This document shows positions 1-64,000 of a stretch of 64,000 bases of DNA, one piece after another. Within the stretch, counting starts at the first letter, position 1. The number at the start of each line of letters is the position of its first letter. Under the pieces are notes generated by a model. That model was not told the DNA's origin, did no database searches, and saw only the letters and a program-made list of their open reading frames with translations. The position numbers were made by a program, and so were the translations under genes. Source of the DNA: Candidatus Poribacteria bacterium (GTDB lineage Bacteria > Poribacteria > WGA-4E > UBA9662); assembly GCA_046582655.1 (NCBI GenBank), contig JAYGDX010000068.1, forward strand, positions 53,978 to 117,977, given 5' to 3'.

Positions 1-1
1 C

Positions 2-1516
2 AGGAATATCCTGAACTCGATTGCTGAAGAAATGGGAGTCGCGCTTTGCCGATCAGCCCTGTCAACAAATATCAAGGAAAGACGGGATTTTTCTTGTGCT
101 ATATTCAATCGGCACGGAAAAATGATTGCACAGGCCGCCCATATTCCAGTGCATCTTGGATCAATGCCCCTCTCAGTTTTGTCAGTAATTGAGGACCTTG
201 GGATGTCGAAAGGTGACATGGTTATTCTAAACGATCCATTCCGTGGTGGCACACATCTACCCGACATTACACTGGTTGCACCAGTTTTCATTGAGGAAGA
301 GACTCCAATTTTTTTTGTTGCCAATCGTGCTCATCATGCTGACGTTGGCGGAATAACACCAGGGTCAATGCCACTTTCAACCCATATAATTCAAGAAGGT
401 ATTCGCATTCCACCAATCAAGATTGTCGAAAATGACGAGATTCGGGGTGATGTGTTCGGTCTGCTGCTTTCTAATGTACGTACACCAGAGGAACGGCGTG
501 GTGATTTGGAATCACAAATATCGACCAACCGGATCGGGAAACAACGACTCATTGAAACTTCAGAAAAATATGGTATTACTGAAGTCAGCGATTATATGAA
601 TCAACTCCAAGAGTATTCGGCTCGAGTAATGCGACAAATTCTCTGTCATCTCCCAGATGGTTCGTACACCTTTTCGGATTTTCTCGATGACGATGGTATC
701 GATAACCATCCTATTGAACTTTGTGTAAAGATAACCATTGATGGTACAGAGGCTATTATCGACTTCACTGGGAGCGCTGATCAGGTCAAAGGAAGTATGA
801 ATGCAACATATGCTATTACAGTTTCCGCCGTGTTTTACGTTTTCCAGTGTCTTGCCTGTGGTGACATACCATCAAATTCAGGGTGTCTTGATCCAATTGA
901 AATCATTGCCCCAGCAGGTTCTATCGTAAACGCTCAATTTCCCGCAGCGGTGGCGGGAGGTAATGTCGAAACATCCCAACGGATTGTAGATGTCCTCCTT
1001 GGTGCATTAGCCAAGGCATGCCCGGATCGCATTCCAGCGGCAAGTTCTGGAACAATGAATAACCTAACTATCGGCAATCAGAATTACACCTACTACGAGA
1101 CAATTGGTGGTGGAATGGGGGCTAATCCAAATCGGGACGGTATTTCGGCCATCCAAACTCATATGACCAATACACTCAATACACCAATTGAATCAATTGA
1201 AACATCTTATCCTTTGCAAGTTGAAAAATATAGAATTCGATCCAACAGTGGTGGAGCGGGAAGATTTCGTGGCGGTGACGGTATCGTTAGATCCTTCCGT
1301 CTGCTTTTGCCTGCGCAAGTCACAATTCTATCTGAACGGAGAAAGTTTGCCCCATATGGGCTCGATGGTGGAGAATCAGGAGAGACTGGTCGCAATACAC
1401 TAAAACGGAACAATCAAGATATCGAGCTTGACGGAAAAGTAAGCTTCACTGGAGATAACGAAGACGTTATCGAAATTAGAACACCAGGCGGAGGAGGATT
1501 TGGCGCTTTGAAGTAA
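2..1516 (+). CDS. Hydantoinase B/5-oxoprolinase family protein (HyuB-like), 5' end cut by window edge
   Basis: The reading frame is open from base 2 ([15 protein letters not shown]...). Motifs [19 protein letters not shown] and GGGGFG are typical of the hydantoinase B/oxoprolinase family. TAA stop at 1514-1516. Confidence 0.85.
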
Positions 1517-1560
1517 TTTTTTTTAGCCTCAACCTCCGTGTTACTATCTCCCAACTGACC

Positions 1561-1611
1561 AAAAAATCGACGAACCGTCAGAACTGATACCTGACACCTT
1601 TGTCGATTTTC
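1561..1611. terminator. Putative bidirectional hairpin terminator between convergent genes
   Basis: AAAAAATCGACG (1561-1572) pairs with TGTCGATTTT (1601-1610), with an inner GTCAG/CTGAC stem. An A-run lies on one side and a T-run on the other, between the hyuB-like and DUF1080 stops. Confidence 0.4.
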
Positions 1612-1616
1612 TTACG

Positions 1617-2150
1617 CTAATACTCACGAACGCGAATATTACGGAATGAAACCGGACCATGATCGCCCTGTAGCATCAATGGGCCTTTGGCCGGGTTATC
1701 ATCACCCAGTTGCCCACCAGTTGGACCATTAATAGTAACATTATCATGAATTTTTTTGCCGTTTAGTGTTACTGTCAGTACCATTTCCTTGAGTGTAATA
1801 TCCATAATTTGCCATTCACCCGCCGGGTTTGTGGCTTCTACGTCAGGACGTTTCTGGTTGTAAAGAGCGCCGTTCTCTGCAGGATAATCATAGGTTTTCC
1901 CCAAACTATCTAAAACTTGTAATTCGTAACGACCACGCAGGTAGATACCACTGTTACTCCCTTCAGGAAACAGATACTCAATGTGTAGGTCGAAGTCACC
2001 AAATTCATCCTCAGTAATAATATCAACAGCATGCTTTGTATTTTCAAGAATACCATTATGAGCAACCCACGCATGCTCTTGATTGGTGTGACGCATTCGC
2101 CAACCACTTAAATCTTTACCATTAAAAATTTCGATCCATTTACTGTCCAT
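1617..2150 (-). CDS. DUF1080 (3-keto-disaccharide hydrolase family, ConA-like fold) protein, no signal peptide
   Basis: The likely ATG at 2150 gives MDSKWIEIFNGKDLSGW. NSGIYLRGRYELQVLDS and GPLMLQGDHGPVSFRNIRV match the DUF1080 pattern. TAG stop. Confidence 0.8.
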   Translation of the reverse strand: MDSKWIEIFNGKDLSGWRMRHTNQEHAWVAHNGILENTKHAVDIITEDEFGDFDLHIEYLFPEGSNSGIYLRGRYELQVLDSLGKTYDYPAENGALYNQKRPDVEATNPAGEWQIMDITLKEMVLTVTLNGKKIHDNVTINGPTGGQLGDDNPAKGPLMLQGDHGPVSFRNIRVREY

Positions 2151-2489
2151 AATTATCTCCCAATTCACAAATATTTGTAGCATTCTAAGACATTAAACAT
2201 ATTGTAATAGAATTGCTAGATAAAAAACAAGCGCGGATATCGTCAAAAATCAATTTACGATTTTCCAAAATTATACCTACAATAAAACACATGATACTGA
2301 CTGTTGCCGTAATTTTTTCATGTCCTTAACCAGATATCACTGATAATCACATCCAAGTTGCAGGAAATTAACCCGCGCCGGTTAGAGTTTCAAGGAGTAT
2401 GAATTGCATTGAAAGAGTATTTAGAGTCCTTTTCTCTAGAATTCAGCCAAATTTTTGGGCCGCGTTGACACGTCCAAATTGGAACACGA

Positions 2490-2950
2490 TTGTAACTTAA
2501 TTGGACTTGATCTTTTCCCACGAAGCATTGAACATTGAATCGGCTGTTACATCGACTTGAACCTGCCCCCGCAGTGTTCAGTTTGTTATGGGCAGAAGAT
2601 AAAAGTCATTCCCTTGTGATTGCAGCTGTAAGCCAAATGATAAGATGAGCAAGAATGATCATTTTCGTTCTACGCTGCAGAAAGACAACTAGCGTGGTTT
2701 TGAGCCAAAATGTGTTCTCTTTGACAGTTGGTATTCTGGTTTATGACAACCTGAAAGCAATTGGCAATATCGGATGGATGTGGCTGACCAGGTTGAAAAT
2801 GAATAGTCTGCTTAACCCAGATGGTTTGGTCTAATTCAAATCAATCAACTACCAATTGGAGTCCTTGGCCTGACAGCTCATCTTAGAGGTTATGGTTAGG
2901 TCAAAATGTTCAATATAGTATCCACCAAACGATGCATTGAACGGGAAAAA
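2490..2950 (+). mobile_element. Decayed DDE transposase remnant (IS4/IS701-like)
   Basis: No ORF of 60 aa or more is present. Translated pieces read KNDHF, RGFEPKCVLFDSWYSG, DNLKAIGNIGWMWLTRLKMNSLLNPDGLV and LTAHLRGYG*VKMFNIVS. They are spread over at least 2 frames with several stops, and the DSWY...GW.WLTRLK.N pattern is typical of this transposase class. Confidence 0.5.
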
Positions 2951-3091
2951 GTCCGTTCCGACTAGGGACAACGGAATCATATTGGTTTGAAGTAAATAGG
3001 GGTTGTCCGCACCGCTGTCTGTGTATGCTTATTTAAATCTTTTTACCAATTATTTCCTGCTGCGCAACTTATATTGATTTAGGAATCACAA

Positions 3092-3949
3092 CTACCCGTT
3101 AATCCAGCGGTGGTACTCATTTAAGATAATCTCTCGTGAACAACTTGGTCGATACACCATCCGAGCATTAAAACCGTATTTAGTATTGACCTGATAATCA
3201 GGAATAATGAACTGGAAATCCCAAGCCGGGTTAGTAGTTTGATACTGGCTATTTGTTCCTCCACCAGATGGTGAATGGGTAATTCGGATACCTTCGTTAC
3301 GATCAAACATCACAATCCAGATATGCTCATCGAACAGCCCATAAAACAAGGGAAGTTGGTAGAGCATAGGCGAGAAGTTACGAAATAGCGCATCACCATA
3401 ATCGTGGTTGAAGGTCAGTTGCATGTCATCACCAACATGGCAGACTGTGCTTTCGTCGTTGTGCCGTTGGGTACAGAGTTGCGCCCAGTGTGAGTTGTCG
3501 TTCTGAAAATAGATGCTTTTATCAAGCGGTGCATTAATATAACTAGCCCAGAACAACCCAATATAACCACCTTCAAACACATGCTGGTGCGCCAAAAAAC
3601 GGAAATTGATATCTATGTAATACGGTTCAACGAATTTGAAGAGGGTCCAACTTTCAAGGAAAAACGTAGGTGTAGGTGGCTGATACAGTTCGGCTTCACT
3701 ATCCGATAGACGGCGAAACGTCATCGGCGCGTGACGCGGTTCAAAGAAGATTTCGGGTGAACCGTTGGTATGGCCGTCGAAAATATGTTCCAGATTCCAA
3801 CCAGCGTAGGTTGGAACAAACAGGTTTCGTTGACTGGATTCGTGTGTCAGGTGCCAGATTCCATTGTAGCCAACACGGTGGTCGGCGTCTGCCGCATTAT
3901 CTCCGACTATAGCGGTCAATTCACCAACTTTGAATGTGGCGGACTCCAT
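3092..3949 (-). CDS. Hypothetical protein, no domain recognised
   Basis: 285-aa ORF whose ATG is preceded by AAGGAGAA. Globular-looking composition (GYNGIWHLTHE..., AGWNLEHIFDG). Divergent from the PhyH gene. TAG stop. Confidence 0.6.
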   Translation of the reverse strand: MESATFKVGELTAIVGDNAADADHRVGYNGIWHLTHESSQRNLFVPTYAGWNLEHIFDGHTNGSPEIFFEPRHAPMTFRRLSDSEAELYQPPTPTFFLESWTLFKFVEPYYIDINFRFLAHQHVFEGGYIGLFWASYINAPLDKSIYFQNDNSHWAQLCTQRHNDESTVCHVGDDMQLTFNHDYGDALFRNFSPMLYQLPLFYGLFDEHIWIVMFDRNEGIRITHSPSGGGTNSQYQTTNPAWDFQFIIPDYQVNTKYGFNARMVYRPSCSREIILNEYHRWING

Positions 3950-4120
3950 GTCTTGTTTTCTCCTTTGCCTGATTCTCCGACTCCTCCGATTATAGCATCA
4001 ACATGAAAAATTGGGGATAAATTTTCTCGTTGATTTATGCGATACAAAATGTATAATGTCGGTAGCCAAAATACGTTTTCCAGATTCAAGAACATTTGTA
4101 CTGAACAAAGGAAACATCGC

Positions 4121-4960
4121 ATGAGCACATTCCATCTGACAGATCAGCAAGTAAGTTTTTTTCATACATTTGGTTATCTCAGTTTCCCCGGGTTAATGAC
4201 AGATTGTATTGAGGAGATTGAATCAGCCTTTGAAGCCCTATGGGCAGAAAACGGTGGTGGACACAATGGTCAGCCACATGATGGTAAAGCCAGATCCTGT
4301 ATAGCACAGTTTATTGGCCAAAGCGAGCGATTAAGCGCGTTGCTGGATGATCCACGTATTCTTGTTATCGCCAAAACACTACTTGGCGATAACTTCAATT
4401 ACATGGGTAGCGACGGCAATTACTACGTTGGTGATACCGGTTGGCATTCCGACGGATGGCGCAAGGAGATATTGCACATCAAGATCGCCTTCTACCTTGA
4501 TCCGCTGACTCGCGATACAGGTTGTCTCCGCGTAGTCCCAGGGAGTCACCTCCTCGGCGATAGCTATGCCGATTCGCTCTCCCAAAAAACTCGTAAGAGT
4601 CAGGAGTTGTGGGGAATCAGTGGGCAACAGGTGCCAGCCACTGATTTTGAAACGCAGCCAGGCGACGTGGTTTGCTTCAATCACAATATCAAGCATGCTA
4701 CTTTTGGTGGTGGTACCCGTCGACGTATGTTTACCATGAACTGTTGTCAGCGTTACCCGGAAGACCGTCTGGAAGATTTTCGCAACTACATTAGTGGTGG
4801 CGCCCGGTTCTGGGTCGAGCGAGGATATGGTGAGGTGATGATTCGCACAGCTGGACCAAAACGGATGCGGCATCTGGAACAGAAACTGGCTAACGACGGA
4901 CATCTGGCCGAACTCTCCCGCCAAGCTCGTAACGCTATGTCAGAACCTTCGCGAGGATAA
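4121..4960 (+). CDS. Phytanoyl-CoA dioxygenase (PhyH) family Fe(II)/2-oxoglutarate oxygenase
   Basis: ATG 4121 (MSTFHLTDQQVSFFHTFGYL) is a typical PhyH N-terminus. HxD in GWHSDGW and a distal His in NHNIKHATFGG. The ORF-track start at 4037 is probably an upstream extension. Confidence 0.8.
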   Translation: MSTFHLTDQQVSFFHTFGYLSFPGLMTDCIEEIESAFEALWAENGGGHNGQPHDGKARSCIAQFIGQSERLSALLDDPRILVIAKTLLGDNFNYMGSDGNYYVGDTGWHSDGWRKEILHIKIAFYLDPLTRDTGCLRVVPGSHLLGDSYADSLSQKTRKSQELWGISGQQVPATDFETQPGDVVCFNHNIKHATFGGGTRRRMFTMNCCQRYPEDRLEDFRNYISGGARFWVERGYGEVMIRTAGPKRMRHLEQKLANDGHLAELSRQARNAMSEPSRG

Positions 4961-5021
4961 TCTTCAGATATATCACAAGTCATAATAAATTTTCAACTTT
5001 AGTAAAAGAAAGAAAGGAAGT

Positions 5022-6090
5022 ATGAAGCCTAAATTTCGGGTTGGCATCGTCGGCGCCGTATCCAGTTACAGCCTGCATTATGGCCAGACGCTTTGGGACA
5101 TGCCGGGCATTGAGTTGGCCAGTTTGGCCTATCTGGGGCGAGACCCAAAATATATTAAACATTCGCTCAACCTGCCGTGGCTGGCTAAGTATCCGAAAAC
5201 GCTCGAAAGTTACGCTGAAACATTCAAAACGCAGATCTACGAAACAGTAGATCATAATGGTTGCAAGTAGCAAACCGGACGCGGTTTGTATTTGTGCCGA
5301 AGACTATCTGCATCAGCACTACGCCTTACAAGCAGTCGCTAGCGGGATGCATGTGTTCCTGCCTAAACCGTTTGCTCGTTCCAGTGAAGAAGCCGAGACC
5401 ATGTTCAAGGCGGCAAATACGAATAATCTAGTGATGGTTGGAAGTTTACCTCATCGTTTCCAAGCTGCATCTGCTACTGCTCGTCAAGCAATCGACGATG
5501 ATAAAATTGGATGTCCGGTTTCTGGTCACTTTTCCATCGCGCACCATCTCTCGCTAGGAGGTTGGAAGAGTGATCCTAGCATGGCCGCAGGGCCAGAACT
5601 GGAGGTTGGTTTCTACGCTTTTGATCTAATGCGGATGCTGATGAAAAGCGAACCGCAAACGATAATGGGTATTGGTGTCAATCTCGACCATCATGGAATT
5701 CCTTACATCGATAACGGTAAATGTATTATCAAATGCCAAAACGGCGCCTTGGCGTCAATTGATCTCATTTTTTCCATACACCAACCTTTTTCCGCTGCTC
5801 GAAAAATGCATGTAGTTGGTGATGAAGGGGCTTTAACGATAGAACCTGATCCGAACACTGATGGGGAGTGCGTCGCCATCTACAGACCAGATAGAATTGA
5901 GCGGCAGAAAATTCCCAAATGGGATCCCCACGCCAAGGAGTTAGGTGCCTGGATAGATCTCTGTCGGAACGGAGGAGATTCCACCAAATGGCAACAGGAA
6001 GGGTTGCGGACACTTGCGATGATTTCCGCTTACAAGCAAGCCTACCAAAACAACGAGATGTTAACCTTGGATCAGGAGGGAAAAAGTTAA
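5022..6090 (+). pseudogene. Gfo/Idh/MocA family oxidoreductase split by an apparent 1-nt frameshift
   Basis: ORF 5022-5270 carries the Rossmann start (MKPKFRVGIVGAVS). ORF 5257-6090 continues with SKPDAVCICAED...GMHVFLPKPFARS...RF in the +1 frame. Removing one A in GATCATAATGG (5250-5260) would fuse the two. Confidence 0.7.
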
Positions 6091-6845
6091 TGGATTGGTA
6101 CGGACATACTTTTGCATTCAAGGTTCGGGTGGATGTCGAGCATGTCGAAGCTCAAAGATATATCGGTGACTTTCGCATGACAAAGGTATCAGTGATCAAC
6201 CTTCTGGATTTGCTGGATGAAATTAGTGTCAAGTTATCGTTTTGCGTACTGGGCATTACGGCTGAGTTTTATCCCAATCTCATCGCCGAAGTTATCGAGG
6301 CTGGACATGAGGTCTACGGACACAGTATGTATCACGAACCTGCCTTAGCCGAACGGCCATTAACTGAACAACACCATGAAATGCGACGTATGCGGGAGGC
6401 TATTAAAAATGCTGGTGGGATTGACGTGCGCGGTGTTGGAATTCCTCATCACGGCATGGCAGACGAGAACACATTGCGTGCGATCGTAGAGGTGGGGATC
6501 GAGTACGTGGAATCAAGGTTTCAAGCTAAAAATTCAGTCCTCCCCAAATGGCGTTCCATCGATGGCACAAATCTCAAAGTGATTGTGCCGGGCGACCAGA
6601 GTCGTGGTGCTTCAGATTACACCGACCGGCGTCCGTATTGGGCTCAGGTACACGAGGAAACATTCAGTCCAACCAATGCCAAAACCAAGTGGATGGCAAA
6701 TATCGATTGGGCCAAAGAAAATGGAAGAATGGCACAGTTAGTCATCCATCCGTGGATGCTGATGGTCAACCCAGGCGAAGTCAAAGTAATAAAAGATCTG
6801 CTAATCTACGCCCGTGATCAAGGAGCTTGGATGGCAACCGTTTGA
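6090..6845 (+). CDS. Polysaccharide deacetylase (NodB/CE4-like) family protein
   Basis: The ATG overlaps the upstream stop (TAATG at 6088-6092) and follows GGAGGG. GHEVYGHSMYH carries the HSxxH motif, and the VRVDVEH acidic motif is present. No signal peptide. Confidence 0.7.
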   Translation: MDWYGHTFAFKVRVDVEHVEAQRYIGDFRMTKVSVINLLDLLDEISVKLSFCVLGITAEFYPNLIAEVIEAGHEVYGHSMYHEPALAERPLTEQHHEMRRMREAIKNAGGIDVRGVGIPHHGMADENTLRAIVEVGIEYVESRFQAKNSVLPKWRSIDGTNLKVIVPGDQSRGASDYTDRRPYWAQVHEETFSPTNAKTKWMANIDWAKENGRMAQLVIHPWMLMVNPGEVKVIKDLLIYARDQGAWMATV

Positions 6846-6893
6846 AGGGTTAATTAATTTGACACAAGACTAACACCCTAAAAGGAGAAGCAT

Positions 6894-7673
6894 ATGAAAC
6901 CAGGTTTTATGTCTTCGGTTTGCCCGAAGCAAACACTTTCTGAATTGATTGAAACGGCCAAAAAATACGGTTACCAGGGAATAGAGTTTCGGGTGGAATG
7001 GGACCATCAACACGGTATAGAGCTAAATGCTACCGACGAGGAACTTCAGCAGGCCAAGCAGCTGTTAACGGATAACGGTATCGTCGCCTCCTGTATTGCG
7101 ACTGGTGTTCAGTTTAACTCAGGTAATCGTTCTGACCACCTTTCGCAGCGCGACTCACTTCAAAAGTATATTGGACTGGCAGCCAAGATGGATGTTCCGT
7201 ACCTGAGAACTTTTAGTGATCCGGTTCCTGAAGAAGATGAAGTTGCCCGGAACGAAGTGTTGAATCTAGCTGCGGAATCTTATGCTTCCGTCGATGATTG
7301 GGCTAAACAACACGGCGTTCAGGTTTTGGTGGAAACACATACCAACATGCGGGCCCACTGGGCTAAGCAGATCTTAGATACAGCCAGTGCAGATAGTTTA
7401 AATATTCTGTGGGATGCTGGCCATCATTTGGGTCGGGGGCAATCGGTGGAGGAAGCGTATCCGTACTTATGCGGACAGGTATCGCACCTACACTTTAGAT
7501 CTAATCCCAGTAGTGAGACACTGACCGACGTTGACAATCAGCAGATCTTCAGCCTTTTAGCTGCTGATAGGTTTACAGGGTTCTTCTCGCTGGAGGTGAT
7601 AAATCCTGAAGATTCCGAGGCCGTTTTGAACCATCATATAGCCAAGTTCACCGAATTCATGAAGGGAATCTAA
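6894..7673 (+). CDS. Sugar phosphate isomerase/epimerase (xylose isomerase-like TIM barrel) family protein
   Basis: AAGGAGAA RBS. GYQGIEFR, LRTF, VLVETH and WDAGHH are typical of the AP-endonuclease-2/xylose-isomerase-like TIM-barrel family. Confidence 0.8.
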   Translation: MKPGFMSSVCPKQTLSELIETAKKYGYQGIEFRVEWDHQHGIELNATDEELQQAKQLLTDNGIVASCIATGVQFNSGNRSDHLSQRDSLQKYIGLAAKMDVPYLRTFSDPVPEEDEVARNEVLNLAAESYASVDDWAKQHGVQVLVETHTNMRAHWAKQILDTASADSLNILWDAGHHLGRGQSVEEAYPYLCGQVSHLHFRSNPSSETLTDVDNQQIFSLLAADRFTGFFSLEVINPEDSEAVLNHHIAKFTEFMKGI

Positions 7674-7721
7674 GTTGGCCAACCTGCAAGACCGCACGCA
7701 CAACAGCAAAAGAGCATTGCA

Positions 7722-9236
7722 ATGATGAACCAACAATCAAGCCCAAATTTTCTTGTTTTTATCGTTGATCAGATGAACAGTTTCAGCCTTGGATGCCATG
7801 GTAATTCAGATGTCCGCACACCCAATATAGACAAGTTATGCGCTGGAGGTACAAGTTTTGACCGCGCCTACTGTAGCAATCCGGTCTGTTCCCCCTCCAG
7901 AGCTACGCTCCATACCGGACTGACTCCCCGGCAACACGGTTTGGTCACCAACGGGTGTAAATTGACGGATCAGATGCCCACGTTGCCACAGGTGTTGGCG
8001 GACAATGGGTATCGTACCCATTGTGTTGGCAAGATCCATTTGCAACCATTCAGCACCTCTGACTTTGGCGAGGAAGGTCATCCCCTTTCGTGGGAGAGTC
8101 GCGACCTGTGGAATGAAGGTGTGATCGAAGGATTACCCCTACCATATTATGGCTATCAAACGGTGGACTATGTTGGTGGACATGTCAACTATGTCAACGG
8201 TGATTATATCAATGACGTGGAAGCACGGTCTCCAGGTACCAGAGCAAAACTGAGCCGGGCAGAGGCATACCATAGTGTACCGAAAAGTCAAGCTTGGCGA
8301 ATGCCAATTGATCCGGAATTGCACTATAATCATTGGATCGCAGACAGGTCGATGGACTTTCTCGATTCGGTGCCGGATGAGGATAATTTCTTTCTTGTCA
8401 CCTCTTTCCCAGATCCTCACCATCCCTTTGCTGCCTGTCGACCCTACAGCGAAATGTATGATCCCAACGAGGTCACCTTGCCGGAAACCTGGAACGAAGG
8501 TGAAGATCTCTGTGGTTACCTTCAACGGGATGCCAACACCGGGCACAGTTCGTGGGACGAAACCGCTTTACGAGAATCCATCGCCCAGACTTACGGTATG
8601 GTCACTCACATCGACGACAATGTCGGCCGTCTGCTCCAGTACCTTGATCAAACCGGACACGCCGACAACACTGTTGTAGTGTTTCTGTCTGATCACGGTG
8701 AGTATCTTGGTTCTCATCACCTGCTACTGAAAGGGAAGTGGCCCTACGAACAGGTGGTGCGTGTGCCGTATATCTGGAAAGATCCAAAAGCAAGAGCGAG
8801 AGGAAGATCTGATCAAATTGCCAGCCTGCTCGATTTTGTGCCGACGGTGCTTGATTATGTCAAAATTGATCAAATTCCTTTTAAGTTGCGTGCCGAGGGG
8901 AAAGGAACTACACCAACCCTGCCGGGGAGATCATTGCGAAGCTGGATTGAAGGAAATACAGAGTCGAGTGTCGGCGCCTTAGTCGAGTATGACGAAGACT
9001 TCTCTGCAGGACATATATGTCGCTACCGGATGTTTATTGAATCACGATTCAAGGTCTGTCTCTACGGAGGAACAGGGCAGGGGGTTTTGCTCGATCTGGA
9101 ACAGGATCCACATGAACGCCGTAACCTATGGACAGATAGCAGCTACACCAGCATCCGAAACGATATGCTGGCCAAACTGGCTGACCGATTGGCGTGGACG
9201 GATCGGCTTGATTCCCCTCGTTATTGTGGTGCTTAA
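7722..9236 (+). CDS. Cys-type sulfatase (arylsulfatase A family), no signal peptide
   Basis: NFLVFIVDQMN at the N-terminus, CSPSRATLHTG (CxPxR formylglycine motif), and FLSDHGEYLGSHHLLLKG. Confidence 0.9.
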   Translation: MMNQQSSPNFLVFIVDQMNSFSLGCHGNSDVRTPNIDKLCAGGTSFDRAYCSNPVCSPSRATLHTGLTPRQHGLVTNGCKLTDQMPTLPQVLADNGYRTHCVGKIHLQPFSTSDFGEEGHPLSWESRDLWNEGVIEGLPLPYYGYQTVDYVGGHVNYVNGDYINDVEARSPGTRAKLSRAEAYHSVPKSQAWRMPIDPELHYNHWIADRSMDFLDSVPDEDNFFLVTSFPDPHHPFAACRPYSEMYDPNEVTLPETWNEGEDLCGYLQRDANTGHSSWDETALRESIAQTYGMVTHIDDNVGRLLQYLDQTGHADNTVVVFLSDHGEYLGSHHLLLKGKWPYEQVVRVPYIWKDPKARARGRSDQIASLLDFVPTVLDYVKIDQIPFKLRAEGKGTTPTLPGRSLRSWIEGNTESSVGALVEYDEDFSAGHICRYRMFIESRFKVCLYGGTGQGVLLDLEQDPHERRNLWTDSSYTSIRNDMLAKLADRLAWTDRLDSPRYCGA

Positions 9237-9353
9237 TCGACAGCAGAACAAATAAATTTCCGCGCCCCTGGAGATTTTTCAGTAATTGCGTGCCCTCAAG
9301 ATGGCACGTATGCAATCTTTTTCAAAGACGACCTGAATCAAGGAATACTTGCT

Positions 9354-10823
9354 ATGAACAACCGTCCAAACATTCTAATTATTCAGTCTGACCAGCACCG
9401 AATCGACTGTATCGGAGCATATGGGAACTCAGAGATCCAAACACCACACCTCGATGCGCTGTCAGCGGACGGCATCAGGTATCAGCAGTCGTTCTGCCCA
9501 TATCCGGTGTGCACACCATCGAGATATTCATTTCTGTCCGGGCTTTATGTCCATCAGCACATGGGGCGGAGCAATCGCTCAACCTTGTCCCCCGTTATCC
9601 CGACCTTTCCGCGTGTTCTGTGTGATGCAGGTTATCAAACTAAAGCTGTCGGCAAGATGCACTTCACACCGACCTATCTGGACGTTGGATTTGAAGAGAT
9701 GTTGCTGGCTGAGCAGGCTGGGTCAGGGCGGTACGATGACGACTATCACCGATGGTTGAAGGAAGAAGGTCAGTTCGACCAGATTGATCTGATAGATCAG
9801 GTACAGGAGTATCGACAACAGACGTCAGCAGAATACTGGGATACTGTCGGCGCCATAGAATCGAACCTGGAGGAAAAGTACCACTCTACCACCTGGATTG
9901 GAGATTGTGCTGTCGAAAGCCTCTCCGATTGGAACCATGATCGTTCGCACTTGCTGATGGTGAGTTTTATCAAACCGCACCATCCGTTCGATCCACCAAC
10001 ACCGTGGAGTCGGATGTACGACCTAAACCGACTGTCACTACTGCCCGGATACACCGATTCACCCCTACAGCATGATCTGGATTTTCACGCTGGATTTTTC
10101 CCTTACGCTGAAATGACAGAGGAAAAGATTCGTGGTGCCATGGCTTATTATTATGCGACTATTTCTCAGATCGACCATCACCTTGGACGCTTAATAGACT
10201 GTCTCAAGCAAAAGGACTTATACGATAATACACTTATCCTTTATAACAGCGATCACGGTGAATATATGGGTTATCATCACCTGTTGCTGAAAGGTAATTA
10301 CATGTATGATCCACTGATCAAGGTGCCATTGATTATCAAGTATCCAGATCAAACCCAGGCAGGTACTGTTTCTGACGCCTTGGTCAACACCATCGACGCG
10401 GCACCGACGCTATTGAAACAAACTAGCTGCCAAGTCCCCGAAACTATGATGGGGCTGGATTTAATGGATTCAGCAGATCAGCGGGAATTCGTTTTCGCCG
10501 AAGCTGGTCGTGGCAGCGGATACATGGCTCGGTCAAAGACACGGAAACTTCTACTTCATCACCAGGAGAACCAATCCCAATTTTTTGATCTGGAGATGGA
10601 TCCGTACGAATTGAACAACCTCTTCTTCGATCCACATTGGCAGGACGAGGTTGCTGCCTTTCGGGAGGCATTGTTCAAATGGGCAATGTTTGATCATCCA
10701 ACTCATGCCTACCTAGACCCAACTTCTGCCATAATTCCGGCTAGGAACGCAGTTCACCATGATGATGGACATCGAGATGAGATCTACGCTTACTTTAAAA
10801 ACAAAATGAAAGGTAACGCGTAG
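9354..10823 (+). CDS. Cys-type sulfatase (arylsulfatase A family), no signal peptide
   Basis: PNILIIQSDQHR, CTPSRYSFLSGLY and NSDHGEYMGYHHLLLKG. A paralog of the preceding gene. Confidence 0.9.
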   Translation: MNNRPNILIIQSDQHRIDCIGAYGNSEIQTPHLDALSADGIRYQQSFCPYPVCTPSRYSFLSGLYVHQHMGRSNRSTLSPVIPTFPRVLCDAGYQTKAVGKMHFTPTYLDVGFEEMLLAEQAGSGRYDDDYHRWLKEEGQFDQIDLIDQVQEYRQQTSAEYWDTVGAIESNLEEKYHSTTWIGDCAVESLSDWNHDRSHLLMVSFIKPHHPFDPPTPWSRMYDLNRLSLLPGYTDSPLQHDLDFHAGFFPYAEMTEEKIRGAMAYYYATISQIDHHLGRLIDCLKQKDLYDNTLILYNSDHGEYMGYHHLLLKGNYMYDPLIKVPLIIKYPDQTQAGTVSDALVNTIDAAPTLLKQTSCQVPETMMGLDLMDSADQREFVFAEAGRGSGYMARSKTRKLLLHHQENQSQFFDLEMDPYELNNLFFDPHWQDEVAAFREALFKWAMFDHPTHAYLDPTSAIIPARNAVHHDDGHRDEIYAYFKNKMKGNA

Positions 10824-10840
10824 TCGGGAGATTCTCAAAT

Positions 10841-13378
10841 TTGCAAGATCAAAAGACACGCTTAATCCATCTGTTACCGGTCGAACGTCAAACCAAGACC
10901 GAAACTCAGGATTTGATACGCGGTTTTACAGACGCGGAATTGGCAGAGGCACAAGTAATCGTGCCAGAGAGAGAAGAACCAGGCCTGACTGCACCCATAC
11001 CGAGAAAGGTTCATGTATCTGGTCGTGCTTGGGTTGCCGATCAGGGAAGAGCAAATGGCTTAAGCGATGTACGCGTCACTGATGGAGAGTACATCTATCT
11101 GACAGAAGAAGATGGCACCTTTTCCTTTATCTTTGACATGGATGATGATCCACACTGCCGTTTTGTTGTGGTCGTCTGTCCAAGCGGTTACCGATTAACA
11201 ACGCCCTTTTTCCTACGCATCCCGCACGATGAAGAAACGGTAGAATACCAAGTCGACTTTGTTTTTCATACCGATATCCAAGATAGTCAATTTTCGTTTC
11301 TGGTAGCCAGTGATAGCCAGTTCACCCGGCCAGAAGCCATGATCAGCATAGCGAAAGATTTCGCCCAGATGACAGAAGAAGCCAAAGACCTTGCGTTTCT
11401 AATGACGGTTGGTGACCTGACCATGAGTGGCACACACTACCAGTGGGATATGTACGATCAAATTCAAGGTGCTTCTCAACTGCCGATTTATAACAGTTTT
11501 GGGGGGCATGATGGCAACTGTCTCACACCCCGTAGTACGCTCAACTACGAACTGCGGATTGGCCCGCCCTACTATTCGTGGGATTATGGTGGGGTTCATT
11601 TCGTTCAATTTGTGACCGAACATCGGTATCTCGGTGAGAGAGGTCAGACACGGCAAGATAAGTGGTTGGAAGCGGATTTAAAAATGGTCGTACCGGAAAC
11701 ACCCGTTATTGTTGCCACACATTACCCACTAAAGGCTGATTGGTTCGATCAACGAAAAGCTGAGGGCTTTAAGGTGATTTGTCAATTGGCTGCCCACTGG
11801 CATTGCGTCCAGGTCGGCAGTCGAGGGTCAGTCCCAGTCTTAATTACTGCTCCAGCCCGAGGATCGGATTGGGGATCGTATTCTAACGCTTACCGATGGG
11901 TGCACATTACCTCAAACGGTGTTCGAAGCGACCTCCGAGTTGCTGGACAATACCAACGACTGGAGGTCATTTCTCCGGCTGTTGCAACCACCCTCGGCCA
12001 ACAACCGATTCGTCTGTTGGCTTATGATTCGGCCAAGAAGGTAAAAACGGTGAGGTGTCGTCTGGCAGATCCAAATGGTGTTATCCAATCGACAGATCTA
12101 AAGCTTGACGGCGATTGGACATGGAAGGAACAGTTTAATCCACAAATTCCTGGTCAGTGGACGTTTGAACTAGATGCCACCGACCAACTCAACCAGTGTT
12201 GGCAACAGAAACATTTAGTTGAAGTCATTGATACGTGTTTAGCTGATCCTGTGATTGGTGGCGACTTTCCTTGGATCTTAGCTGGAGACCCTCCCCGCGT
12301 ATTAGCAGAAGGACCGGAACCTCCACTTTATCCACTTTGGATACAGCACACTGGTTCTGTTCATGTCCTACATGCTTCACCTGTCGTCGCTCACGGCCAT
12401 GTGTATGTGGCTGTAACCAACCCAAACGCGGGTGAGATCTTTCATGGAATCTGCTGCTTTGAGGCCAAAACGGGGCAGGAAATTTGGAGGAGTCCATCGC
12501 CACGAGGAGATATCCGCGGGGCAGTGACGGTTCATGAGGATTGCGTTTATACAGTGACAGGCCAAGGATGGGCTGCTGCCTATATGGCCAAAACAGGAGA
12601 ATTGTTGTGGGCACAACCACTAAAGCCGGCTTATGCCGACGGTCGTCCGCTAGCCATTAACCAAACACCACCGATTCCGACAAAATTCGGCCTATTGGTA
12701 AGCGATTGGCAGTCACCACAGTTCCTGCTTAATTACCAGACTGGTGAGGAAATCAGGCAATTCGACATTGATATTGGTTATTATGCAGCCTTCGCCACCA
12801 TTTTCGACGACATCCTTTACATCGCGCGCCGTTACGGGTGTTCGGCTATTCGGTTGCCTTTAGGAGAAGTGGTGTGGGAAGGTGAGGAATCTGCCCGATC
12901 AACCTCGGCCGGAATTGTTGTTGATGGAAAATTTATATATCGCACGGCATCGAGCGTGAAGGCACTGGATACCGAAACTGGAGAAGAAATCTGGGACACA
13001 CCTGTGGCCAATGCCGGGTTCCAGAACCCAATTCCGGTTGTATGGGATGATCTGGTGTTGGTCAATGGTACGCACTTTACTGCCATTGACTTGGTCACGA
13101 GCGAGATCCGATGGGAGGTTGCCTGTGCGCAAGACGCATCCAGATTTGAACGCTCCCAGCGTCAAACTATGGCCGGAAGTTCTACACCAATCGTTGCTGG
13201 AAATTATGCCTATTTTGGCCATGACGACACCTCAATTCGAACCGTCAATAACCAAGGCCATCTGGTCTGGGTGTATCGGCTTGGTACGCCAATCAAGACT
13301 GCACCTGTGGTTTGCGGAAATTTACTTTTTGCTCACGATTACTCAGGAAACCTGTGGTGTTTCGCGCCAACCGTCTGA
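10841..13378 (+). CDS. Metallophosphoesterase fused to a PQQ-like beta-propeller repeat domain
   Basis: TTG start 10 nt after GGGAG. An N-terminal beta-sandwich-like segment is followed by calcineurin-type motifs (ASDSQF, VGDLTMSG, GGHDGN, VATHYPL). The C-terminal half has repeated ...G.(V/L)Y....G...A.(D/A)..TGE..W units typical of PQQ/BamB-like propellers. Confidence 0.7.
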   Translation: MQDQKTRLIHLLPVERQTKTETQDLIRGFTDAELAEAQVIVPEREEPGLTAPIPRKVHVSGRAWVADQGRANGLSDVRVTDGEYIYLTEEDGTFSFIFDMDDDPHCRFVVVVCPSGYRLTTPFFLRIPHDEETVEYQVDFVFHTDIQDSQFSFLVASDSQFTRPEAMISIAKDFAQMTEEAKDLAFLMTVGDLTMSGTHYQWDMYDQIQGASQLPIYNSFGGHDGNCLTPRSTLNYELRIGPPYYSWDYGGVHFVQFVTEHRYLGERGQTRQDKWLEADLKMVVPETPVIVATHYPLKADWFDQRKAEGFKVICQLAAHWHCVQVGSRGSVPVLITAPARGSDWGSYSNAYRWVHITSNGVRSDLRVAGQYQRLEVISPAVATTLGQQPIRLLAYDSAKKVKTVRCRLADPNGVIQSTDLKLDGDWTWKEQFNPQIPGQWTFELDATDQLNQCWQQKHLVEVIDTCLADPVIGGDFPWILAGDPPRVLAEGPEPPLYPLWIQHTGSVHVLHASPVVAHGHVYVAVTNPNAGEIFHGICCFEAKTGQEIWRSPSPRGDIRGAVTVHEDCVYTVTGQGWAAAYMAKTGELLWAQPLKPAYADGRPLAINQTPPIPTKFGLLVSDWQSPQFLLNYQTGEEIRQFDIDIGYYAAFATIFDDILYIARRYGCSAIRLPLGEVVWEGEESARSTSAGIVVDGKFIYRTASSVKALDTETGEEIWDTPVANAGFQNPIPVVWDDLVLVNGTHFTAIDLVTSEIRWEVACAQDASRFERSQRQTMAGSSTPIVAGNYAYFGHDDTSIRTVNNQGHLVWVYRLGTPIKTAPVVCGNLLFAHDYSGNLWCFAPTV

Positions 13379-13433
13379 ATTTTGAATTGCCCTTCATCGT
13401 CTGACCTTCTATAACCATATTCGAGGAGTGAAC

Positions 13434-14828
13434 ATGTTAAGATCCCAGTTTTATCCACTTATATTTGGAATTTCGGTGACAATAATCCTAATTGGTTGCC
13501 AGCAGAAATCGACCGATAAAAACAGGCAGAGTACAAAAGGCAATCAGGTCACCACCTTGATTGTGCGTTGCAAAGCAAAACCACCTACTGAAGACTGGCG
13601 CGGAAATAACCTAATTGCTGCGGCAGAAGTGGTGAACGCAGAATTACAAGCGGCAGAGGATAAACGCAGTGTTCGAATTCAACTGATTCAGGATGACAAA
13701 GACTGGGGTGCATACAAGACGGAGTTTGAGCTGGCATCGGATGCCAATCAAGCCTCAGATATTATCCTTTCCGGGCATGAACATATTGGGGATTGGGCCT
13801 CTGCCAACTTGATCCTGCCCATTACAGACAAAATACCAAACCATCCCGAATTTAGTGACGTTATTCCATCGTTATGGCAGGCGACAGAATGGAATAGCGA
13901 AAGATGGGGTATCCCGCAAGATGCCGAAGTGCGCCTCTTATACTATAGTAAACCGATCCTGCGGAAACTTGGCTGGAGCGATGAAAAAATTGAAAATCTG
14001 CCGACTCAAATTACCAAAGGTGAATTTACTTGGCTAGACATGCTTCAAGTGGCCAAGCAGGCAGTAAATCAAAAAATAGTAGTCCCTGGGAATGGTTGGT
14101 GGCATCGTTCTCAGAATGGGCCTGACTTCTTATATTATTATTTAGCCCACGGCGGCGAAATCATCAACCAAGATGGAATTCTTGTCTTTGACCGACAGGC
14201 TGTTTTGAAAGTCTATCAACTATTGTATTCTGCCGCCCACGAAATACGGGTGCTCTCACCCAACCTGATCGGTATGGATGCCAACGAATGGAATACCACT
14301 ATCAGTACGGCTAATAGAGTGCTCTTTTGGTTCGCTGGTTCGTGGAACTGGGCTGATTGGGCCACTAACTATCTCCAGGATTTTGGAGTTGAAGCGTTTT
14401 TATTCAAAAATGTTGGGTTCGCACCAATTCCGGCAGGATCGACCGGAAAGCCGATTACGCTGACACATCCGCTGGTATATATGATCAGTACCCAGTCGAC
14501 GCATCCAGACTTGGCCTTACGAGTAATTGCTAAAGCCACAACCAGAGAGTCTAATACCAATCACGCTGTCAGCAGTGCCCATTTGGGAATTTTGAAATCT
14601 CAGAAGAATTTTCCGCCTTATGTCAAGGCCAGATTTCTTAGCGAAGTAATGTATCTCCTCAATTTCACCACTTTTCTACCAAATAGTACACACTGGGGCA
14701 GTTGGTCGGACGCGTTTTTCCTGGGAATTCAAGCGGTAGAGTCTGGGGATCTAAAACCAGCACAGGCTTTAGAGGTCATTGAAGGTCAAATCAAAAACGA
14801 TCTCGGAAATCAGATCATTATTCGTTGA
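13434..14828 (+). CDS. ABC transporter extracellular solute-binding lipoprotein (family 1, sugar type)
   Basis: ATG 13434 lies 5 nt after GAGGAG (GTG 13428 is an alternative start). Signal peptide with lipobox LIGC. Size and W-rich pattern fit sugar-type SBPs, and the gene sits directly upstream of the permeases. Confidence 0.8.
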   Translation: MLRSQFYPLIFGISVTIILIGCQQKSTDKNRQSTKGNQVTTLIVRCKAKPPTEDWRGNNLIAAAEVVNAELQAAEDKRSVRIQLIQDDKDWGAYKTEFELASDANQASDIILSGHEHIGDWASANLILPITDKIPNHPEFSDVIPSLWQATEWNSERWGIPQDAEVRLLYYSKPILRKLGWSDEKIENLPTQITKGEFTWLDMLQVAKQAVNQKIVVPGNGWWHRSQNGPDFLYYYLAHGGEIINQDGILVFDRQAVLKVYQLLYSAAHEIRVLSPNLIGMDANEWNTTISTANRVLFWFAGSWNWADWATNYLQDFGVEAFLFKNVGFAPIPAGSTGKPITLTHPLVYMISTQSTHPDLALRVIAKATTRESNTNHAVSSAHLGILKSQKNFPPYVKARFLSEVMYLLNFTTFLPNSTHWGSWSDAFFLGIQAVESGDLKPAQALEVIEGQIKNDLGNQIIIR

Positions 14829-15063
14829 AGTTAATGATTATATTATAATCATACGCACAAATACTATAGTTATTTAGATCGGAATTTTTTTGTCGCGTTT
14901 TGCCTGAGTTCGTATTGAGGCCTCTAATATATTGAGAAAGATGGGCTTCCAAAGGACGAAAAGCAGTCAAAAGATACGAGAAGAAGCGACAGCTCTTTTC
15001 CTTTCTCTCTATTTCTTCTGGTATAGGTAAATTGATAAAAACCAATCTAGTTTTAGCAAATTT

Positions 15064-16014
15064 ATGACGATTGACAATCCCAATACCATGCCCCACCGGA
15101 GGAAAATATGGCGGTCACTGAGTGTGTGGATCTTTATGGGGCCGGCGGCATTCTTGGTGACTGTGTTTTTCTTCATTCCCGTAGTGATCCTGATTTGGAT
15201 CAGTTTAACCAATCTATCTAGTCAGAACTTCGGTAATCCCGAGTTTATTGGTTTAGCAAATTATGTCAGGTTGTTCAAAGATCGATTCTTCTTGAAGATT
15301 TTGGGAAATACCTTTTTCTACATGGTGATAACGTTAAGCTTTTTTAACATTGGGCTGGCCCTGCTCTTGGCACTACTAACTACCCACATCAACCGTCAGG
15401 CGGGTTTTTTCTTTCGCGCTATTTGGCTGCTACCACGGATCACGCCTTCGGTAATCTACATTATGATGTGGAAACGATTAGCTGCCAGTGAGCCGTACGG
15501 TATTATCAATCAACTTCTAAGCCCGTTCGGGGTCGAAGCTCAAAACTGGCTCTGGACCAGACCGTGGCTATTCGTTATCTTGGTGAACGGCTATATTGGA
15601 GCCTCGTTCGGTATGATTATCTTTACCTCTGCTATTGAATCGGTTCCTAAAGACCTGATCATGGCGGCCAGAGTCGATGGAGCGTCAACATTGCAGATCA
15701 TTGGCGATATTACGCTTCCGCAAATGAAGTGGCCGCTATTGTTCGTGACAACTTATCAGACCCTTTCCTTATTAACCTCTTTTGAATTTATCTTACTACT
15801 AACTAATGGCGGTCCCGGCTTGTATAAAACGGAGGTCTGGGCGTTGGCAGCTTACCATCGAGCTTTAAGAACCTACTTCGGCAACAACCAGTGGGGCTAT
15901 GGCGCGGCTTGGGGATTCATTCTGGTGATCATCGGCATTATCCTGTCGGTTGTCTATTTACGTGTTTTTCGATTTAATCGACTCGTTCGAGAACCCAGAA
16001 TCGATGTGGTCTAA
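15064..16014 (+). CDS. ABC sugar transporter permease (MalF/UgpA-like)
   Basis: Six predicted TM segments. The EAA-type loop AARVDGASTLQIIGDITLPQM is present. Confidence 0.85.
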   Translation: MTIDNPNTMPHRRKIWRSLSVWIFMGPAAFLVTVFFFIPVVILIWISLTNLSSQNFGNPEFIGLANYVRLFKDRFFLKILGNTFFYMVITLSFFNIGLALLLALLTTHINRQAGFFFRAIWLLPRITPSVIYIMMWKRLAASEPYGIINQLLSPFGVEAQNWLWTRPWLFVILVNGYIGASFGMIIFTSAIESVPKDLIMAARVDGASTLQIIGDITLPQMKWPLLFVTTYQTLSLLTSFEFILLLTNGGPGLYKTEVWALAAYHRALRTYFGNNQWGYGAAWGFILVIIGIILSVVYLRVFRFNRLVREPRIDVV

Positions 16015-16016
16015 AA

Positions 16017-16922
16017 GTGATGTTTGAAAAAACGTGGAACAAAACAGGTCGAGTGTATGGCCCTAAACGCATTTTTGGCAATATGATAGTCTATTTGCTT
16101 CTTGTTATCATTACCATACCAATTCTAGTTGGTTATGCTTGGTTGGTCATCGCCACATTCTCGCACCGAACTGAGGGATTGCTACCCAAAAATGTTGCTG
16201 GCAATATCGGAGGCTGGACGTTGCAGAACTGGGGTTTTGTAACAAATCCCCACATTTGGCAAATGACATTGAATTCTTTTATCATCGCTATCAGCATGGT
16301 GATTGGGGTTGGATCGATTTCATCACTGGCAGGTTATGCGTTGTCCCGAATGAATTTCATCGGTCGGAGAGGGTTCCTGTCGATGACTATCGTCCTGCAC
16401 GCTTTTCCTAGTGTCACTTTGCTAATCTCAATTTTCTTTGTCCTAAGATTTATCACCAATATTCCGGGAATTGGTTCGGTCTTAGGTTACAATACTGCTG
16501 GTGGTATTGCGCTGGTGATGATTAGTTTGGATCTCCCTCTGGGAATCTGGCTAATGAAAGGGTTTTTCGACAACGTCTCATGGGATACAGAGCAATCGGC
16601 TTTGATTGATGGGGCTTCACGACTCCGCATTTGGTGGGAAATTATTCTGCCACAGATCAAGCCAGGGTTGGCCGCGCTGGCTATTTTCACCTTTCTAACG
16701 GGATGGTCGGCCTACCTTGTACCAGCGACTTTCACGATTGGTACTCAGATGGCGAATTTACCGGTTTATTTAAATCAACTACAAGGAGACACAGCGTTGA
16801 CCAACTGGAACATAGTGGCAGCGGTAGGTCTGTTTCAATTGGTACCAGTCCTCATGTTCTTCATCTTCTCCCAGAAATTACTACTGAATATCTACTCCGG
16901 CGGTGTCAAAGGCGGAGTTTAA
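16017..16922 (+). CDS. ABC sugar transporter permease (MalG/UgpE-like)
   Basis: Starts 2 nt after the upstream stop. EAA loop SALIDGASRLRIWWEIILPQIKP. Polytopic. Confidence 0.85.
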   Translation: MMFEKTWNKTGRVYGPKRIFGNMIVYLLLVIITIPILVGYAWLVIATFSHRTEGLLPKNVAGNIGGWTLQNWGFVTNPHIWQMTLNSFIIAISMVIGVGSISSLAGYALSRMNFIGRRGFLSMTIVLHAFPSVTLLISIFFVLRFITNIPGIGSVLGYNTAGGIALVMISLDLPLGIWLMKGFFDNVSWDTEQSALIDGASRLRIWWEIILPQIKPGLAALAIFTFLTGWSAYLVPATFTIGTQMANLPVYLNQLQGDTALTNWNIVAAVGLFQLVPVLMFFIFSQKLLLNIYSGGVKGGV

Positions 16923-16939
16923 ACGCTGTAAAAAAAGCG

Positions 16940-18010
16940 ATGAAGGTCCAACTCGAAAATTTGACTAAGCGATGGGACGATGTCATCGGTGTAGACGCAA
17001 TCAACCTTGAAATAAAAGATGGTGAATTCGTTGCCCTTCTGGGACCATCAGGTTGTGGTAAAACAACGACCCTTCTGATGGTTGCTGGGATCTATCAACC
17101 TACTTGGGGAACTATTCGTTTCGACGATCGAGTGGTAAACTATCTGCCACCTAAGGATCGTAATATAGGGATGGTATTCCAGAGTTACGCGCTTTATCCA
17201 CATATGACGGTAGCACAGAACATTGGTTATTCGCTTAAGCTGAAGAAGGCACCAAAAATTGAGATCAACCAAAGTGTCCAGCAGGTAGCGGATAAGATGG
17301 GAATTGGGGATCTGCTTCACCGGAGGCCATTTCAATTGTCAGGTGGACAGCAACAGCGAGTAGCTCTGGGGCGTGCCTTGGTCAAGGAACCCGCGCTTTT
17401 ACTGTTTGATGAGCCTCTGTCTAATCTGGATGCTCGCCTGCGCCTCTCGATGCGTCGGGAGATTAAGCGGTTGCAGGTTGAACTGGGGATTACGGCACTC
17501 TACGTCAGCCATGATCAAGTGGAAGCCATGACGATGGCGGACCGAATTGCGGTGATGAAAGATGGTAGGATTCAGGACTATGCCACGCCCGACAAGCTTT
17601 ATAATCAGCCAAAAACAATCTACACTGCGGGCTTTATTGGTAACCCTCCAATGAATTTTTGGCAGGTGGAGATTAGTCAGGCAGACGGACAATTTCAGGC
17701 TCAAGGTGGAGGTGTTTACTTGACCTTACCGCCTGAAAAGGGGACAGAGGCGATTGGTGCTAACCCTGTCACTGTCGGTATACGACCTGAAGACATTATA
17801 GTATCGGATCAAGGTGTATCAGGCGAGGTTGTTTCTGTTGAGCCTCTTGGTCGTGATGACTTGATTGGTGTTCATATTGGAGACATTGAGGTTCATGCAC
17901 TTGCAAACCCCAAGCACAATTTCAGTGAAGGAGGTCACGTTAAACTGAATTTTAACACTCAAAAAGTCCAGCTTTTTCATTCGGATACCGGGCGATCACT
18001 TCTCTGGTGA
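16940..18010 (+). CDS. ABC transporter ATP-binding protein (MalK/UgpC-like)
   Basis: ATG 16940 (MKVQLENLTKRW). Walker A GPSGCGKTT, signature LSGGQQQRVALGRAL, Walker B LLLFDEPLSNLD, and a C-terminal TOBE-like domain. The ORF-track start at 16631 overlaps the permease and is rejected. Confidence 0.9.
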   Translation: MKVQLENLTKRWDDVIGVDAINLEIKDGEFVALLGPSGCGKTTTLLMVAGIYQPTWGTIRFDDRVVNYLPPKDRNIGMVFQSYALYPHMTVAQNIGYSLKLKKAPKIEINQSVQQVADKMGIGDLLHRRPFQLSGGQQQRVALGRALVKEPALLLFDEPLSNLDARLRLSMRREIKRLQVELGITALYVSHDQVEAMTMADRIAVMKDGRIQDYATPDKLYNQPKTIYTAGFIGNPPMNFWQVEISQADGQFQAQGGGVYLTLPPEKGTEAIGANPVTVGIRPEDIIVSDQGVSGEVVSVEPLGRDDLIGVHIGDIEVHALANPKHNFSEGGHVKLNFNTQKVQLFHSDTGRSLLW

Positions 18011-18021
18011 GAATTGGCCTA

Positions 18022-18720
18022 CTAAAAAACTTCAACTTCTAAATCGTCAAACCATGATGTTCCTCTCCCATCCTGACGGAGGTAGATATAACTCGCACTG
18101 ATCTCTGGTGATGGCAGTCTATGAATTTCAATGCTGACGCGGGGCTGTTATTGGTTCCCACTAATTTCTGTGAACAGATGTAAGGGTAATGTTGCGGATA
18201 ATTATAAATACCCTGCGAAGCGCTAGAGGCGCACCGCGACCATCCAGCTCCTCAGTTTTATGTAAGCACTGACACGGAACCTTGTCAGTTATGTCCATTT
18301 CTGAGTCTGACACCGTCACTCTCTTGATTCATAACCCACTCATTGGGATCATCAATGTCCTTGAAGATTTTCAGTGAGAAGTCGTCAGATTTCCAAAATC
18401 TTGGCACCAAATTGTGCCATCGCCCTGTGGCAACTACGGCTAAGGATCGGTATTACCTGAGGTTGGTTAGTTCAACCGAAGTCCCTTTTCAAGACTGTTA
18501 AAAGCTCGTAAAGAGGCAGTTTCTCAAAATCGTTTTAGCTGACAGAGTCGAATCCGAAACGAGCAGAGGGAATTATACAATTCTCAGCGTGGTAGTATCC
18601 AGTAAAGTGAGTGTCGTAGCCCCAGTTGTACACACTAATCAGGGGATAGGAAGCGGTCTCACCAACAAATTCAAAAGTCGGGTTGTCACCCTATTCGTAA
18701 ACCAGAACAAAAATGAATCA
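18022..18720 (-). pseudogene. Decayed gene remnant of unknown function
   Basis: No long ORF is present. Minus-strand fragments read like protein: GDNPTFEFVGETASYPLISVYNWGYDTHFTGYYHAEN, WHNLVPRFWKSDDFSLKIFKDIDDPNEWV, and ...YIYLRQDGRGTSWFDDLEVEVF followed by a stop. They are broken by frame changes and stops, including an in-frame TAG. Confidence 0.35.
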
Positions 18721-18886
18721 CACTTCTGGTAGGATTGAAGTGCGTTCGGCTCTGGGAAGGATGGATATAGTACGAGTGCTATTAAGGGAAAGTTATGAGT
18801 ACAGGATTCTCTTAACTTATGATATAGTGAATCAGATTCTTAGAGACTCGATTAACTGCTGTTGATGATAATTCCGGAGATGGTTG

Positions 18887-20411
18887 ATGAAAAACCGAGT
18901 TATCGCTGTACTGGTGTCAGTCTGTTTGCTATCTTTTTTTACCCTTGAGGCTGAATCTGCTGAAAACGAATTACCTGATCAAGAATTGTCGCGACTCCTC
19001 AGTCAGTTGCGTGATGGAGACACCGAGACTCGTATTGATGCTGCCGTTGCTCTGGCGTAGATGGGCCAGATTGCGAATCAGGCATTCTCCTCCCTAATCC
19101 TAGCCTTGAGTGATGACGATGCCTAGGTTCGAGCGACTGTTGCCTATGCGCTGGGTCAAATTGGTGTGTCGGATAGAACTGCTGTTCTGGCTTTGGTTAA
19201 ATCACTGAGTGATGTTGATTGGAGGGTTCGCCGTGACGCAGCTGATGCACTGGCCGAAATTGGTGTGCCGTCCGGTCCCAACCGAAAGGCTAGAGGTCGT
19301 TTCCCCTTTAATCCGAGCCTTGAGAGATGATAATCCCCAAGTTCGAGCCAATATTGCAAATGTCTTGAGCGGCATTGGAGAATCTGCCAAACAAGCAGTT
19401 CCCACTTTAATCCAAGCCTTACATGATGGTGATGTACAGGTTAGAGCTAATACGGCAGACGCTTTAGGAAAGATTGGGCAACCACTGGAACAGATTTTGC
19501 TGGCGCTTATCTACGCCTTAGATGATAATCAAGCTCTCGTTCGAGCAAACGCTGCGGACGCCCTCGGTGGAATAGGTCAACCAGCTAAGCAGTCTGTGCC
19601 CGCATTGATAAATGCTGTCAATGATGAGGACAAGTGGGTTCGGATCAATATTGTCATGGCGCTAGAGTTAATCAAAGAACCTACAGATGCGGTTGTTACC
19701 TGCTTGGCGGCCACTCTGGATGACGCGGACCAACGCGTACGAAGTTTTTCAGCTATTGGGTTGGGCGGTATCGGCCAGGCAGCTAAAAAAGCGGTTCCCA
19801 CTTTGATACGGGCATTGGATGACCGGGTAACCGAGATACGTGTCAACGCGGCTGAAGCCTTGGGATTGATAGGACATCCTTCGAAACAAGCAGTTCCGAG
19901 TTTATTGGAATTATTACAAAATCAATATGCTCAAGTGCGTGGAAGTGCGGCCGACGCTCTTGGAAGAATTGGGCATCCAGCCGAAGAAATTGTATTAGCG
20001 CTAATACAAAGGTTGAACGATGATGACAGTAGAGTTTGCAGAGTCGCGACTATTGCTTTAGGAAGGATTGGTACGTCAGCCGAGCCCGCTGTTCCACGCC
20101 TGATCCAGAAACTGAAAAGCGATGATATCCAGATCCGCGGTTTATCCGCCATAGCCCTGGGAAATATTGGAGCCGTTGCTGCACCGGCGGTACCAGACTT
20201 GATTCAAGCATTAAACGATCAAAATGAAAAGGTTCGTGGAATGGCGGCTATGGCTTTAGGAGGCATCGGGGAACCTGCTAAATCAGCTGTTTGGGCATTG
20301 ATACCAATGCTGAATGGTGAAAGCAAGCGGATCCGCGATTTTACCGCCCAAGCATTGGAGGCAATCGGTACTGTTGAAGCACGATCAGCCCTAAATCGTT
20401 ATCGTTGGTAA
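18887..20411 (+). pseudogene. HEAT (PBS-lyase-like) repeat protein with a disrupted 5' region
   Basis: ATG 18887 gives a signal-peptide-like MKNRVIAVLVSVCLLSFFTLEAESA followed by HEAT units. There are in-frame TAG codons at 19058-19060 and 19124-19126 and a frame change near 19265-19275. After that, an intact array of about 11 units of 31 residues (VRAnaAdALGxIGxPAKQAVPxLIxALnD) runs to TAA at 20411. Confidence 0.7.
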
Positions 20412-20523
20412 GGGTATGGACCAAGTCCCTATTGTCAGTCACTAGAATCCTCTCATCGAATAAAAAGTAACTATCCAGACAATCGAACCAAAATATGTTC
20501 GGTGGTCTTAGATCAAGAACTTT

Positions 20524-21387
20524 TTATCGAACATCCATCGCACATCGAAATCCAACAACGTTTAGACTGCTATTCGGATAATCGCTGACTCGCTCGGCGG
20601 TACGAAGGGAATGAGACGATCGGTACCAGGCACCACCTCGTAAAACGCGTCTCTCACCCATTTCAGGTCCTCTCGGGTTTTTATCATCACTTTCCGCGTA
20701 GTAGGATGCTCTATACCAATCTGCGCACCATTCCCAAACATTACCTGCCATATCAAACAAACCATAACTATTAGGAACAAATGACTTAACGGGAGAAGTG
20801 AAGACAAAACCATCGTTGACACTCGGACTTCGCCATTCAAAAGCAGTGTTGATATCGGAAAAATTGGCAGACCGATTGTCAGGCTCATTATCACCCCACG
20901 GATACTTTGTGCCTACTAAATTACCCAGAGCGGCTTTTTCCCATTCGGCTTCGGTTGGAAGACGTTTACCGTTCCAGTGGCAATAAGCAACAGCATCAAA
21001 CCATGTCACATTTGTTACTGGCTGTTCTGGTTGATTAAACTCAGAATCCGACCAAGGCTGATAATTGTAATCAAGGACTCCGTACTTGGCTGTATATCCA
21101 GTTCCATTAGGCGGGGAATGCCCAGTGGATTCGACAAATTGGCGATACTGAGTGTTGGTCACCTCGTGAACATCAATGTAAAAAGCATCCAAATGGACAG
21201 TATGAATTGGTCGCTCATCCACATCTCCTGCCATGTTACCCATCTGAAATTTACCAGCTGGTATTAGAACCATTCCTTGGGGGTGAGGTTGATTCTCAGT
21301 TTCCCCAGAACAGCCAAAAGATAAAACGAAACATACTAAAATTGGGATCTTTGGAATGGTTCGCTGAAATACGATTGTGATATCCAT
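20524..21387 (-). CDS. FGE-sulfatase (SUMF1/formylglycine-generating enzyme family) domain protein with signal/lipoprotein-like N-terminus
   Basis: The hydrophobic N-terminus ends in LSFGC. MVLIPAGKFQMGN, HTVHLDAFYIDVHEVTN, RLPTEAEWEKAA, GNVWEWCADWY, RVLRGGAW and GFRCA are classic FGE-sulfatase domain motifs. Confidence 0.85.
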   Translation of the reverse strand: MDITIVFQRTIPKIPILVCFVLSFGCSGETENQPHPQGMVLIPAGKFQMGNMAGDVDERPIHTVHLDAFYIDVHEVTNTQYRQFVESTGHSPPNGTGYTAKYGVLDYNYQPWSDSEFNQPEQPVTNVTWFDAVAYCHWNGKRLPTEAEWEKAALGNLVGTKYPWGDNEPDNRSANFSDINTAFEWRSPSVNDGFVFTSPVKSFVPNSYGLFDMAGNVWEWCADWYRASYYAESDDKNPRGPEMGERRVLRGGAWYRSSHSLRTAERVSDYPNSSLNVVGFRCAMDVR

Positions 21388-21459
21388 AAACCAAATAGTG
21401 ACATTATCAGTCGTCCTTCAGATGCCATAACCTCACAATTTAAGAGATGTTATAGCGCC

Positions 21460-22245
21460 TCATCGATTGCCGAACTTAACTCGCCCCCACACCGTCGCCA
21501 ACTTCCCTTCAGGCTGAACCGCCATCAGAACTGCAAGTTCTTCGCTTGCTTCCTTCACTTGCTTCTCGTTCAAAGCCACTGAAAAAATGGCTACTTCATC
21601 AATGAGTCCATTATACCAATGCCCGCTACCTTCTCGATGCCCCAGCCGTAAATCCACGTTGCCACCAACTAACTTAAGTCCTTGCGCATCTTCTTTTTTA
21701 AGTTCACCATCAACATAAATCTTGGCAGTTTTCCCATCATAAGTACAAACGCAATGGGTCCATTTCTCCGGTTCGGTGGTGTTATTACCAGAGTTTCGGA
21801 CCTTATGCTCCCCTTCACCACCGAGTGAAGTTGTGAAGTAGAAATAGCGACTGCCTCGGTTGACAAAGAGCCCATAATTTTCCCACGGCCCACCTTGTTT
21901 CCCGTTTGCCAGAACGGCAAGCCAGCCATCACCAGGGGCATCGTTCCAATTCACCCAAACAGAAATTGTGACTTCATCGGGGATAGACAGGGTTTTTGAA
22001 CTCTTAATCAGAACGTGGTTGTCGACCCCTTTAAATTTCATAGCATCTCCATATTTCCCTTTAGCCACCTTGGCCTTCTCGATCTTACCATGATTCTTGT
22101 TACCAGACTCATCAATGACTTTATCACCATCTAACTGCGAAAATGACATATACAAAGCCAACTCATCAAATGGCAATTCCGCTTTTAACACAACCGGAAA
22201 TACAAAACAGACTAACAGCAAAAAAACGACTATCAACCGATACAT
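21460..22245 (-). CDS. Secreted LamG (Laminin_G_3/ConA-like) domain protein
   Basis: Signal peptide MYRLIVVFLLLVCFVFPVVLKA. LALYMSF...GKYGDAMKF, VTISVWVNW, WTHCVCTYDGKTAKIYVDGEL and NGLIDEVAIFSVAL are the LamG_3 signature. Confidence 0.8.
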   Translation of the reverse strand: MYRLIVVFLLLVCFVFPVVLKAELPFDELALYMSFSQLDGDKVIDESGNKNHGKIEKAKVAKGKYGDAMKFKGVDNHVLIKSSKTLSIPDEVTISVWVNWNDAPGDGWLAVLANGKQGGPWENYGLFVNRGSRYFYFTTSLGGEGEHKVRNSGNNTTEPEKWTHCVCTYDGKTAKIYVDGELKKEDAQGLKLVGGNVDLRLGHREGSGHWYNGLIDEVAIFSVALNEKQVKEASEELAVLMAVQPEGKLATVWGRVKFGNR

Positions 22246-22333
22246 CTTGTTCCTCCCAGAAATGATTAAATATCAAAAATGTGGCAGAGCATGATAGCAT
22301 AAATTCGTTTCGTAAGGACAGTACCTCCTGCTG

Positions 22334-23102
22334 TTACAGAGCCTTTAGGCTTCCCCATGCAGTTGCCAGTTTACCCTGCGACTGCACAGAAGTCGTCCCT
22401 GCCATCTTCTTGGCTGCTTCTTTGGCTTGGGCTGCTGTTAAGGCGACCGAAAAAATGGTCACTTCATCAATAAGCCCATTATACCAGTGCCCGCTTCCGA
22501 GACGATGACCAATCCGCAAATCCTGCTTGCCACCAACCAGCTTCAGTCCTTGCGCGTCTTCCTTTTAAGCTCACCGTCAACATAAATCTTAGCAGTTTTT
22601 CCATCATAAGTGCAAACGCAATGGGTCCATTTTCCCGACTGGGTGGTGTTATTACCGGAGTTTCGGACCTTATGCTCCCCTTCACCACCGAGTGAAGTCG
22701 TAAAGTAGAAATACTTACCGCCTCGGTTAACGAAAAGTCCATAATTTTCCCATGGCCCGCCTTGTTTCCCGTTTGTCAGAACAGCAACCGGCATCCTTCC
22801 AATTCACCCAAACAGAAATTGTGACTTCACCTGATATGGACAGGGAGTCTGAATTTTTGATCAGAACATGGCTGTCCTTGCCATTGAATTCCATCGCATC
22901 CCCATACTTACCTTTCCCTTTGGCAGCACTGGCTTTAACTATTTTGCCGTTATTTCCATTTTTGGACTCATCTTTCACGGTGTCGCCTGAGACGTTATCA
23001 AAAGACACATAATAAAGCTAGTTTGTCTAAGGGTAATTCGGTTCTACCTAATATTGGCAGTGCCAAACTACAAACGATGATAAGGATTAAAAACTTTTTC
23101 AT
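22334..23102 (-). pseudogene. Tandem LamG paralog, decayed by multiple frameshifts
   Basis: ATG 23102 follows GAAGGAGAA and gives MKKFLILIIVCSLALPILG. The body is split over ORFs 22727-23008, 22543-22794, 22479-22742 and 22334-22519 in different frames. Long stretches are near-identical at nucleotide level to 21460-22245. Confidence 0.75.
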
Positions 23103-23396
23103 TTTGATTCTCCTTCATTTAGTTATCAATTTACGACTGAGTTTAAAGGTGATCATCGCGAAACAACGGTATAAACTAGCTGTCAACGAGGGTTATATGA
23201 TATGCTAAAAAATACATTTTTACTTAATCGTACCCTTGTATTTTGAGTTAAAAACTTAAATCAAAAGGAGTATTGATTAAATGACGAATAGGGTATTGAG
23301 AATGAAATTAGAAATTATTTGTCTTATTCTTGTTAATTACTATCTGTTTTGCTATTTTTTTACTTAGATGAGAACGAATCGTGTAGGAGGTGTTCG

Positions 23397-24197
23397 ATGG
23401 GTAAATTAGATGGACGAGTTGCGCTTGTCACAGGTGCTGCGCGTGGTCTTGGACGTGCTTATGCTCTACATCTGGCTCGACTTGGCGCCGATGTTGTCAT
23501 TAACGATATTGATTTAAACGCAGCTGAGGAATATAGTGAGGAACTAACTGCCAAAACCGTGATGGAAGAGATTGAGAATTTAGGGCGACGTTCACTTGGT
23601 ATTCAGGTGGATGTTACCCAACGTCATGCAGTTTTTGAAATGACCAGTGAGATCATGGATAAATTCGGGCGAATTGATATTTTGGTGAATAACGCCGGTG
23701 GTGCCTTAGGAAAACCCCAGTCCACAATGGCATCGGATTCGGAGGAGGTGTATTACCAGTACATCATGGATATCAATCTCAACAGTACGATTTTTTGCTG
23801 TCAGGCAGTTAGCCAACCAATGAAAGAGGCCGGCTACGGTCGCATTGTGAATATAAGCTCTCAAGCGGGATTGTGGGGTGGTGGTACTGGAGGCGGTATG
23901 CCCTACAAAGTGGCAAAGGCTGGGATTGTACAATACACGCGTATCTTGGCTGCAGAATTGGGGCCATATAGAATCAATGTCAACTGTATGGCCCCAGGTT
24001 GGATTCTCTCCTCACGCGCCATTGCGGGCGGTAGAAATAGCGCAGAGAGTCGGCAGAGCCTGGAACCGCAGATTCCGTTGCGACGGTTGGGAACGCCTGA
24101 AGATTGCGCAAAAGTGGTTGAGTTTTTGGTAACAGACCTTTCTGCTTATGTGACTGGGCAATGTATACCGGTTTGTGGAGGATTTGTTGGATTCTAA
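23397..24197 (+). CDS. Short-chain dehydrogenase/reductase (FabG-like SDR)
   Basis: ATG 23397 lies 6 nt after AGGAGG. TGAARGLG cofactor motif, NNAG, and catalytic S...YKVAK. Confidence 0.9.
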   Translation: MGKLDGRVALVTGAARGLGRAYALHLARLGADVVINDIDLNAAEEYSEELTAKTVMEEIENLGRRSLGIQVDVTQRHAVFEMTSEIMDKFGRIDILVNNAGGALGKPQSTMASDSEEVYYQYIMDINLNSTIFCCQAVSQPMKEAGYGRIVNISSQAGLWGGGTGGGMPYKVAKAGIVQYTRILAAELGPYRINVNCMAPGWILSSRAIAGGRNSAESRQSLEPQIPLRRLGTPEDCAKVVEFLVTDLSAYVTGQCIPVCGGFVGF

Positions 24198-24497
24198 TTA
24201 TACATTGATGGTGAACAACCCCATTGCATTGCGTAATACGCAATATGTCCTGTAAAATCTAGTTTTTCATGGGCCCGCACTAGATATTGAAATTCTTGGG
24301 CGGTGCGTCCAAGAATTTCGGGACTGCTGCCGTCGTCGCGTGGGTCACGCCGCTTGCCAAGTGGGACTTGAACAGGTCACTAGGTATGGGCTATGACCTA
24401 CACTCCTTGTTTCTCCGCAGCCCACACACCATGTGGCTGAGATTTACGCTGCAGAATGCAGTTTTTTGATGGAGGCTTCCAGAGGTACAATGTCCTA

Positions 24498-26018
24498 TCA
24501 AGAGTCTTGAGCTAGCATGGCAGCTGTTCTTTCCTCGATCTCGAGTGGGGAATCTCGTCGGCCAAGTGCGAGCGCACCAAAGATCAACAGCTCCGTACAA
24601 CGCAGAAATATCCAGTTGTTGGTGTGTTGTCCTCTCATGGGTAATGTCGCCCACGGGAAGCCGAAAAAGACGAAGTTGAGTGAATAGTAAACGAGGGCGC
24701 TAAGAATTAACCCTTGGCGCGCGAAGGTCCGTCCGCCTTTCTCGAAGCAAAACGCGGCGAGGGTCATTATTCCCAAAGGGAGGATGATCAAAAGGAACCG
24801 GTCCGTGTAGAAGTGTACATTGTCAGTCGTTTTAAGCGTGATCCCGGCAATCGGGAGGGTCAGGAGGGGAAGCGATAACATGTAAGACCATAGGAACCAG
24901 CCCCATGGCGAGTGGAAAGTCCGCGATGGGATCAATTCCCTCGTACCTCTTGACGCCCCAGAGGTAGAGCAGGAAGGTGTGTACTACGATAAGAGTCCAT
25001 TCAGCTGTCAGAGGGATCTCCGCCTCGTCGCCCGTATCTCCTCGGGCGACCAGCTTACGGTTAAGCCAGAGTCCGAGCCCGAGCACAAAGCCCAAGACGA
25101 GACCGAAGGTCGTCTCCATCATGTTCCACCAGTTCCAACCCATAAGGCTGAAGAATTTCTCGGGAAAGATGCCGGGCAGTGACTTGTGTAGTGACAGATC
25201 GAATTCGGTGAGCCAGCCCGGAGTCCAGGAATGCTTGGCCCGAAGGCTTTGTCCGAGGGTGAAACCGAGACCACCCGCCAGCACACCGAAAAAGGCCATG
25301 TTGCGAGCCAACTTGTCTTTCTTGATAAACCCTATGTAAGCGACTAGACACGTAAAAGCAACAAGGAGACCACCCTAGCACTCACGACGCGGTTTCATCT
25401 CGAGGTTATCCGGCTCCCATTTCCAGTGGTCCGAGAAGTAGATCCATGGGAGGACCCGATCCGGCGAACCGACCTCCGGAACGTAAGGGCGGTTGAGTAG
25501 TTGGATCCCGACGAATGCGAACACTATTAACGCAGCGTAAAGTCCAAGCATTTCTCTCCACCGGTATTTCTTACCTCCCAGGCCAATACCGAGAAACGCC
25601 CCGCCAAAACCGACCCAAAGCCCACCCTTGATGAAAAGCCCGATCATGCCCAGCGGTACGCATCGTAGTTTCCTACCAAGGGAGTGTCGTGAGTTAGCCC
25701 AACGGTCTGTCCGTAGGTCATCGTGCCACCGAACGAGAAGGCAATGGCAGTCAAAGCTACAGCTCTTGCGGCGTGGAGTGAAGTCGATCGCCTGCAGAAA
25801 AGAAAGACGAGAGTGAAGGCCACCAGGACGCCTGGCACCATCACCCCCCACTCGTGTCCATACTGTCCTCGTATGCCCCAGCCCATGCCACCGGCAGCCG
25901 CTCCCATCAGTGGCGCAGCGAAAAACAACACGAGGGACGAGGCCGTATTTTCTTCGATGCCAGTGTCGTGAGGCTTTGGGTTCAGGCCTCTCGTCATCGT
26001 GTTCCTTCTAAAGATCAT
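24498..26018 (-). pseudogene. Polytopic membrane protein gene of unknown family, disrupted, within a G+C-rich patch
   Basis: One roughly 500-aa hydrophobic protein can be read across ORFs 25644-26018, 25375-25851, 24832-25311 and 24498-24935. This requires frame changes near 25650 and 24910 and read-through of an in-frame TAG at 25375-25377. Confidence 0.6.
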
Positions 26019-26521
26019 TGTGTTTGGAGCCTGCTAAAAGGTTATCAATATCATTTCGGTCTATTTCCGTCATTCTCAATCCCTTTGCTGTGGTTGTGTT
26101 TTGGCAACCTGCCCACAAATTATGGAAAGGTTAATCGGTTCGCATTATCGGGTTTCCTTTCAGATGCTTACTGATTCTAGCAAAAACATCAACTGCCGTA
26201 AAGTAACAACCCTCAACTTCCTATTCTTTTGAGGGTTTCTACTTTGTCCCGAATAACTGAAACTGAAGGTTCAACCAATGACGTGGACGTGGTTGTCCTC
26301 GGTCGGTCGACTTCTAGGAGATTAAGGAGGAATTTGGGCACATCCGATAAAACTTATGGATGGGTTCCAGTACGTACATTTTGGAAACATACCATATTTT
26401 GAAAAATGTGATACCGTAGATTGGCCAACCTGCCGCTGATCTTGGTATCTTAAATTTGATATAAAGGGAATTCAAAACGTGGATTCGCCTGATTACACAA
26501 TTATAGTCTTGCATGATTAAC

Positions 26522-28576
26522 TTAGATCAGCCCGTGATAACGTCCCATCCAATAAGGTAGGAGGAAAATCGTTGGGTCTTCTTCTGCTCTACCTCCACCA
26601 GCGTAATCCAGAGAGTAAGGATTGCCATTCCATTTCATCATGCGTCGTTCATCGGCAGGGAGTGGAATAACTGATTGGATCTCTTTGACACCTGGTTCTT
26701 CGGTTGCAATTTCAATGTCGGCTCGGTGGCTATTAATGACTGTCCAGCATATCAGATCCATTGGGATGCGTTGCAAGCTATCAATTGATTGTTGGTGATG
26801 GTAATGGTTGCCCGTTAATGCCCCGTAAGCCAAATTCCAAAGTGGATTGCGTTCCGCACTTATAATCTGCCAACTCTGCTGAAAACCAAGCAGGTAAATC
26901 GACCGCAAATCTGGATCTTTTTCATACTTTAGGAGTGGGTAATAGACAACCAACGCCAGTTCATCATCAGAGTGGTTAGTTGGATCCGGTGCAGTTAACT
27001 TTTGATCAATTGAGTTGAGTGCGTAGTGGTGTTGGTGAATTAAGTGGAGGTAGGCTTGATGAAACTTTTGGTCGTCTGTAATATGATGTGCGGTTTTGAG
27101 CATCGATAAAATTTCTAGCGAATTAAGATTACGTTGCAGTTTCCATTCACCATTAAGCATTCTTGGAGACCATACTCCCCAAGTAGTATGTTGTCCGTCC
27201 AAATCAATTAACAGAAAATCATTGTCAACAATATACGTCATAATTCGGTGGACAACTTCGGCGATATTTTTCTTCTCTGTCTCGTCAGCCACCAAATCAT
27301 AGTAGATTGAGTAAGCGAATAGATGACCATCAAGTTCGTCTGAACTGGTATCTCCTTTCCATTCATACAATCCATCTTCTGTGTCGTGCCATTCGCCATG
27401 TGATTTATCGACTGGTTCTCCTTTTTGAATTATCGCGCGTGCTGGAAACCCGTCAATGGGAGTAATCGATTCAAGTTGGATTATGGCCTCCATCGACCTG
27501 CGGGCGAGTTCTTTAGCCGAGGGCTGGCCTGTAGCTGCATAACGAAAACTCTGGGCTGCAACATAGAGCGATGTCCAAAGCCCATCATTATCTGAAGCTT
27601 GATACATATAGCTACTTAGATCCCCCGGTATCTTGAGATTACAAGAAGTAATATAACCTCGTCGATCATGGCGGGCGAGGACTATCTTCTCTAAAGCTTC
27701 AGCTTTTCGTTCTAGCGTATACTTTCTTTTTTCAATTTGGCTAATCCCTTCGGAGGTTGCTATAAAAGCCGTACTATCATCTTGAATAGAGATCGCGTTG
27801 ACATAGTCATCAGGCAGCCATCGTTTCGAATGAAAGTATTCCCACTTCCCATTATCCCACAATATGGCACCCAGAGTGGTGCCGATCCAGCGTTGACCGT
27901 ACGGACCAAGCCTAATTTTGATGACATCTTCGTATGGCAAGCCGCTTTTGCTTCCGTTAATGAGATACCATTCTGTTTGACGATCAAAAACAATGACTCC
28001 CGCATCCGATCCAATCCAGAGATGACCATGTCGGTCGATTTCGATACACTGAAGATTGTTACTAGGTAAACCGGAATTCTGCTGGCTAAATAATACTGCT
28101 TCTCCATCGCAGCAGCATATTAGACCATTATCGGTTGCCAGCCAAATTCGCCTATCATTATCAATGGCCATGCCTTGGATGTTATATTCGGTAAGTTCCT
28201 TATCAAAATGATGCCAGGTACCATCTAGCATGCGGTAATAGATTTTATTTGATCCGGATATCCACACTTGTCTTCGATTATCTTCTGCTATTGTCCGAAT
28301 ACTCTCTGGTATCTCAAGGGCGATTTGGTAGTTTTTGTCAAATAGACGGTGACCGGCAACAGTCCATAGATCCTGATTGCTATCTACATACAAAATCGAG
28401 ATGTCAGCTATCTCGGCAACTAGCGTCCACTTTACACCGTCGAATTGAGACAGTCCCTTTGAAGTACCAGCCCAGATACTATTTAGGCTATCAACAACGA
28501 TTGATCGGACATCATTACTCGGAAGCCCGTTTGTGATTGTATGATTTTTTTGGAATTTTTGCAGGTATTCAATCAT
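26522..28576 (-). CDS. Two-component-regulator propeller (Reg_prop) domain protein with an unassigned C-terminal domain, possibly alpha/alpha-toroid-like
   Basis: The N-terminal half has repeats of the type GLPSN.V..I..D....(I/L)W(I/A)GT..GL typical of Reg_prop sensors. The C-terminal ~380 aa (DNDGLWTSLYVAAQSFRY, SDELDGHLFAYSIYY, NHSDDELALVVYYPLL) looks like a helical toroid. No kinase, HTH or signal peptide was seen. Confidence 0.65.
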   Translation of the reverse strand: MIEYLQKFQKNHTITNGLPSNDVRSIVVDSLNSIWAGTSKGLSQFDGVKWTLVAEIADISILYVDSNQDLWTVAGHRLFDKNYQIALEIPESIRTIAEDNRRQVWISGSNKIYYRMLDGTWHHFDKELTEYNIQGMAIDNDRRIWLATDNGLICCCDGEAVLFSQQNSGLPSNNLQCIEIDRHGHLWIGSDAGVIVFDRQTEWYLINGSKSGLPYEDVIKIRLGPYGQRWIGTTLGAILWDNGKWEYFHSKRWLPDDYVNAISIQDDSTAFIATSEGISQIEKRKYTLERKAEALEKIVLARHDRRGYITSCNLKIPGDLSSYMYQASDNDGLWTSLYVAAQSFRYAATGQPSAKELARRSMEAIIQLESITPIDGFPARAIIQKGEPVDKSHGEWHDTEDGLYEWKGDTSSDELDGHLFAYSIYYDLVADETEKKNIAEVVHRIMTYIVDNDFLLIDLDGQHTTWGVWSPRMLNGEWKLQRNLNSLEILSMLKTAHHITDDQKFHQAYLHLIHQHHYALNSIDQKLTAPDPTNHSDDELALVVYYPLLKYEKDPDLRSIYLLGFQQSWQIISAERNPLWNLAYGALTGNHYHHQQSIDSLQRIPMDLICWTVINSHRADIEIATEEPGVKEIQSVIPLPADERRMMKWNGNPYSLDYAGGGRAEEDPTIFLLPYWMGRYHGLI

Positions 28577-28807
28577 TGGGTTTTCTTTTCTAAATTCTTG
28601 GTAGGCTTTCCAAATTAAGTCTAATCATCATACATAATCCAATCAAAGGAATCAAGTTGACACAATAACCTGATGATATTTATCTGTTGTCTTTAATCTT
28701 AGCAGAAAGATTGTGAAATTTCGAATCTGTGGGAGTTTTTATGCTGTAACCAAGCCCATGTTTAAAGTATAATAACCTTAAGTTGTATACTATAATTCAG
28801 ATCTAGG

Positions 28808-29599
28808 ATGATAATTATGTTTAGAAACCATTTATTGTTAATAGCAATTGTAACCATTGCATTTTTGACAGTCTCAATTTCTCAGGTTGCAAATGGACAA
28901 GAGTTCGTCACCGATGGATTAGTCCTTTATTACTCTTTCGATAAGGATACTGTGACAAAGAACAAGGTAACAGATTTGTCTGGAGAAGGTAATGACGGCA
29001 AGATTGAAGGAAAGTTAAAGTCCATCGACGGACCACCGAAAGGGGATTTTGGTCAAGCCTTTGAATATGTGGGTGATGCCGATTGCTACGTTGAAATTCC
29101 AGCACTTGGAGATTGGGAACAGGTTTCTATCGAATGTTGGGCGATGGAAAACTCGTTTGGCGGCATTCAAGGAATTGTCTCCACTTGGATGTGGGAGCCG
29201 GGTAAAGTCCACTTCAAATTTGAAGGTAACCAGATACAGGTTCATAAAAATGACGGCGTTAAGATCAGCATGAATGCTGAAGCAGAAAAATGGTATCATA
29301 TCATTTACACTTCGGATCCCAAAGATGGTGGTGCAAAAAGTCTAAAGCTCTACGTAGATGGCGAATTGATTCAAGAAGGCGCTGCGGGAAAAGCCCCTGA
29401 AAACATGAAGGAACGCAGAGTGGGCAGCGAACACAACGGAAGGTTTCTAATTGGGGCGATTGACGAAGTTCGGATCTACGACCGAATTTTGGAAGAGAAG
29501 GAAGTCAAACAGAATTCCGAAATCAAGTCCAACAACATGCCGGTGGACCCGTTGGATAAACTGACGACCTCTTGGGGATATCTCAAATCTCGTATGTAG
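28808..29599 (+). CDS. Secreted LamG (Laminin_G_3) domain protein
   Basis: Signal peptide. LVLYYSFDKD, FGQAFEYVG, WYHIIYTSD, LKLYVDGELI and GAIDEVRIYDRILEEKEV. Its 3' end overlaps aroA convergently by 17 nt. Confidence 0.8.
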   Translation: MIIMFRNHLLLIAIVTIAFLTVSISQVANGQEFVTDGLVLYYSFDKDTVTKNKVTDLSGEGNDGKIEGKLKSIDGPPKGDFGQAFEYVGDADCYVEIPALGDWEQVSIECWAMENSFGGIQGIVSTWMWEPGKVHFKFEGNQIQVHKNDGVKISMNAEAEKWYHIIYTSDPKDGGAKSLKLYVDGELIQEGAAGKAPENMKERRVGSEHNGRFLIGAIDEVRIYDRILEEKEVKQNSEIKSNNMPVDPLDKLTTSWGYLKSRM

Positions 29600-30878
29600 C
29601 CTGTTGATCCAATCCTGCTAGTACGTCAAAGAAAGTGGGAAAAGTCTTATTAACACAACCTGGATTCTTAATTTTGATTCCGGGTTTTTTAATGCCGATT
29701 AATGAGAAACTCATCGCCATTCGGTGATCATTATAAGTGTCAATTTCGGCTGGTTGGATCTCTGATACTGGCTCAATTTCAATCGCGTCATCGTATTCGG
29801 TGACGCTGACACCGAGTTTTCGCAACTCGGTTACCACTGCGTGGATGCGGTCGGTTTCCTGCCAGCGGATATGTTCAATGTTTCGGATGGTTGTTTTTCC
29901 CTCAGCAAACGGGGCGATTGCTGCCAACGTAAGTGATGTATCCGAGATTTCGCTCATGTCTACATCAACACCTGTCAGTCTTTCTGTTCCAACAACTTCA
30001 ATTGCCCTGTTTTTTGAAATGACTTGGCACCCCATCTGTTGGAGAATATTAACAAAGTGTATGTCCCCCTGCACGGAATTAAGGCTTAAATTCTCCAGGC
30101 GAACCCTTCCACCAGTGACTGCCGCCAAGGCAAAAAAATAGGATGCATTCGATGCGTCCGGTTCGATCTGATAGTTCCGTGGTTTATAGGTCTGACTGCC
30201 ATAGACCTTAAATGAATGATAGTCTTCGTTGATAACGTCTGCTCCAAACGCGCGCATGACCGAAATGGTAATGTCGATATACGGTTTTGAAATCAGATTG
30301 CCTTCAAGCTCGATTTCTATGCCAAGTTGGGTAACTGGAGCAATCATCAACAACGAAGTTAGAAACTGGCTACTTTTGTTGGCGCTGAGACGGGTTTTTC
30401 CCCCTCTGAGTTTTTTGGCATCAACAATTAGGGGGAAGCGGTCATTATTCAACTCTGATCGAACTTCAACCCCAAGTTGTCTAAGAGCATCCAGTAAATC
30501 TCCGATTGGACGGCTCTCACGCATTGGTGGGTCTCCGTCAATACGAAATCTACCATTTCCCAAAGCAACGTAACTGACAAGCGGACGTGCGGCAGTTCCA
30601 GCGTTGCCGATGTATAGATCCGCCTGACTGACCGGAATATTACCACCGTTGCCTACCACCTCAAAAGTACAGTTTTCTGGATCTGCTAAAATTGATACGC
30701 CTAACTTTCGAAGCGAATCGACCATGCAATCCGTATCGTCGCTAAACAATGCACCAGACAAGTGTGATTTGCCATTTGCCAGCGACGCAATCAACAAAGT
30801 ACGGTTCGTATAACTCTTTGAACCAGGGACCTTTATAGTCACATCAATAGGGTTCTTAATTGGTTTAATCTCGACCAT
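29583..30878 (-). CDS. aroA: 3-phosphoshikimate 1-carboxyvinyltransferase (EPSP synthase)
   Basis: VPGSKSYTNRTLLIASLANG, LYIGNAGTAARPL, GDPPMRERP-like MRESRPI and DHRMAMSF. ATG 30878 is preferred; TTG 30893 and GTG 30887 are possible. Overlaps the moaE stop. Confidence 0.9.
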   Translation of the reverse strand: MVEIKPIKNPIDVTIKVPGSKSYTNRTLLIASLANGKSHLSGALFSDDTDCMVDSLRKLGVSILADPENCTFEVVGNGGNIPVSQADLYIGNAGTAARPLVSYVALGNGRFRIDGDPPMRESRPIGDLLDALRQLGVEVRSELNNDRFPLIVDAKKLRGGKTRLSANKSSQFLTSLLMIAPVTQLGIEIELEGNLISKPYIDITISVMRAFGADVINEDYHSFKVYGSQTYKPRNYQIEPDASNASYFFALAAVTGGRVRLENLSLNSVQGDIHFVNILQQMGCQVISKNRAIEVVGTERLTGVDVDMSEISDTSLTLAAIAPFAEGKTTIRNIEHIRWQETDRIHAVVTELRKLGVSVTEYDDAIEIEPVSEIQPAEIDTYNDHRMAMSFSLIGIKKPGIKIKNPGCVNKTFPTFFDVLAGLDQQATYEI

Positions 30879-31311
30879 GTTCTTCACTCTCAAAGTAAAT
30901 TGGATCAGGTTTTACCCATTCTTCTTCACCATCCAGCCAGACTTCACGTTTCCAGATTGGGACGATCTGTTTTAGCCGATCCATAGCGTACTTACAAGCT
31001 TCAAATCCATCTTTACGATGTGGGGATGCAACCGCCACGGCTACACTGACTTCACCTATTTCCAGACGACCGACACGGTGCAAAATGGCAACCTGTCCGA
31101 TTCCCCATTCCTCTCGGATCTCATCGGCAATATCAGCCATTTTCTTTTCTGCCATAGGGATATAGGCTTCATATTCAAGGTAAGCAGTCTGACGACCTCC
31201 CGTATTGTTCCGGACTGTTCCAAGAAAGGTAACAATCGCTCCGGCATCGTCGGCTTCGACAGATTGAATGACGTCGTCTGCAGTAATCGCTTGTTCAGTA
31301 ATCTTAAACAT
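30865..31311 (-). CDS. moaE: Molybdopterin synthase catalytic subunit
   Basis: GAIVTFLGTVRN, LEYEAY..MAEK, ILHRVGRLEIGE, VAVASPHR and PIWKRE are typical of MoaE. GGGAGGAAAGA RBS. Confidence 0.9.
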   Translation of the reverse strand: MFKITEQAITADDVIQSVEADDAGAIVTFLGTVRNNTGGRQTAYLEYEAYIPMAEKKMADIADEIREEWGIGQVAILHRVGRLEIGEVSVAVAVASPHRKDGFEACKYAMDRLKQIVPIWKREVWLDGEEEWVKPDPIYFESEEHGRD

Positions 31312-31436
31312 TCTTTCCTCCCAACATCTATGATCTTGCCTGATATGGAGATGAAATGTCGATAAACTCCATATCCATCAGCGGCTGATTTAACGCATAA
31401 TTTTCTGAAATATCAGACATTTTTCGCCCAGGTTGG

Positions 31437-31466
31437 TTGAGAATGCTACCTGCATTATGATAATAT
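31437..31466 (+). promoter_or_regulatory. Possible sigma70-type promoter for the SRAP gene
   Basis: TTGAGA (31437-31442), an 18-nt spacer containing TGn, then TAATAT (31461-31466). This is about 65 nt upstream of ATG 31531. Confidence 0.3.
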
Positions 31467-31530
31467 TTCTAGCATAAATAGTTTTACCTTCAACAATAAT
31501 CAGTTAATTCTCTTGAGGATTGTTATCAGA

Positions 31531-32199
31531 ATGTGTGGCCGTTTTACATTCGTTGCTGATCAGGCAACTTTAACCGAGACTTTCCCCCAATTCAAATTTT
31601 CCGGTTATTATTATGCCCCTCGGTATAATATCGCGCCGTCGCAGCCAGTTCCTGTTGTCGCCAACACAGGTGGTTCTGAAGTTGAGTGCTTTCATTGGGG
31701 ATTGATCCCGCATTGGGCCAAGGATCACAAAATTGGTTCCAAAATGATTAATGCCCGATCTGAAACTCTCGCGGAAAAACCTTCTTTCCGAATTCCTTAT
31801 CGACACCGGCGTTGTTTAATACTCACCGATGGCTTTTACGAGTGGAAGAAGAACGAAGACGGCAGCAAAACACCGATGTATATTCAAACGGCATCACGCA
31901 CACCTTTTGCCTTTGCTGGGTTGTGGGAAAACTGGACGCCACCCGGAGGCAATCCAATTCGATCTTGTACTATCATTACCACAAGCGCCAACGCATTCAT
32001 GTCGGAGGTTCACCATCGAATGCCGGTGATTCTTGATGTCGAGGATTTCGATCAGTGGCTTACACCTGAAGAAAAACCAGCAGACCAACTGCGGGGTCTG
32101 TTGAGACCATACGAATCGGGCAACTTGGTTGGGCATCAAGTGTCGCCATACGTCAATTCACCCAAAAACGATTCTTCTGACTGTATCCTGCCAATCTAG
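31531..32199 (+). CDS. SOS response-associated peptidase (SRAP/YedK family, abasic-site processing)
   Basis: The N-terminal MCGRF has the catalytic Cys2. YNIAPSQ, WGLIPHW and INARSETL are the canonical SRAP motifs. Confidence 0.9.
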   Translation: MCGRFTFVADQATLTETFPQFKFSGYYYAPRYNIAPSQPVPVVANTGGSEVECFHWGLIPHWAKDHKIGSKMINARSETLAEKPSFRIPYRHRRCLILTDGFYEWKKNEDGSKTPMYIQTASRTPFAFAGLWENWTPPGGNPIRSCTIITTSANAFMSEVHHRMPVILDVEDFDQWLTPEEKPADQLRGLLRPYESGNLVGHQVSPYVNSPKNDSSDCILPI

Positions 32200-32200
32200 C

Positions 32201-33934
32201 TCAATTTTTATATTGCGACCGATCCACGTTACCACCATACTTCATGGTATAAAAGAGCAGGTTTGTCATGAACCGGTGCACATCTGCCGACCGACGCATA
32301 CGTAACATTGTTCGACTGCTGATCTCTGCCGTTTCCATGGCACACATATAGTCTTTCCGATTATAAACCACAGCCAACCGACGTCCAATTGTAATTCCTT
32401 TATGAAACCTGAATTTTGAGGCCCTCGGTTTATTTTCACTTCCCCAGTAGACATCCCCACCGTTAGGTGGCACTGAAAGCTCATAGTATACTTTATAAAT
32501 TTCGTGGTTGTATTGTATGTGCTTGAGCGGATATTCGGGTAGAATCTGACTGAGTTCGAACTCGACCTGTCTGGCAAAAAGACCGTTAAAACCGCAATCA
32601 TCAAAGTAAAGCATTCCGCCGCGTTCAACCAGATACTCGCGTAAAGCGGCTCGTTCTTCCGAACTGAATCCATCTGTTAAGGGGCCACCCTTTACCATGT
32701 TACGCCCAACTGTGATATCCTTGTCATGCCCCGTCATGAAAATAATGGGCGCATCCAATATTTTTCTGTCCGTTAACGGTAAGGCCCCTCCTTCGAACTT
32801 CATATCCGCTTTCAACAGGGTATGATCACCTAGCCAGGTCATAAAACTTGGAATCGCGGTTGGATCCTGCCACCAATCAGACAGAGAATGCTTGAGGCGG
32901 ATTAGTCGAATATGACCCTGAACGTCCTTCCCTTGACCAACGATGATAGCACCAAGTTGGTTGTCTGGTACTCTAATCAGATCCTGAAATTTTGATGACG
33001 ACAGATCAGCAGAATCGGTTGCTCCTGTTGTCTCAATAATGGATGAAATCCCTTTTGAGTCTTTTCGCCCTTGGCTTTGGGCGCGAAACCGTCCAGTTTC
33101 TATTCCTGACCCACTTTTAACTTTAGTTGGAGATCCACTTGACCGCTTCAGTACATACTCCCTCGGGTTTGCCGGCAGTTTTGCCGTAGTTGACATTGGA
33201 TCTGGAATCCTGTTAGGCAGTTCTGGGTTGCGAGAAAAATTTCGGTGTATTGGTGCCGTGGATAATTTAGCTGTTTCCGCAACTTGAGTTGGAGCGGTAA
33301 TCTGCACTTGGGGTTGTGGAGCCTTGCGCAATGATGGTTTAAGCGTAACCCGTCGTTGGACACGGTTCACAATTGGTTTTTTAATCTTGCGAATAGTTGG
33401 AAGTGGTACGTTTACCATCTCAATAGAAATGGATTCGGTCGGTAACTTTGTTGTTATTGTCAGTGCAATATAAATAACAAAAATAGCGTGGACAATGAAC
33501 GAAATCGTGAACGCGGGTGAGGTTCTTTTCCAATTCCTCTTATTTAACCAATTTGTTGGTAAGATGAAAGCAGAAGATTGCTGATCAATGGCGCTGAAAG
33601 TGTGAACTTGGTTGCCACAAGTGACTTGGATCTGGTTATTTGCCGTAGATTCAATTCCAATGCTCTCGGAGTCTGATTGACGGATAATGTCACTAAACCA
33701 GAGGATGGGGATTTTGGACGATCCGGAAGAGACAATTTCAGCGTCTGCAAGAATTTTCATATCAGCTAGAATGTTTCTAGCTGATATTTCAACCCTATTG
33801 TTTTCCAGTGTACGGAAATCGACATGTGACAACTGGTTCAATCGATTGTGAGCACCTGCCTTTGATTGCAGGCCTTGAATAGCCTTAAGTAATTCAGAGG
33901 AATCAGCACGGAACTGCACAGTTATTTTCACCAC
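32201..33934 (-). CDS. Membrane protein: N-terminal sliding-clamp-like domain, one TM segment, Pro/Ser-rich linker, C-terminal DUF4159 domain
   Basis: GTG start. Residues 1-125 resemble one DnaN domain by eye. The TM segment is FTISFIVHAIFVIYIALTI. The C-terminus (APIIFMTGH, EERAALREYLVERGGMLYFDDCG, LPEYPLKHIQYNHEIY) matches the DUF4159 pattern. Confidence 0.65.
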   Translation of the reverse strand: MVKITVQFRADSSELLKAIQGLQSKAGAHNRLNQLSHVDFRTLENNRVEISARNILADMKILADAEIVSSGSSKIPILWFSDIIRQSDSESIGIESTANNQIQVTCGNQVHTFSAIDQQSSAFILPTNWLNKRNWKRTSPAFTISFIVHAIFVIYIALTITTKLPTESISIEMVNVPLPTIRKIKKPIVNRVQRRVTLKPSLRKAPQPQVQITAPTQVAETAKLSTAPIHRNFSRNPELPNRIPDPMSTTAKLPANPREYVLKRSSGSPTKVKSGSGIETGRFRAQSQGRKDSKGISSIIETTGATDSADLSSSKFQDLIRVPDNQLGAIIVGQGKDVQGHIRLIRLKHSLSDWWQDPTAIPSFMTWLGDHTLLKADMKFEGGALPLTDRKILDAPIIFMTGHDKDITVGRNMVKGGPLTDGFSSEERAALREYLVERGGMLYFDDCGFNGLFARQVEFELSQILPEYPLKHIQYNHEIYKVYYELSVPPNGGDVYWGSENKPRASKFRFHKGITIGRRLAVVYNRKDYMCAMETAEISSRTMLRMRRSADVHRFMTNLLFYTMKYGGNVDRSQYKN

Positions 33935-34511
33935 CCTTTTGTTAAAATTGATTATAGATGAGGATTATGCTGGTCGTTCGTTTAATCGTTAATCTTGAAG
34001 AATGCATGGGAAGATAAAAGCATATTTCGGTAATATTGGACGAAACCCTATCAACTTGACTAGACATTAATCCTGCTATTCCCCAAAAAATTAGATTGAA
34101 TCAGTGGAACTTCTGCAGTTTTCAGACTGGCTAAGTGGTTCTTTTGTTCGAGGATTCTTTTTCTCTATATTCTACCAGCTAGTGACCTCTTCAGTGTCCT
34201 TGAATTCTCAATTTATTTAAAGAAAATAACTTCCGCCTGCGTAGCTAGCGTTTTCTAATGACCACATCCTCTCGAATTCACCTTGTGAGTCTTGCTTCGA
34301 TGAAAATGGGATACTACTTACGGTTAGGTAAGCCCCCAAAGCGAATTATAGGTTCGCTGTCGCTGATCTTATGATTATATGGATTCGGCATAATCGTAAC
34401 ACAAAATCGTTGAATCCTCCAATCAAATCATACGTTGTTTTAATTGTTGTACTGTTTGGCCTATGCTAAAATAATATCAAGTATAATAACTAAAGAATAT
34501 TGTCGTTATAT

Positions 34512-34976
34512 ATGCCTATTACATTAGAATCAATTCGATTAACAGAAGGCGATCTACAGGATTATCGGCCTTATTTTTCTTCTGCACAGGAGATTTACTC
34601 ACCCACGTCGCCGAAAGACCCCGCTTGCCTGATTGGATGGCGTGATCGGTGGTGGTTGCACGGCAAACCGGGGCAGAATCTTGCTATTAACTATTGGCTG
34701 TTTGAATCCGAGGAGGACGCTAGAACTGCTGTGGAAGAGGGCAGAACGCGTCTTTCCAGTAGAAGTGTGATGATAAATGGAAAACGTGAACCGATTTACC
34801 AGCCATTCGCGGATCCGACAAAAATCTTTAATGGATTGGTGTGGCAAGCCGATCATAATTTCCTTTTTAGCACTCACGACATTGCTGTGTTGGTAATGGA
34901 GTCCGGCAAACAAGTGCCTGTTGAAACAACCTTATCGATCGCTAAGAAAGTTCTCGAAAAGATAGTAAGTCGCTGA
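34512..34976 (+). CDS. Hypothetical protein
   Basis: 154-aa ORF from ATG 34512 (TTG 34500 is an alternative), same strand as and 42 nt upstream of the vWA gene. No motif recognised. Confidence 0.4.
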   Translation: MPITLESIRLTEGDLQDYRPYFSSAQEIYSPTSPKDPACLIGWRDRWWLHGKPGQNLAINYWLFESEEDARTAVEEGRTRLSSRSVMINGKREPIYQPFADPTKIFNGLVWQADHNFLFSTHDIAVLVMESGKQVPVETTLSIAKKVLEKIVSR

Positions 34977-35018
34977 TAAATTCATACTAATTAATAATGA
35001 AAAACTGAAGATCATGAA

Positions 35019-37289
35019 ATGAAGCGTGTCCATTCATGTCCCCATCGTATTTCAATTGCTATCCGATTTCTCCTCCCATTCTTTTGCATATTTCTCCTAG
35101 TTTCCTCTTTTGGCACTCTATGCTTTGGTAACTCAGAATTTCAAAGTATTGTTCTCCTGATTGATAACTCCAGAAGTATGGATATGACAGACACACATAA
35201 ATGGAGATGGACGTCAGCCAAAGTTTTGATCAATCGCCTTCAAATCGATCAATGGGTCTGCGTGATCGGATTTACCGATTCCGTGATATTGGTCATTGAG
35301 CCGACGCGAATCGACGGCGACATAGAGCAGAAGGCTAACTTGGAACGTAAGTTAGCCGTACCCATCAATGAGGTGGAGAAAAAAGGTAGTACTATCGGGC
35401 AAGCTTTATTTCGGGCAGAAAAGGCACTCCAAAGTATGCCATCGATCGAATCTCAGGTACTGATTTTAATGACTGATAGTAAAGCAGGATTTACCAAGAA
35501 GCAGTGGAACCGGTTCTTAAAAAACAGTTTTAATCGTAAAAGCTATTTTCTAATGAATCTCCAGGACAAATCAATCTCCGTTTCCAATGGTCAGAAACGA
35601 CCTCATAATAATCTGCTTACTGCGTTTTTGTATGTCATGAATGATATGGATGAATATCAATTGTATGAGCAGAAGCAAATTCCATCAAAGCTGCATATCT
35701 TTCTTCATGATCCCGAAATAGAGAGTTTAGAGCTTCAGTTTACATCATCCCAAAAACGCAAATCTGATATTGAAATCAAAGACTCGCAAGGAAATTATAT
35801 CTTTCCCTATTTTGAAACCAGCCATTGCACATCTTATTGGATTCCCCAACCTGCTCTCGGACGTTGGCAGGTTTCTGTTGATAATGATAATCAGGTCGAG
35901 TTGTTGGCCTTCAAGAGGAAACAGCCAGATACGTCCATAGGCCGGCTTGAATTTGGTCCACTGCCTCCTACCTATGAACCCGGCCGCCAAATAGGCCTTC
36001 AGATTCGATTAGTGGGAGGTACGTATTCATCTAGTCAAATTGGTGGTAAAGTGATCTCGCGGGAGGTAGAGGAAAAAATAATTTTTGATCAAACTGCTGA
36101 TCAATCTCTATATCAAGCGAAATACGTACCCAAAGAAGAGGGGAAGCACAAATTTATTATTGATCCAAGTCTAGAATATATTGTTAATCCGCCAATCCGA
36201 ACGGTTGAACTTAGGATGTATCAATTTCCAGTCTGGCTTACAGTCGCAGCCATATCAGGTGTTATTGGCGTTGGAGCAATGGTACTTTTTCTCTTTATCT
36301 TTTTTCGGAGAAGATCAACTCGTAATGGGGTCGAAGACGATGAGATAGAGGACGAAATCGAAGTTGATCGGCGTGCAGAAATTGCGCAGTTACATAATAT
36401 CATTGTAAAGCAGAAGGAATCAGGTTCTTTCTATCAGCAGGAAGAGCAACCAGAATCCATCCCCGACACAGCAGAAGTGGAACAACAACAGGATACAGAA
36501 GATCCAAATATACAGAGTATTGAACAAATACCGACAATTCAAGATCAAGATGAATTGGCCATCCTACCGGTCGAATCCGAGGATGTAGGTCAAGCTGATG
36601 GCGATCTGAATCAGGAACTCAGCCCGGCATCGGAATTAGAATCACTACAGCTCGAAGATTTTAATAACACGACCAAGGCAAAGGTAGAAGAAACTAAACT
36701 AGGTACTGATGAGATTTCTTCCGGTTTTGATCCTGACACCAAAGTTTCCGAAGAGATAGAAGAGATAAAGGATGTTGCAGATTCCAATCAAGATGATGTT
36801 TCACCAAAGCAGAAAACAACAACTGGGGAAGAGCAGGATAAGGACAACGCTGAACCGGATGTTGCCGAAGATTCCGGTAGTGATTTAGTGTCTGAAGATG
36901 AGGCATTGGATACTGCAAGCGAAGTGGATTCTGCTAGTGATGTAACTTCACAGGATCGGGAAATAATTGAAGCGGAGGATGATAATACTGCTGATCCAGT
37001 AGAAGCTGAAATCACAAAGCAGCAGGTGGATGGTTTAGAGCAGCAACCGGAGGGTGAAGGGATAGATTGGTATATCGGAAAATTTCTATCGGATGTCCAA
37101 AATATAATTGCTGATGATAGCACGGAAACAAATGGTGTTGCTGCGGAAACAGTTAGTGCAGTGTCTGGAGAAGAGGATTTGATTCAAGGTGTTGATGAAA
37201 CAGAATTGGAAGAATTCAACCAGGGAAGCGATGTAGATCAACATATCGATAAAATTCTATCTGAGATCGAGGTATTGAGTAGGGAATAA
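35019..37289 (+). CDS. von Willebrand factor A domain membrane protein with a long acidic, low-complexity C-terminal tail
   Basis: N-terminal signal/anchor. MIDAS-like LLIDNSRSMD. A second TM segment is VWLTVAAISGVIGVGAMVLFLFIFF. About 330 residues rich in D/E/Q/S/T follow. Confidence 0.7.
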   Translation: MKRVHSCPHRISIAIRFLLPFFCIFLLVSSFGTLCFGNSEFQSIVLLIDNSRSMDMTDTHKWRWTSAKVLINRLQIDQWVCVIGFTDSVILVIEPTRIDGDIEQKANLERKLAVPINEVEKKGSTIGQALFRAEKALQSMPSIESQVLILMTDSKAGFTKKQWNRFLKNSFNRKSYFLMNLQDKSISVSNGQKRPHNNLLTAFLYVMNDMDEYQLYEQKQIPSKLHIFLHDPEIESLELQFTSSQKRKSDIEIKDSQGNYIFPYFETSHCTSYWIPQPALGRWQVSVDNDNQVELLAFKRKQPDTSIGRLEFGPLPPTYEPGRQIGLQIRLVGGTYSSSQIGGKVISREVEEKIIFDQTADQSLYQAKYVPKEEGKHKFIIDPSLEYIVNPPIRTVELRMYQFPVWLTVAAISGVIGVGAMVLFLFIFFRRRSTRNGVEDDEIEDEIEVDRRAEIAQLHNIIVKQKESGSFYQQEEQPESIPDTAEVEQQQDTEDPNIQSIEQIPTIQDQDELAILPVESEDVGQADGDLNQELSPASELESLQLEDFNNTTKAKVEETKLGTDEISSGFDPDTKVSEEIEEIKDVADSNQDDVSPKQKTTTGEEQDKDNAEPDVAEDSGSDLVSEDEALDTASEVDSASDVTSQDREIIEAEDDNTADPVEAEITKQQVDGLEQQPEGEGIDWYIGKFLSDVQNIIADDSTETNGVAAETVSAVSGEEDLIQGVDETELEEFNQGSDVDQHIDKILSEIEVLSRE

Positions 37290-37302
37290 TTACTGTCTAA
37301 AC

Positions 37303-38256
37303 TCAGAAGTTAGACAGTAGCGAAAATCGATGAACTGCGCCAAACTTGCCCAAGGAACCTAAGGCGTAATCAAGTCCAAAATCACCGATAGTAATACCGA
37401 AGCCAGTGGTAATACCAGATGCTGCGCCGAGATCATTGCCACCGAGTTCGTATTTGTACCCTGTTCGTAGATGAAGTCGCTGGAGAACGGTAAGGGAGAC
37501 CCCCAAACCGAATGTTAAATCGTTGTCTGATGGTCGGTTTATATCGGCAGTGATTGCCAATTTATCTCCAGGCACATGATAAGCTAATCCAAATTTAATG
37601 TTCACGGGCAAACTGAACGCTTCTTCCGAATCCTCAACAAACTTGGCTTTTGTACCAAGATTCTGGATGTTGAGACCAATGGCGAGATTCTTACCTGGGA
37701 TGGTATGTAAAACACCTATATCCGAGGCAATGGCCTGTGCACCTATATCCTCAATAATTTTCTCACTCACCCATTTAAGGTTAAGGCCAAGTGCAGTATT
37801 TCCGAATTCTTGGCTATAGGACAACAGCATTGCCAGATCCCGAGGTCGAAACTCCTCTGTTTCTTTGCCATTTGCGTCCCGACCCGTAATTGTTCCGTAT
37901 GAGAGGTAAATAATGCTTGTGCTGATGACGCCTCTGCCAACTGGCTGCGCAACCCCGATAAATTGGTGGCTGATCCCTTCAAACCAGTTATTGTGCATAG
38001 CAGCAAACTGGGTGCGCTTCACACTGGAAAGCCCCGCGGGATTCCAATAGACTGCATACATATCGTGTGCCAGTGCAACTTGTGACTCACCCATGCTAAT
38101 TCCTTTCGCACCGACCCCGATTTTCAGAAATGGCATAGCACGCGTTCCTGCATTTTCATGGATGTTTTGGCTATTAACAGCCACTGTAAAAAAATTGATT
38201 AGGCATACTGTTGACAATAAGAATAGCTTTCGAAATGACAGTAGAATTTTCTCCAT
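37303..38256 (-). CDS. PorV/PorQ-like outer-membrane beta-barrel protein
   Basis: ATG 38256 overlaps the TPR stop (TAATG). Signal peptide. AMPFLKIGVGAKGISMGESQVALAHDMYAVYWNPAGL matches the PorV/PorQ-family N-terminal signature. The sequence shows an alternating beta-strand pattern and ends in F. Confidence 0.65.
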   Translation of the reverse strand: MEKILLSFRKLFLLSTVCLINFFTVAVNSQNIHENAGTRAMPFLKIGVGAKGISMGESQVALAHDMYAVYWNPAGLSSVKRTQFAAMHNNWFEGISHQFIGVAQPVGRGVISTSIIYLSYGTITGRDANGKETEEFRPRDLAMLLSYSQEFGNTALGLNLKWVSEKIIEDIGAQAIASDIGVLHTIPGKNLAIGLNIQNLGTKAKFVEDSEEAFSLPVNIKFGLAYHVPGDKLAITADINRPSDNDLTFGLGVSLTVLQRLHLRTGYKYELGGNDLGAASGITTGFGITIGDFGLDYALGSLGKFGAVHRFSLLSNF

Positions 38257-39002
38257 TATTCTTGTTGGCTTTTCTGAAACCAATTCCATTTACTCGACTT
38301 TTTTTCCTTTGGTACCAATGTGTCAGGAATTTCGTTGATCCAGACTTCGGCAAGCTTGCTCAACGAAGATTGTGGTGAAAGCTCTACTACTTTTAGATAG
38401 TCCAAACGTGCAAGATCAAGTTTGTTCTGTAGACGATACGTATTTGCTCGATTGTAGTAGTTAGATGCTTTTTCCGGACGTTTCTCAATGGCAACCGCCA
38501 AATCTGCAGAAGCGGCCCTATATTGTCGTAGCTGTAGATAGTTTCTTGATCTTGCTTCATAGGATGTACCAGTTTCTGGGGAAATCTCGATAGCAGTTGT
38601 TAAATCATCTATCGCTTTTCTATAGACTGAGAGCTCTTCATAGATTTCAGCTCGCTTAATGTATGATTTCGCATGTGTCGAATCAGCCTTGATGGTATAA
38701 CTAAGGTCTGTAATTGCCTGACGAAGGTCACCCGACGATTCCATCAATTTCACGCTAAGCAGGTAATGGATGCCCGGATCAACGGACTTCATAATTGAAG
38801 GCACAGTGTGGAGACCGATTATAATAGCCCGATTCCAACTATCAATAACATCTCGGTATTCACTGAGTTTCTGTTTCTCCCCTTTGGCCAGTTTTGCTCG
38901 GTCGAGATGCGCATATCCGCGTCCGACATAACCCAGTGCAGATTCAATTATATCAACTGGCGCTGGGTTATCGAGGTTCTTGATTAAGTCTAAGCTGGCC
39001 AT
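38256..39002 (-). CDS. Tetratricopeptide repeat protein
   Basis: Several 34-residue units (AKSYIKRAEIYEELSVYRKAIDDLTTAIEISP, GTSYEARSRNYLQLRQYRAASADLAVAIEKRP, ASNYYNRANTYRLQNKLDLARLDYLKVVELSP). Confidence 0.75.
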   Translation of the reverse strand: MASLDLIKNLDNPAPVDIIESALGYVGRGYAHLDRAKLAKGEKQKLSEYRDVIDSWNRAIIIGLHTVPSIMKSVDPGIHYLLSVKLMESSGDLRQAITDLSYTIKADSTHAKSYIKRAEIYEELSVYRKAIDDLTTAIEISPETGTSYEARSRNYLQLRQYRAASADLAVAIEKRPEKASNYYNRANTYRLQNKLDLARLDYLKVVELSPQSSLSKLAEVWINEIPDTLVPKEKKSSKWNWFQKSQQE

Positions 39003-39096
39003 TGGATCCAGACTACACTTTGAACTGTAGTACGTTGGTGACCAATTCTACAATAGGTTGAATGAAAGCGTCAAGATTTTTGTTTTGGGGAAGTTG

Positions 39097-40176
39097 TCAT
39101 CTTCTACTCAAAATGCTGATTGCAACAGAGGAGACCGAAATGAAGCTGAAAATCAGAGACCAGTTCACATCAAATTTCTTGGGGATTTCAACTGAATCTC
39201 CGGGATGAATTAGAATTTTTGAATCATTATCGTCACCAAGCGCAACCTGTTCAACTTGGCCGTTTGGTCTGCGAATTGTCACTTCTGTTCGATTGGCTTT
39301 TTCAGTTGACCCACCAGCCAATGCAACTGCTTGCTGGATTGTTATGGGTGCGCGTATTTTATGTGCGCCAGGTTGATGGACGTACCCAAGCACATAAATC
39401 CGATCGACTTTATAAGCGTTCGGAACATACAATACGTCACCATTTTGCAAATAATAACTCTCATTTTCATCTTTGTTGAGATCCTTCCAAAATTGCTCAG
39501 AAACCTCAATCTCGATTTGGTGTCCATTCGATTTCCCAATCACGAGCTTTGAAAGATCCGCTTCATCATAAATCGGGCCTCCAGCACGGGTCAGGGCGTG
39601 ATCAATTCTAATCCGTTGCCGGATTAATATTTTGCTAGGAGTCTGTACCTGTCCCTGTACTTCAACTTGAGCCAACGTTGGCACGAAGACCAAGTCTCCG
39701 CTTTGAACCGCCACATAATGGTAATCAGTACCAGGCGAGAGGTCCAATGTTTCTATTGTTTGATCCCGTCGAATGACCTGCACCTTATGAAAATCCCCAG
39801 TCTCAAGCATACCACCTGCCAATGCAATCGCTCGCTGAAGACCAATTTCTTGCTGAGAATTCAATGGATAGCGCCCAGGTAATCGCACTGCTCCACCAAC
39901 AAAAATATCTTGTGTCGAAGTGACAGTCAGCATAATAATTGGATTCTTCAGCAAGCCCTGTTGGGTAAGGTGATCATAGACCCGATAACGAATTTCATCT
40001 GTTGTTTCCCCTTTTACTTTGATGTCTTTGCCAAAATAGCTAATCATCCCGTCTGGTCGGACTTTTACTGTTTGCTTAAATTCAGGCTGACCGAGAACAA
40101 AGATCATAATCTCGTCACCGACCTGAGCCTGATAAGCATCAGCAAATAGAAGGTTGGGAATCAAGATGCATGTCAA
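39097..40176 (-). CDS. Polysaccharide export protein (Wza-like: Poly_export plus SLBB domains), start uncertain
   Basis: GDEIMIFVLGQPEF...VRPDGMISYF (Poly_export). Repeated SLBB-like units (VGGAVRLPGRYPL, VQGQVQTPSKILI, VLGYVHQPGAHKI) each followed by a ...A(I/L)(A/T).AGG motif. C-terminal TM. The only in-frame start after the upstream stop is TTG 40176, which leaves a truncated signal peptide. Confidence 0.7.
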   Translation of the reverse strand: MTCILIPNLLFADAYQAQVGDEIMIFVLGQPEFKQTVKVRPDGMISYFGKDIKVKGETTDEIRYRVYDHLTQQGLLKNPIIMLTVTSTQDIFVGGAVRLPGRYPLNSQQEIGLQRAIALAGGMLETGDFHKVQVIRRDQTIETLDLSPGTDYHYVAVQSGDLVFVPTLAQVEVQGQVQTPSKILIRQRIRIDHALTRAGGPIYDEADLSKLVIGKSNGHQIEIEVSEQFWKDLNKDENESYYLQNGDVLYVPNAYKVDRIYVLGYVHQPGAHKIRAPITIQQAVALAGGSTEKANRTEVTIRRPNGQVEQVALGDDNDSKILIHPGDSVEIPKKFDVNWSLIFSFISVSSVAISILSRR

Positions 40177-40640
40177 AAAAAACGCTAAAGTTTCACTCGT
40201 TTTCAGCTTAAAAATCCTCGTTTTTCAGAATTTTAAATGAAGCAAGATACTTTCTAATAACTATGCTGGCCCATGCAAAACCACTGTTTGGCGCCAAAAC
40301 TCTCCCCAGTTTCCGTTAGCAGATAAATCACCCAATACATTGTCGAAAGCGATAAGTTGATGAGATTTTACTTTGATTTTCTCATTTTCGGGAATTCCTT
40401 GAATTATGTATCCGTCTATTTCGCTGGGAATGTGGGCTACAAGTTGCCAGTCAACTAATACAGGCTTTATCGCTTGGTTAGAGGTTGATCAACTAGATTG
40501 ACATTAAGTCCGTATGGGTTTGAGGATACCAGAACGATACTCGTCTTTACACTATGAACAATATACCATAATTCCGCATCCTACCTCGAGGGTCATTCAT
40601 CGAAATTATATCTCAAAATCGAATTGGAAGGCTAAAACAG

Positions 40641-41876
40641 CTACTTGCCAAGAAGATCTAATAGGGCATTTGTTGTTATAGAACCGATCTGTGACCCAAT
40701 CGACATGGATTTCTCGTACTCGTAAAGTTCCTTCTCATAATCCTCAGTAGCCAAGATATAACCAAGTTCATCATTAGCCAGCCCCAAAATGAAGTTGTAA
40801 TCCGTTGTCATGCTGTTCTTAATGCGAAAACCGAGTTTGGGTAAGACCTCACCGGGAAAGGTTGCAATCTGGGCATTCCCGATCTCAATTAGATGAACTT
40901 CGGTATGGATATTGCCGTTTACAGGCATTTCTTTCGGCAAGATACCCAAGTTCATAAGTGCTTGAAATTGTTGGTTTTCGAGGGGGATTTCAAGTGTTTT
41001 AAATGAGTGTTGGATTTTGGGATTAACCTGCTTTTCGGCCGACTCAGCTGCTTCAACCGCTTTTTGGGCGACGATCCCACCAATTCGTTCAACTTCCTCA
41101 AAAGTGTTAAACTGATTGTTGGTTGTGATCATTCCTCCTAGGGCACCATTAATAAAAAGTGTTATTCCACCGATTTTTTCATCACATTCACGGTAAACGA
41201 CACCTGGATATTCTGCTGTCAGCAACAGGCTGTCAGACCACATAATTTCAGGGTGTGCAGTAAAGTTTACCATTGTAGCTATCGTTTCTCCGTTGGTGCG
41301 GTCGACCTTGATTACTCCAAGTTCGCGATCGATTAAATCCGGTTCTCGTACATTTCGTGATACCCGATCTGATTCTTCTATTTGCGATGCTCCAAACGAG
41401 ATTTCAGCAAGTTCGAGATTCTCGCTTGCGTCTTTAATAGCGGAAGCAATCTGGTTATAGAGAAAATCCGTGTAGTCTGGATCCACGCCAGAGTGGGATT
41501 CGCTCTCTCCCCAGAGCCCAATTGTGTCGGGACCAGAATGCTGATGTGTTGAGGTAATAATCACATTTTCAGCCGAGGATCCAATCAACGTGGCCCGATT
41601 TCGAATCTCAGCAATAGCAGAAGACGTTAGGCCAATCAAGTCGGTAGATACAAATCCAACCCGTGTTTGGCCATCATCAAGAATCAGGCATCGTGCAAAA
41701 AGATCGTCATGAACGCCCTGACTCAAGCGATTGTTCCGCAATCCGGCAAGATAAGCGGAACTTTGAGGTGTAATAATTCGGCTGCTTGCCCCCGCTTGAA
41801 GCAACGCGGATGAACTCTGTGTATTCAATAAAACTAAAGCGATCATAAGTGATGCAATGAATCCAGTTTGAGTCAT
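40641..41876 (-). CDS. Neutral/alkaline ceramidase-like secreted hydrolase
   Basis: ATG 41876 follows AAGGTGG. Signal peptide. AGASSRIITP, GVHDDLFARCLILDDG, VSTDLIGL and STHQHSGPD resemble the neutral ceramidase N-terminal domain. Confidence 0.65.
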   Translation of the reverse strand: MTQTGFIASLMIALVLLNTQSSSALLQAGASSRIITPQSSAYLAGLRNNRLSQGVHDDLFARCLILDDGQTRVGFVSTDLIGLTSSAIAEIRNRATLIGSSAENVIITSTHQHSGPDTIGLWGESESHSGVDPDYTDFLYNQIASAIKDASENLELAEISFGASQIEESDRVSRNVREPDLIDRELGVIKVDRTNGETIATMVNFTAHPEIMWSDSLLLTAEYPGVVYRECDEKIGGITLFINGALGGMITTNNQFNTFEEVERIGGIVAQKAVEAAESAEKQVNPKIQHSFKTLEIPLENQQFQALMNLGILPKEMPVNGNIHTEVHLIEIGNAQIATFPGEVLPKLGFRIKNSMTTDYNFILGLANDELGYILATEDYEKELYEYEKSMSIGSQIGSITTNALLDLLGK

Positions 41877-41933
41877 TAATCCCACCTTTGAGATTTAGAT
41901 CTGTATCAACAATTCTGGAAGAAACTTATGGAT

Positions 41934-42914
41934 TTAAGATGTTGTCCTTCTCCGCGAAATTAGACCGTAAAGTCCAACTGGCAAACAGTAAATGAGTATA
42001 ATAATATGCAAGCTGAATGCAGTAACAAACGCAACTTCTTTTGTGGTTCCAAAGTGAATCAGCGCCCAGGAAAACGGGGCTTCGATTGTACCAAAATTCC
42101 CAATACTCTGGATTGGTAACAGATTAAAAATATTTGTGAACACCAGAGCAAAGATCAGGTTTATTACTGGAACCTTCACTCCCATTTCAACAATTAAGTA
42201 GATCTGAAATCCAAAGCGGATAACCACGTTGACAATCGAGTACACCCAAGTCAGCAAAAAATGTCGATCCAAGCCAGTTGAAAGTAGTTCCTGCATGACT
42301 GCCAGAATCTTTTCAACTATCCATTGAATTGGGCGGAAATTGGAACCTTGAAACCAATTCTTAACAGTTTCGATTAAACGAGTTAATGCCTTCCGAGCAA
42401 AAAGTGCTGATCCGATCACGCTAAGCAGTCCGAGGCCAAATAAAATTGGCACGACAAGAAGCCCAAAATATGAAAATCCCGCCAAATCTGATTTTAGCAG
42501 AAGACTTGTCATGATCATTAATCCAATTAGCAATGTCAAGTCAATTATGCTAGCTAACATTAGCGAAGCCAGACTTTTTGTTTCCATGACCTGCTCTCGT
42601 GATTTCATCAGGAAGATGTACGACAAGTCCCCACTTCGGAAGGGTAAGATATTTCCCCAAAACGTGTGAAGTGCGAATATGGGTAAGAGCTTAAGAATTG
42701 ACCGGTCAATGGCGAGCAACTGGCGAAACCGGATCGTCTTTGCCAAAATAAAAATGCAGTAGAGAACGAATCCAATCAATAGCGTTGAAGGAGGCATCCT
42801 TCTGATTGTCTCTGGTATCCGTCCAATTTCAATTTGGCGTAAGAGCACGAAGCTAACGCAGATAGCAACTAATAATGCTATCACAAATCTAAAGACTTGA
42901 GATCGCGGAATCAC
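41934..42914 (-). CDS. UPF0104/LPG-synthase-TM-type (flippase-like) integral membrane protein
   Basis: GTG start. About 8 TM segments. The early FRFxxLL-type motif (RFRQLL) and overall topology resemble the flippase-like family. Tentative. Confidence 0.45.
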   Translation of the reverse strand: MIPRSQVFRFVIALLVAICVSFVLLRQIEIGRIPETIRRMPPSTLLIGFVLYCIFILAKTIRFRQLLAIDRSILKLLPIFALHTFWGNILPFRSGDLSYIFLMKSREQVMETKSLASLMLASIIDLTLLIGLMIMTSLLLKSDLAGFSYFGLLVVPILFGLGLLSVIGSALFARKALTRLIETVKNWFQGSNFRPIQWIVEKILAVMQELLSTGLDRHFLLTWVYSIVNVVIRFGFQIYLIVEMGVKVPVINLIFALVFTNIFNLLPIQSIGNFGTIEAPFSWALIHFGTTKEVAFVTAFSLHIIILIYCLPVGLYGLISRRRTTS

Positions 42915-43025
42915 AAGATCAGATTATATCATGGATTGCGGGATCTTCAACCCCAATTCCACATTGACATGAACACCCTATTCTGCTATGCTATCCAGAT
43001 ATCTGACAATGGGAGAAAATGAGCG

Positions 43026-45704
43026 TTGGGAGCGAAAAAAAAGTCCGGTTTGATGCAGCAATATAATCGTGTTAAAAACCAATACTCAGACACGATTGTT
43101 CTATGCCGCGTCGGTGATTTTTATGAAGCATTTGGCGAGGACGCTGAGACAATTTCGAGGGTATTAGAAATTGCCCTCACCGCTAGAGATAAGAATACCG
43201 CAGGTACCCCTATCCCTATGGCTGGAGTGCCATATCATTCTCTGGATTCGTACCTTTATAAGCTCGTAAAAGAGGGACACAAGGTCGCGATCGTTGAACA
43301 GATGGAGGATGCCAAACAGGCCACAGGGCTTGTCAAACGGGACGTTGTTCGTGTAGTTACACCAGGAACAGTGACAGATTCAAACGCACTGGATCAAAAA
43401 TCTAACAATTACCTGATTTCTGCTCACCAAATCGGGGACACCTATGGTCTTGCTTCGGTTGATGTTTCAACGGGGGAATTTGCAGTTACGGAATTAGAGG
43501 AACTATCAGATCTCTGGTCGGAAGTTAACCGGATTGGACCAGCGGAATGTCTCTTTTCTGAAGATTTTGAGAATCAGGAGATTTTGGATCAAATTAACAT
43601 CGAATTCAAGGCGACAATTAACTATCTTCCTGACTGGCGTTTCGATCACCAATCAGCTCGGTCTGAATTACTCGATCATTTTAGCATTCTCTCACTTGAT
43701 GGATTTGGATGCGAGAATATGTCAGCAGCAACGTGTGCCGCCGGAGCATTGATCTACTACCTGCATGAAACGCAAAAACAGGAGGTACAGCACATTCAGT
43801 CGCTTCGCACCTACACCACCCATAGCTTCGTGGTCTTGGATGCGGACACTCTGCGAAATCTTGAATTGACACAATCAATGCGAGATGGCTCATCGAAAGG
43901 GACCCTGTTGGAAATGCTGGATCAGACCATGACTTCGATGGGGGCACGTTGCCTGAAACAATGGCTACTCCAGCCACATCTGAAAACAGATTCAATTAAT
44001 CAAAGGCTTGAGGCCGTCGACGAGCTAAAGAGTCGGATTTCGCTGCAGGAAGAACTGCGTGAAGCATTAAGACAGATGTATGATATCCAACGTTTAATCT
44101 CCCGTATCAGCCTGGGGACTGCAAACGCGCGCGAAGTGCTGGCATTGAAAGATTCTCTGAGACTTATTCCTTCAGTCAAACTACAACTTGAAGACTGTTC
44201 CGCCCCGTTTTTGATAGATCTGAATCAACAACTTGATCCGATGACGGATCTGGCTGACCTGATTGATAATGCGATTCACCCGGAACCGCCAGTAACTATT
44301 CAGGAAGGAAATATCATACGCGATGGTTACAGTGAGGAACTTGATGGTCTAAGAGAAATCACACTATCTGGAAAGGATTGGATAGCTGAATTGCAACAAG
44401 CTGAACGCGAGCGCACAGGCATCGGTTCGTTGAAAATTGGGTATAATCAAGTTTTCGGCTACTATATTGACGTAACCAAACCCAACCTCAATCTTGTACC
44501 TGATCACTATATTCGCAAACAAACGCTAACCAATTCTGAAAGATTCATTACGCCGGATTTGAAAGAGCGTGAGTCACAAATCCTGAATGCGGAAGAACGG
44601 ATTCATCAGCTTGAATACGATCTCTTTTGTGATATACGAAACCAGATTTCGAGTCGGACCAATTGTATACAACGAATCGCGTCTGCCATATCGATGGTCG
44701 ATGTGATCGCTAATTTCGCCTACATTGCTTCAAAATATGACTACTCAAAGCCAATTATCAATGATAGCAGTGATTTAATCATCGAAAACGGCCGCCATGC
44801 CGTGGTAGAGCAATTGTTTACCGGGGAGGGGTTTGTACCCAACAACACAGAACTCAATTGTACCGATCAGCAGATGCATATCATTACCGGTCCAAACATG
44901 AGTGGTAAATCGACTTATCTCCGCCAAACAGCGCTGATTGTATTGCTGGCTCAAATAGGATGTTTTGTGCCAGCATCGGCAGCCAAGATTGGTGTGGTCG
45001 ATAGGATCTTTACGCGTGTTGGTGCGTCGGATAATCTCGTTATGGGACAAAGCACATTCTTAGTTGAAATGAATGAAACTGCAAATATTCTTAACAATGC
45101 GACATCCAAAAGTTTGATTATTCTTGACGAGATCGGCCGTGGGACCAGCACATTCGATGGATTAAGTATTGCTTGGGCTGTTGCGGAATATATTCTTGAT
45201 GACAAAAAGATTGGAGCCAAAACCTTATTTGCCACGCATTATCATGAATTAATTGAGCTTGCCGGCAAATATAAGAATGTCAAAAATTATAATGTTGCTG
45301 TACATGAAGACGGCGAAAAAATCACGTTTCTGCGCAAAGTAGTTGGGGGCGGTACCGATCAAAGTTATGGAATTCATGTGGCACGACTTGCCGGGTTACC
45401 ACAGATAGTCATTGATCGGGCTAACCAGATCTTGGCTATACTCGAACAACATAACCTTTCTATAGAAAGCAACCAGGCAGACGACGCTTCTGAACCACCA
45501 ACCAACCTAACAACAAGCGGGATGCCGCGCAAACGAAAGCGAATTTCACGAAAGACCTTTCAAGATGACTCCCTCCAGATGGCGCTATTCACACCTAAAA
45601 CGCATCCAATCGTTGAAGAACTCCAGAATCTTGATCTAAATCAACTGACACCGATGGAAGCACTAAATTTGATCTACCAGCTGAAAGCAAGGGCCGTAAG
45701 CTAA
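43026..45704 (+). CDS. mutS: DNA mismatch repair protein MutS
   Basis: LMQQYNRVKNQYSDTIVLCRVGDFYEAFGEDA, Walker A GPNMSGKST, ILDEIGRGTSTFDG and ATHYHEL. Start TTG 43026 or ATG 43053. Confidence 0.95.
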   Translation: MGAKKKSGLMQQYNRVKNQYSDTIVLCRVGDFYEAFGEDAETISRVLEIALTARDKNTAGTPIPMAGVPYHSLDSYLYKLVKEGHKVAIVEQMEDAKQATGLVKRDVVRVVTPGTVTDSNALDQKSNNYLISAHQIGDTYGLASVDVSTGEFAVTELEELSDLWSEVNRIGPAECLFSEDFENQEILDQINIEFKATINYLPDWRFDHQSARSELLDHFSILSLDGFGCENMSAATCAAGALIYYLHETQKQEVQHIQSLRTYTTHSFVVLDADTLRNLELTQSMRDGSSKGTLLEMLDQTMTSMGARCLKQWLLQPHLKTDSINQRLEAVDELKSRISLQEELREALRQMYDIQRLISRISLGTANAREVLALKDSLRLIPSVKLQLEDCSAPFLIDLNQQLDPMTDLADLIDNAIHPEPPVTIQEGNIIRDGYSEELDGLREITLSGKDWIAELQQAERERTGIGSLKIGYNQVFGYYIDVTKPNLNLVPDHYIRKQTLTNSERFITPDLKERESQILNAEERIHQLEYDLFCDIRNQISSRTNCIQRIASAISMVDVIANFAYIASKYDYSKPIINDSSDLIIENGRHAVVEQLFTGEGFVPNNTELNCTDQQMHIITGPNMSGKSTYLRQTALIVLLAQIGCFVPASAAKIGVVDRIFTRVGASDNLVMGQSTFLVEMNETANILNNATSKSLIILDEIGRGTSTFDGLSIAWAVAEYILDDKKIGAKTLFATHYHELIELAGKYKNVKNYNVAVHEDGEKITFLRKVVGGGTDQSYGIHVARLAGLPQIVIDRANQILAILEQHNLSIESNQADDASEPPTNLTTSGMPRKRKRISRKTFQDDSLQMALFTPKTHPIVEELQNLDLNQLTPMEALNLIYQLKARAVS

Positions 45705-45852
45705 TTCTCAATCAAACAATTAACAAATATTGAGGCTGTTTTCGAGCAGACTGATCAGTAGGACTTTTCTTTGACAGTTTATATAAATCAATGATAAGAT
45801 ACCTCGGCTAAGTCCATTCTAAAAAAACAGGAAAACTTTGTGAGGAAGTAGG

Positions 45853-47238
45853 ATGCCAGTTGTTATACCACGTCTCATCGTTGAGGTTTTCGAACACCCT
45901 AATTTTGGTGGTAGAAGAGGGTATATCTTCGAGCCGGTCAGTTTTACGGCTGACATCGGGTTTCAAGACAACATTTCTTCGGTGAAGATCTACAAAGGAC
46001 CTAATTTTAAATCCAATCCAAATTATAAGGCTATTCTCCACGAGCACTGGCATTTTCAAGGACGGAAACTTGTACTGGGTCCAGGCTTCTATCCTAATCT
46101 TCATGATATGATTTATAACTTTACAGATAATATTTCATCAATCAATTTTGGATCCGTCTTGGAAACGGCTGGACCTGAGTGGGGAACGGTGCCGCTAATT
46201 GTCGAGTGTTATGAACACGCAGAGTTTCAAGGACGAAAGATAACCATCTTGCGTGATATTGCGCACACAGGGAACCTAGGTTTGCATGATATGATCTCTT
46301 CTGTTCGTATCTTCAAGGGACCGGACTTCCCGCGTGAGGGAGCGAATGTCGCGTTTTTTGAACATGTCGATTTTGAAGGCGCCCAGTTTTCGATAAGAAT
46401 GGAGCCCATGGATTATAAGAAAGAAATACCAAATTTCGCCTTTCTCCCAGGTCGTTTCAATGATGTTGTATCTTCTATCAAAATAGAGGGCTGGTCATCG
46501 TCATCTGAGTTTAACGAAATTGTGTTTGAGGACGAATTTATTGGTAATGATATGCGGCCGGAGTGGAGATGGGAAGATCCCGGTGGTGGTGGAGCTTGGT
46601 CGGAGCGTCAAGGGTACTTGGAGATGCGTGCTGATCCGGGACAGGATCTCTGGCATGGTAGTCCTCCGGGTAGCGGTGGAAACATGGAAGCACCTCGCTT
46701 GTTGATGGATGCATCAGGCGACTTTGCCATTGAGTGTCGGCTCCGCGTGTCTCCAGATTTGAAGGAGCATGGTGGGCTTATTGTCTGGAAAGGTCCGCAT
46801 TCGTTTGTTAGACTCGAGAAAACTTCGGGCCCGCATGGTTTTAGAGGCGACGTTAGATTTGAAAGACACGTTAATCGTGTCTATTCCTTGGTTGGGCGAG
46901 GAGCTGGTTTGGTTAACGTTAGGGAACTCTATCTCAAACTTGAAAGACGCGGCAACCAGTTCTTAGGTTATGCTAGTCCTGACGGTACCCGTTGGTTGAG
47001 TTGCGGACAAACAAACGTTGGTATGGGAGATCCCGTTCACGTCGGTTTGCATACTCTCTGTCCAGGTAATATTCCGCCAACTCTCACGCGTTTTGAGTAT
47101 TTCCGGCTATTTAAGCGAAGAGGTGAAGCGATTAAATATGGCCTAAGAACGGCTCTGGACGCTCGTCAGATGACCGATCACGAAAGAGAAAGACTAGATC
47201 AGCGACAAAGAGCACGCGCAATGCGTGACCTGGTTTAG
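45853..47238 (+). CDS. Cytoplasmic beta-gamma-crystallin protein (four Greek-key motifs) with a C-terminal ConA-like/DUF1349-like domain
   Basis: Four (Y/F)xxxxFxG motifs (FEHPNFGG, HEHWHFQG, YEHAEFQG, FEHVDFEG). Each is followed by a D/N-x-(I/V)SS(V/I) motif (DNISSVKI, DNISSINF, HDMISSVRI, NDVVSSIKI). The C-terminal WRWEDPGGGGAW...APRLL...GDFAIECRL...GGLIVW resembles DUF1349. No signal peptide. Confidence 0.75.
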   Translation: MPVVIPRLIVEVFEHPNFGGRRGYIFEPVSFTADIGFQDNISSVKIYKGPNFKSNPNYKAILHEHWHFQGRKLVLGPGFYPNLHDMIYNFTDNISSINFGSVLETAGPEWGTVPLIVECYEHAEFQGRKITILRDIAHTGNLGLHDMISSVRIFKGPDFPREGANVAFFEHVDFEGAQFSIRMEPMDYKKEIPNFAFLPGRFNDVVSSIKIEGWSSSSEFNEIVFEDEFIGNDMRPEWRWEDPGGGGAWSERQGYLEMRADPGQDLWHGSPPGSGGNMEAPRLLMDASGDFAIECRLRVSPDLKEHGGLIVWKGPHSFVRLEKTSGPHGFRGDVRFERHVNRVYSLVGRGAGLVNVRELYLKLERRGNQFLGYASPDGTRWLSCGQTNVGMGDPVHVGLHTLCPGNIPPTLTRFEYFRLFKRRGEAIKYGLRTALDARQMTDHERERLDQRQRARAMRDLV

Positions 47239-47262
47239 GGCTATTAGGCTGAGGGAATTATT

Positions 47263-48702
47263 ATGGCATTAGCACCTCGATTGGTTGTTGAGGTCTTTGA
47301 GCATGTCAACTACCAAGGACGCAAGGTAACGGTCATTGATTCTGTTGTAAATACGGAGGAAATAGGGGTTCAGGATATTATTTCCTCCATTAAGATTTAC
47401 AAGGGACCGGGTTTTAGAGCCTCGCCGAATTACAAGGCGATATTTCATGAGCATGCTAATCATCAGGGGAGAAAACTCATCCTGGCGCCTGGCTATTATC
47501 CGAGCATCCACGAAATCCCATACAATTTTGGCGATGTCATTTCGTCAATCAGTTTTACTCCTGCCGCTAATCCTACACCGCCGGAATATGGTGCTATACC
47601 GCTTGTTGTCCAAGTTTATCGTGATATCGATTTTCACGGTAAAAGGGGAGTGATTATGCGGGATGTAAGTGATTTTCGCGAGATTGGGCTGGACAATTCA
47701 GTCTCTTCGATTCAAATACAGCGTGGTCCAAATTTTCCTTTTGGCGGCTGTCGTGCGATTTTCTACCAGCAACCCAATTTTGAGGGCCAGCGTTTGACCG
47801 TCCCGTTGGGGCCAAGAGAATTCCAAGTTAGGCTTCGAAATTTGCACGATGCTAGAAGTTTGCATAACGCGGCTCAACCTTTTTCAAACATAGTCTCCTC
47901 CGTCAAAGTAGTTCCTGTTGGTTCCTTCCGTGTTCTTGTTGTTGTTGCTGATAATCGTACAAATGAACCTGCCGTTCTGGAGTCGCTGGTCGATATGGAA
48001 GGTCACGAATTTGAGTACACGATTGTTAACATCAACCCAAACCCTGATAATTATGGGGATTCTAATAACGCCACTAAACTTTCCAGCGTTATACTTTCTG
48101 AGTATGATATTGTTTGGTTTACTTGGAATGGCCCGGCGCACGATCGTGAGTATTTTGTTGAGGACTCAGATCACGCAATTCGTGAGTTCGTTAGGCAAGG
48201 AGGAATCGTTTGGGCATCAGCGATGGATGACAATATTGTGCCGCCTGACGGGGTCCATACACACGAATCCAGCTGGCGCGGTGACTGGTTACCAGTCGAT
48301 CAGTATCCAATCCGTGTGGTGAATGCGGGGGATGTCAAAGCTAACGTCACGCGTGAAGGACATCAAACTGGTTTATTCGCTTGGCCTCACAAGATAGATG
48401 TGAATGCTTTGGTGCTAGATGATCATTGGGTTACCGAAGAGCCCGAGTATGTTAGGCTTGCAGTCCATGGTGATGATAATAATGCCCCCATAGGATTTCA
48501 ACTCCGCTATGGAGATGGATATTATGTTGCTTTTGCAATTGACACTCGCGATGCGATGAAAACAGCAATGGCAAAGACACTAATTGAAAATGCTCTCTGT
48601 TACTTGGCAAACCTGGCTTGGCAAACTTCGCCTCGTCAACCGTTGAAAGGACGATCCCGCTCAATGCCGAGTTCTAGGGCTTGGCGTTCGGTCATGAGAT
48701 GA
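47263..48702 (+). CDS. Cytoplasmic beta-gamma-crystallin protein (four Greek-key motifs) with a C-terminal GATase1-like/ThuA-like domain (tentative)
   Basis: FEHVNYQG, HEHANHQG, YRDIDFHG and YQQPNFEG, with QDIISSIKI, GDVISSISF, DNSVSSIQI and SNIVSSVKV. The C-terminal FRVLVVVADN...LSEYDIVWFTWNG...FVRQGGIVWASAMDD resembles class-I amidotransferase-like folds. It lies 24 nt after its paralog. Confidence 0.7.
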   Translation: MALAPRLVVEVFEHVNYQGRKVTVIDSVVNTEEIGVQDIISSIKIYKGPGFRASPNYKAIFHEHANHQGRKLILAPGYYPSIHEIPYNFGDVISSISFTPAANPTPPEYGAIPLVVQVYRDIDFHGKRGVIMRDVSDFREIGLDNSVSSIQIQRGPNFPFGGCRAIFYQQPNFEGQRLTVPLGPREFQVRLRNLHDARSLHNAAQPFSNIVSSVKVVPVGSFRVLVVVADNRTNEPAVLESLVDMEGHEFEYTIVNINPNPDNYGDSNNATKLSSVILSEYDIVWFTWNGPAHDREYFVEDSDHAIREFVRQGGIVWASAMDDNIVPPDGVHTHESSWRGDWLPVDQYPIRVVNAGDVKANVTREGHQTGLFAWPHKIDVNALVLDDHWVTEEPEYVRLAVHGDDNNAPIGFQLRYGDGYYVAFAIDTRDAMKTAMAKTLIENALCYLANLAWQTSPRQPLKGRSRSMPSSRAWRSVMR

Positions 48703-48728
48703 TAGGAAAGAAGTATCAGGAGAAATAA

Positions 48729-50999
48729 ATGCGCTTAATAGCTCTTATTCTAATTCTTATTGCAGTGGCAGGATTTGTTGGCTTTTTTGCCTTACAGCAA
48801 TTCACCAATGCTTTATTTATTTCATTGGCTATCGCGTTTTCTATTAGCATTGCATTTATTGCCTCTGTTATCCGCTACAAAAAACCTAAGGCCGATGTGG
48901 CCTTGGTTAGAACTGGGGGACGCGGATTTAAGATCAATATTACTGGCGGGCTATGGTTGAACACCATTATCCACGAAGTTAGGGAAGTCTCACTCAACAC
49001 CATGCGACTTGAGATACTTCGTGAAGGACAAGATGCTTTTATTACCGCTGATTTCAACCGTGCGGATGTTGAGGCTGTTTTCTATATTCAGGTTCAGCCG
49101 TTGGAGGACGATATTTTACGGGCTGCTCAATCTCTTGGTGATAAGAATATGACGCCAGAAACGATTCGGGAGTTGATTGAACAGAAGCTTGAAGGTGCTT
49201 TGAGAAGTGTTGCGGCTGAGAGTGGAATTGAGGAGTTATTGCAGAGAAGAGAAGAATTTGCTGACAAAGTCCAAGAAGCAGTTGGTGTTAACTTGCAGAT
49301 GGAGAATGGGCTTAAGCTTGAATCGGTGTCTATTATCCGAGTTGACCAAACGCCGATTGTTTCATTGGATATGGAGAACCGTTTTGATGCAATTGGTATC
49401 CGGACAATTACTGAGATTACCGCAGATCAAGCTCGTGAGAAGGAAAGAATCGTTCAGGAAAAAGAGGTAGCTATCGTTCAAATTGATGTTGAAGCAAATA
49501 TTCTCAAGCTAGAAGCTGATCAGTCGCAAGCATGGGCTGAATCCGACCAGCAGAAGAATATAGCCATTTACGCCGCCGAGCGTGAGGCAGACACACTCCA
49601 ATTTCAGTTTGAGATGGAGCAGGGTGTTCAAGAGCGTGAATACTTGATGAAGCAAGAAGTCGAAAAGGCAAGAGTTGCACAAGATCAGGCTATTCAGGAG
49701 CGAGAGATCGAAGCTACGCAGATGGTTGAAACGGCTAAGATAGAGCAGGAACAAGTGGTGGCTGAACGCGAAATTGAAAAGAACTTGGTTGTTGAAACAA
49801 AACAAATTGAGCAGACCAGAAAGGTTCAAATTACCGAGCTTGAAGCTAATCTAGCCGTCTCCATGGAACGTATCGAAATGGAACAGCAAGTTGAAGTTCG
49901 TGATCAGGAGAAACTGCTGGAGATCGAACGAGCTAAGCTTGCGATGGAAGAGGGTGTTAGTCTTAGAGATGTCGAAAAGACACTGGTGGTCGAAACAGCC
50001 AAGATTGCCCAGGAACAGCAGGTACAGCAGCGGGATATTGAGAAGAACTTGGTAATTGAAACGGCACAGATTGGTCAGGAACGTCAAGTGTCATTGACAG
50101 AGATTGAAAAGATGCAAACGGTGGATGTAGCCAAACTGTCACAGGAACAGGTAGTTGGTATTCGTGAGCAAGGGAAACTGCTGGAGGTCGAACGAGCCAA
50201 GCTCACTATGGAAGAGGGTGTTGGTCTTAGAGATGTCGAAAAGACACTGGTGGTCGAGACAGCCAAGATTGGTCAGGAACAGCAGGTGCAGCAGCGGGAT
50301 ATTGAGAAGAACCTGGTGGTTGAAACGACACAGATTGGTCAAGGTCGGCAGGTTGAATTGACAGAGATTGAAAAGATCCTTACCGTCGAGCAATCTCGAA
50401 TTGATCAGGAACTGGTTGTTCAGCTCAAAGACGAGGATCGAAAGATTGATGTTGCGAATAGGCAGGTTACAACAGCTACAGCTGAGAAAGGACAACTACT
50501 TGCTGAAGCAGGACGCGCAGAAGCACAAGTTGAAGTCATAGCTGCCCAACGGGTCAGAGAAGCAGAATGGCAGCGTGATATAGCCATCCTTGGTGGAGAA
50601 GCTCAAGCCCAACCGATCGAACGTTTGGCAGATGCTGTTCTGGCCGAAGCACGCGCAAAAGCTACAGGGGAGATGGTGCATTTGGAAGCACGAAATGTGG
50701 CTGAACAGCGTGTTCTTGTTCAAGAAGCGTTACTAGAACTCATCGAGGTCTCACCTGAATTGGTAGAGAGGTTGATGAAACCTGTCGAGAAAATTGATTC
50801 CATCAAGATCCTCGACATGGGTGGTTCGGATGGCAAGGGTAGTAGCAAAATGGGAAAGTTGGCCAGCAACATCCTTGATACGGGAACGATTTCTCCGATG
50901 CTGAAGGAACTTTTTGACTTCGCTGACGTAGATGCTAAGCAGATTGCAGATAAAATTGGTGAATATTTACAGGGATTAGCAGGACGTCAAAATAGTTAG
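48729..50999 (+). CDS. Flotillin/SPFH (YqiK-like) membrane protein with an expanded 22-residue repeat region
   Basis: N-terminal membrane hairpin. SPFH core (VALVRTGGRGFKI...AFITADFNRADVEAVFYIQV). A long coiled-coil region. A flotillin-type C-terminus. Confidence 0.8.
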   Translation: MRLIALILILIAVAGFVGFFALQQFTNALFISLAIAFSISIAFIASVIRYKKPKADVALVRTGGRGFKINITGGLWLNTIIHEVREVSLNTMRLEILREGQDAFITADFNRADVEAVFYIQVQPLEDDILRAAQSLGDKNMTPETIRELIEQKLEGALRSVAAESGIEELLQRREEFADKVQEAVGVNLQMENGLKLESVSIIRVDQTPIVSLDMENRFDAIGIRTITEITADQAREKERIVQEKEVAIVQIDVEANILKLEADQSQAWAESDQQKNIAIYAAEREADTLQFQFEMEQGVQEREYLMKQEVEKARVAQDQAIQEREIEATQMVETAKIEQEQVVAEREIEKNLVVETKQIEQTRKVQITELEANLAVSMERIEMEQQVEVRDQEKLLEIERAKLAMEEGVSLRDVEKTLVVETAKIAQEQQVQQRDIEKNLVIETAQIGQERQVSLTEIEKMQTVDVAKLSQEQVVGIREQGKLLEVERAKLTMEEGVGLRDVEKTLVVETAKIGQEQQVQQRDIEKNLVVETTQIGQGRQVELTEIEKILTVEQSRIDQELVVQLKDEDRKIDVANRQVTTATAEKGQLLAEAGRAEAQVEVIAAQRVREAEWQRDIAILGGEAQAQPIERLADAVLAEARAKATGEMVHLEARNVAEQRVLVQEALLELIEVSPELVERLMKPVEKIDSIKILDMGGSDGKGSSKMGKLASNILDTGTISPMLKELFDFADVDAKQIADKIGEYLQGLAGRQNS
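49629..50486 (+). repeat. In-frame array of 13 x 22-codon repeats, including a roughly 90%-identical 264-bp tandem duplication (49908-50171 and 50172-50435)
   Basis: Counting residues 301-586 gives 13 consecutive 22-mers with the consensus xxR(D/E)IEKxLVVETAxIxQEQxV. The nucleotide copies starting GAGAAACTGCTGGAGATCGAACGAGC and GGGAAACTGCTGGAGGTCGAACGAGC lie 264 bp apart. Confidence 0.85.
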
Positions 51000-51010
51000 A
51001 CTGGATTGAA

Positions 51011-52435
51011 ATGCGTAGATCCGATCCATTTAGAAAAAATCGGTTACGAATTAAAAAAGTCCGGTGCCGCACCTGTGGATCTGATAATGGCAAACGTACG
51101 TGTCCAGCATTAAGTAGTATTGTCATTTGTCCGCAATGTTGCCGTGCCAAGCGAGCCAAGATTCCTGGATGTGATCAAAATTGTAGATATTACGCTTCCC
51201 TGCTTAATACGAGCCGAAACCTCCCGCCTCCTGAATATCCAGTCTATGAATGTTTCGTTAGCCGGTCGCAAGACACAGGCCTGGTACTGGCAGTGGTTGC
51301 TCGACAACGATCCGATGGTAATCTGCGTGCAATGATTACCCTGCTTGATTTCTGGAAGAAAGGGATTCGTGATTGCGTGGTCATCGCAAATGTAACAGAG
51401 AAAGCACTTCACCAACGAATCACACAGATTGCTAAATCCCACAATATCGGAGGGAAGCCAGCGAGAGAATCTGATAGTCAGGAACAGACTGTTGGTATTG
51501 TGACCGATGATCTGGTGAGCCACTGGTCTTTTGATCTAGCCAGTGTTAGAGGCAAGACGCTTAAAGACGTGTGGGGTGAAAATCATGGCAAAATCGAGGG
51601 TAGTCCGAAGATGGCTCAAGGAAAAGCACGTGGTGGATTAAGGTTCGGCGGCAGGGGAAAGGATCGGATAATTGTGCCTCATCACGAAAGTCTGAACCTA
51701 GAGGGGCGCATGACATTGTGTGCTTGGATCTATTGGAATGGGCGTTCTGACATCATTGTTACCAAGCGAGAACCTCTTAATTATCAATTTTCTGCATTGG
51801 AAAATAAAACGATCCAATTATGTGTTGGAGGTAGTGGGAATGAACGTGGATATGCTTGTGTCTATTCAGATCGGGTCTTGATACCTAATAGATGGGTGCA
51901 TATTGCTGTGGTCCGTGATAGCGAGACAGTATTTTTCTACAAGGATGGAGAACATGCTGGTACAGAACAGGTTTCTAGCGCAAGCATGACGAATGACAAG
52001 GACCTGATTATTGGTTCCAGTCCTAGGGGATACTTTCGATATGGTGGTATTCTTGATGAGTTGAGCATCTATAATAACGTGCTGAGTCAAAACGAAATTC
52101 GGCAAAATTTCTCTGCCAAAAAGGGACTTGAAATCTCCGAAGAATTCCAGTATCATTTCGAGTCTGTTGAATTCTCAGAATATCAGAGATTAATTCGTCA
52201 CGGTTACGACATCGCTACGGAAGCGAAGACAGAAATTCCTTGGGAGTTTAATTACTGGCGCGATATTGTTGGTAATATGAATGAAATACCCGAAACCGAA
52301 GGGTCACTATATAAATGTCCGAAGTGTGCGGGGGAACTTCCACAAGTTGCCGTAGATCTCATCAAACAGCATGCTCAGTCCGATGACATGCAATTCTATA
52401 TTGTTTGTCGTAAATGCAGTGGAGAGTTTGACTAA
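51011..52435 (+). CDS. Cys-rich zinc-ribbon / LamG / zinc-ribbon protein, no signal peptide
   Basis: The N-terminus reads CRTCGS...CP...CPQCC...CDQNC. The middle carries LamG_3 signatures (HWSFD, GGLRFGG, MTLCAWIYWNG, WVHIAVVRD, GILDELSIYNNVLSQNEI). The C-terminus has CPKCAG...CRKCSG. It lies 11 nt after the flotillin stop. Confidence 0.65.
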   Translation: MRRSDPFRKNRLRIKKVRCRTCGSDNGKRTCPALSSIVICPQCCRAKRAKIPGCDQNCRYYASLLNTSRNLPPPEYPVYECFVSRSQDTGLVLAVVARQRSDGNLRAMITLLDFWKKGIRDCVVIANVTEKALHQRITQIAKSHNIGGKPARESDSQEQTVGIVTDDLVSHWSFDLASVRGKTLKDVWGENHGKIEGSPKMAQGKARGGLRFGGRGKDRIIVPHHESLNLEGRMTLCAWIYWNGRSDIIVTKREPLNYQFSALENKTIQLCVGGSGNERGYACVYSDRVLIPNRWVHIAVVRDSETVFFYKDGEHAGTEQVSSASMTNDKDLIIGSSPRGYFRYGGILDELSIYNNVLSQNEIRQNFSAKKGLEISEEFQYHFESVEFSEYQRLIRHGYDIATEAKTEIPWEFNYWRDIVGNMNEIPETEGSLYKCPKCAGELPQVAVDLIKQHAQSDDMQFYIVCRKCSGEFD

Positions 52436-52449
52436 GTATCAATAAATTG

Positions 52450-52479
52450 TTTACAAATAGATGGCCGATAGTATATAAT
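52450..52479 (+). promoter_or_regulatory. Possible sigma70-type promoter of the nuo operon
   Basis: TTTACA (52450-52455), an 18-nt spacer, then TATAAT (52474-52479). This is 36 nt upstream of the nuoA ATG. Confidence 0.35.
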
Positions 52480-52514
52480 CAGGGCTGATATTTTTTGAAA
52501 AGGCTGTAGACTGA

Positions 52515-52919
52515 ATGCTATTTAACTTTGCAAATGTTCTCCTGTTCCTAATAGGAGGCTTTATATTTGTAGCTTTAAACCTAATCCTCTCCCGATTCCT
52601 TCAGACTAGGCTTCCCTCGACAGAAAAGGAAATCCCTTATGAATGCGGTGAAGATCCAATTGGCGATACCCGAATTAAATTTAACACACGCTTTTACGTC
52701 ATTGCATTGATCTTTTTAATCTTTGAAGTTGAGATTGTGTTTTTGTTCCCTTGGGGGGTTGTCTTTCGGAAATTAATTGAGGATGGAGCTGGTATCCTTG
52801 CCTTTGGTGAAATGTTCGTTTTCATTCTAATTCTTCTGGTAGGCCTTGCTTATGTTTGGGCAAAAGGTGATTTGGAGTGGATTCGTTCAATTCAATCTGT
52901 TCAGGAGGAGAATACATAA
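52515..52919 (+). CDS. nuoA: NADH-quinone oxidoreductase subunit A
   Basis: 134 aa with three TM segments. YECGEDPIGD and FLIFEVEIVFLFPW are typical of NuoA/ND3. Confidence 0.9.
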   Translation: MLFNFANVLLFLIGGFIFVALNLILSRFLQTRLPSTEKEIPYECGEDPIGDTRIKFNTRFYVIALIFLIFEVEIVFLFPWGVVFRKLIEDGAGILAFGEMFVFILILLVGLAYVWAKGDLEWIRSIQSVQEENT

Positions 52920-52922
52920 GTA

Positions 52923-53471
52923 ATGCAACAACAAAATCAACCTATCAATATTGTTAACGATGAGGATTTCGATAAAAACATCATCGTTACTTCAATTGAT
53001 GCTGTTGCTAATTGGGCGAGGCTGTCCTCACTTTGGCCGATGACTTTTGGGCTTGCCTGCTGTGCAATTGAATTTATGGCAACAGCTGCATCTAATTTTG
53101 ATCTTGATCGTTTTGGAGCCGGTGTTCCACGAGCTTCACCGAGACAATCAGATTTAATCATTGTCTCTGGCACGGTCACATTGAAAATGGCAACTCGAAT
53201 TGTTCGTCTTTACGAGCAGATGCCAGAACCTAAATACGTAATTTCAATGGGGAGTTGTGCGACAAGTGGTGGTCCATATTGGCAACATGGTTATCACGTT
53301 CTGAAAGGTGTCGATAGGATTATTCCGGTCGATGTCTATGTACCCGGTTGTCCCCCTCGTCCTGAGGCAGTGCTCGAAGGTCTGATGAAGTTACAGGAAA
53401 AAATTCGAGAACAAACTAAAAGTGGTCCTGCCACCGTACCTTTCCTACGAAAGCTTTTCAAAGCTCGCTAA
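52923..53471 (+). CDS. nuoB: NADH-quinone oxidoreductase subunit B
   Basis: [21 protein letters not shown] and VPGCPPRPE (N2 cluster ligands). Confidence 0.95.
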
Positions 53472-53495
53472 CAAAATCGAGTCCAACTAAATAAG

Positions 53496-53981
53496 ATGAT
53501 AATCGAAGAAATTCAAGGGTTGCTTTGTGAAAAATTCGGTGACAAGATATCGCCGATTGAAGAAGAAGCCGTCCATGATTCTTGTATCTTAGTGGATTCG
53601 GCCTTAGTTGACGAGATTTGCCGATATCTTTACGATGATAAACGTCTGGCTTTTGACATGCTGATGTGCCTCAGCGGTGTGGATCTCAGTCTTGAAGACG
53701 AAAATTTGTACGTTGTCTATCATCTCTTCTCAGATGTTCATCTACATAAAGTTGCAATCAAAGCTATTGTACCGAAGGAGAATCCACATCTACCAACGGT
53801 GGAAAACATTTGGAAAACCGCAAATTGGCATGAGCGCGAAGCCTATGATCTCTTTGGTATTGTTTTTGATGGACACAGTGATCTTAGAAGGATTTTATTA
53901 CCGGACGATTGGGAAGGCCACCCATTACGTAAGAATTATAAAGAACCTGATACATACCGAGGAATGAAAGTTCCATACTAG
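53496..53981 (+). CDS. nuoC: NADH-quinone oxidoreductase subunit C
   Basis: ANWHEREAYDLFGIVFDGHSDLRRILLPDDWEGHPLRK is the NuoC/30-kDa signature. Confidence 0.9.
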   Translation: MIIEEIQGLLCEKFGDKISPIEEEAVHDSCILVDSALVDEICRYLYDDKRLAFDMLMCLSGVDLSLEDENLYVVYHLFSDVHLHKVAIKAIVPKENPHLPTVENIWKTANWHEREAYDLFGIVFDGHSDLRRILLPDDWEGHPLRKNYKEPDTYRGMKVPY

Positions 53982-53986
53982 ACTGG

Positions 53987-55165
53987 ATGACATCAGTGGC
54001 AACAGAAGAAAACAAGTTTATCGAAGTCCAACCATTCTCAGACGAGATGGTTGTCAGCATGGGGCCTCAGCACCCGAGTACCCATGGTGTTCTGAAGTTG
54101 GAATTAAAACTTGATGGTGAAATCGTCCGTGAGGCCATTCCACATATTGGCTATCTGCACCGTTGTTTTGAAAAACACGCCGAAAATTTATCCTATCCTC
54201 AGATTATCCCATTTACCGATCGGATGGATTATATCTCTGCCATGAATCAAAATTGGGGATTCTGTCTTGCTGTCGAGAAGATGATGGCAGCTGATGAAAA
54301 ATTTCCTGAAATACCTGAAAGGGCAGAATATCTGCGTGTTCTCGTTGGAGAGCTAAACCGCATCGCTAGCCATTTACTCTCCTTTGGCACCTATGGCATG
54401 GATATTGGTGCTTTTACGCCATTCCTATATGCTTTTCGTGATCGGGAGAAGATTCTTTTGCTTTTTGAGGAGATTTGTGGTGCTCGGTTGACTTATAACT
54501 ACATTCGGATTGGCGGAGTGTCAAGGGACATGCCACCGGATTGGTTGGATCACGTTAAAGATTTTATCGACTATTTTGAACCGAAGATTGATGAGTACAA
54601 TTCGCTGTTAACAGAAAACAAAATTTTCGTCGAACGTACAGTCAGAATTGCCGTTCTGGATGAAGACATGGCAATTAACTATGGTATAACAGGACCCAAT
54701 TTGCGAGGTGCAGGTAAAAGGTGGGATTTGCGAAAGGATGAACCTTATTCGATCTATGATCGATTTGACTTTGATATCCCTGTTGGTCATGATATTCCCA
54801 GGATTGGCGCTGTGCTTGGGGATTGTTGGAATCGGTATAAAGTCCGCATGGATGAAATGAAAGAGTCCGTTAGAATTATTCGACAGATTCTCAATCGGGA
54901 GATTCCTGATGGTCCGATCATGGCGCAATATAAAGCCGTTCGACCGCCAGCTGGTGAAATCTTTGATCGAAGCGAAGCCCCGCGGGGGGAACTTGGTTTC
55001 TATATTGTCAGTGACGGCAGCGTGAAACCGGTTCGGCTAAAAGCCAAATCGCCTTGTTTTACAGCATTAAGCGCATTACAAGAATTAAGTAAAGGACTGA
55101 TGGTGGCTGACATCATCGCAATTATTGGCAGTATTGACATTGTTATGGGAGAAGTTGACAGATAA
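53987..55165 (+). CDS. nuoD: NADH-quinone oxidoreductase subunit D
   Basis: MGPQHPSTHGVLKL, IGYLHRCFEK and SEAPRGELGFYIVSDG are typical of NuoD/49-kDa. Confidence 0.95.
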   Translation: MTSVATEENKFIEVQPFSDEMVVSMGPQHPSTHGVLKLELKLDGEIVREAIPHIGYLHRCFEKHAENLSYPQIIPFTDRMDYISAMNQNWGFCLAVEKMMAADEKFPEIPERAEYLRVLVGELNRIASHLLSFGTYGMDIGAFTPFLYAFRDREKILLLFEEICGARLTYNYIRIGGVSRDMPPDWLDHVKDFIDYFEPKIDEYNSLLTENKIFVERTVRIAVLDEDMAINYGITGPNLRGAGKRWDLRKDEPYSIYDRFDFDIPVGHDIPRIGAVLGDCWNRYKVRMDEMKESVRIIRQILNREIPDGPIMAQYKAVRPPAGEIFDRSEAPRGELGFYIVSDGSVKPVRLKAKSPCFTALSALQELSKGLMVADIIAIIGSIDIVMGEVDR

Positions 55166-55251
55166 GCGTTCTTTCTCCTTAACTTCAGGGAATTGGTTCT
55201 TAGCTATTTAGTGAAAACGGAAATGCGACAGTTTTTAGTGTTTTTGATAAC

Positions 55252-56481
55252 TTGCCTACAGTAATGGTTGAATCAAGTAAACCATTGGCTAACTTGCTAG
55301 TGGAGATTCTTCCTCCTCTACCAGGATTTCTTAAAGGATACGAGCAACTAATTGCCATGATTACCTGTTGCGGGATCTTCGTGGCAATTTTTCCATTAAT
55401 TCCCCTTGTGTTGGTTTTAGCTGAAAGAAAAGTTTCTGCTTTTATACAAGATCGAACAGGGCCGATGAGGGTTGGTCCTTGGGGGATCCTGCAAACCTTA
55501 GCAGACGGTGTAAAATTACTCTTCAAGGAAGATCTCATTCCTCCATACGGTGATAGAGTGCTATTCCGGCTTGCGCCCTATATCATCTTTTGTTTTTCTT
55601 TAGCCGTCTTTGTTGCCATACCATTTGGTGGAATAGATCTAGATGATGATCAGTATATTTTTATTGTCAGTAATCTCAACATCGGTATCTTCTACATCAT
55701 GGCGGTGTCTTCTGTTGTAGTGATTGGTGTGATTATGGCTGGGTGGGCATCGAACAGCAAGTGGTCTCTTCTTGGTTCTCTGCGTTCAGCGGCTCAGATA
55801 GTTAGCTATGAAATCCCGGTTGGTTTGTCAATTCTGGTCGTAATTATGGTGGTACAGACGCTTAATATGCAAGAAATTGTCGATCAGCAAAACAGTGGAC
55901 TTCATAGTTGGTTGATTTTTCGGACACCGTTTAGTTTTATCGCTTTTTTCGTCTTCTTTATTTCTGCTATTGCTGAAGTTAATCGAACCCCTTTCGATCT
56001 CCCTGAAGCGGAATCTGAACTGGTTGCCGGTTTTCATACTGAATACAGTGGTATGCGTTTTGCACTCTTCTTCATTGCTGAATATGCCAACATGTTCGCT
56101 GTCTGTGCCATTGCTGTCACGCTTTTCCTTGGAGGATGGCAAGGTGTTCTTCCAGGAATAGATATACTCGGCGGATTGCCAGGTTTTATTTTCAAAACTC
56201 TCTTTCTCGTTTTTGTCATGATGTGGATTCGTTGGACCTTGCCTCGGTTACGGGTAGATCAATTGATGAATTTGTGTTGGAAATACTTGATCCCTATTTC
56301 GTTCTTTAATATCCTTGGTATTGGAATATGGATGTTGGTTTTTGGTGCTGATACTATGAATATGAAAAGCTTAGGGGCTAGCTTAGTTATTATAGTTCTT
56401 GGGCTTTTTCTCCTCCTGGGACAAGTTTTCAAAGGTGTACCGAGTATCAAAAAGGAAACTATTCCAGCATCATCGACTTAG
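55252..56481 (+). CDS. nuoH: NADH-quinone oxidoreductase subunit H
   Basis: AERKVSAFIQDRTGPMRVGPWGILQ, AEVNRTPFDLPEAESELVAGFHTEYSG and RWTLPRLRVDQLM. Start TTG 55252 or ATG 55264. It follows nuoD directly after an 86-nt gap. Confidence 0.9.
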   Translation: MPTVMVESSKPLANLLVEILPPLPGFLKGYEQLIAMITCCGIFVAIFPLIPLVLVLAERKVSAFIQDRTGPMRVGPWGILQTLADGVKLLFKEDLIPPYGDRVLFRLAPYIIFCFSLAVFVAIPFGGIDLDDDQYIFIVSNLNIGIFYIMAVSSVVVIGVIMAGWASNSKWSLLGSLRSAAQIVSYEIPVGLSILVVIMVVQTLNMQEIVDQQNSGLHSWLIFRTPFSFIAFFVFFISAIAEVNRTPFDLPEAESELVAGFHTEYSGMRFALFFIAEYANMFAVCAIAVTLFLGGWQGVLPGIDILGGLPGFIFKTLFLVFVMMWIRWTLPRLRVDQLMNLCWKYLIPISFFNILGIGIWMLVFGADTMNMKSLGASLVIIVLGLFLLLGQVFKGVPSIKKETIPASST

Positions 56482-56508
56482 ATAGTTGAAAAAAAGAGGT
56501 TGATTTTT

Positions 56509-57153
56509 ATGGTTGGATACATTTCAAATATATACGTTGGTATTTATACAGTTTTAGTTGGGATGGTGATTACCTTTAGACAGATGCTAAGGCCGCGCGT
56601 AACGCACCAGTATCCGTATCAATACGAGTTCGAGAGGAAAGATAATTATCGTGAAATCCCAATTGGGTACCGTGGTCAGTTACACAATCGTGTTGAGGAT
56701 TGTATCGTTTGCAACAAGTGTGTGCTAATCTGTCCAGTTGATTGTATCTATATTGACTCGCGAAAGCCTTCAGGTGGGCGCGGCGCAAAATTATGGGAAA
56801 GCATGAACGTGGTCCATCTCAAGGATAGAAAACAGATTATCGGCATTGTTGAAGGGGGCACGAAGAAAATCGAACCTGATACAGAGATCACGATTAGTCA
56901 GACAGTACCAGCTGGAAAAACCAGGACAGTTTCAAGTAATGATGTTGATCGGATCGTCGAACGTAAGAAAGTTACTTTCTATATGGATCGGTTTGATATT
57001 GATATGGCACTATGCATGTATTGCGGCCTATGTACTGAAGTTTGTCCTACTGAAAGTTTGACAATGGTCGACAGCTTGGAGGGCCTCGAATACTCTGAGT
57101 TTGACCGATCCCGCCTCAACTACAGTTTTGTAAAACCGGAATTGTATGAATAA
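56509..57153 (+). CDS. nuoI: NADH-quinone oxidoreductase subunit I with an enlarged spacer between clusters
   Basis: ATG lies 9 nt after AAGAGG. There are two CxxCxxCxxxCP motifs (CIVCNKCVLICP and CMYCGLCTEVCP), separated by 94 residues between the last Cys of the first motif and the first Cys of the second. Confidence 0.85.
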   Translation: MVGYISNIYVGIYTVLVGMVITFRQMLRPRVTHQYPYQYEFERKDNYREIPIGYRGQLHNRVEDCIVCNKCVLICPVDCIYIDSRKPSGGRGAKLWESMNVVHLKDRKQIIGIVEGGTKKIEPDTEITISQTVPAGKTRTVSSNDVDRIVERKKVTFYMDRFDIDMALCMYCGLCTEVCPTESLTMVDSLEGLEYSEFDRSRLNYSFVKPELYE

Positions 57154-57195
57154 TGGTTATGCAAGACATGCTGGTGTCGTAAAGGAATGTGATTC

Positions 57196-57711
57196 ATGGA
57201 AGCTTCTGAACTTGTTTTTTACCTGTTTGCTTTACTGACTGTGGTGTCGGCAGCGGCTGTCGTGACCTTACCTAACGTTGTGCACGCAGCTTTTTCGTTG
57301 ATGGTAACGCTTTTCTCTATCGCTGGCCTTTACGTTTTCTTGCAAGCCGACTTTTTAGCCGCAACACAGGTAATTGTTTACGTTGGTGGGATTTTAGTGC
57401 TTATTCTGTTCGGAGTATTGATGACGAGCAGCAAGCTTGTAATGAAGGTTAACATTGAAGTGAGTAAATGGCAGATGTTTGGGGGAATTATAGTTTCTTC
57501 CGCTCTCTTTGCTGTGCTGTTGCTGCTCATTTTTGAAACACCGTGGAATATCTTATCGGAGGTTGTTGATTCATCGGATAGTACTACTGAACAAATTGGA
57601 ATAGCGATTTTGCAGAAGAAGTTCTTGCTCCCATTTGAAGTTACTTCAATTGTTCTTTTAATTGCTTTGATTGGCGCGGTATTTATTTCACGCACAGAGG
57701 TACAGGAATAG
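57196..57711 (+). CDS. nuoJ: NADH-quinone oxidoreductase subunit J
   Basis: 171 aa with five TM segments. ADFLAATQVIVYVGGILVLILF is the NuoJ/ND6-type motif. Operon position supports the call. Confidence 0.85.
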   Translation: MEASELVFYLFALLTVVSAAAVVTLPNVVHAAFSLMVTLFSIAGLYVFLQADFLAATQVIVYVGGILVLILFGVLMTSSKLVMKVNIEVSKWQMFGGIIVSSALFAVLLLLIFETPWNILSEVVDSSDSTTEQIGIAILQKKFLLPFEVTSIVLLIALIGAVFISRTEVQE

Positions 57712-58055
57712 TGACGAATATAACTCTTGAGCATTACTTGCTAATTAGCATTATTCTCTTTACACTCGGTGTTTTTGCAGTGTTAACGCGCCGGAATGCA
57801 ATTACCATATTAATGGGTATCGAGTTAATCTTAAACTCATGCAACATTAATTTTATAGCTTTCTCTCGTTTCATTTCCTCTCCGACGACTGTGGCTGCTG
57901 GAGAGGTGAGTTTGGCCATAGAAGGGCAAATCATGGCTTTATTTGTGATTGTGCTGGCAGCGGCCGAAGCGGCAGTTTTCTTGGCAATAATCCTGTCGAT
58001 CTATAGAGAATTTAGTTCAATTAGTCCAAGTGAGATCGATACTTTGAAGGGCTAG
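57711..58055 (+). CDS. nuoK: NADH-quinone oxidoreductase subunit K
   Basis: The GTG start overlaps the nuoJ stop by 1 nt. Three TM segments. LMGIELILNSCNINFIAF and AAAEAAVFLAII are typical of NuoK/ND4L. Confidence 0.85.
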   Translation: MTNITLEHYLLISIILFTLGVFAVLTRRNAITILMGIELILNSCNINFIAFSRFISSPTTVAAGEVSLAIEGQIMALFVIVLAAAEAAVFLAIILSIYREFSSISPSEIDTLKG

Positions 58056-58075
58056 GGTTCAGTTAGAGATATAGC

Positions 58076-60232
58076 ATGATCGTAACGCTTATTTCCGTCA
58101 TTTTGCTTTGCCCACTAGGGGCATTTGCGTTCTTTGCTATTTTGGCATTAACAGGGCGTAATTCAAACCGTCAGGATTTGATCTCGACCTTTGCCATGAT
58201 AATTGCGTTTTTGTGTGCGTTTCTGCTTTTTATGCAAGTTCTTGGCGATCCCGATAGCTACAAGCGTGCAGGTGGGGTATCGCCAGAGACACACACAATT
58301 GATTGGATACAAATTAATAATGTATCCTTATCGATGGGATTCCTTTTTGACAGTGTGACGTCAATTATGTTGTTGGTGGTAACAATTGTTAGTGGTCTCG
58401 TTCATATCTTCTCAATCGGCTATATGCATGGGGATCCACGATATCCACGATTTTTCGCTTATCTTTCCTTGTTTTCCTTTTCAATGCTGTTCCTGGTTGT
58501 TGCTGATAATCTATTAGGCATTTACATCGGTTGGGAGCTTGTGGGACTCTGTTCCTACTTGCTGATTGGGTTCTGGTTCGAAAAAGATTCCGCTGCTAAC
58601 GCCTGTAAGAAGGCCTTTCTGACGACCCGTGTTGGTGATGTCGGGATGTTCATAGGTATGATGATGCTCTTCACTAAATTCCACACGTTCGTTCTGTTTG
58701 GCGATAGCGGGATTTTCGAGGCGGTCAATAATTTAGGATCTAGCGATTTAACTTGGCTTTCAATTGCCGGAATACTAATTTTCTGTGGTGCTATCGGCAA
58801 ATCTGCCCAATTCCCACTTCATACTTGGTTGCCAGATGCTATGGAAGGTCCAACTCCCGTTAGTGCGCTAATCCATGCGGCAACGATGGTTGCTGCCGGT
58901 GTATACCTTGCAGCTCGAATGTTTCCGATTTTAACCGGTGTATCCTCGTTATTCATCGCTTATGTTGGTGGTATCACCGCCATTTTCGCTGCTACCATTG
59001 CCATTGTCCAATGGGATATCAAGCGTGTTCTGGCTTATTCAACAGTCAGCCAGCTCGGTTATATGATGTTGGCCATAGGGGCGAGTAGTTATGTTGCTGG
59101 ACTTTTTCACTTGACAACACATGCCTTTTTCAAAGCACTTCTTTTCCTCGGATCCGGCAGTGTCATTCACGCATTGCATGTTCATCATCATGACGGTCAC
59201 GATGATGAGCATAGTGATCATCCAGTTGAACGAGATGGAATTCCTTTAGAACAAGACATGCGAAATATGGGTGGACTTCGTCATAAAATGCCGATTACTT
59301 TCTGGACAATGTTGATTGCTACCCTGTCAATTTCCGGTGTGCCATTTCTATTCTCGGGGTTTTGGAGTAAGGATGAAGTTCTTGGCGCGACGCTCGGCAG
59401 GGCAATGGAATCTGGTTCTACCCACTATTATATCCTGTTCTTCATGGCTTTGGTTGCGGCCGGAGCTACAGCACTTTACATGTTTCGTTTGATTTTCTTG
59501 ACTTTCATGGGACAGCCTCGGAATCAAGGGATGTACGAGCATGCCCATGAATCGCCTAGATCAATGATTATCCCCCTGATAATATTAGCTGTCTTGTCTT
59601 TTCCAATAGTTAACAAGTGGTCTTTTAAAAAGTATGTTGAGCAACCTGAACAAACGCATAATCATTTAGCACATAAGCATGCCAATCAACCTGTTCTTTA
59701 TGTTGCTGTTGGTGCTGCCGATCATCATGATTCGACAAGCCATGTTGAAACACATGGGGCACATAGTCCCGCTCATAGCCTTGCCATGGGATTATCGATT
59801 TTTGTGGTGGGACTGGGAATCCTGCTGTCAGCCCTATTTTATCATTGGAAGATATTCTCGGCTGAAACTGTTGCCAACAAGTTTAGGGGTGTACATAGGA
59901 TACTTTGGAACAAATACTTTATTGATGAATTCTATGATGGAATAATTGTGCGTGCAACTGTTATTGGCGCAAAAATTTTCGGTGGTATTGACAAGTATCT
60001 CGTGGATGGTTTAGTCAATCTTGTCTATATAATTGTGAACTACATTATCGCTTTTCTAGTTGGTCTTTTTGATGATAAAATCGTCGATTTTTCGGTCAAT
60101 CTTGTGGCTAAGATAACATGGAAGTTTGGTGGTAGGGTTAGACGAATCCAAACGGGGGTAATTCAGAATTACCTTTTTGTTGTCTTAGCTGGTGTCATAT
60201 TATTAATCATCATTTTCAGGTTATTGGTTTGA
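58076..60232 (+). CDS. nuoL: NADH-quinone oxidoreductase subunit L, with His-rich insertions
   Basis: GWELVGLCSYLLIGFW, GKSAQFPLHTWLPDAMEGPTPVSALIHAATMV and MGGL. The long C-terminal extension is typical of NuoL/ND5. Confidence 0.9.
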   Translation: MIVTLISVILLCPLGAFAFFAILALTGRNSNRQDLISTFAMIIAFLCAFLLFMQVLGDPDSYKRAGGVSPETHTIDWIQINNVSLSMGFLFDSVTSIMLLVVTIVSGLVHIFSIGYMHGDPRYPRFFAYLSLFSFSMLFLVVADNLLGIYIGWELVGLCSYLLIGFWFEKDSAANACKKAFLTTRVGDVGMFIGMMMLFTKFHTFVLFGDSGIFEAVNNLGSSDLTWLSIAGILIFCGAIGKSAQFPLHTWLPDAMEGPTPVSALIHAATMVAAGVYLAARMFPILTGVSSLFIAYVGGITAIFAATIAIVQWDIKRVLAYSTVSQLGYMMLAIGASSYVAGLFHLTTHAFFKALLFLGSGSVIHALHVHHHDGHDDEHSDHPVERDGIPLEQDMRNMGGLRHKMPITFWTMLIATLSISGVPFLFSGFWSKDEVLGATLGRAMESGSTHYYILFFMALVAAGATALYMFRLIFLTFMGQPRNQGMYEHAHESPRSMIIPLIILAVLSFPIVNKWSFKKYVEQPEQTHNHLAHKHANQPVLYVAVGAADHHDSTSHVETHGAHSPAHSLAMGLSIFVVGLGILLSALFYHWKIFSAETVANKFRGVHRILWNKYFIDEFYDGIIVRATVIGAKIFGGIDKYLVDGLVNLVYIIVNYIIAFLVGLFDDKIVDFSVNLVAKITWKFGGRVRRIQTGVIQNYLFVVLAGVILLIIIFRLLV

Positions 60233-60254
60233 GGTTTTAGGAGGAATTTGCTGG

Positions 60255-61754
60255 ATGTTATTAACATCAATGATTTTTATCCCTTTAGTCGGCATGATTG
60301 TTGTCTTGCTTGTCCCGCGAGATCGCGAAGATGCGGCAAAGTGGATTGCATTTATGGTCACACTTATCCCGCTGTTTTTAGCTGTTTTACTTTATTTTCA
60401 GTATGATCCGACAAGTGCTGAGCTGCAGGAAAGAGTAGAAACTAGTTGGATCGAAGCATTTAACATTAAATACCACACCGGGGTTGATGGGCTGAGTGTA
60501 ACGTTGATACTTCTAACCGCTTTGTTAGGACCAATCTGTGTCGGGGCATCATGGAAAATCGAGAAAGGAATTAAAGCGTATCTTGCTCTGTTCTTGTTGC
60601 TTGAAACCGGAATGATTGGATTTTTCTGTGCCTTGGATTTGTTCCTTTTCTATGTATTCTTTGAATTGACTTTGCTTCCCATGTACTTTCTTATCGGAGT
60701 ATGGGGAGGACCGAGGCGAGAATATGCGGCAATTAAGTTTTTCCTGTATACTCTTTTTGGTAGCATGTTGATGCTGGTAGCGATGATTGCCGTTTATATC
60801 AATAGTAGTGTTGATCCGGGATTAAGAACATTCGATATTCCAACTCTAATTAATTTGGCAAAAACTTCAGGGCACGCACTAGCGGATCCCACATTCCAAA
60901 TTTGGGTATTTCTTGGGTTCTTCATTGGTTTTGCTGTTAAGGTGCCGATTTTTCCTTTCCATACTTGGCTCCCCGATGCGCACGTTGAGGCTCCTACGGC
61001 GATTAGCGTTGTTCTGGCAGCCATTCTGCTAAAGATGGGGACTTATGGACTAGTTCGAATTAACTTTGCTATGCTGCCTGCTGGCATGGACTTTTTCACC
61101 AATGGTTCAGGCCGTTGGGGGAACGCACTTGCTATCCTCGGTGTGATTAACATTATTTATGGTTCTTTGTGTGCGTTGGCACAAACTGATTTCAAGAAGC
61201 TAGTCGCCTATTCAAGTATTGGACACATGGGATTCGTAATTCTAGGTCTTGCTTCGCGTAACGAAGCAGGTGTGACAGGAGCAATGCTGCAGATGCTGAA
61301 TCATGGTGTGATTAGCGCGATGTTGTTTCTTCTGGTTGGTGTTGTCTATGATCGGGCGCATCATCGTGATATTAATGGTTTTGGTGGGTTGGGATCGAAG
61401 ATGCCAATTTACACAGGCATTACAACATTGGCTTTCATGGCATCACTTGGTTTGCCTGGCCTTAGCGGATTCGTGGGGGAAGCACTAACTCTCCTTGGGG
61501 CTTACAGCAAGTTTCAGTTACTTACAATTTTATCAACCATTGGAATTGTTGTTGGTGCCGCTTACTTCCTCTGGACTCTCCAGCGGGTTTTTCTAGGTGA
61601 TTTAAATCCTAAATATGAAGCAATAGAAGAAATAAACAGACGTGAGATTGCGACACTCATTCCACTGGGAATCCTAACCATTGTACTCGGTATTTGGCCG
61701 CATTTTGCGATTGAAATGTTCCGCAACTCGGTAGCAGGATTACCATTACAATAA
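60255..61754 (+). CDS. nuoM: NADH-quinone oxidoreductase subunit M
   Basis: FELTLLPMYFLIGVWGG, KVPIFPFHTWLPDAHVEAPTA and AYSSIGHMGFV are typical of NuoM/ND4. Confidence 0.9.
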   Translation: MLLTSMIFIPLVGMIVVLLVPRDREDAAKWIAFMVTLIPLFLAVLLYFQYDPTSAELQERVETSWIEAFNIKYHTGVDGLSVTLILLTALLGPICVGASWKIEKGIKAYLALFLLLETGMIGFFCALDLFLFYVFFELTLLPMYFLIGVWGGPRREYAAIKFFLYTLFGSMLMLVAMIAVYINSSVDPGLRTFDIPTLINLAKTSGHALADPTFQIWVFLGFFIGFAVKVPIFPFHTWLPDAHVEAPTAISVVLAAILLKMGTYGLVRINFAMLPAGMDFFTNGSGRWGNALAILGVINIIYGSLCALAQTDFKKLVAYSSIGHMGFVILGLASRNEAGVTGAMLQMLNHGVISAMLFLLVGVVYDRAHHRDINGFGGLGSKMPIYTGITTLAFMASLGLPGLSGFVGEALTLLGAYSKFQLLTILSTIGIVVGAAYFLWTLQRVFLGDLNPKYEAIEEINRREIATLIPLGILTIVLGIWPHFAIEMFRNSVAGLPLQ

Positions 61755-61766
61755 GGGAGATCATTT

Positions 61767-63209
61767 TTGGGGAATCTAGAAAGCATCCGTTATTTTATTC
61801 CTGAATTGGTTCTCGTTGTTTTTGCCATACTTGTGATTTTGTTTGACTTGGTGTCACGAGGTCAAACTGGTAAGGGGATTGCCTATCTTAGCCTTGCTGG
61901 TCTCTTGGTTGCAACAATTGCAGTGTTTATCGTTGGCACTGTGAATCAATCACTCTTCCTAGGCATGATCCGTATTGATGGGTTTGCAACGTTTTTCAAG
62001 ATCATCGTTCTAATAGCGACAGCTGTAACTATTATCTTCTCGATGGTTTCCAACGAACTGGATCCAAAAGCTCAAGGGGAATATTACGCACTTTTAATTG
62101 CCATTAATCTGGGTATGTTCCTGATGGCCTCATCGACAAATATCCTGATGGCCTACCTTTCATTGGAAACTGTCAGTTTGACATCTTATATTCTTGCTGG
62201 ATTCCTAACACGAAATCCTAGATCAAGCGAAGCGGCATTCAAATATATCATCTATGGGGCAATAGCATCGGGGACAATGCTTTTCGGCTTATCCCTCATT
62301 TTCGGTATGACTGGAACGACCAGTATGTTACAGATTGGGCAACAACTTCCCGAGATCGCCTCAGCGTATCCGACGGCAGTTTTAATCTCTATCATCTTCA
62401 TTTTAGCTGGTGTCGGTTACAAGATTGCATCCGTTCCATTCCATATGTGGGCGCCGGATGTTTATGAAGGGGCCCCAATTCCAATCACTGCATTTTTGTC
62501 CGTAGCCTCGAAAGCTGCCGGATTTGCCCTGTTTATTCGTCTCTTCTATTTTAGTTTTAGAGGAACCAATCTCAACTGGACACTACTGTTATCAATTGTT
62601 TCTGCCTTGACAATGACGTTTGGGAATTTGGCCGCCTTGCCACAACAAAATGTCAAACGCCTACTCGCCTATTCGAGTATTGCCCATGGAGGCTACTTAT
62701 TGATGGGAGTAGTGTTGTTGTCTGGTGACGGTATTAAAGCGATCCTCTTCTATTTGACAATCTACATGTTTATGAACTTGGGAGCCTTTTTTGTTGTAAT
62801 TCTCGTTGCCAAGGAAGTAGGCAGCGAAGATATCGACGGTTATAAAGGTTTGATTTCACGCGCGCCATTCGTTGCAGTTGCAATGGTGATATTCCTATTC
62901 TCGCTGACAGGCATGCCTCCACTAGCAGGATTTGCGGGGAAATGGGTGCTTTTTGCAGCAGTGTTAGAAAAAAAGCTTTATTGGCTGGCGATTATAGGCG
63001 TGCTTAATAGCGTGGTTTCACTGTACTACTATATCCGAATTGTAAAAGCAATGTTATTTGAAACCTCTGAAGATGCCGAAGTACTTTCTTTCTCAAGGGG
63101 TGATATGGCACTGCTAATGGCCTTTATCGTGCCGACCATTCTGCTTGGTGTTTATTGGAAACCTTATGATTTCCTGAAAGATCTTCCTCTTGATAAGTTT
63201 ATTGGCTAA
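61767..63209 (+). CDS. nuoN: NADH-quinone oxidoreductase subunit N
   Basis: TTG start. YKIASVPFHMWAPDVYEGAPIPITAFL and AYSSIAHGGYLL are typical of NuoN/ND2. Confidence 0.9.
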   Translation: MGNLESIRYFIPELVLVVFAILVILFDLVSRGQTGKGIAYLSLAGLLVATIAVFIVGTVNQSLFLGMIRIDGFATFFKIIVLIATAVTIIFSMVSNELDPKAQGEYYALLIAINLGMFLMASSTNILMAYLSLETVSLTSYILAGFLTRNPRSSEAAFKYIIYGAIASGTMLFGLSLIFGMTGTTSMLQIGQQLPEIASAYPTAVLISIIFILAGVGYKIASVPFHMWAPDVYEGAPIPITAFLSVASKAAGFALFIRLFYFSFRGTNLNWTLLLSIVSALTMTFGNLAALPQQNVKRLLAYSSIAHGGYLLMGVVLLSGDGIKAILFYLTIYMFMNLGAFFVVILVAKEVGSEDIDGYKGLISRAPFVAVAMVIFLFSLTGMPPLAGFAGKWVLFAAVLEKKLYWLAIIGVLNSVVSLYYYIRIVKAMLFETSEDAEVLSFSRGDMALLMAFIVPTILLGVYWKPYDFLKDLPLDKFIG

Positions 63210-63234
63210 ATGTTTTTTGCTTGGCAGGGTTCAA

Positions 63235-63264
63235 CTCATCGGATTTTGGTCGATGGGTTTTTTC
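63235..63264 (+). terminator. Putative rho-independent terminator after nuoN
   Basis: CTCATCG (63235-63241) and CGATGGG (63251-63257) form a short imperfect stem, followed by TTTTTT (63258-63263). Confidence 0.45.
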
Positions 63265-63292
63265 GCTTTTGTGTCAGAGGGTTTCTAGCTAG

Positions 63293-63664
63293 CTAACCGA
63301 GAAATATTTCTTCACTACCTGGTAATATGTGGCTCTGTTTTGTCAGGGTGTTACCGATCTGAAAAAATTTGATGAGATGATTCTTGTTTAGTAACTTTGT
63401 TGCTCTAGCGATATCTTTCTGACTGCCATGCTCCAACCCTAGGTTAATCATTTCGATGCCGGTTCTAACGTGATGTTTTATCTCGAAGTTTGAACTGAAA
63501 TCGTCGGCTTTAATGGTTACAAGTTTGTGGGAGATTTCGGCAACTTCCTGCTTCATCTCTTCAACACGTTCAAGTGATATTTCATCCGTATCGACCCCAT
63601 GCGATATCACTTTTGCCAAAAAAAGCTGGCTCTCACACTCGGTAATGTTATTTACGTTACTCAT
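63293..63664 (-). CDS. Hypothetical protein
   Basis: ATG 63664 (MSNVNNITECES...) overlaps the upstream stop as ATGAGTAA. 123 aa with helical-looking composition. The longer ORF-track start at 63793 overlaps the upstream gene. Confidence 0.45.
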   Translation of the reverse strand: MSNVNNITECESQLFLAKVISHGVDTDEISLERVEEMKQEVAEISHKLVTIKADDFSSNFEIKHHVRTGIEMINLGLEHGSQKDIARATKLLNKNHLIKFFQIGNTLTKQSHILPGSEEIFLG

Positions 63665-64000
63665 CCTCGTCATCCTTAAGATTGATTTTCTTGAGATCGA
63701 CAGTTTGGAGAATCTGCTCCTCGGTAACGTGGACGCCCATCTGGCGATCCTTCTCTTCGACGCGTTGATCCCGTTTTTCTTTTGCTCTTTCAAGCGAGGC
63801 TGAGAACTCTGACGCTATATCTTCTTGATCAAGTCCGAAGACTTCGTACAGCAATCGAGTAAAAAGATTCTCGTCTGCGGCCCAAATCGCGTCTAGGATG
63901 TGCTTTGATCTCTCATCCTTGAACTGAATTTCCTTCGATGATGGATCGATGGTTCCCGATTCAATCATCAAGGCCAAAAATTCAGAATTAATCTCGAAGC
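63657..64000 (-). CDS. Hypothetical protein, N-terminus beyond the window edge
   Basis: The minus-strand frame stays open to base 63998 (FEINSEFLALMIESG...). The C-terminus is charged (KDDEDE). No motif recognised. Confidence 0.4.
   Translation of the reverse strand, partial: FEINSEFLALMIESGTIDPSSKEIQFKDERSKHILDAIWAADENLFTRLLYEVFGLDQEDIASEFSASLERAKEKRDQRVEEKDRQMGVHVTEEQILQTVDLKKINLKDDEDE

Follow-up and report, generated by a model that had tools for sequence, protein, structure and literature searches.

A candidate cytoplasmic block for sulfated sugars with a frameshifted oxidoreductase beside an ABC importer in an uncultivated marine bacterium

Can a bacterium take up a sulfated sugar and cleave it in the cytoplasm without any glycoside hydrolase? 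The question is raised by one end of a 64,000-nucleotide stretch of DNA from a Candidatus Poribacteria bacterium (hereafter, the window), for which an initial annotation had proposed that a sulfated oligosaccharide is imported, desulfated, deacetylated and then cleaved oxidatively by a 3-keto route. We found that a predicted block for sulfated-sugar uptake and stripping is present, but the oxidiser needed for a hydrolase-free route is broken, and nothing specific ties the block to that route.

Gene content of the locus

The Pfam scan of the locus recovered every family of the initial annotation at the place assigned to it (Table 1), and both sulfatases are of the Cys type, as had been claimed. 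The genes between 4037 and 18010 form an array running in one direction, with short gaps and Shine-Dalgarno-like sites before nearly all starts. The DUF1080 and 285-aa genes lie on the opposite strand, and the 900-bp stretch between the two bears a dispersed repeat. No glycoside hydrolase or lyase was detected by Pfam within 1-45 kb of the window. The earlier statement that every enzyme lacks a signal peptide was also borne out: the best 12-residue Kyte-Doolittle mean at the N-terminus was at most 1.5 in each enzyme, against 2.9-3.7 in the exported or membrane proteins taken for comparison (the binding protein, the permeases and a neighbouring LamG protein). RNA-library contigs span parts of the region only, and libraries of that type may include DNA.

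Table 1. Features of the locus, with positions in the window
Feature	Position	Strand	Evidence or remark
DUF1080 (3keto-disac_hyd) protein, 188 aa	1617..2183	-	Pfam, 156.9 bits
Dispersed repeat, non-coding	2591..2983		Between the DUF1080 and 285-aa genes; tblastx copies
285-aa uncharacterised protein	3092..3949	-	AlphaFold2 and structure comparison
PhyH-family Fe(II)/2-oxoglutarate dioxygenase	4037..4960	+	Pfam, 49.2 bits
Gfo/Idh/MocA, N-terminal piece	5022..5270	+	Alignment to intact orthologues
Gfo/Idh/MocA, C-terminal piece, 277 aa, +1 frame	5257..6090	+	Pfam and alignment
CE4/NodB-fold enzyme (Polysacc_deac_1), 251 aa	6090..6845	+	Pfam, 47.6 bits
Xylose-isomerase-like TIM barrel (AP_endonuc_2), 259 aa	6894..7673	+	Pfam, 85.4 bits
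S1 sulfatase 1, CSPSR	7722..9236	+	Pfam, 173.5 bits
S1 sulfatase 2, CTPSR	9354..10823	+	Pfam, 162.8 bits
Metallophosphoesterase (MetallophosN) and PQQ-like propeller fusion, 845 aa	10841..13378	+	Pfam
SBP_bac_1 lipoprotein, binding protein of CUT1-type ABC importer	13428-14828	+	Pfam
Two BPD_transp_1 permeases of the importer	15064-16014 and 16017-16922	+	Pfam
MalK-type ATPase of the importer	16940-18010	+	Pfam

The Gfo-CE4 module and its broken oxidoreductase

The Gfo/Idh/MocA gene is interrupted near position 5256 by a +1 frameshift. Residues 1-78 of the N-terminal piece match columns 1-78 of the intact orthologues, after which the frame reaches a TAG; the C-terminal piece covers everything from column 79 onwards and retains its motifs. 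The frameshift was found in three independently assembled metagenomes and in one RNA-library contig, while about 50 orthologues elsewhere are unbroken, with lengths of 346-365 aa. The 277-aa piece falls in a protein cluster with 48 members. The frameshift is real and fixed in the lineage, so the oxidoreductase step is probably lost or impaired. Both pieces are 69-71% identical to the intact orthologues and carry no other lesions, and the upstream DNA has no Shine-Dalgarno-like site before the ATG of the C-terminal piece.

The start of the CE4 gene overlaps the Gfo stop by one base (TAATG), and its motifs RVDVEH, GHxMxH, PHHG and LVIHPWML are kept in 10 orthologues; the best solved relative of the enzyme is 3rxz (2.8e-7). 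Elsewhere, CE4 directly follows Gfo in seven loci, and a TIM barrel lies close to the pair in six metagenome loci. Across several phyla, Gfo and CE4 thus form a conserved module, translationally coupled and accompanied by the TIM barrel in some cases but not in others, and this is the sole enzyme unit of the locus conserved elsewhere. Its distribution is patchy: the pair turned up on contigs with the labels Chloroflexi, Latescibacterota and Planctomycetota, and within the window's own phylum 5 of 176 genomes have it. The neighbours of the module in other loci include sulfatases, PhyH/TauD dioxygenases, esterases, sugar-acid enzymes, MR_MLE, SDR and DHDPS proteins, and some of these loci adjoin ordinary or NAD-dependent glycosidases or lyases (GH4, GH89, an alginate-lyase fold).

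The Chloroflexi-like metagenome loci L096, L098 and L088 resemble the window in the orthologues of Gfo (54-65% identity), CE4 (49-72%) and TIM (56-60%), and they also have sulfatases and a PhyH dioxygenase. They differ in carrying GH4, GH89 or the alginate-lyase fold, MR_MLE, SDR, DHDPS and a second TIM barrel, and neither the sulfatases nor the PhyH proteins in them are orthologues of the window's.

Sulfatases, dioxygenase and phosphoesterase

Both leaderless sulfatases have an intact Cys-type CxPSR motif. The best solved relatives of sulfatase 1 are 4upi and an S1_30 sulfatase (about 3e-44), and that of sulfatase 2 is 7oz8 (5e-55 over residues 3-438, an alignment of 436 residues), one of a set of Bacteroides sulfatase structures and probably BT1918, a 3-O-sulfo-GlcNAc sulfatase of subfamily S1_46. 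In Sulfatase fold and CxPSR motif the window's enzymes resemble formylglycine S1 sulfatases from glycan loci of gut Bacteroides, such as 7oz8 and BT4656 (S1_11). The window's enzymes differ in being leaderless and in having Cys in place of Ser, and uptake relies here on an ABC importer, there on SusCD; moreover, Tyr94 of BT1918, which recognises the N-acetyl group, corresponds to Asn in the window's sulfatase alignment. No close orthologue of either sulfatase was found in the phylum.

The PhyH gene probably starts at 4121, after a AAAGGAAA site, and a promoter-like site lies at 4030-4057; the genome holds 13 paralogues, the nearest with 65% identity. The metallophosphoesterase-propeller protein shares 50-60% identity with homologues that carry the labels Planctomycetes, Verrucomicrobia and Armatimonadetes. 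From the comparison of N-termini, the window's protein lacks the signal peptide that these homologues have, and in 58 loci it showed no synteny with other genes of the locus.

Importer, genome context and interpretation of the block

In a single genome from the same order, the binding protein and both permeases have counterparts with 62-78% identity; a genome from the same family retains a decayed remnant of the importer. The enzyme block joined to the importer was seen in no other genome, the single orthologous transporter lying on a 7.6-kb contig. The importer is inherited within the lineage, separately from the enzyme block. The block itself (4037-13378, about 9.3 kb) has a G+C content of 0.485, at the 97.8th percentile of the genome's 10-kb windows; CE4 was found in 5 genomes out of 176 in the phylum, both same-genus genomes lack it, and the closest named TIM and Gfo homologues come from other phyla. 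The block is probably accessory and recently acquired.

The reading that we favour, tentatively, is that of an accessory, G+C-rich island beside the inherited ABC importer, which would finish in the cytoplasm small sulfated, possibly acetylated sugars freed outside the cell by other enzymes. Judging from family membership, the sugar would enter through the importer's lipoprotein binding protein and permeases, the two formylglycine sulfatases would strip its sulfate, the CE4-fold enzyme would take off an acyl or amide group, and the Gfo-CE4-TIM module would act on the freed monosaccharide by redox or isomerisation chemistry. What stands of the initial annotation is that a small sulfated sugar would be imported and would lose its sulfate and acetyl groups in the cytoplasm, as suggested by the co-directional array, the leaderless sulfatases with intact motifs, the intact CE4, the CUT1 importer and the sulfatase-rich homologous loci. 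The specific claim of glycosidase-free oxidative cleavage found no support, although such a route is possible for the island.

We consider it rather unlikely that the locus is instead a mosaic in decay, in which insertion or rearrangement made the genes neighbours, no joint pathway exists and the block is being lost. Coherent with decay are the fixed frameshift, with no separate ribosome-binding site for the C-terminal Gfo piece, the leaderless state of the metallophosphoesterase-propeller and DUF1080 proteins, whose families are normally exported, and the dispersed repeat in the 2184-3091 gap. The repeat has tblastx copies in all frames on three contigs, its fragments gave no Pfam match, and three further assemblies depart from the window's sequence in this gap (an A added after 2457, one base fewer at 2744). 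Furthermore, synteny was found for nothing beyond Gfo-CE4-TIM and the transporter, and the genome is crowded with the same families (at least 150 Gfo, about 91 TIM, about 29 DUF1080 and about 86 sulfatase genes, and 105 FGE-domain matches). Population differences within the locus, 11 non-synonymous to 4 synonymous, are compatible with relaxed constraint, although the numbers are small. Against decay, every gene but Gfo is intact and retains catalytic motifs and Shine-Dalgarno-like sites, the Gfo pieces are otherwise undamaged, the spacing is tight down to the one-base Gfo-CE4 overlap, and parts of the locus are present in an RNA library.

Comparison with 3-keto-glycoside systems

In BT2156-BT2160 of Bacteroides thetaiotaomicron and AL1-AL5 of Alistipes, glycosides are cleaved by oxidation, elimination and hydration (Nasseri et al., bioRxiv 10.1101/2024.03.25.586180). 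The same three families, Gfo/Idh/MocA, xylose-isomerase-like TIM barrel and DUF1080, lie within 6 kb in the window, and the likeness offers a plausible tie to sugars poorly handled by ordinary glycosidases. On this model, the imported oligosaccharide, once desulfated and deacetylated, would be oxidised at C3 by Gfo, undergo elimination by the TIM barrel and be hydrated by DUF1080, with no Koshland glycosidase. We regard this as improbable, even though the locus has no Pfam glycoside hydrolase or lyase and GH4 in related loci shows that redox-elimination chemistry is used in such settings. The related modules also adjoin GH89 and the lyase fold, and the oxidoreductase is frameshifted in every sample.

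From profile comparison, Gfo, TIM and DUF1080 have no specific affinity to characterised 3-keto-glycoside enzymes. The Gfo protein reached 19.9 bits with the BT_2158 glycoside 3-dehydrogenase model, against a cut-off of 750 bits. Its family profile is closest to 1,5-anhydro-D-fructose reductase (PDB 2glx, 4koa; 6e-26) and related monosaccharide oxidoreductases; inositol dehydrogenases also place high, and LgdA (3e-15), DgpA (1e-14) and the P2B11 3-dehydrogenase (1e-10) are weaker. Even with the reductases, similarity begins only past about residue 55-75; in the window's family about 20 extra residues are inserted at the N-terminus, and the copy in the window is broken in two.

The TIM-barrel profile is closest to the 3-dehydroshikimate dehydratase AsbF (7e-6), with Art22 and 4ovx also among the closest solved relatives. 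YcjR scored E = 0.028, and in the Protein Data Bank the characterised 3-keto-glycoside lyase/hydratase structures AtHYD and DgpB-C gave no match at E <= 1. By fold there is a tie throughout the superfamily: in Foldseek, AtHYD, DgpB-C and YcjR superpose on the AlphaFold2 model (pLDDT 95.1) as well as epimerases do. The cytoplasmic systems for levoglucosan (LgdA/LgdB) and C-glycosides (DgpA/DgpBC) and E. coli YcjS/YcjR do resemble the window in having a leaderless NAD-type oxidoreductase beside a metal-dependent TIM barrel, but none includes a CE4 enzyme or sulfatases. The comparison with DgpA/DgpBC made in the initial annotation is not borne out by the profiles.

The BT/AL system is mostly periplasmic, with export signals that the window's enzymes lack. 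The window's DUF1080 protein has no leader, with a likely start at the ATG at 2150, preceded by a GGGAG site; its best solved relative is 4qhz (3e-21), and 8tda matches at 0.0067 only. The title of the 8tda entry reads simply 'probable secreted glycosyl hydrolase'. DUF1080 is no conserved partner of the Gfo-CE4-TIM module, that place being taken here by CE4, and its gene lies behind the repeat. With at least 150 Gfo genes in the genome, we estimate that about one fifth of DUF1080 genes would lie within 5 kb of one by chance, and given the size of all three families the Gfo/TIM/DUF1080 triad is weak evidence.

Gfo-CE4-TIM might also act on something other than a glycoside, for instance a keto-acid or a cyclitol bearing sulfate or acyl groups, by chemistry like that of inositol or dehydroshikimate, but this appears less probable still. 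AsbF, the inositol dehydrogenases and the best NCBIfam matches (iolG for Gfo, IolO for TIM) point that way, but the scores fall far under the cut-offs (66.9 bits where 355 are required, 31 where 300 are), so the firm IolG/IolE grouping named beforehand as contrary evidence was not seen. In related loci the module is surrounded by carbohydrate-active proteins (sulfatases, GH4, GH89, esterases, sugar-acid dehydratases).

The 285-aa protein

The initial annotation had suggested a structural search for a glycoside hydrolase or polysaccharide lyase hidden in the 285-aa protein. Its AlphaFold2 model (pLDDT 96.7) has a galactose-mutarotase-like beta-supersandwich fold, and a catalytic role is possible. 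At VIA-align Z 14-18 it matches PL26, GH174 and PL4 as well as aldose 1-epimerases and accessory domains of GH38 and GH129. The family has 634 representatives, and the fusion partners seen in homologues are esterases, a CN-hydrolase, a beta-helix domain and DUF1080.

Gene content and layout of the locus

Every gene family that the initial annotation had listed in the locus at 1617-18010 was recovered by Pfam at its coordinates. The importer belongs to the CUT1 family, having a binding protein, two permeases, and a MalK-type ATPase with a TOBE domain. No hydrophobic N-terminus was found in any of the enzymes, in agreement with the reported absence of signal peptides; the binding protein (13428-14828), unlike the locus enzymes, has a leader of the lipoprotein type. 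The absence of glycoside hydrolases and lyases also held, and on the basis of Pfam it extends to the next 25 kb.

Features of the locus (window positions)
Feature	Position	Strand	Evidence
DUF1080	1617-2183	-	Pfam
285-aa hypothetical	3092-3949	-	No Pfam or NCBIfam match
PhyH dioxygenase	4037-4960	+	Pfam
Gfo/Idh/MocA oxidoreductase (Gfo)	5022-6090, two frames	+	Pfam
CE4-type enzyme	6090-6845	+	Polysacc_deac_1, 47.6 bits vs cut-off 23.1
Xylose-isomerase-like TIM barrel	6894-7673	+	Pfam
Sulfatase 1	7722-9236	+	Pfam 173.5 bits; CSPSR from residue 56
Sulfatase 2	9354-10823	+	Pfam 162.8 bits; CTPSR from residue 53
MetallophosN + PQQ-propeller fusion	10841-13378	+	Pfam
CUT1 importer, complete	13428-18010	+	SBP_bac_1, two BPD_transp_1, ABC_tran + OB_MalK + TOBE_2 (Pfam)

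The Gfo stop and the CE4 start overlap in a TAATG. The promoter and terminator scan gave counts not above those of shuffled controls, and the RNA-library cover of the locus is patchy and possibly due to DNA in the library, so that neither an operon nor an expression level follows from it. Stop-to-stop fragments of the two gaps, 2184-3091 and 18011-19208, had no Pfam match. In the first gap, the window departs from three other assemblies, which have an additional A after 2457 and lack a base at 2744; applying both indels restored no gene. A dispersed repeat of ~400 bp (2591-2983), matching in all frames, separates the DUF1080 gene from the 285-aa gene and has copies on contigs C192, C281, and C322.

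CE4-type enzyme, sulfatases, and metallophosphoesterase-propeller

The CE4-type enzyme has the Pfam domain of its family and conserves the metal motif GHSMYH and the catalytic-His motif LVIHPWML; the canonical motif 1, TFDD, is replaced by an invariant RVDVEH, which we take to resemble the DVED variant of PEP-CTERM/PgdA-like members. Its best NCBIfam match is TIGR03006, at 52 bits vs a cut-off of 276. Both sulfatases are S1 formylglycine sulfatases, with a Sulfatase domain and the C-x-P-x-R motif in its Cys-type form, and their closest solved relatives are 4upi or an S1_30 enzyme for sulfatase 1 and 7oz8 for sulfatase 2. With this query, no sulfatase orthologue was found in the phylum at E <= 1e-100 among the 8 candidates scored per genome out of 21-146.

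The metallophosphoesterase-propeller belongs to a large family (50-60% identity) from MAGs labelled mostly Planctomycetes, and also Verrucomicrobia and Armatimonadetes; in 58 loci it showed no synteny with the other genes of the locus. Its relatives normally have a signal peptide, and the window copy has none. This copy starts at a TTG just past the signal-peptide point, 17 nt after the sulfatase stop, and its motif I reads D-x-Q, not D-x-H.

The oxidoreductase gene is split by a frameshift

The first 78 residues of Gfo are encoded in one frame (5022-5255) and the remainder in the +1 frame from 5257. No indel was found at this site in the contigs of three DNA data sets from different studies (one hydrothermal-vent metagenome, from 2014, and two marine ones, from 2025; the window may itself come from one of these), at >99.9% identity over the region, and a 398-base RNA-library contig (5122-5519) is identical to the DNA across the frameshift. 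The 277-aa product falls in a database cluster of 48 near-identical members. About 50 Gfo orthologues (47-71% identity) are encoded in a single frame, with lengths of 346-365 aa. The intact oxidoreductase gene that oxidative cleavage of the kind initially proposed requires was not found: the RNA-library contig, like all three of the DNA assemblies, has the +1 frameshift.

We consider the frameshift to be probably a recent and fixed inactivating mutation. Both pieces align to intact orthologues with no further lesion, and that the two together form a functional enzyme is the minority alternative. A designed split gene is unlikely, because the ATG at 5257 lacks a Shine-Dalgarno-like ribosome-binding site and nearly every other start in the locus has one. 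Programmed +1 frameshifting was rejected, as 5251-5268 contains no slippery or stop-adjacent motif; the exact RNA-DNA match and the ~50 single-frame orthologues also oppose it.

On two unrelated metagenome contigs (L096:8038-8400 and L074:6860-7180), the orthologous Gfo genes likewise have in-frame stops within the first ~80 residues; the middle part of the L096 CE4 is garbled. Either parallel decay or assembly error could account for these defects.

Comparison with oxidative glycoside cleavage and inositol catabolism

The initial annotation had proposed that an imported sulfated oligosaccharide is desulfated, deacetylated, and then cleaved oxidatively in the cytoplasm, through a 3-keto route involving Gfo, the TIM barrel, and DUF1080. 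This type of pathway is already described: in the Bacteroides BT2156-BT2160 and Alistipes AL1-AL5 systems (AL/BT), a Gfo, a TIM barrel, and a DUF1080 protein can cleave glycosides via oxidation, elimination, and hydration (bioRxiv 10.1101/2024.03.25.586180). On the basis of the profile comparisons below, the window proteins are not specific relatives of the AL/BT enzymes.

The identification of Gfo as a glycoside 3-dehydrogenase was not borne out, the score against NCBIfam NF058561 (BT_2158 family) being 19.9 bits vs a cut-off of 750. With the family profile of Gfo, the best match was 1,5-anhydrofructose reductase (6e-26), and weaker matches were LgdA of the levoglucosan system (3e-15), DgpA of the C-glycoside system (1e-14), and the P2B11 3-dehydrogenase (1e-10). 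In such a pathway the TIM barrel would take the part of the 3-keto-glycoside 1,2-lyase (BT2156/AL1 type); its model (pLDDT 95) matches epimerases, AtHYD, DgpB-C, IolI, and AsbF about equally, the fold being common to the superfamily. Its family profile had no match at E <= 1 to the lyase/hydratase structures AtHYD and DgpB-C, and is closest to AsbF, Art22, and 4ovx (~1e-5), with YcjR at 0.028; these weak matches come from the family profile only, as the single sequence retrieved nothing among the solved structures. Residues E147, H177/H178, H198/H200, and E234 are conserved and compatible with a predicted metal site.

Nor does DUF1080 behave as the operon-encoded lyase/hydratase of that pathway: its gene lies on the opposite strand, ~2.8 kb from Gfo and behind the repeat, and it is absent from all the loci holding the Gfo-CE4-TIM combination. 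Against the 8tda entry, it reached 0.0067 at best. A grouping with inositol catabolism (IolG/IolE), which would have spoken against the initial proposal, was not found either (iolG 66.9 bits vs 355, no IolE match, IolO 31 vs 300).

The genome of the window contains at least 150 Gfo, ~91 TIM-barrel, and ~29 DUF1080 genes, and finding the three families close together therefore means little. The value of these comparisons is mostly corrective: in genomes with hundreds of Gfo and TIM-barrel paralogues, such genes near DUF1080 are no evidence for oxidative glycoside cleavage, and in this window the key enzyme of that route is broken. Tighter TIM-DUF1080 groups are found elsewhere in the genome (contigs C378:4290-6616 and C103:17073-18461), as are three GH4 genes, two of which lie near Gfo or sulfatase genes (C188:9938-20600 and C237:7382-11463). 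These places are better candidates than the window for glycoside cleavage of the redox type.

The 285-aa hypothetical protein

The 285-aa protein, for which the initial annotation had suggested a structural search to see whether it hides a glycoside hydrolase or polysaccharide lyase, is not recognisable as either. Its model (pLDDT 96.7) has a galactose-mutarotase-like supersandwich fold and matches, at Z 14-18, the accessory domains of GH38, GH129, and GH36, aldose 1-epimerases, and PL26, GH174, and PL4 chains. This fold is common to non-catalytic domains and to the PL4, PL26, and GH174 chains, and judging from the model a catalytic role is conceivable. With no Pfam or NCBIfam match, membership in a CAZy-type family was not found; the protein family (634 representatives) is without a Pfam model, and in it N18, N52, E54, R72, Y137, W243, D244, and R263 are conserved.

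Homologues are fused to esterases, a CN-hydrolase, a beta-helix domain, RTX repeats, and once to DUF1080. The DUF1080 and 285-aa genes are same-strand neighbours in the window, and this arrangement, together with the fusion, hints that the two may work together. In the fused homologue (P0251, 514 aa), residues 29-232 form the DUF1080 domain and residues 237-512 the supersandwich domain.

A Gfo-CE4(-TIM) module in other genomes

The TIM-profile search identified a recurring arrangement on metagenome contigs (L074, L075, L081, L088, L096, and L098), in which CE4 comes directly after Gfo and the TIM barrel is adjacent or close by. The Gfo-CE4 pair is also present in two class-level relatives within the phylum of the window (L117 and L118). 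The surroundings include sulfatases, PhyH/TauD dioxygenases, acetyl-esterase-like hydrolases, a second CE4, MR_MLE, SDR, and DHDPS, and also GH4, a GH89-like NAGLU protein, and an alginate-lyase-fold protein. The missing glycosidase is thus a local feature of the window rather than of the module.

This putative catabolic module is the new element; the searches run returned no characterised counterpart. The translationally coupled Gfo-CE4 pair with its frequent TIM partner could be an undescribed cytoplasmic catabolic module for decorated (sulfated/acylated, probably amino) sugars, passed by gene transfer between phyla of uncultivated marine bacteria (labelled Chloroflexi, Latescibacterota, Planctomycetota, and Poribacteria), and it may use a keto-assisted elimination different from those of AL/BT, Lgd, and Dgp; we regard this reading as a whole as rather unlikely. 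As a positive lead, the conservation of the module is useful: in several phyla it is accompanied by sulfatases, 2-oxoglutarate dioxygenases, and esterases, and intact orthologues exist for biochemistry.

In the class-level relative L118 (G051:C62, 4562-15235; 67% G+C), the pair is accompanied by a TauD dioxygenase, a second Gfo, a double acetyl-esterase-like hydrolase, PhyH, a second CE4, and a CN-hydrolase. Within the same order, the closest TIM-barrel homologues (~42% identity) follow sbcD-sbcC, without other genes of the locus; in another family of this order, sbcD-sbcC always precedes the closest homologue (L009:4844-10478 and L011:5216-10867).

Origin and putative role of the locus

Of the 176 genomes in the phylum, 5 have the CE4 gene; it was not found in either of the two from the same genus. 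Among the close homologues of the TIM barrel and Gfo, those with a name are from MAGs of Chloroflexi, Latescibacterota, and Planctomycetota. At 0.485, the G+C content of 4037-13378 stands at the 97.8th percentile of 10-kb windows in a genome with a mean of 0.435. On these sequence grounds, the enzyme block is accessory. The transporter, as read from its conservation, has a history different from that of the block: one same-order genome keeps its binding protein and two permeases at 62-78% identity. In a same-family genome (L125, G003:C310), all that is left of the binding-protein gene is a remnant with a TAG stop (9892-10327; 77% identity over ~145 residues).

Sulfated glycans make up a large pool of carbon in the sea that is degraded slowly, and their use by uncultivated marine bacteria is poorly known. 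The best-supported reading is that the locus would be an island for the cytoplasmic finishing of small sulfated sugars. Judging from family membership, a small sulfated sugar would be taken up by the ABC importer, desulfated, and deacylated by the CE4-type enzyme, and the conserved Gfo-CE4-TIM module would perform a redox or isomerisation step, of which the oxidoreductase part is now impaired. The main rival is that the locus is a decaying mosaic, because constraint may be relaxed, as hinted by the loss of leaders and by the 11 non-synonymous vs 4 synonymous differences between population samples at 4461-13552. Between these samples, the CE4 codon at 6373 carries two different replacements.
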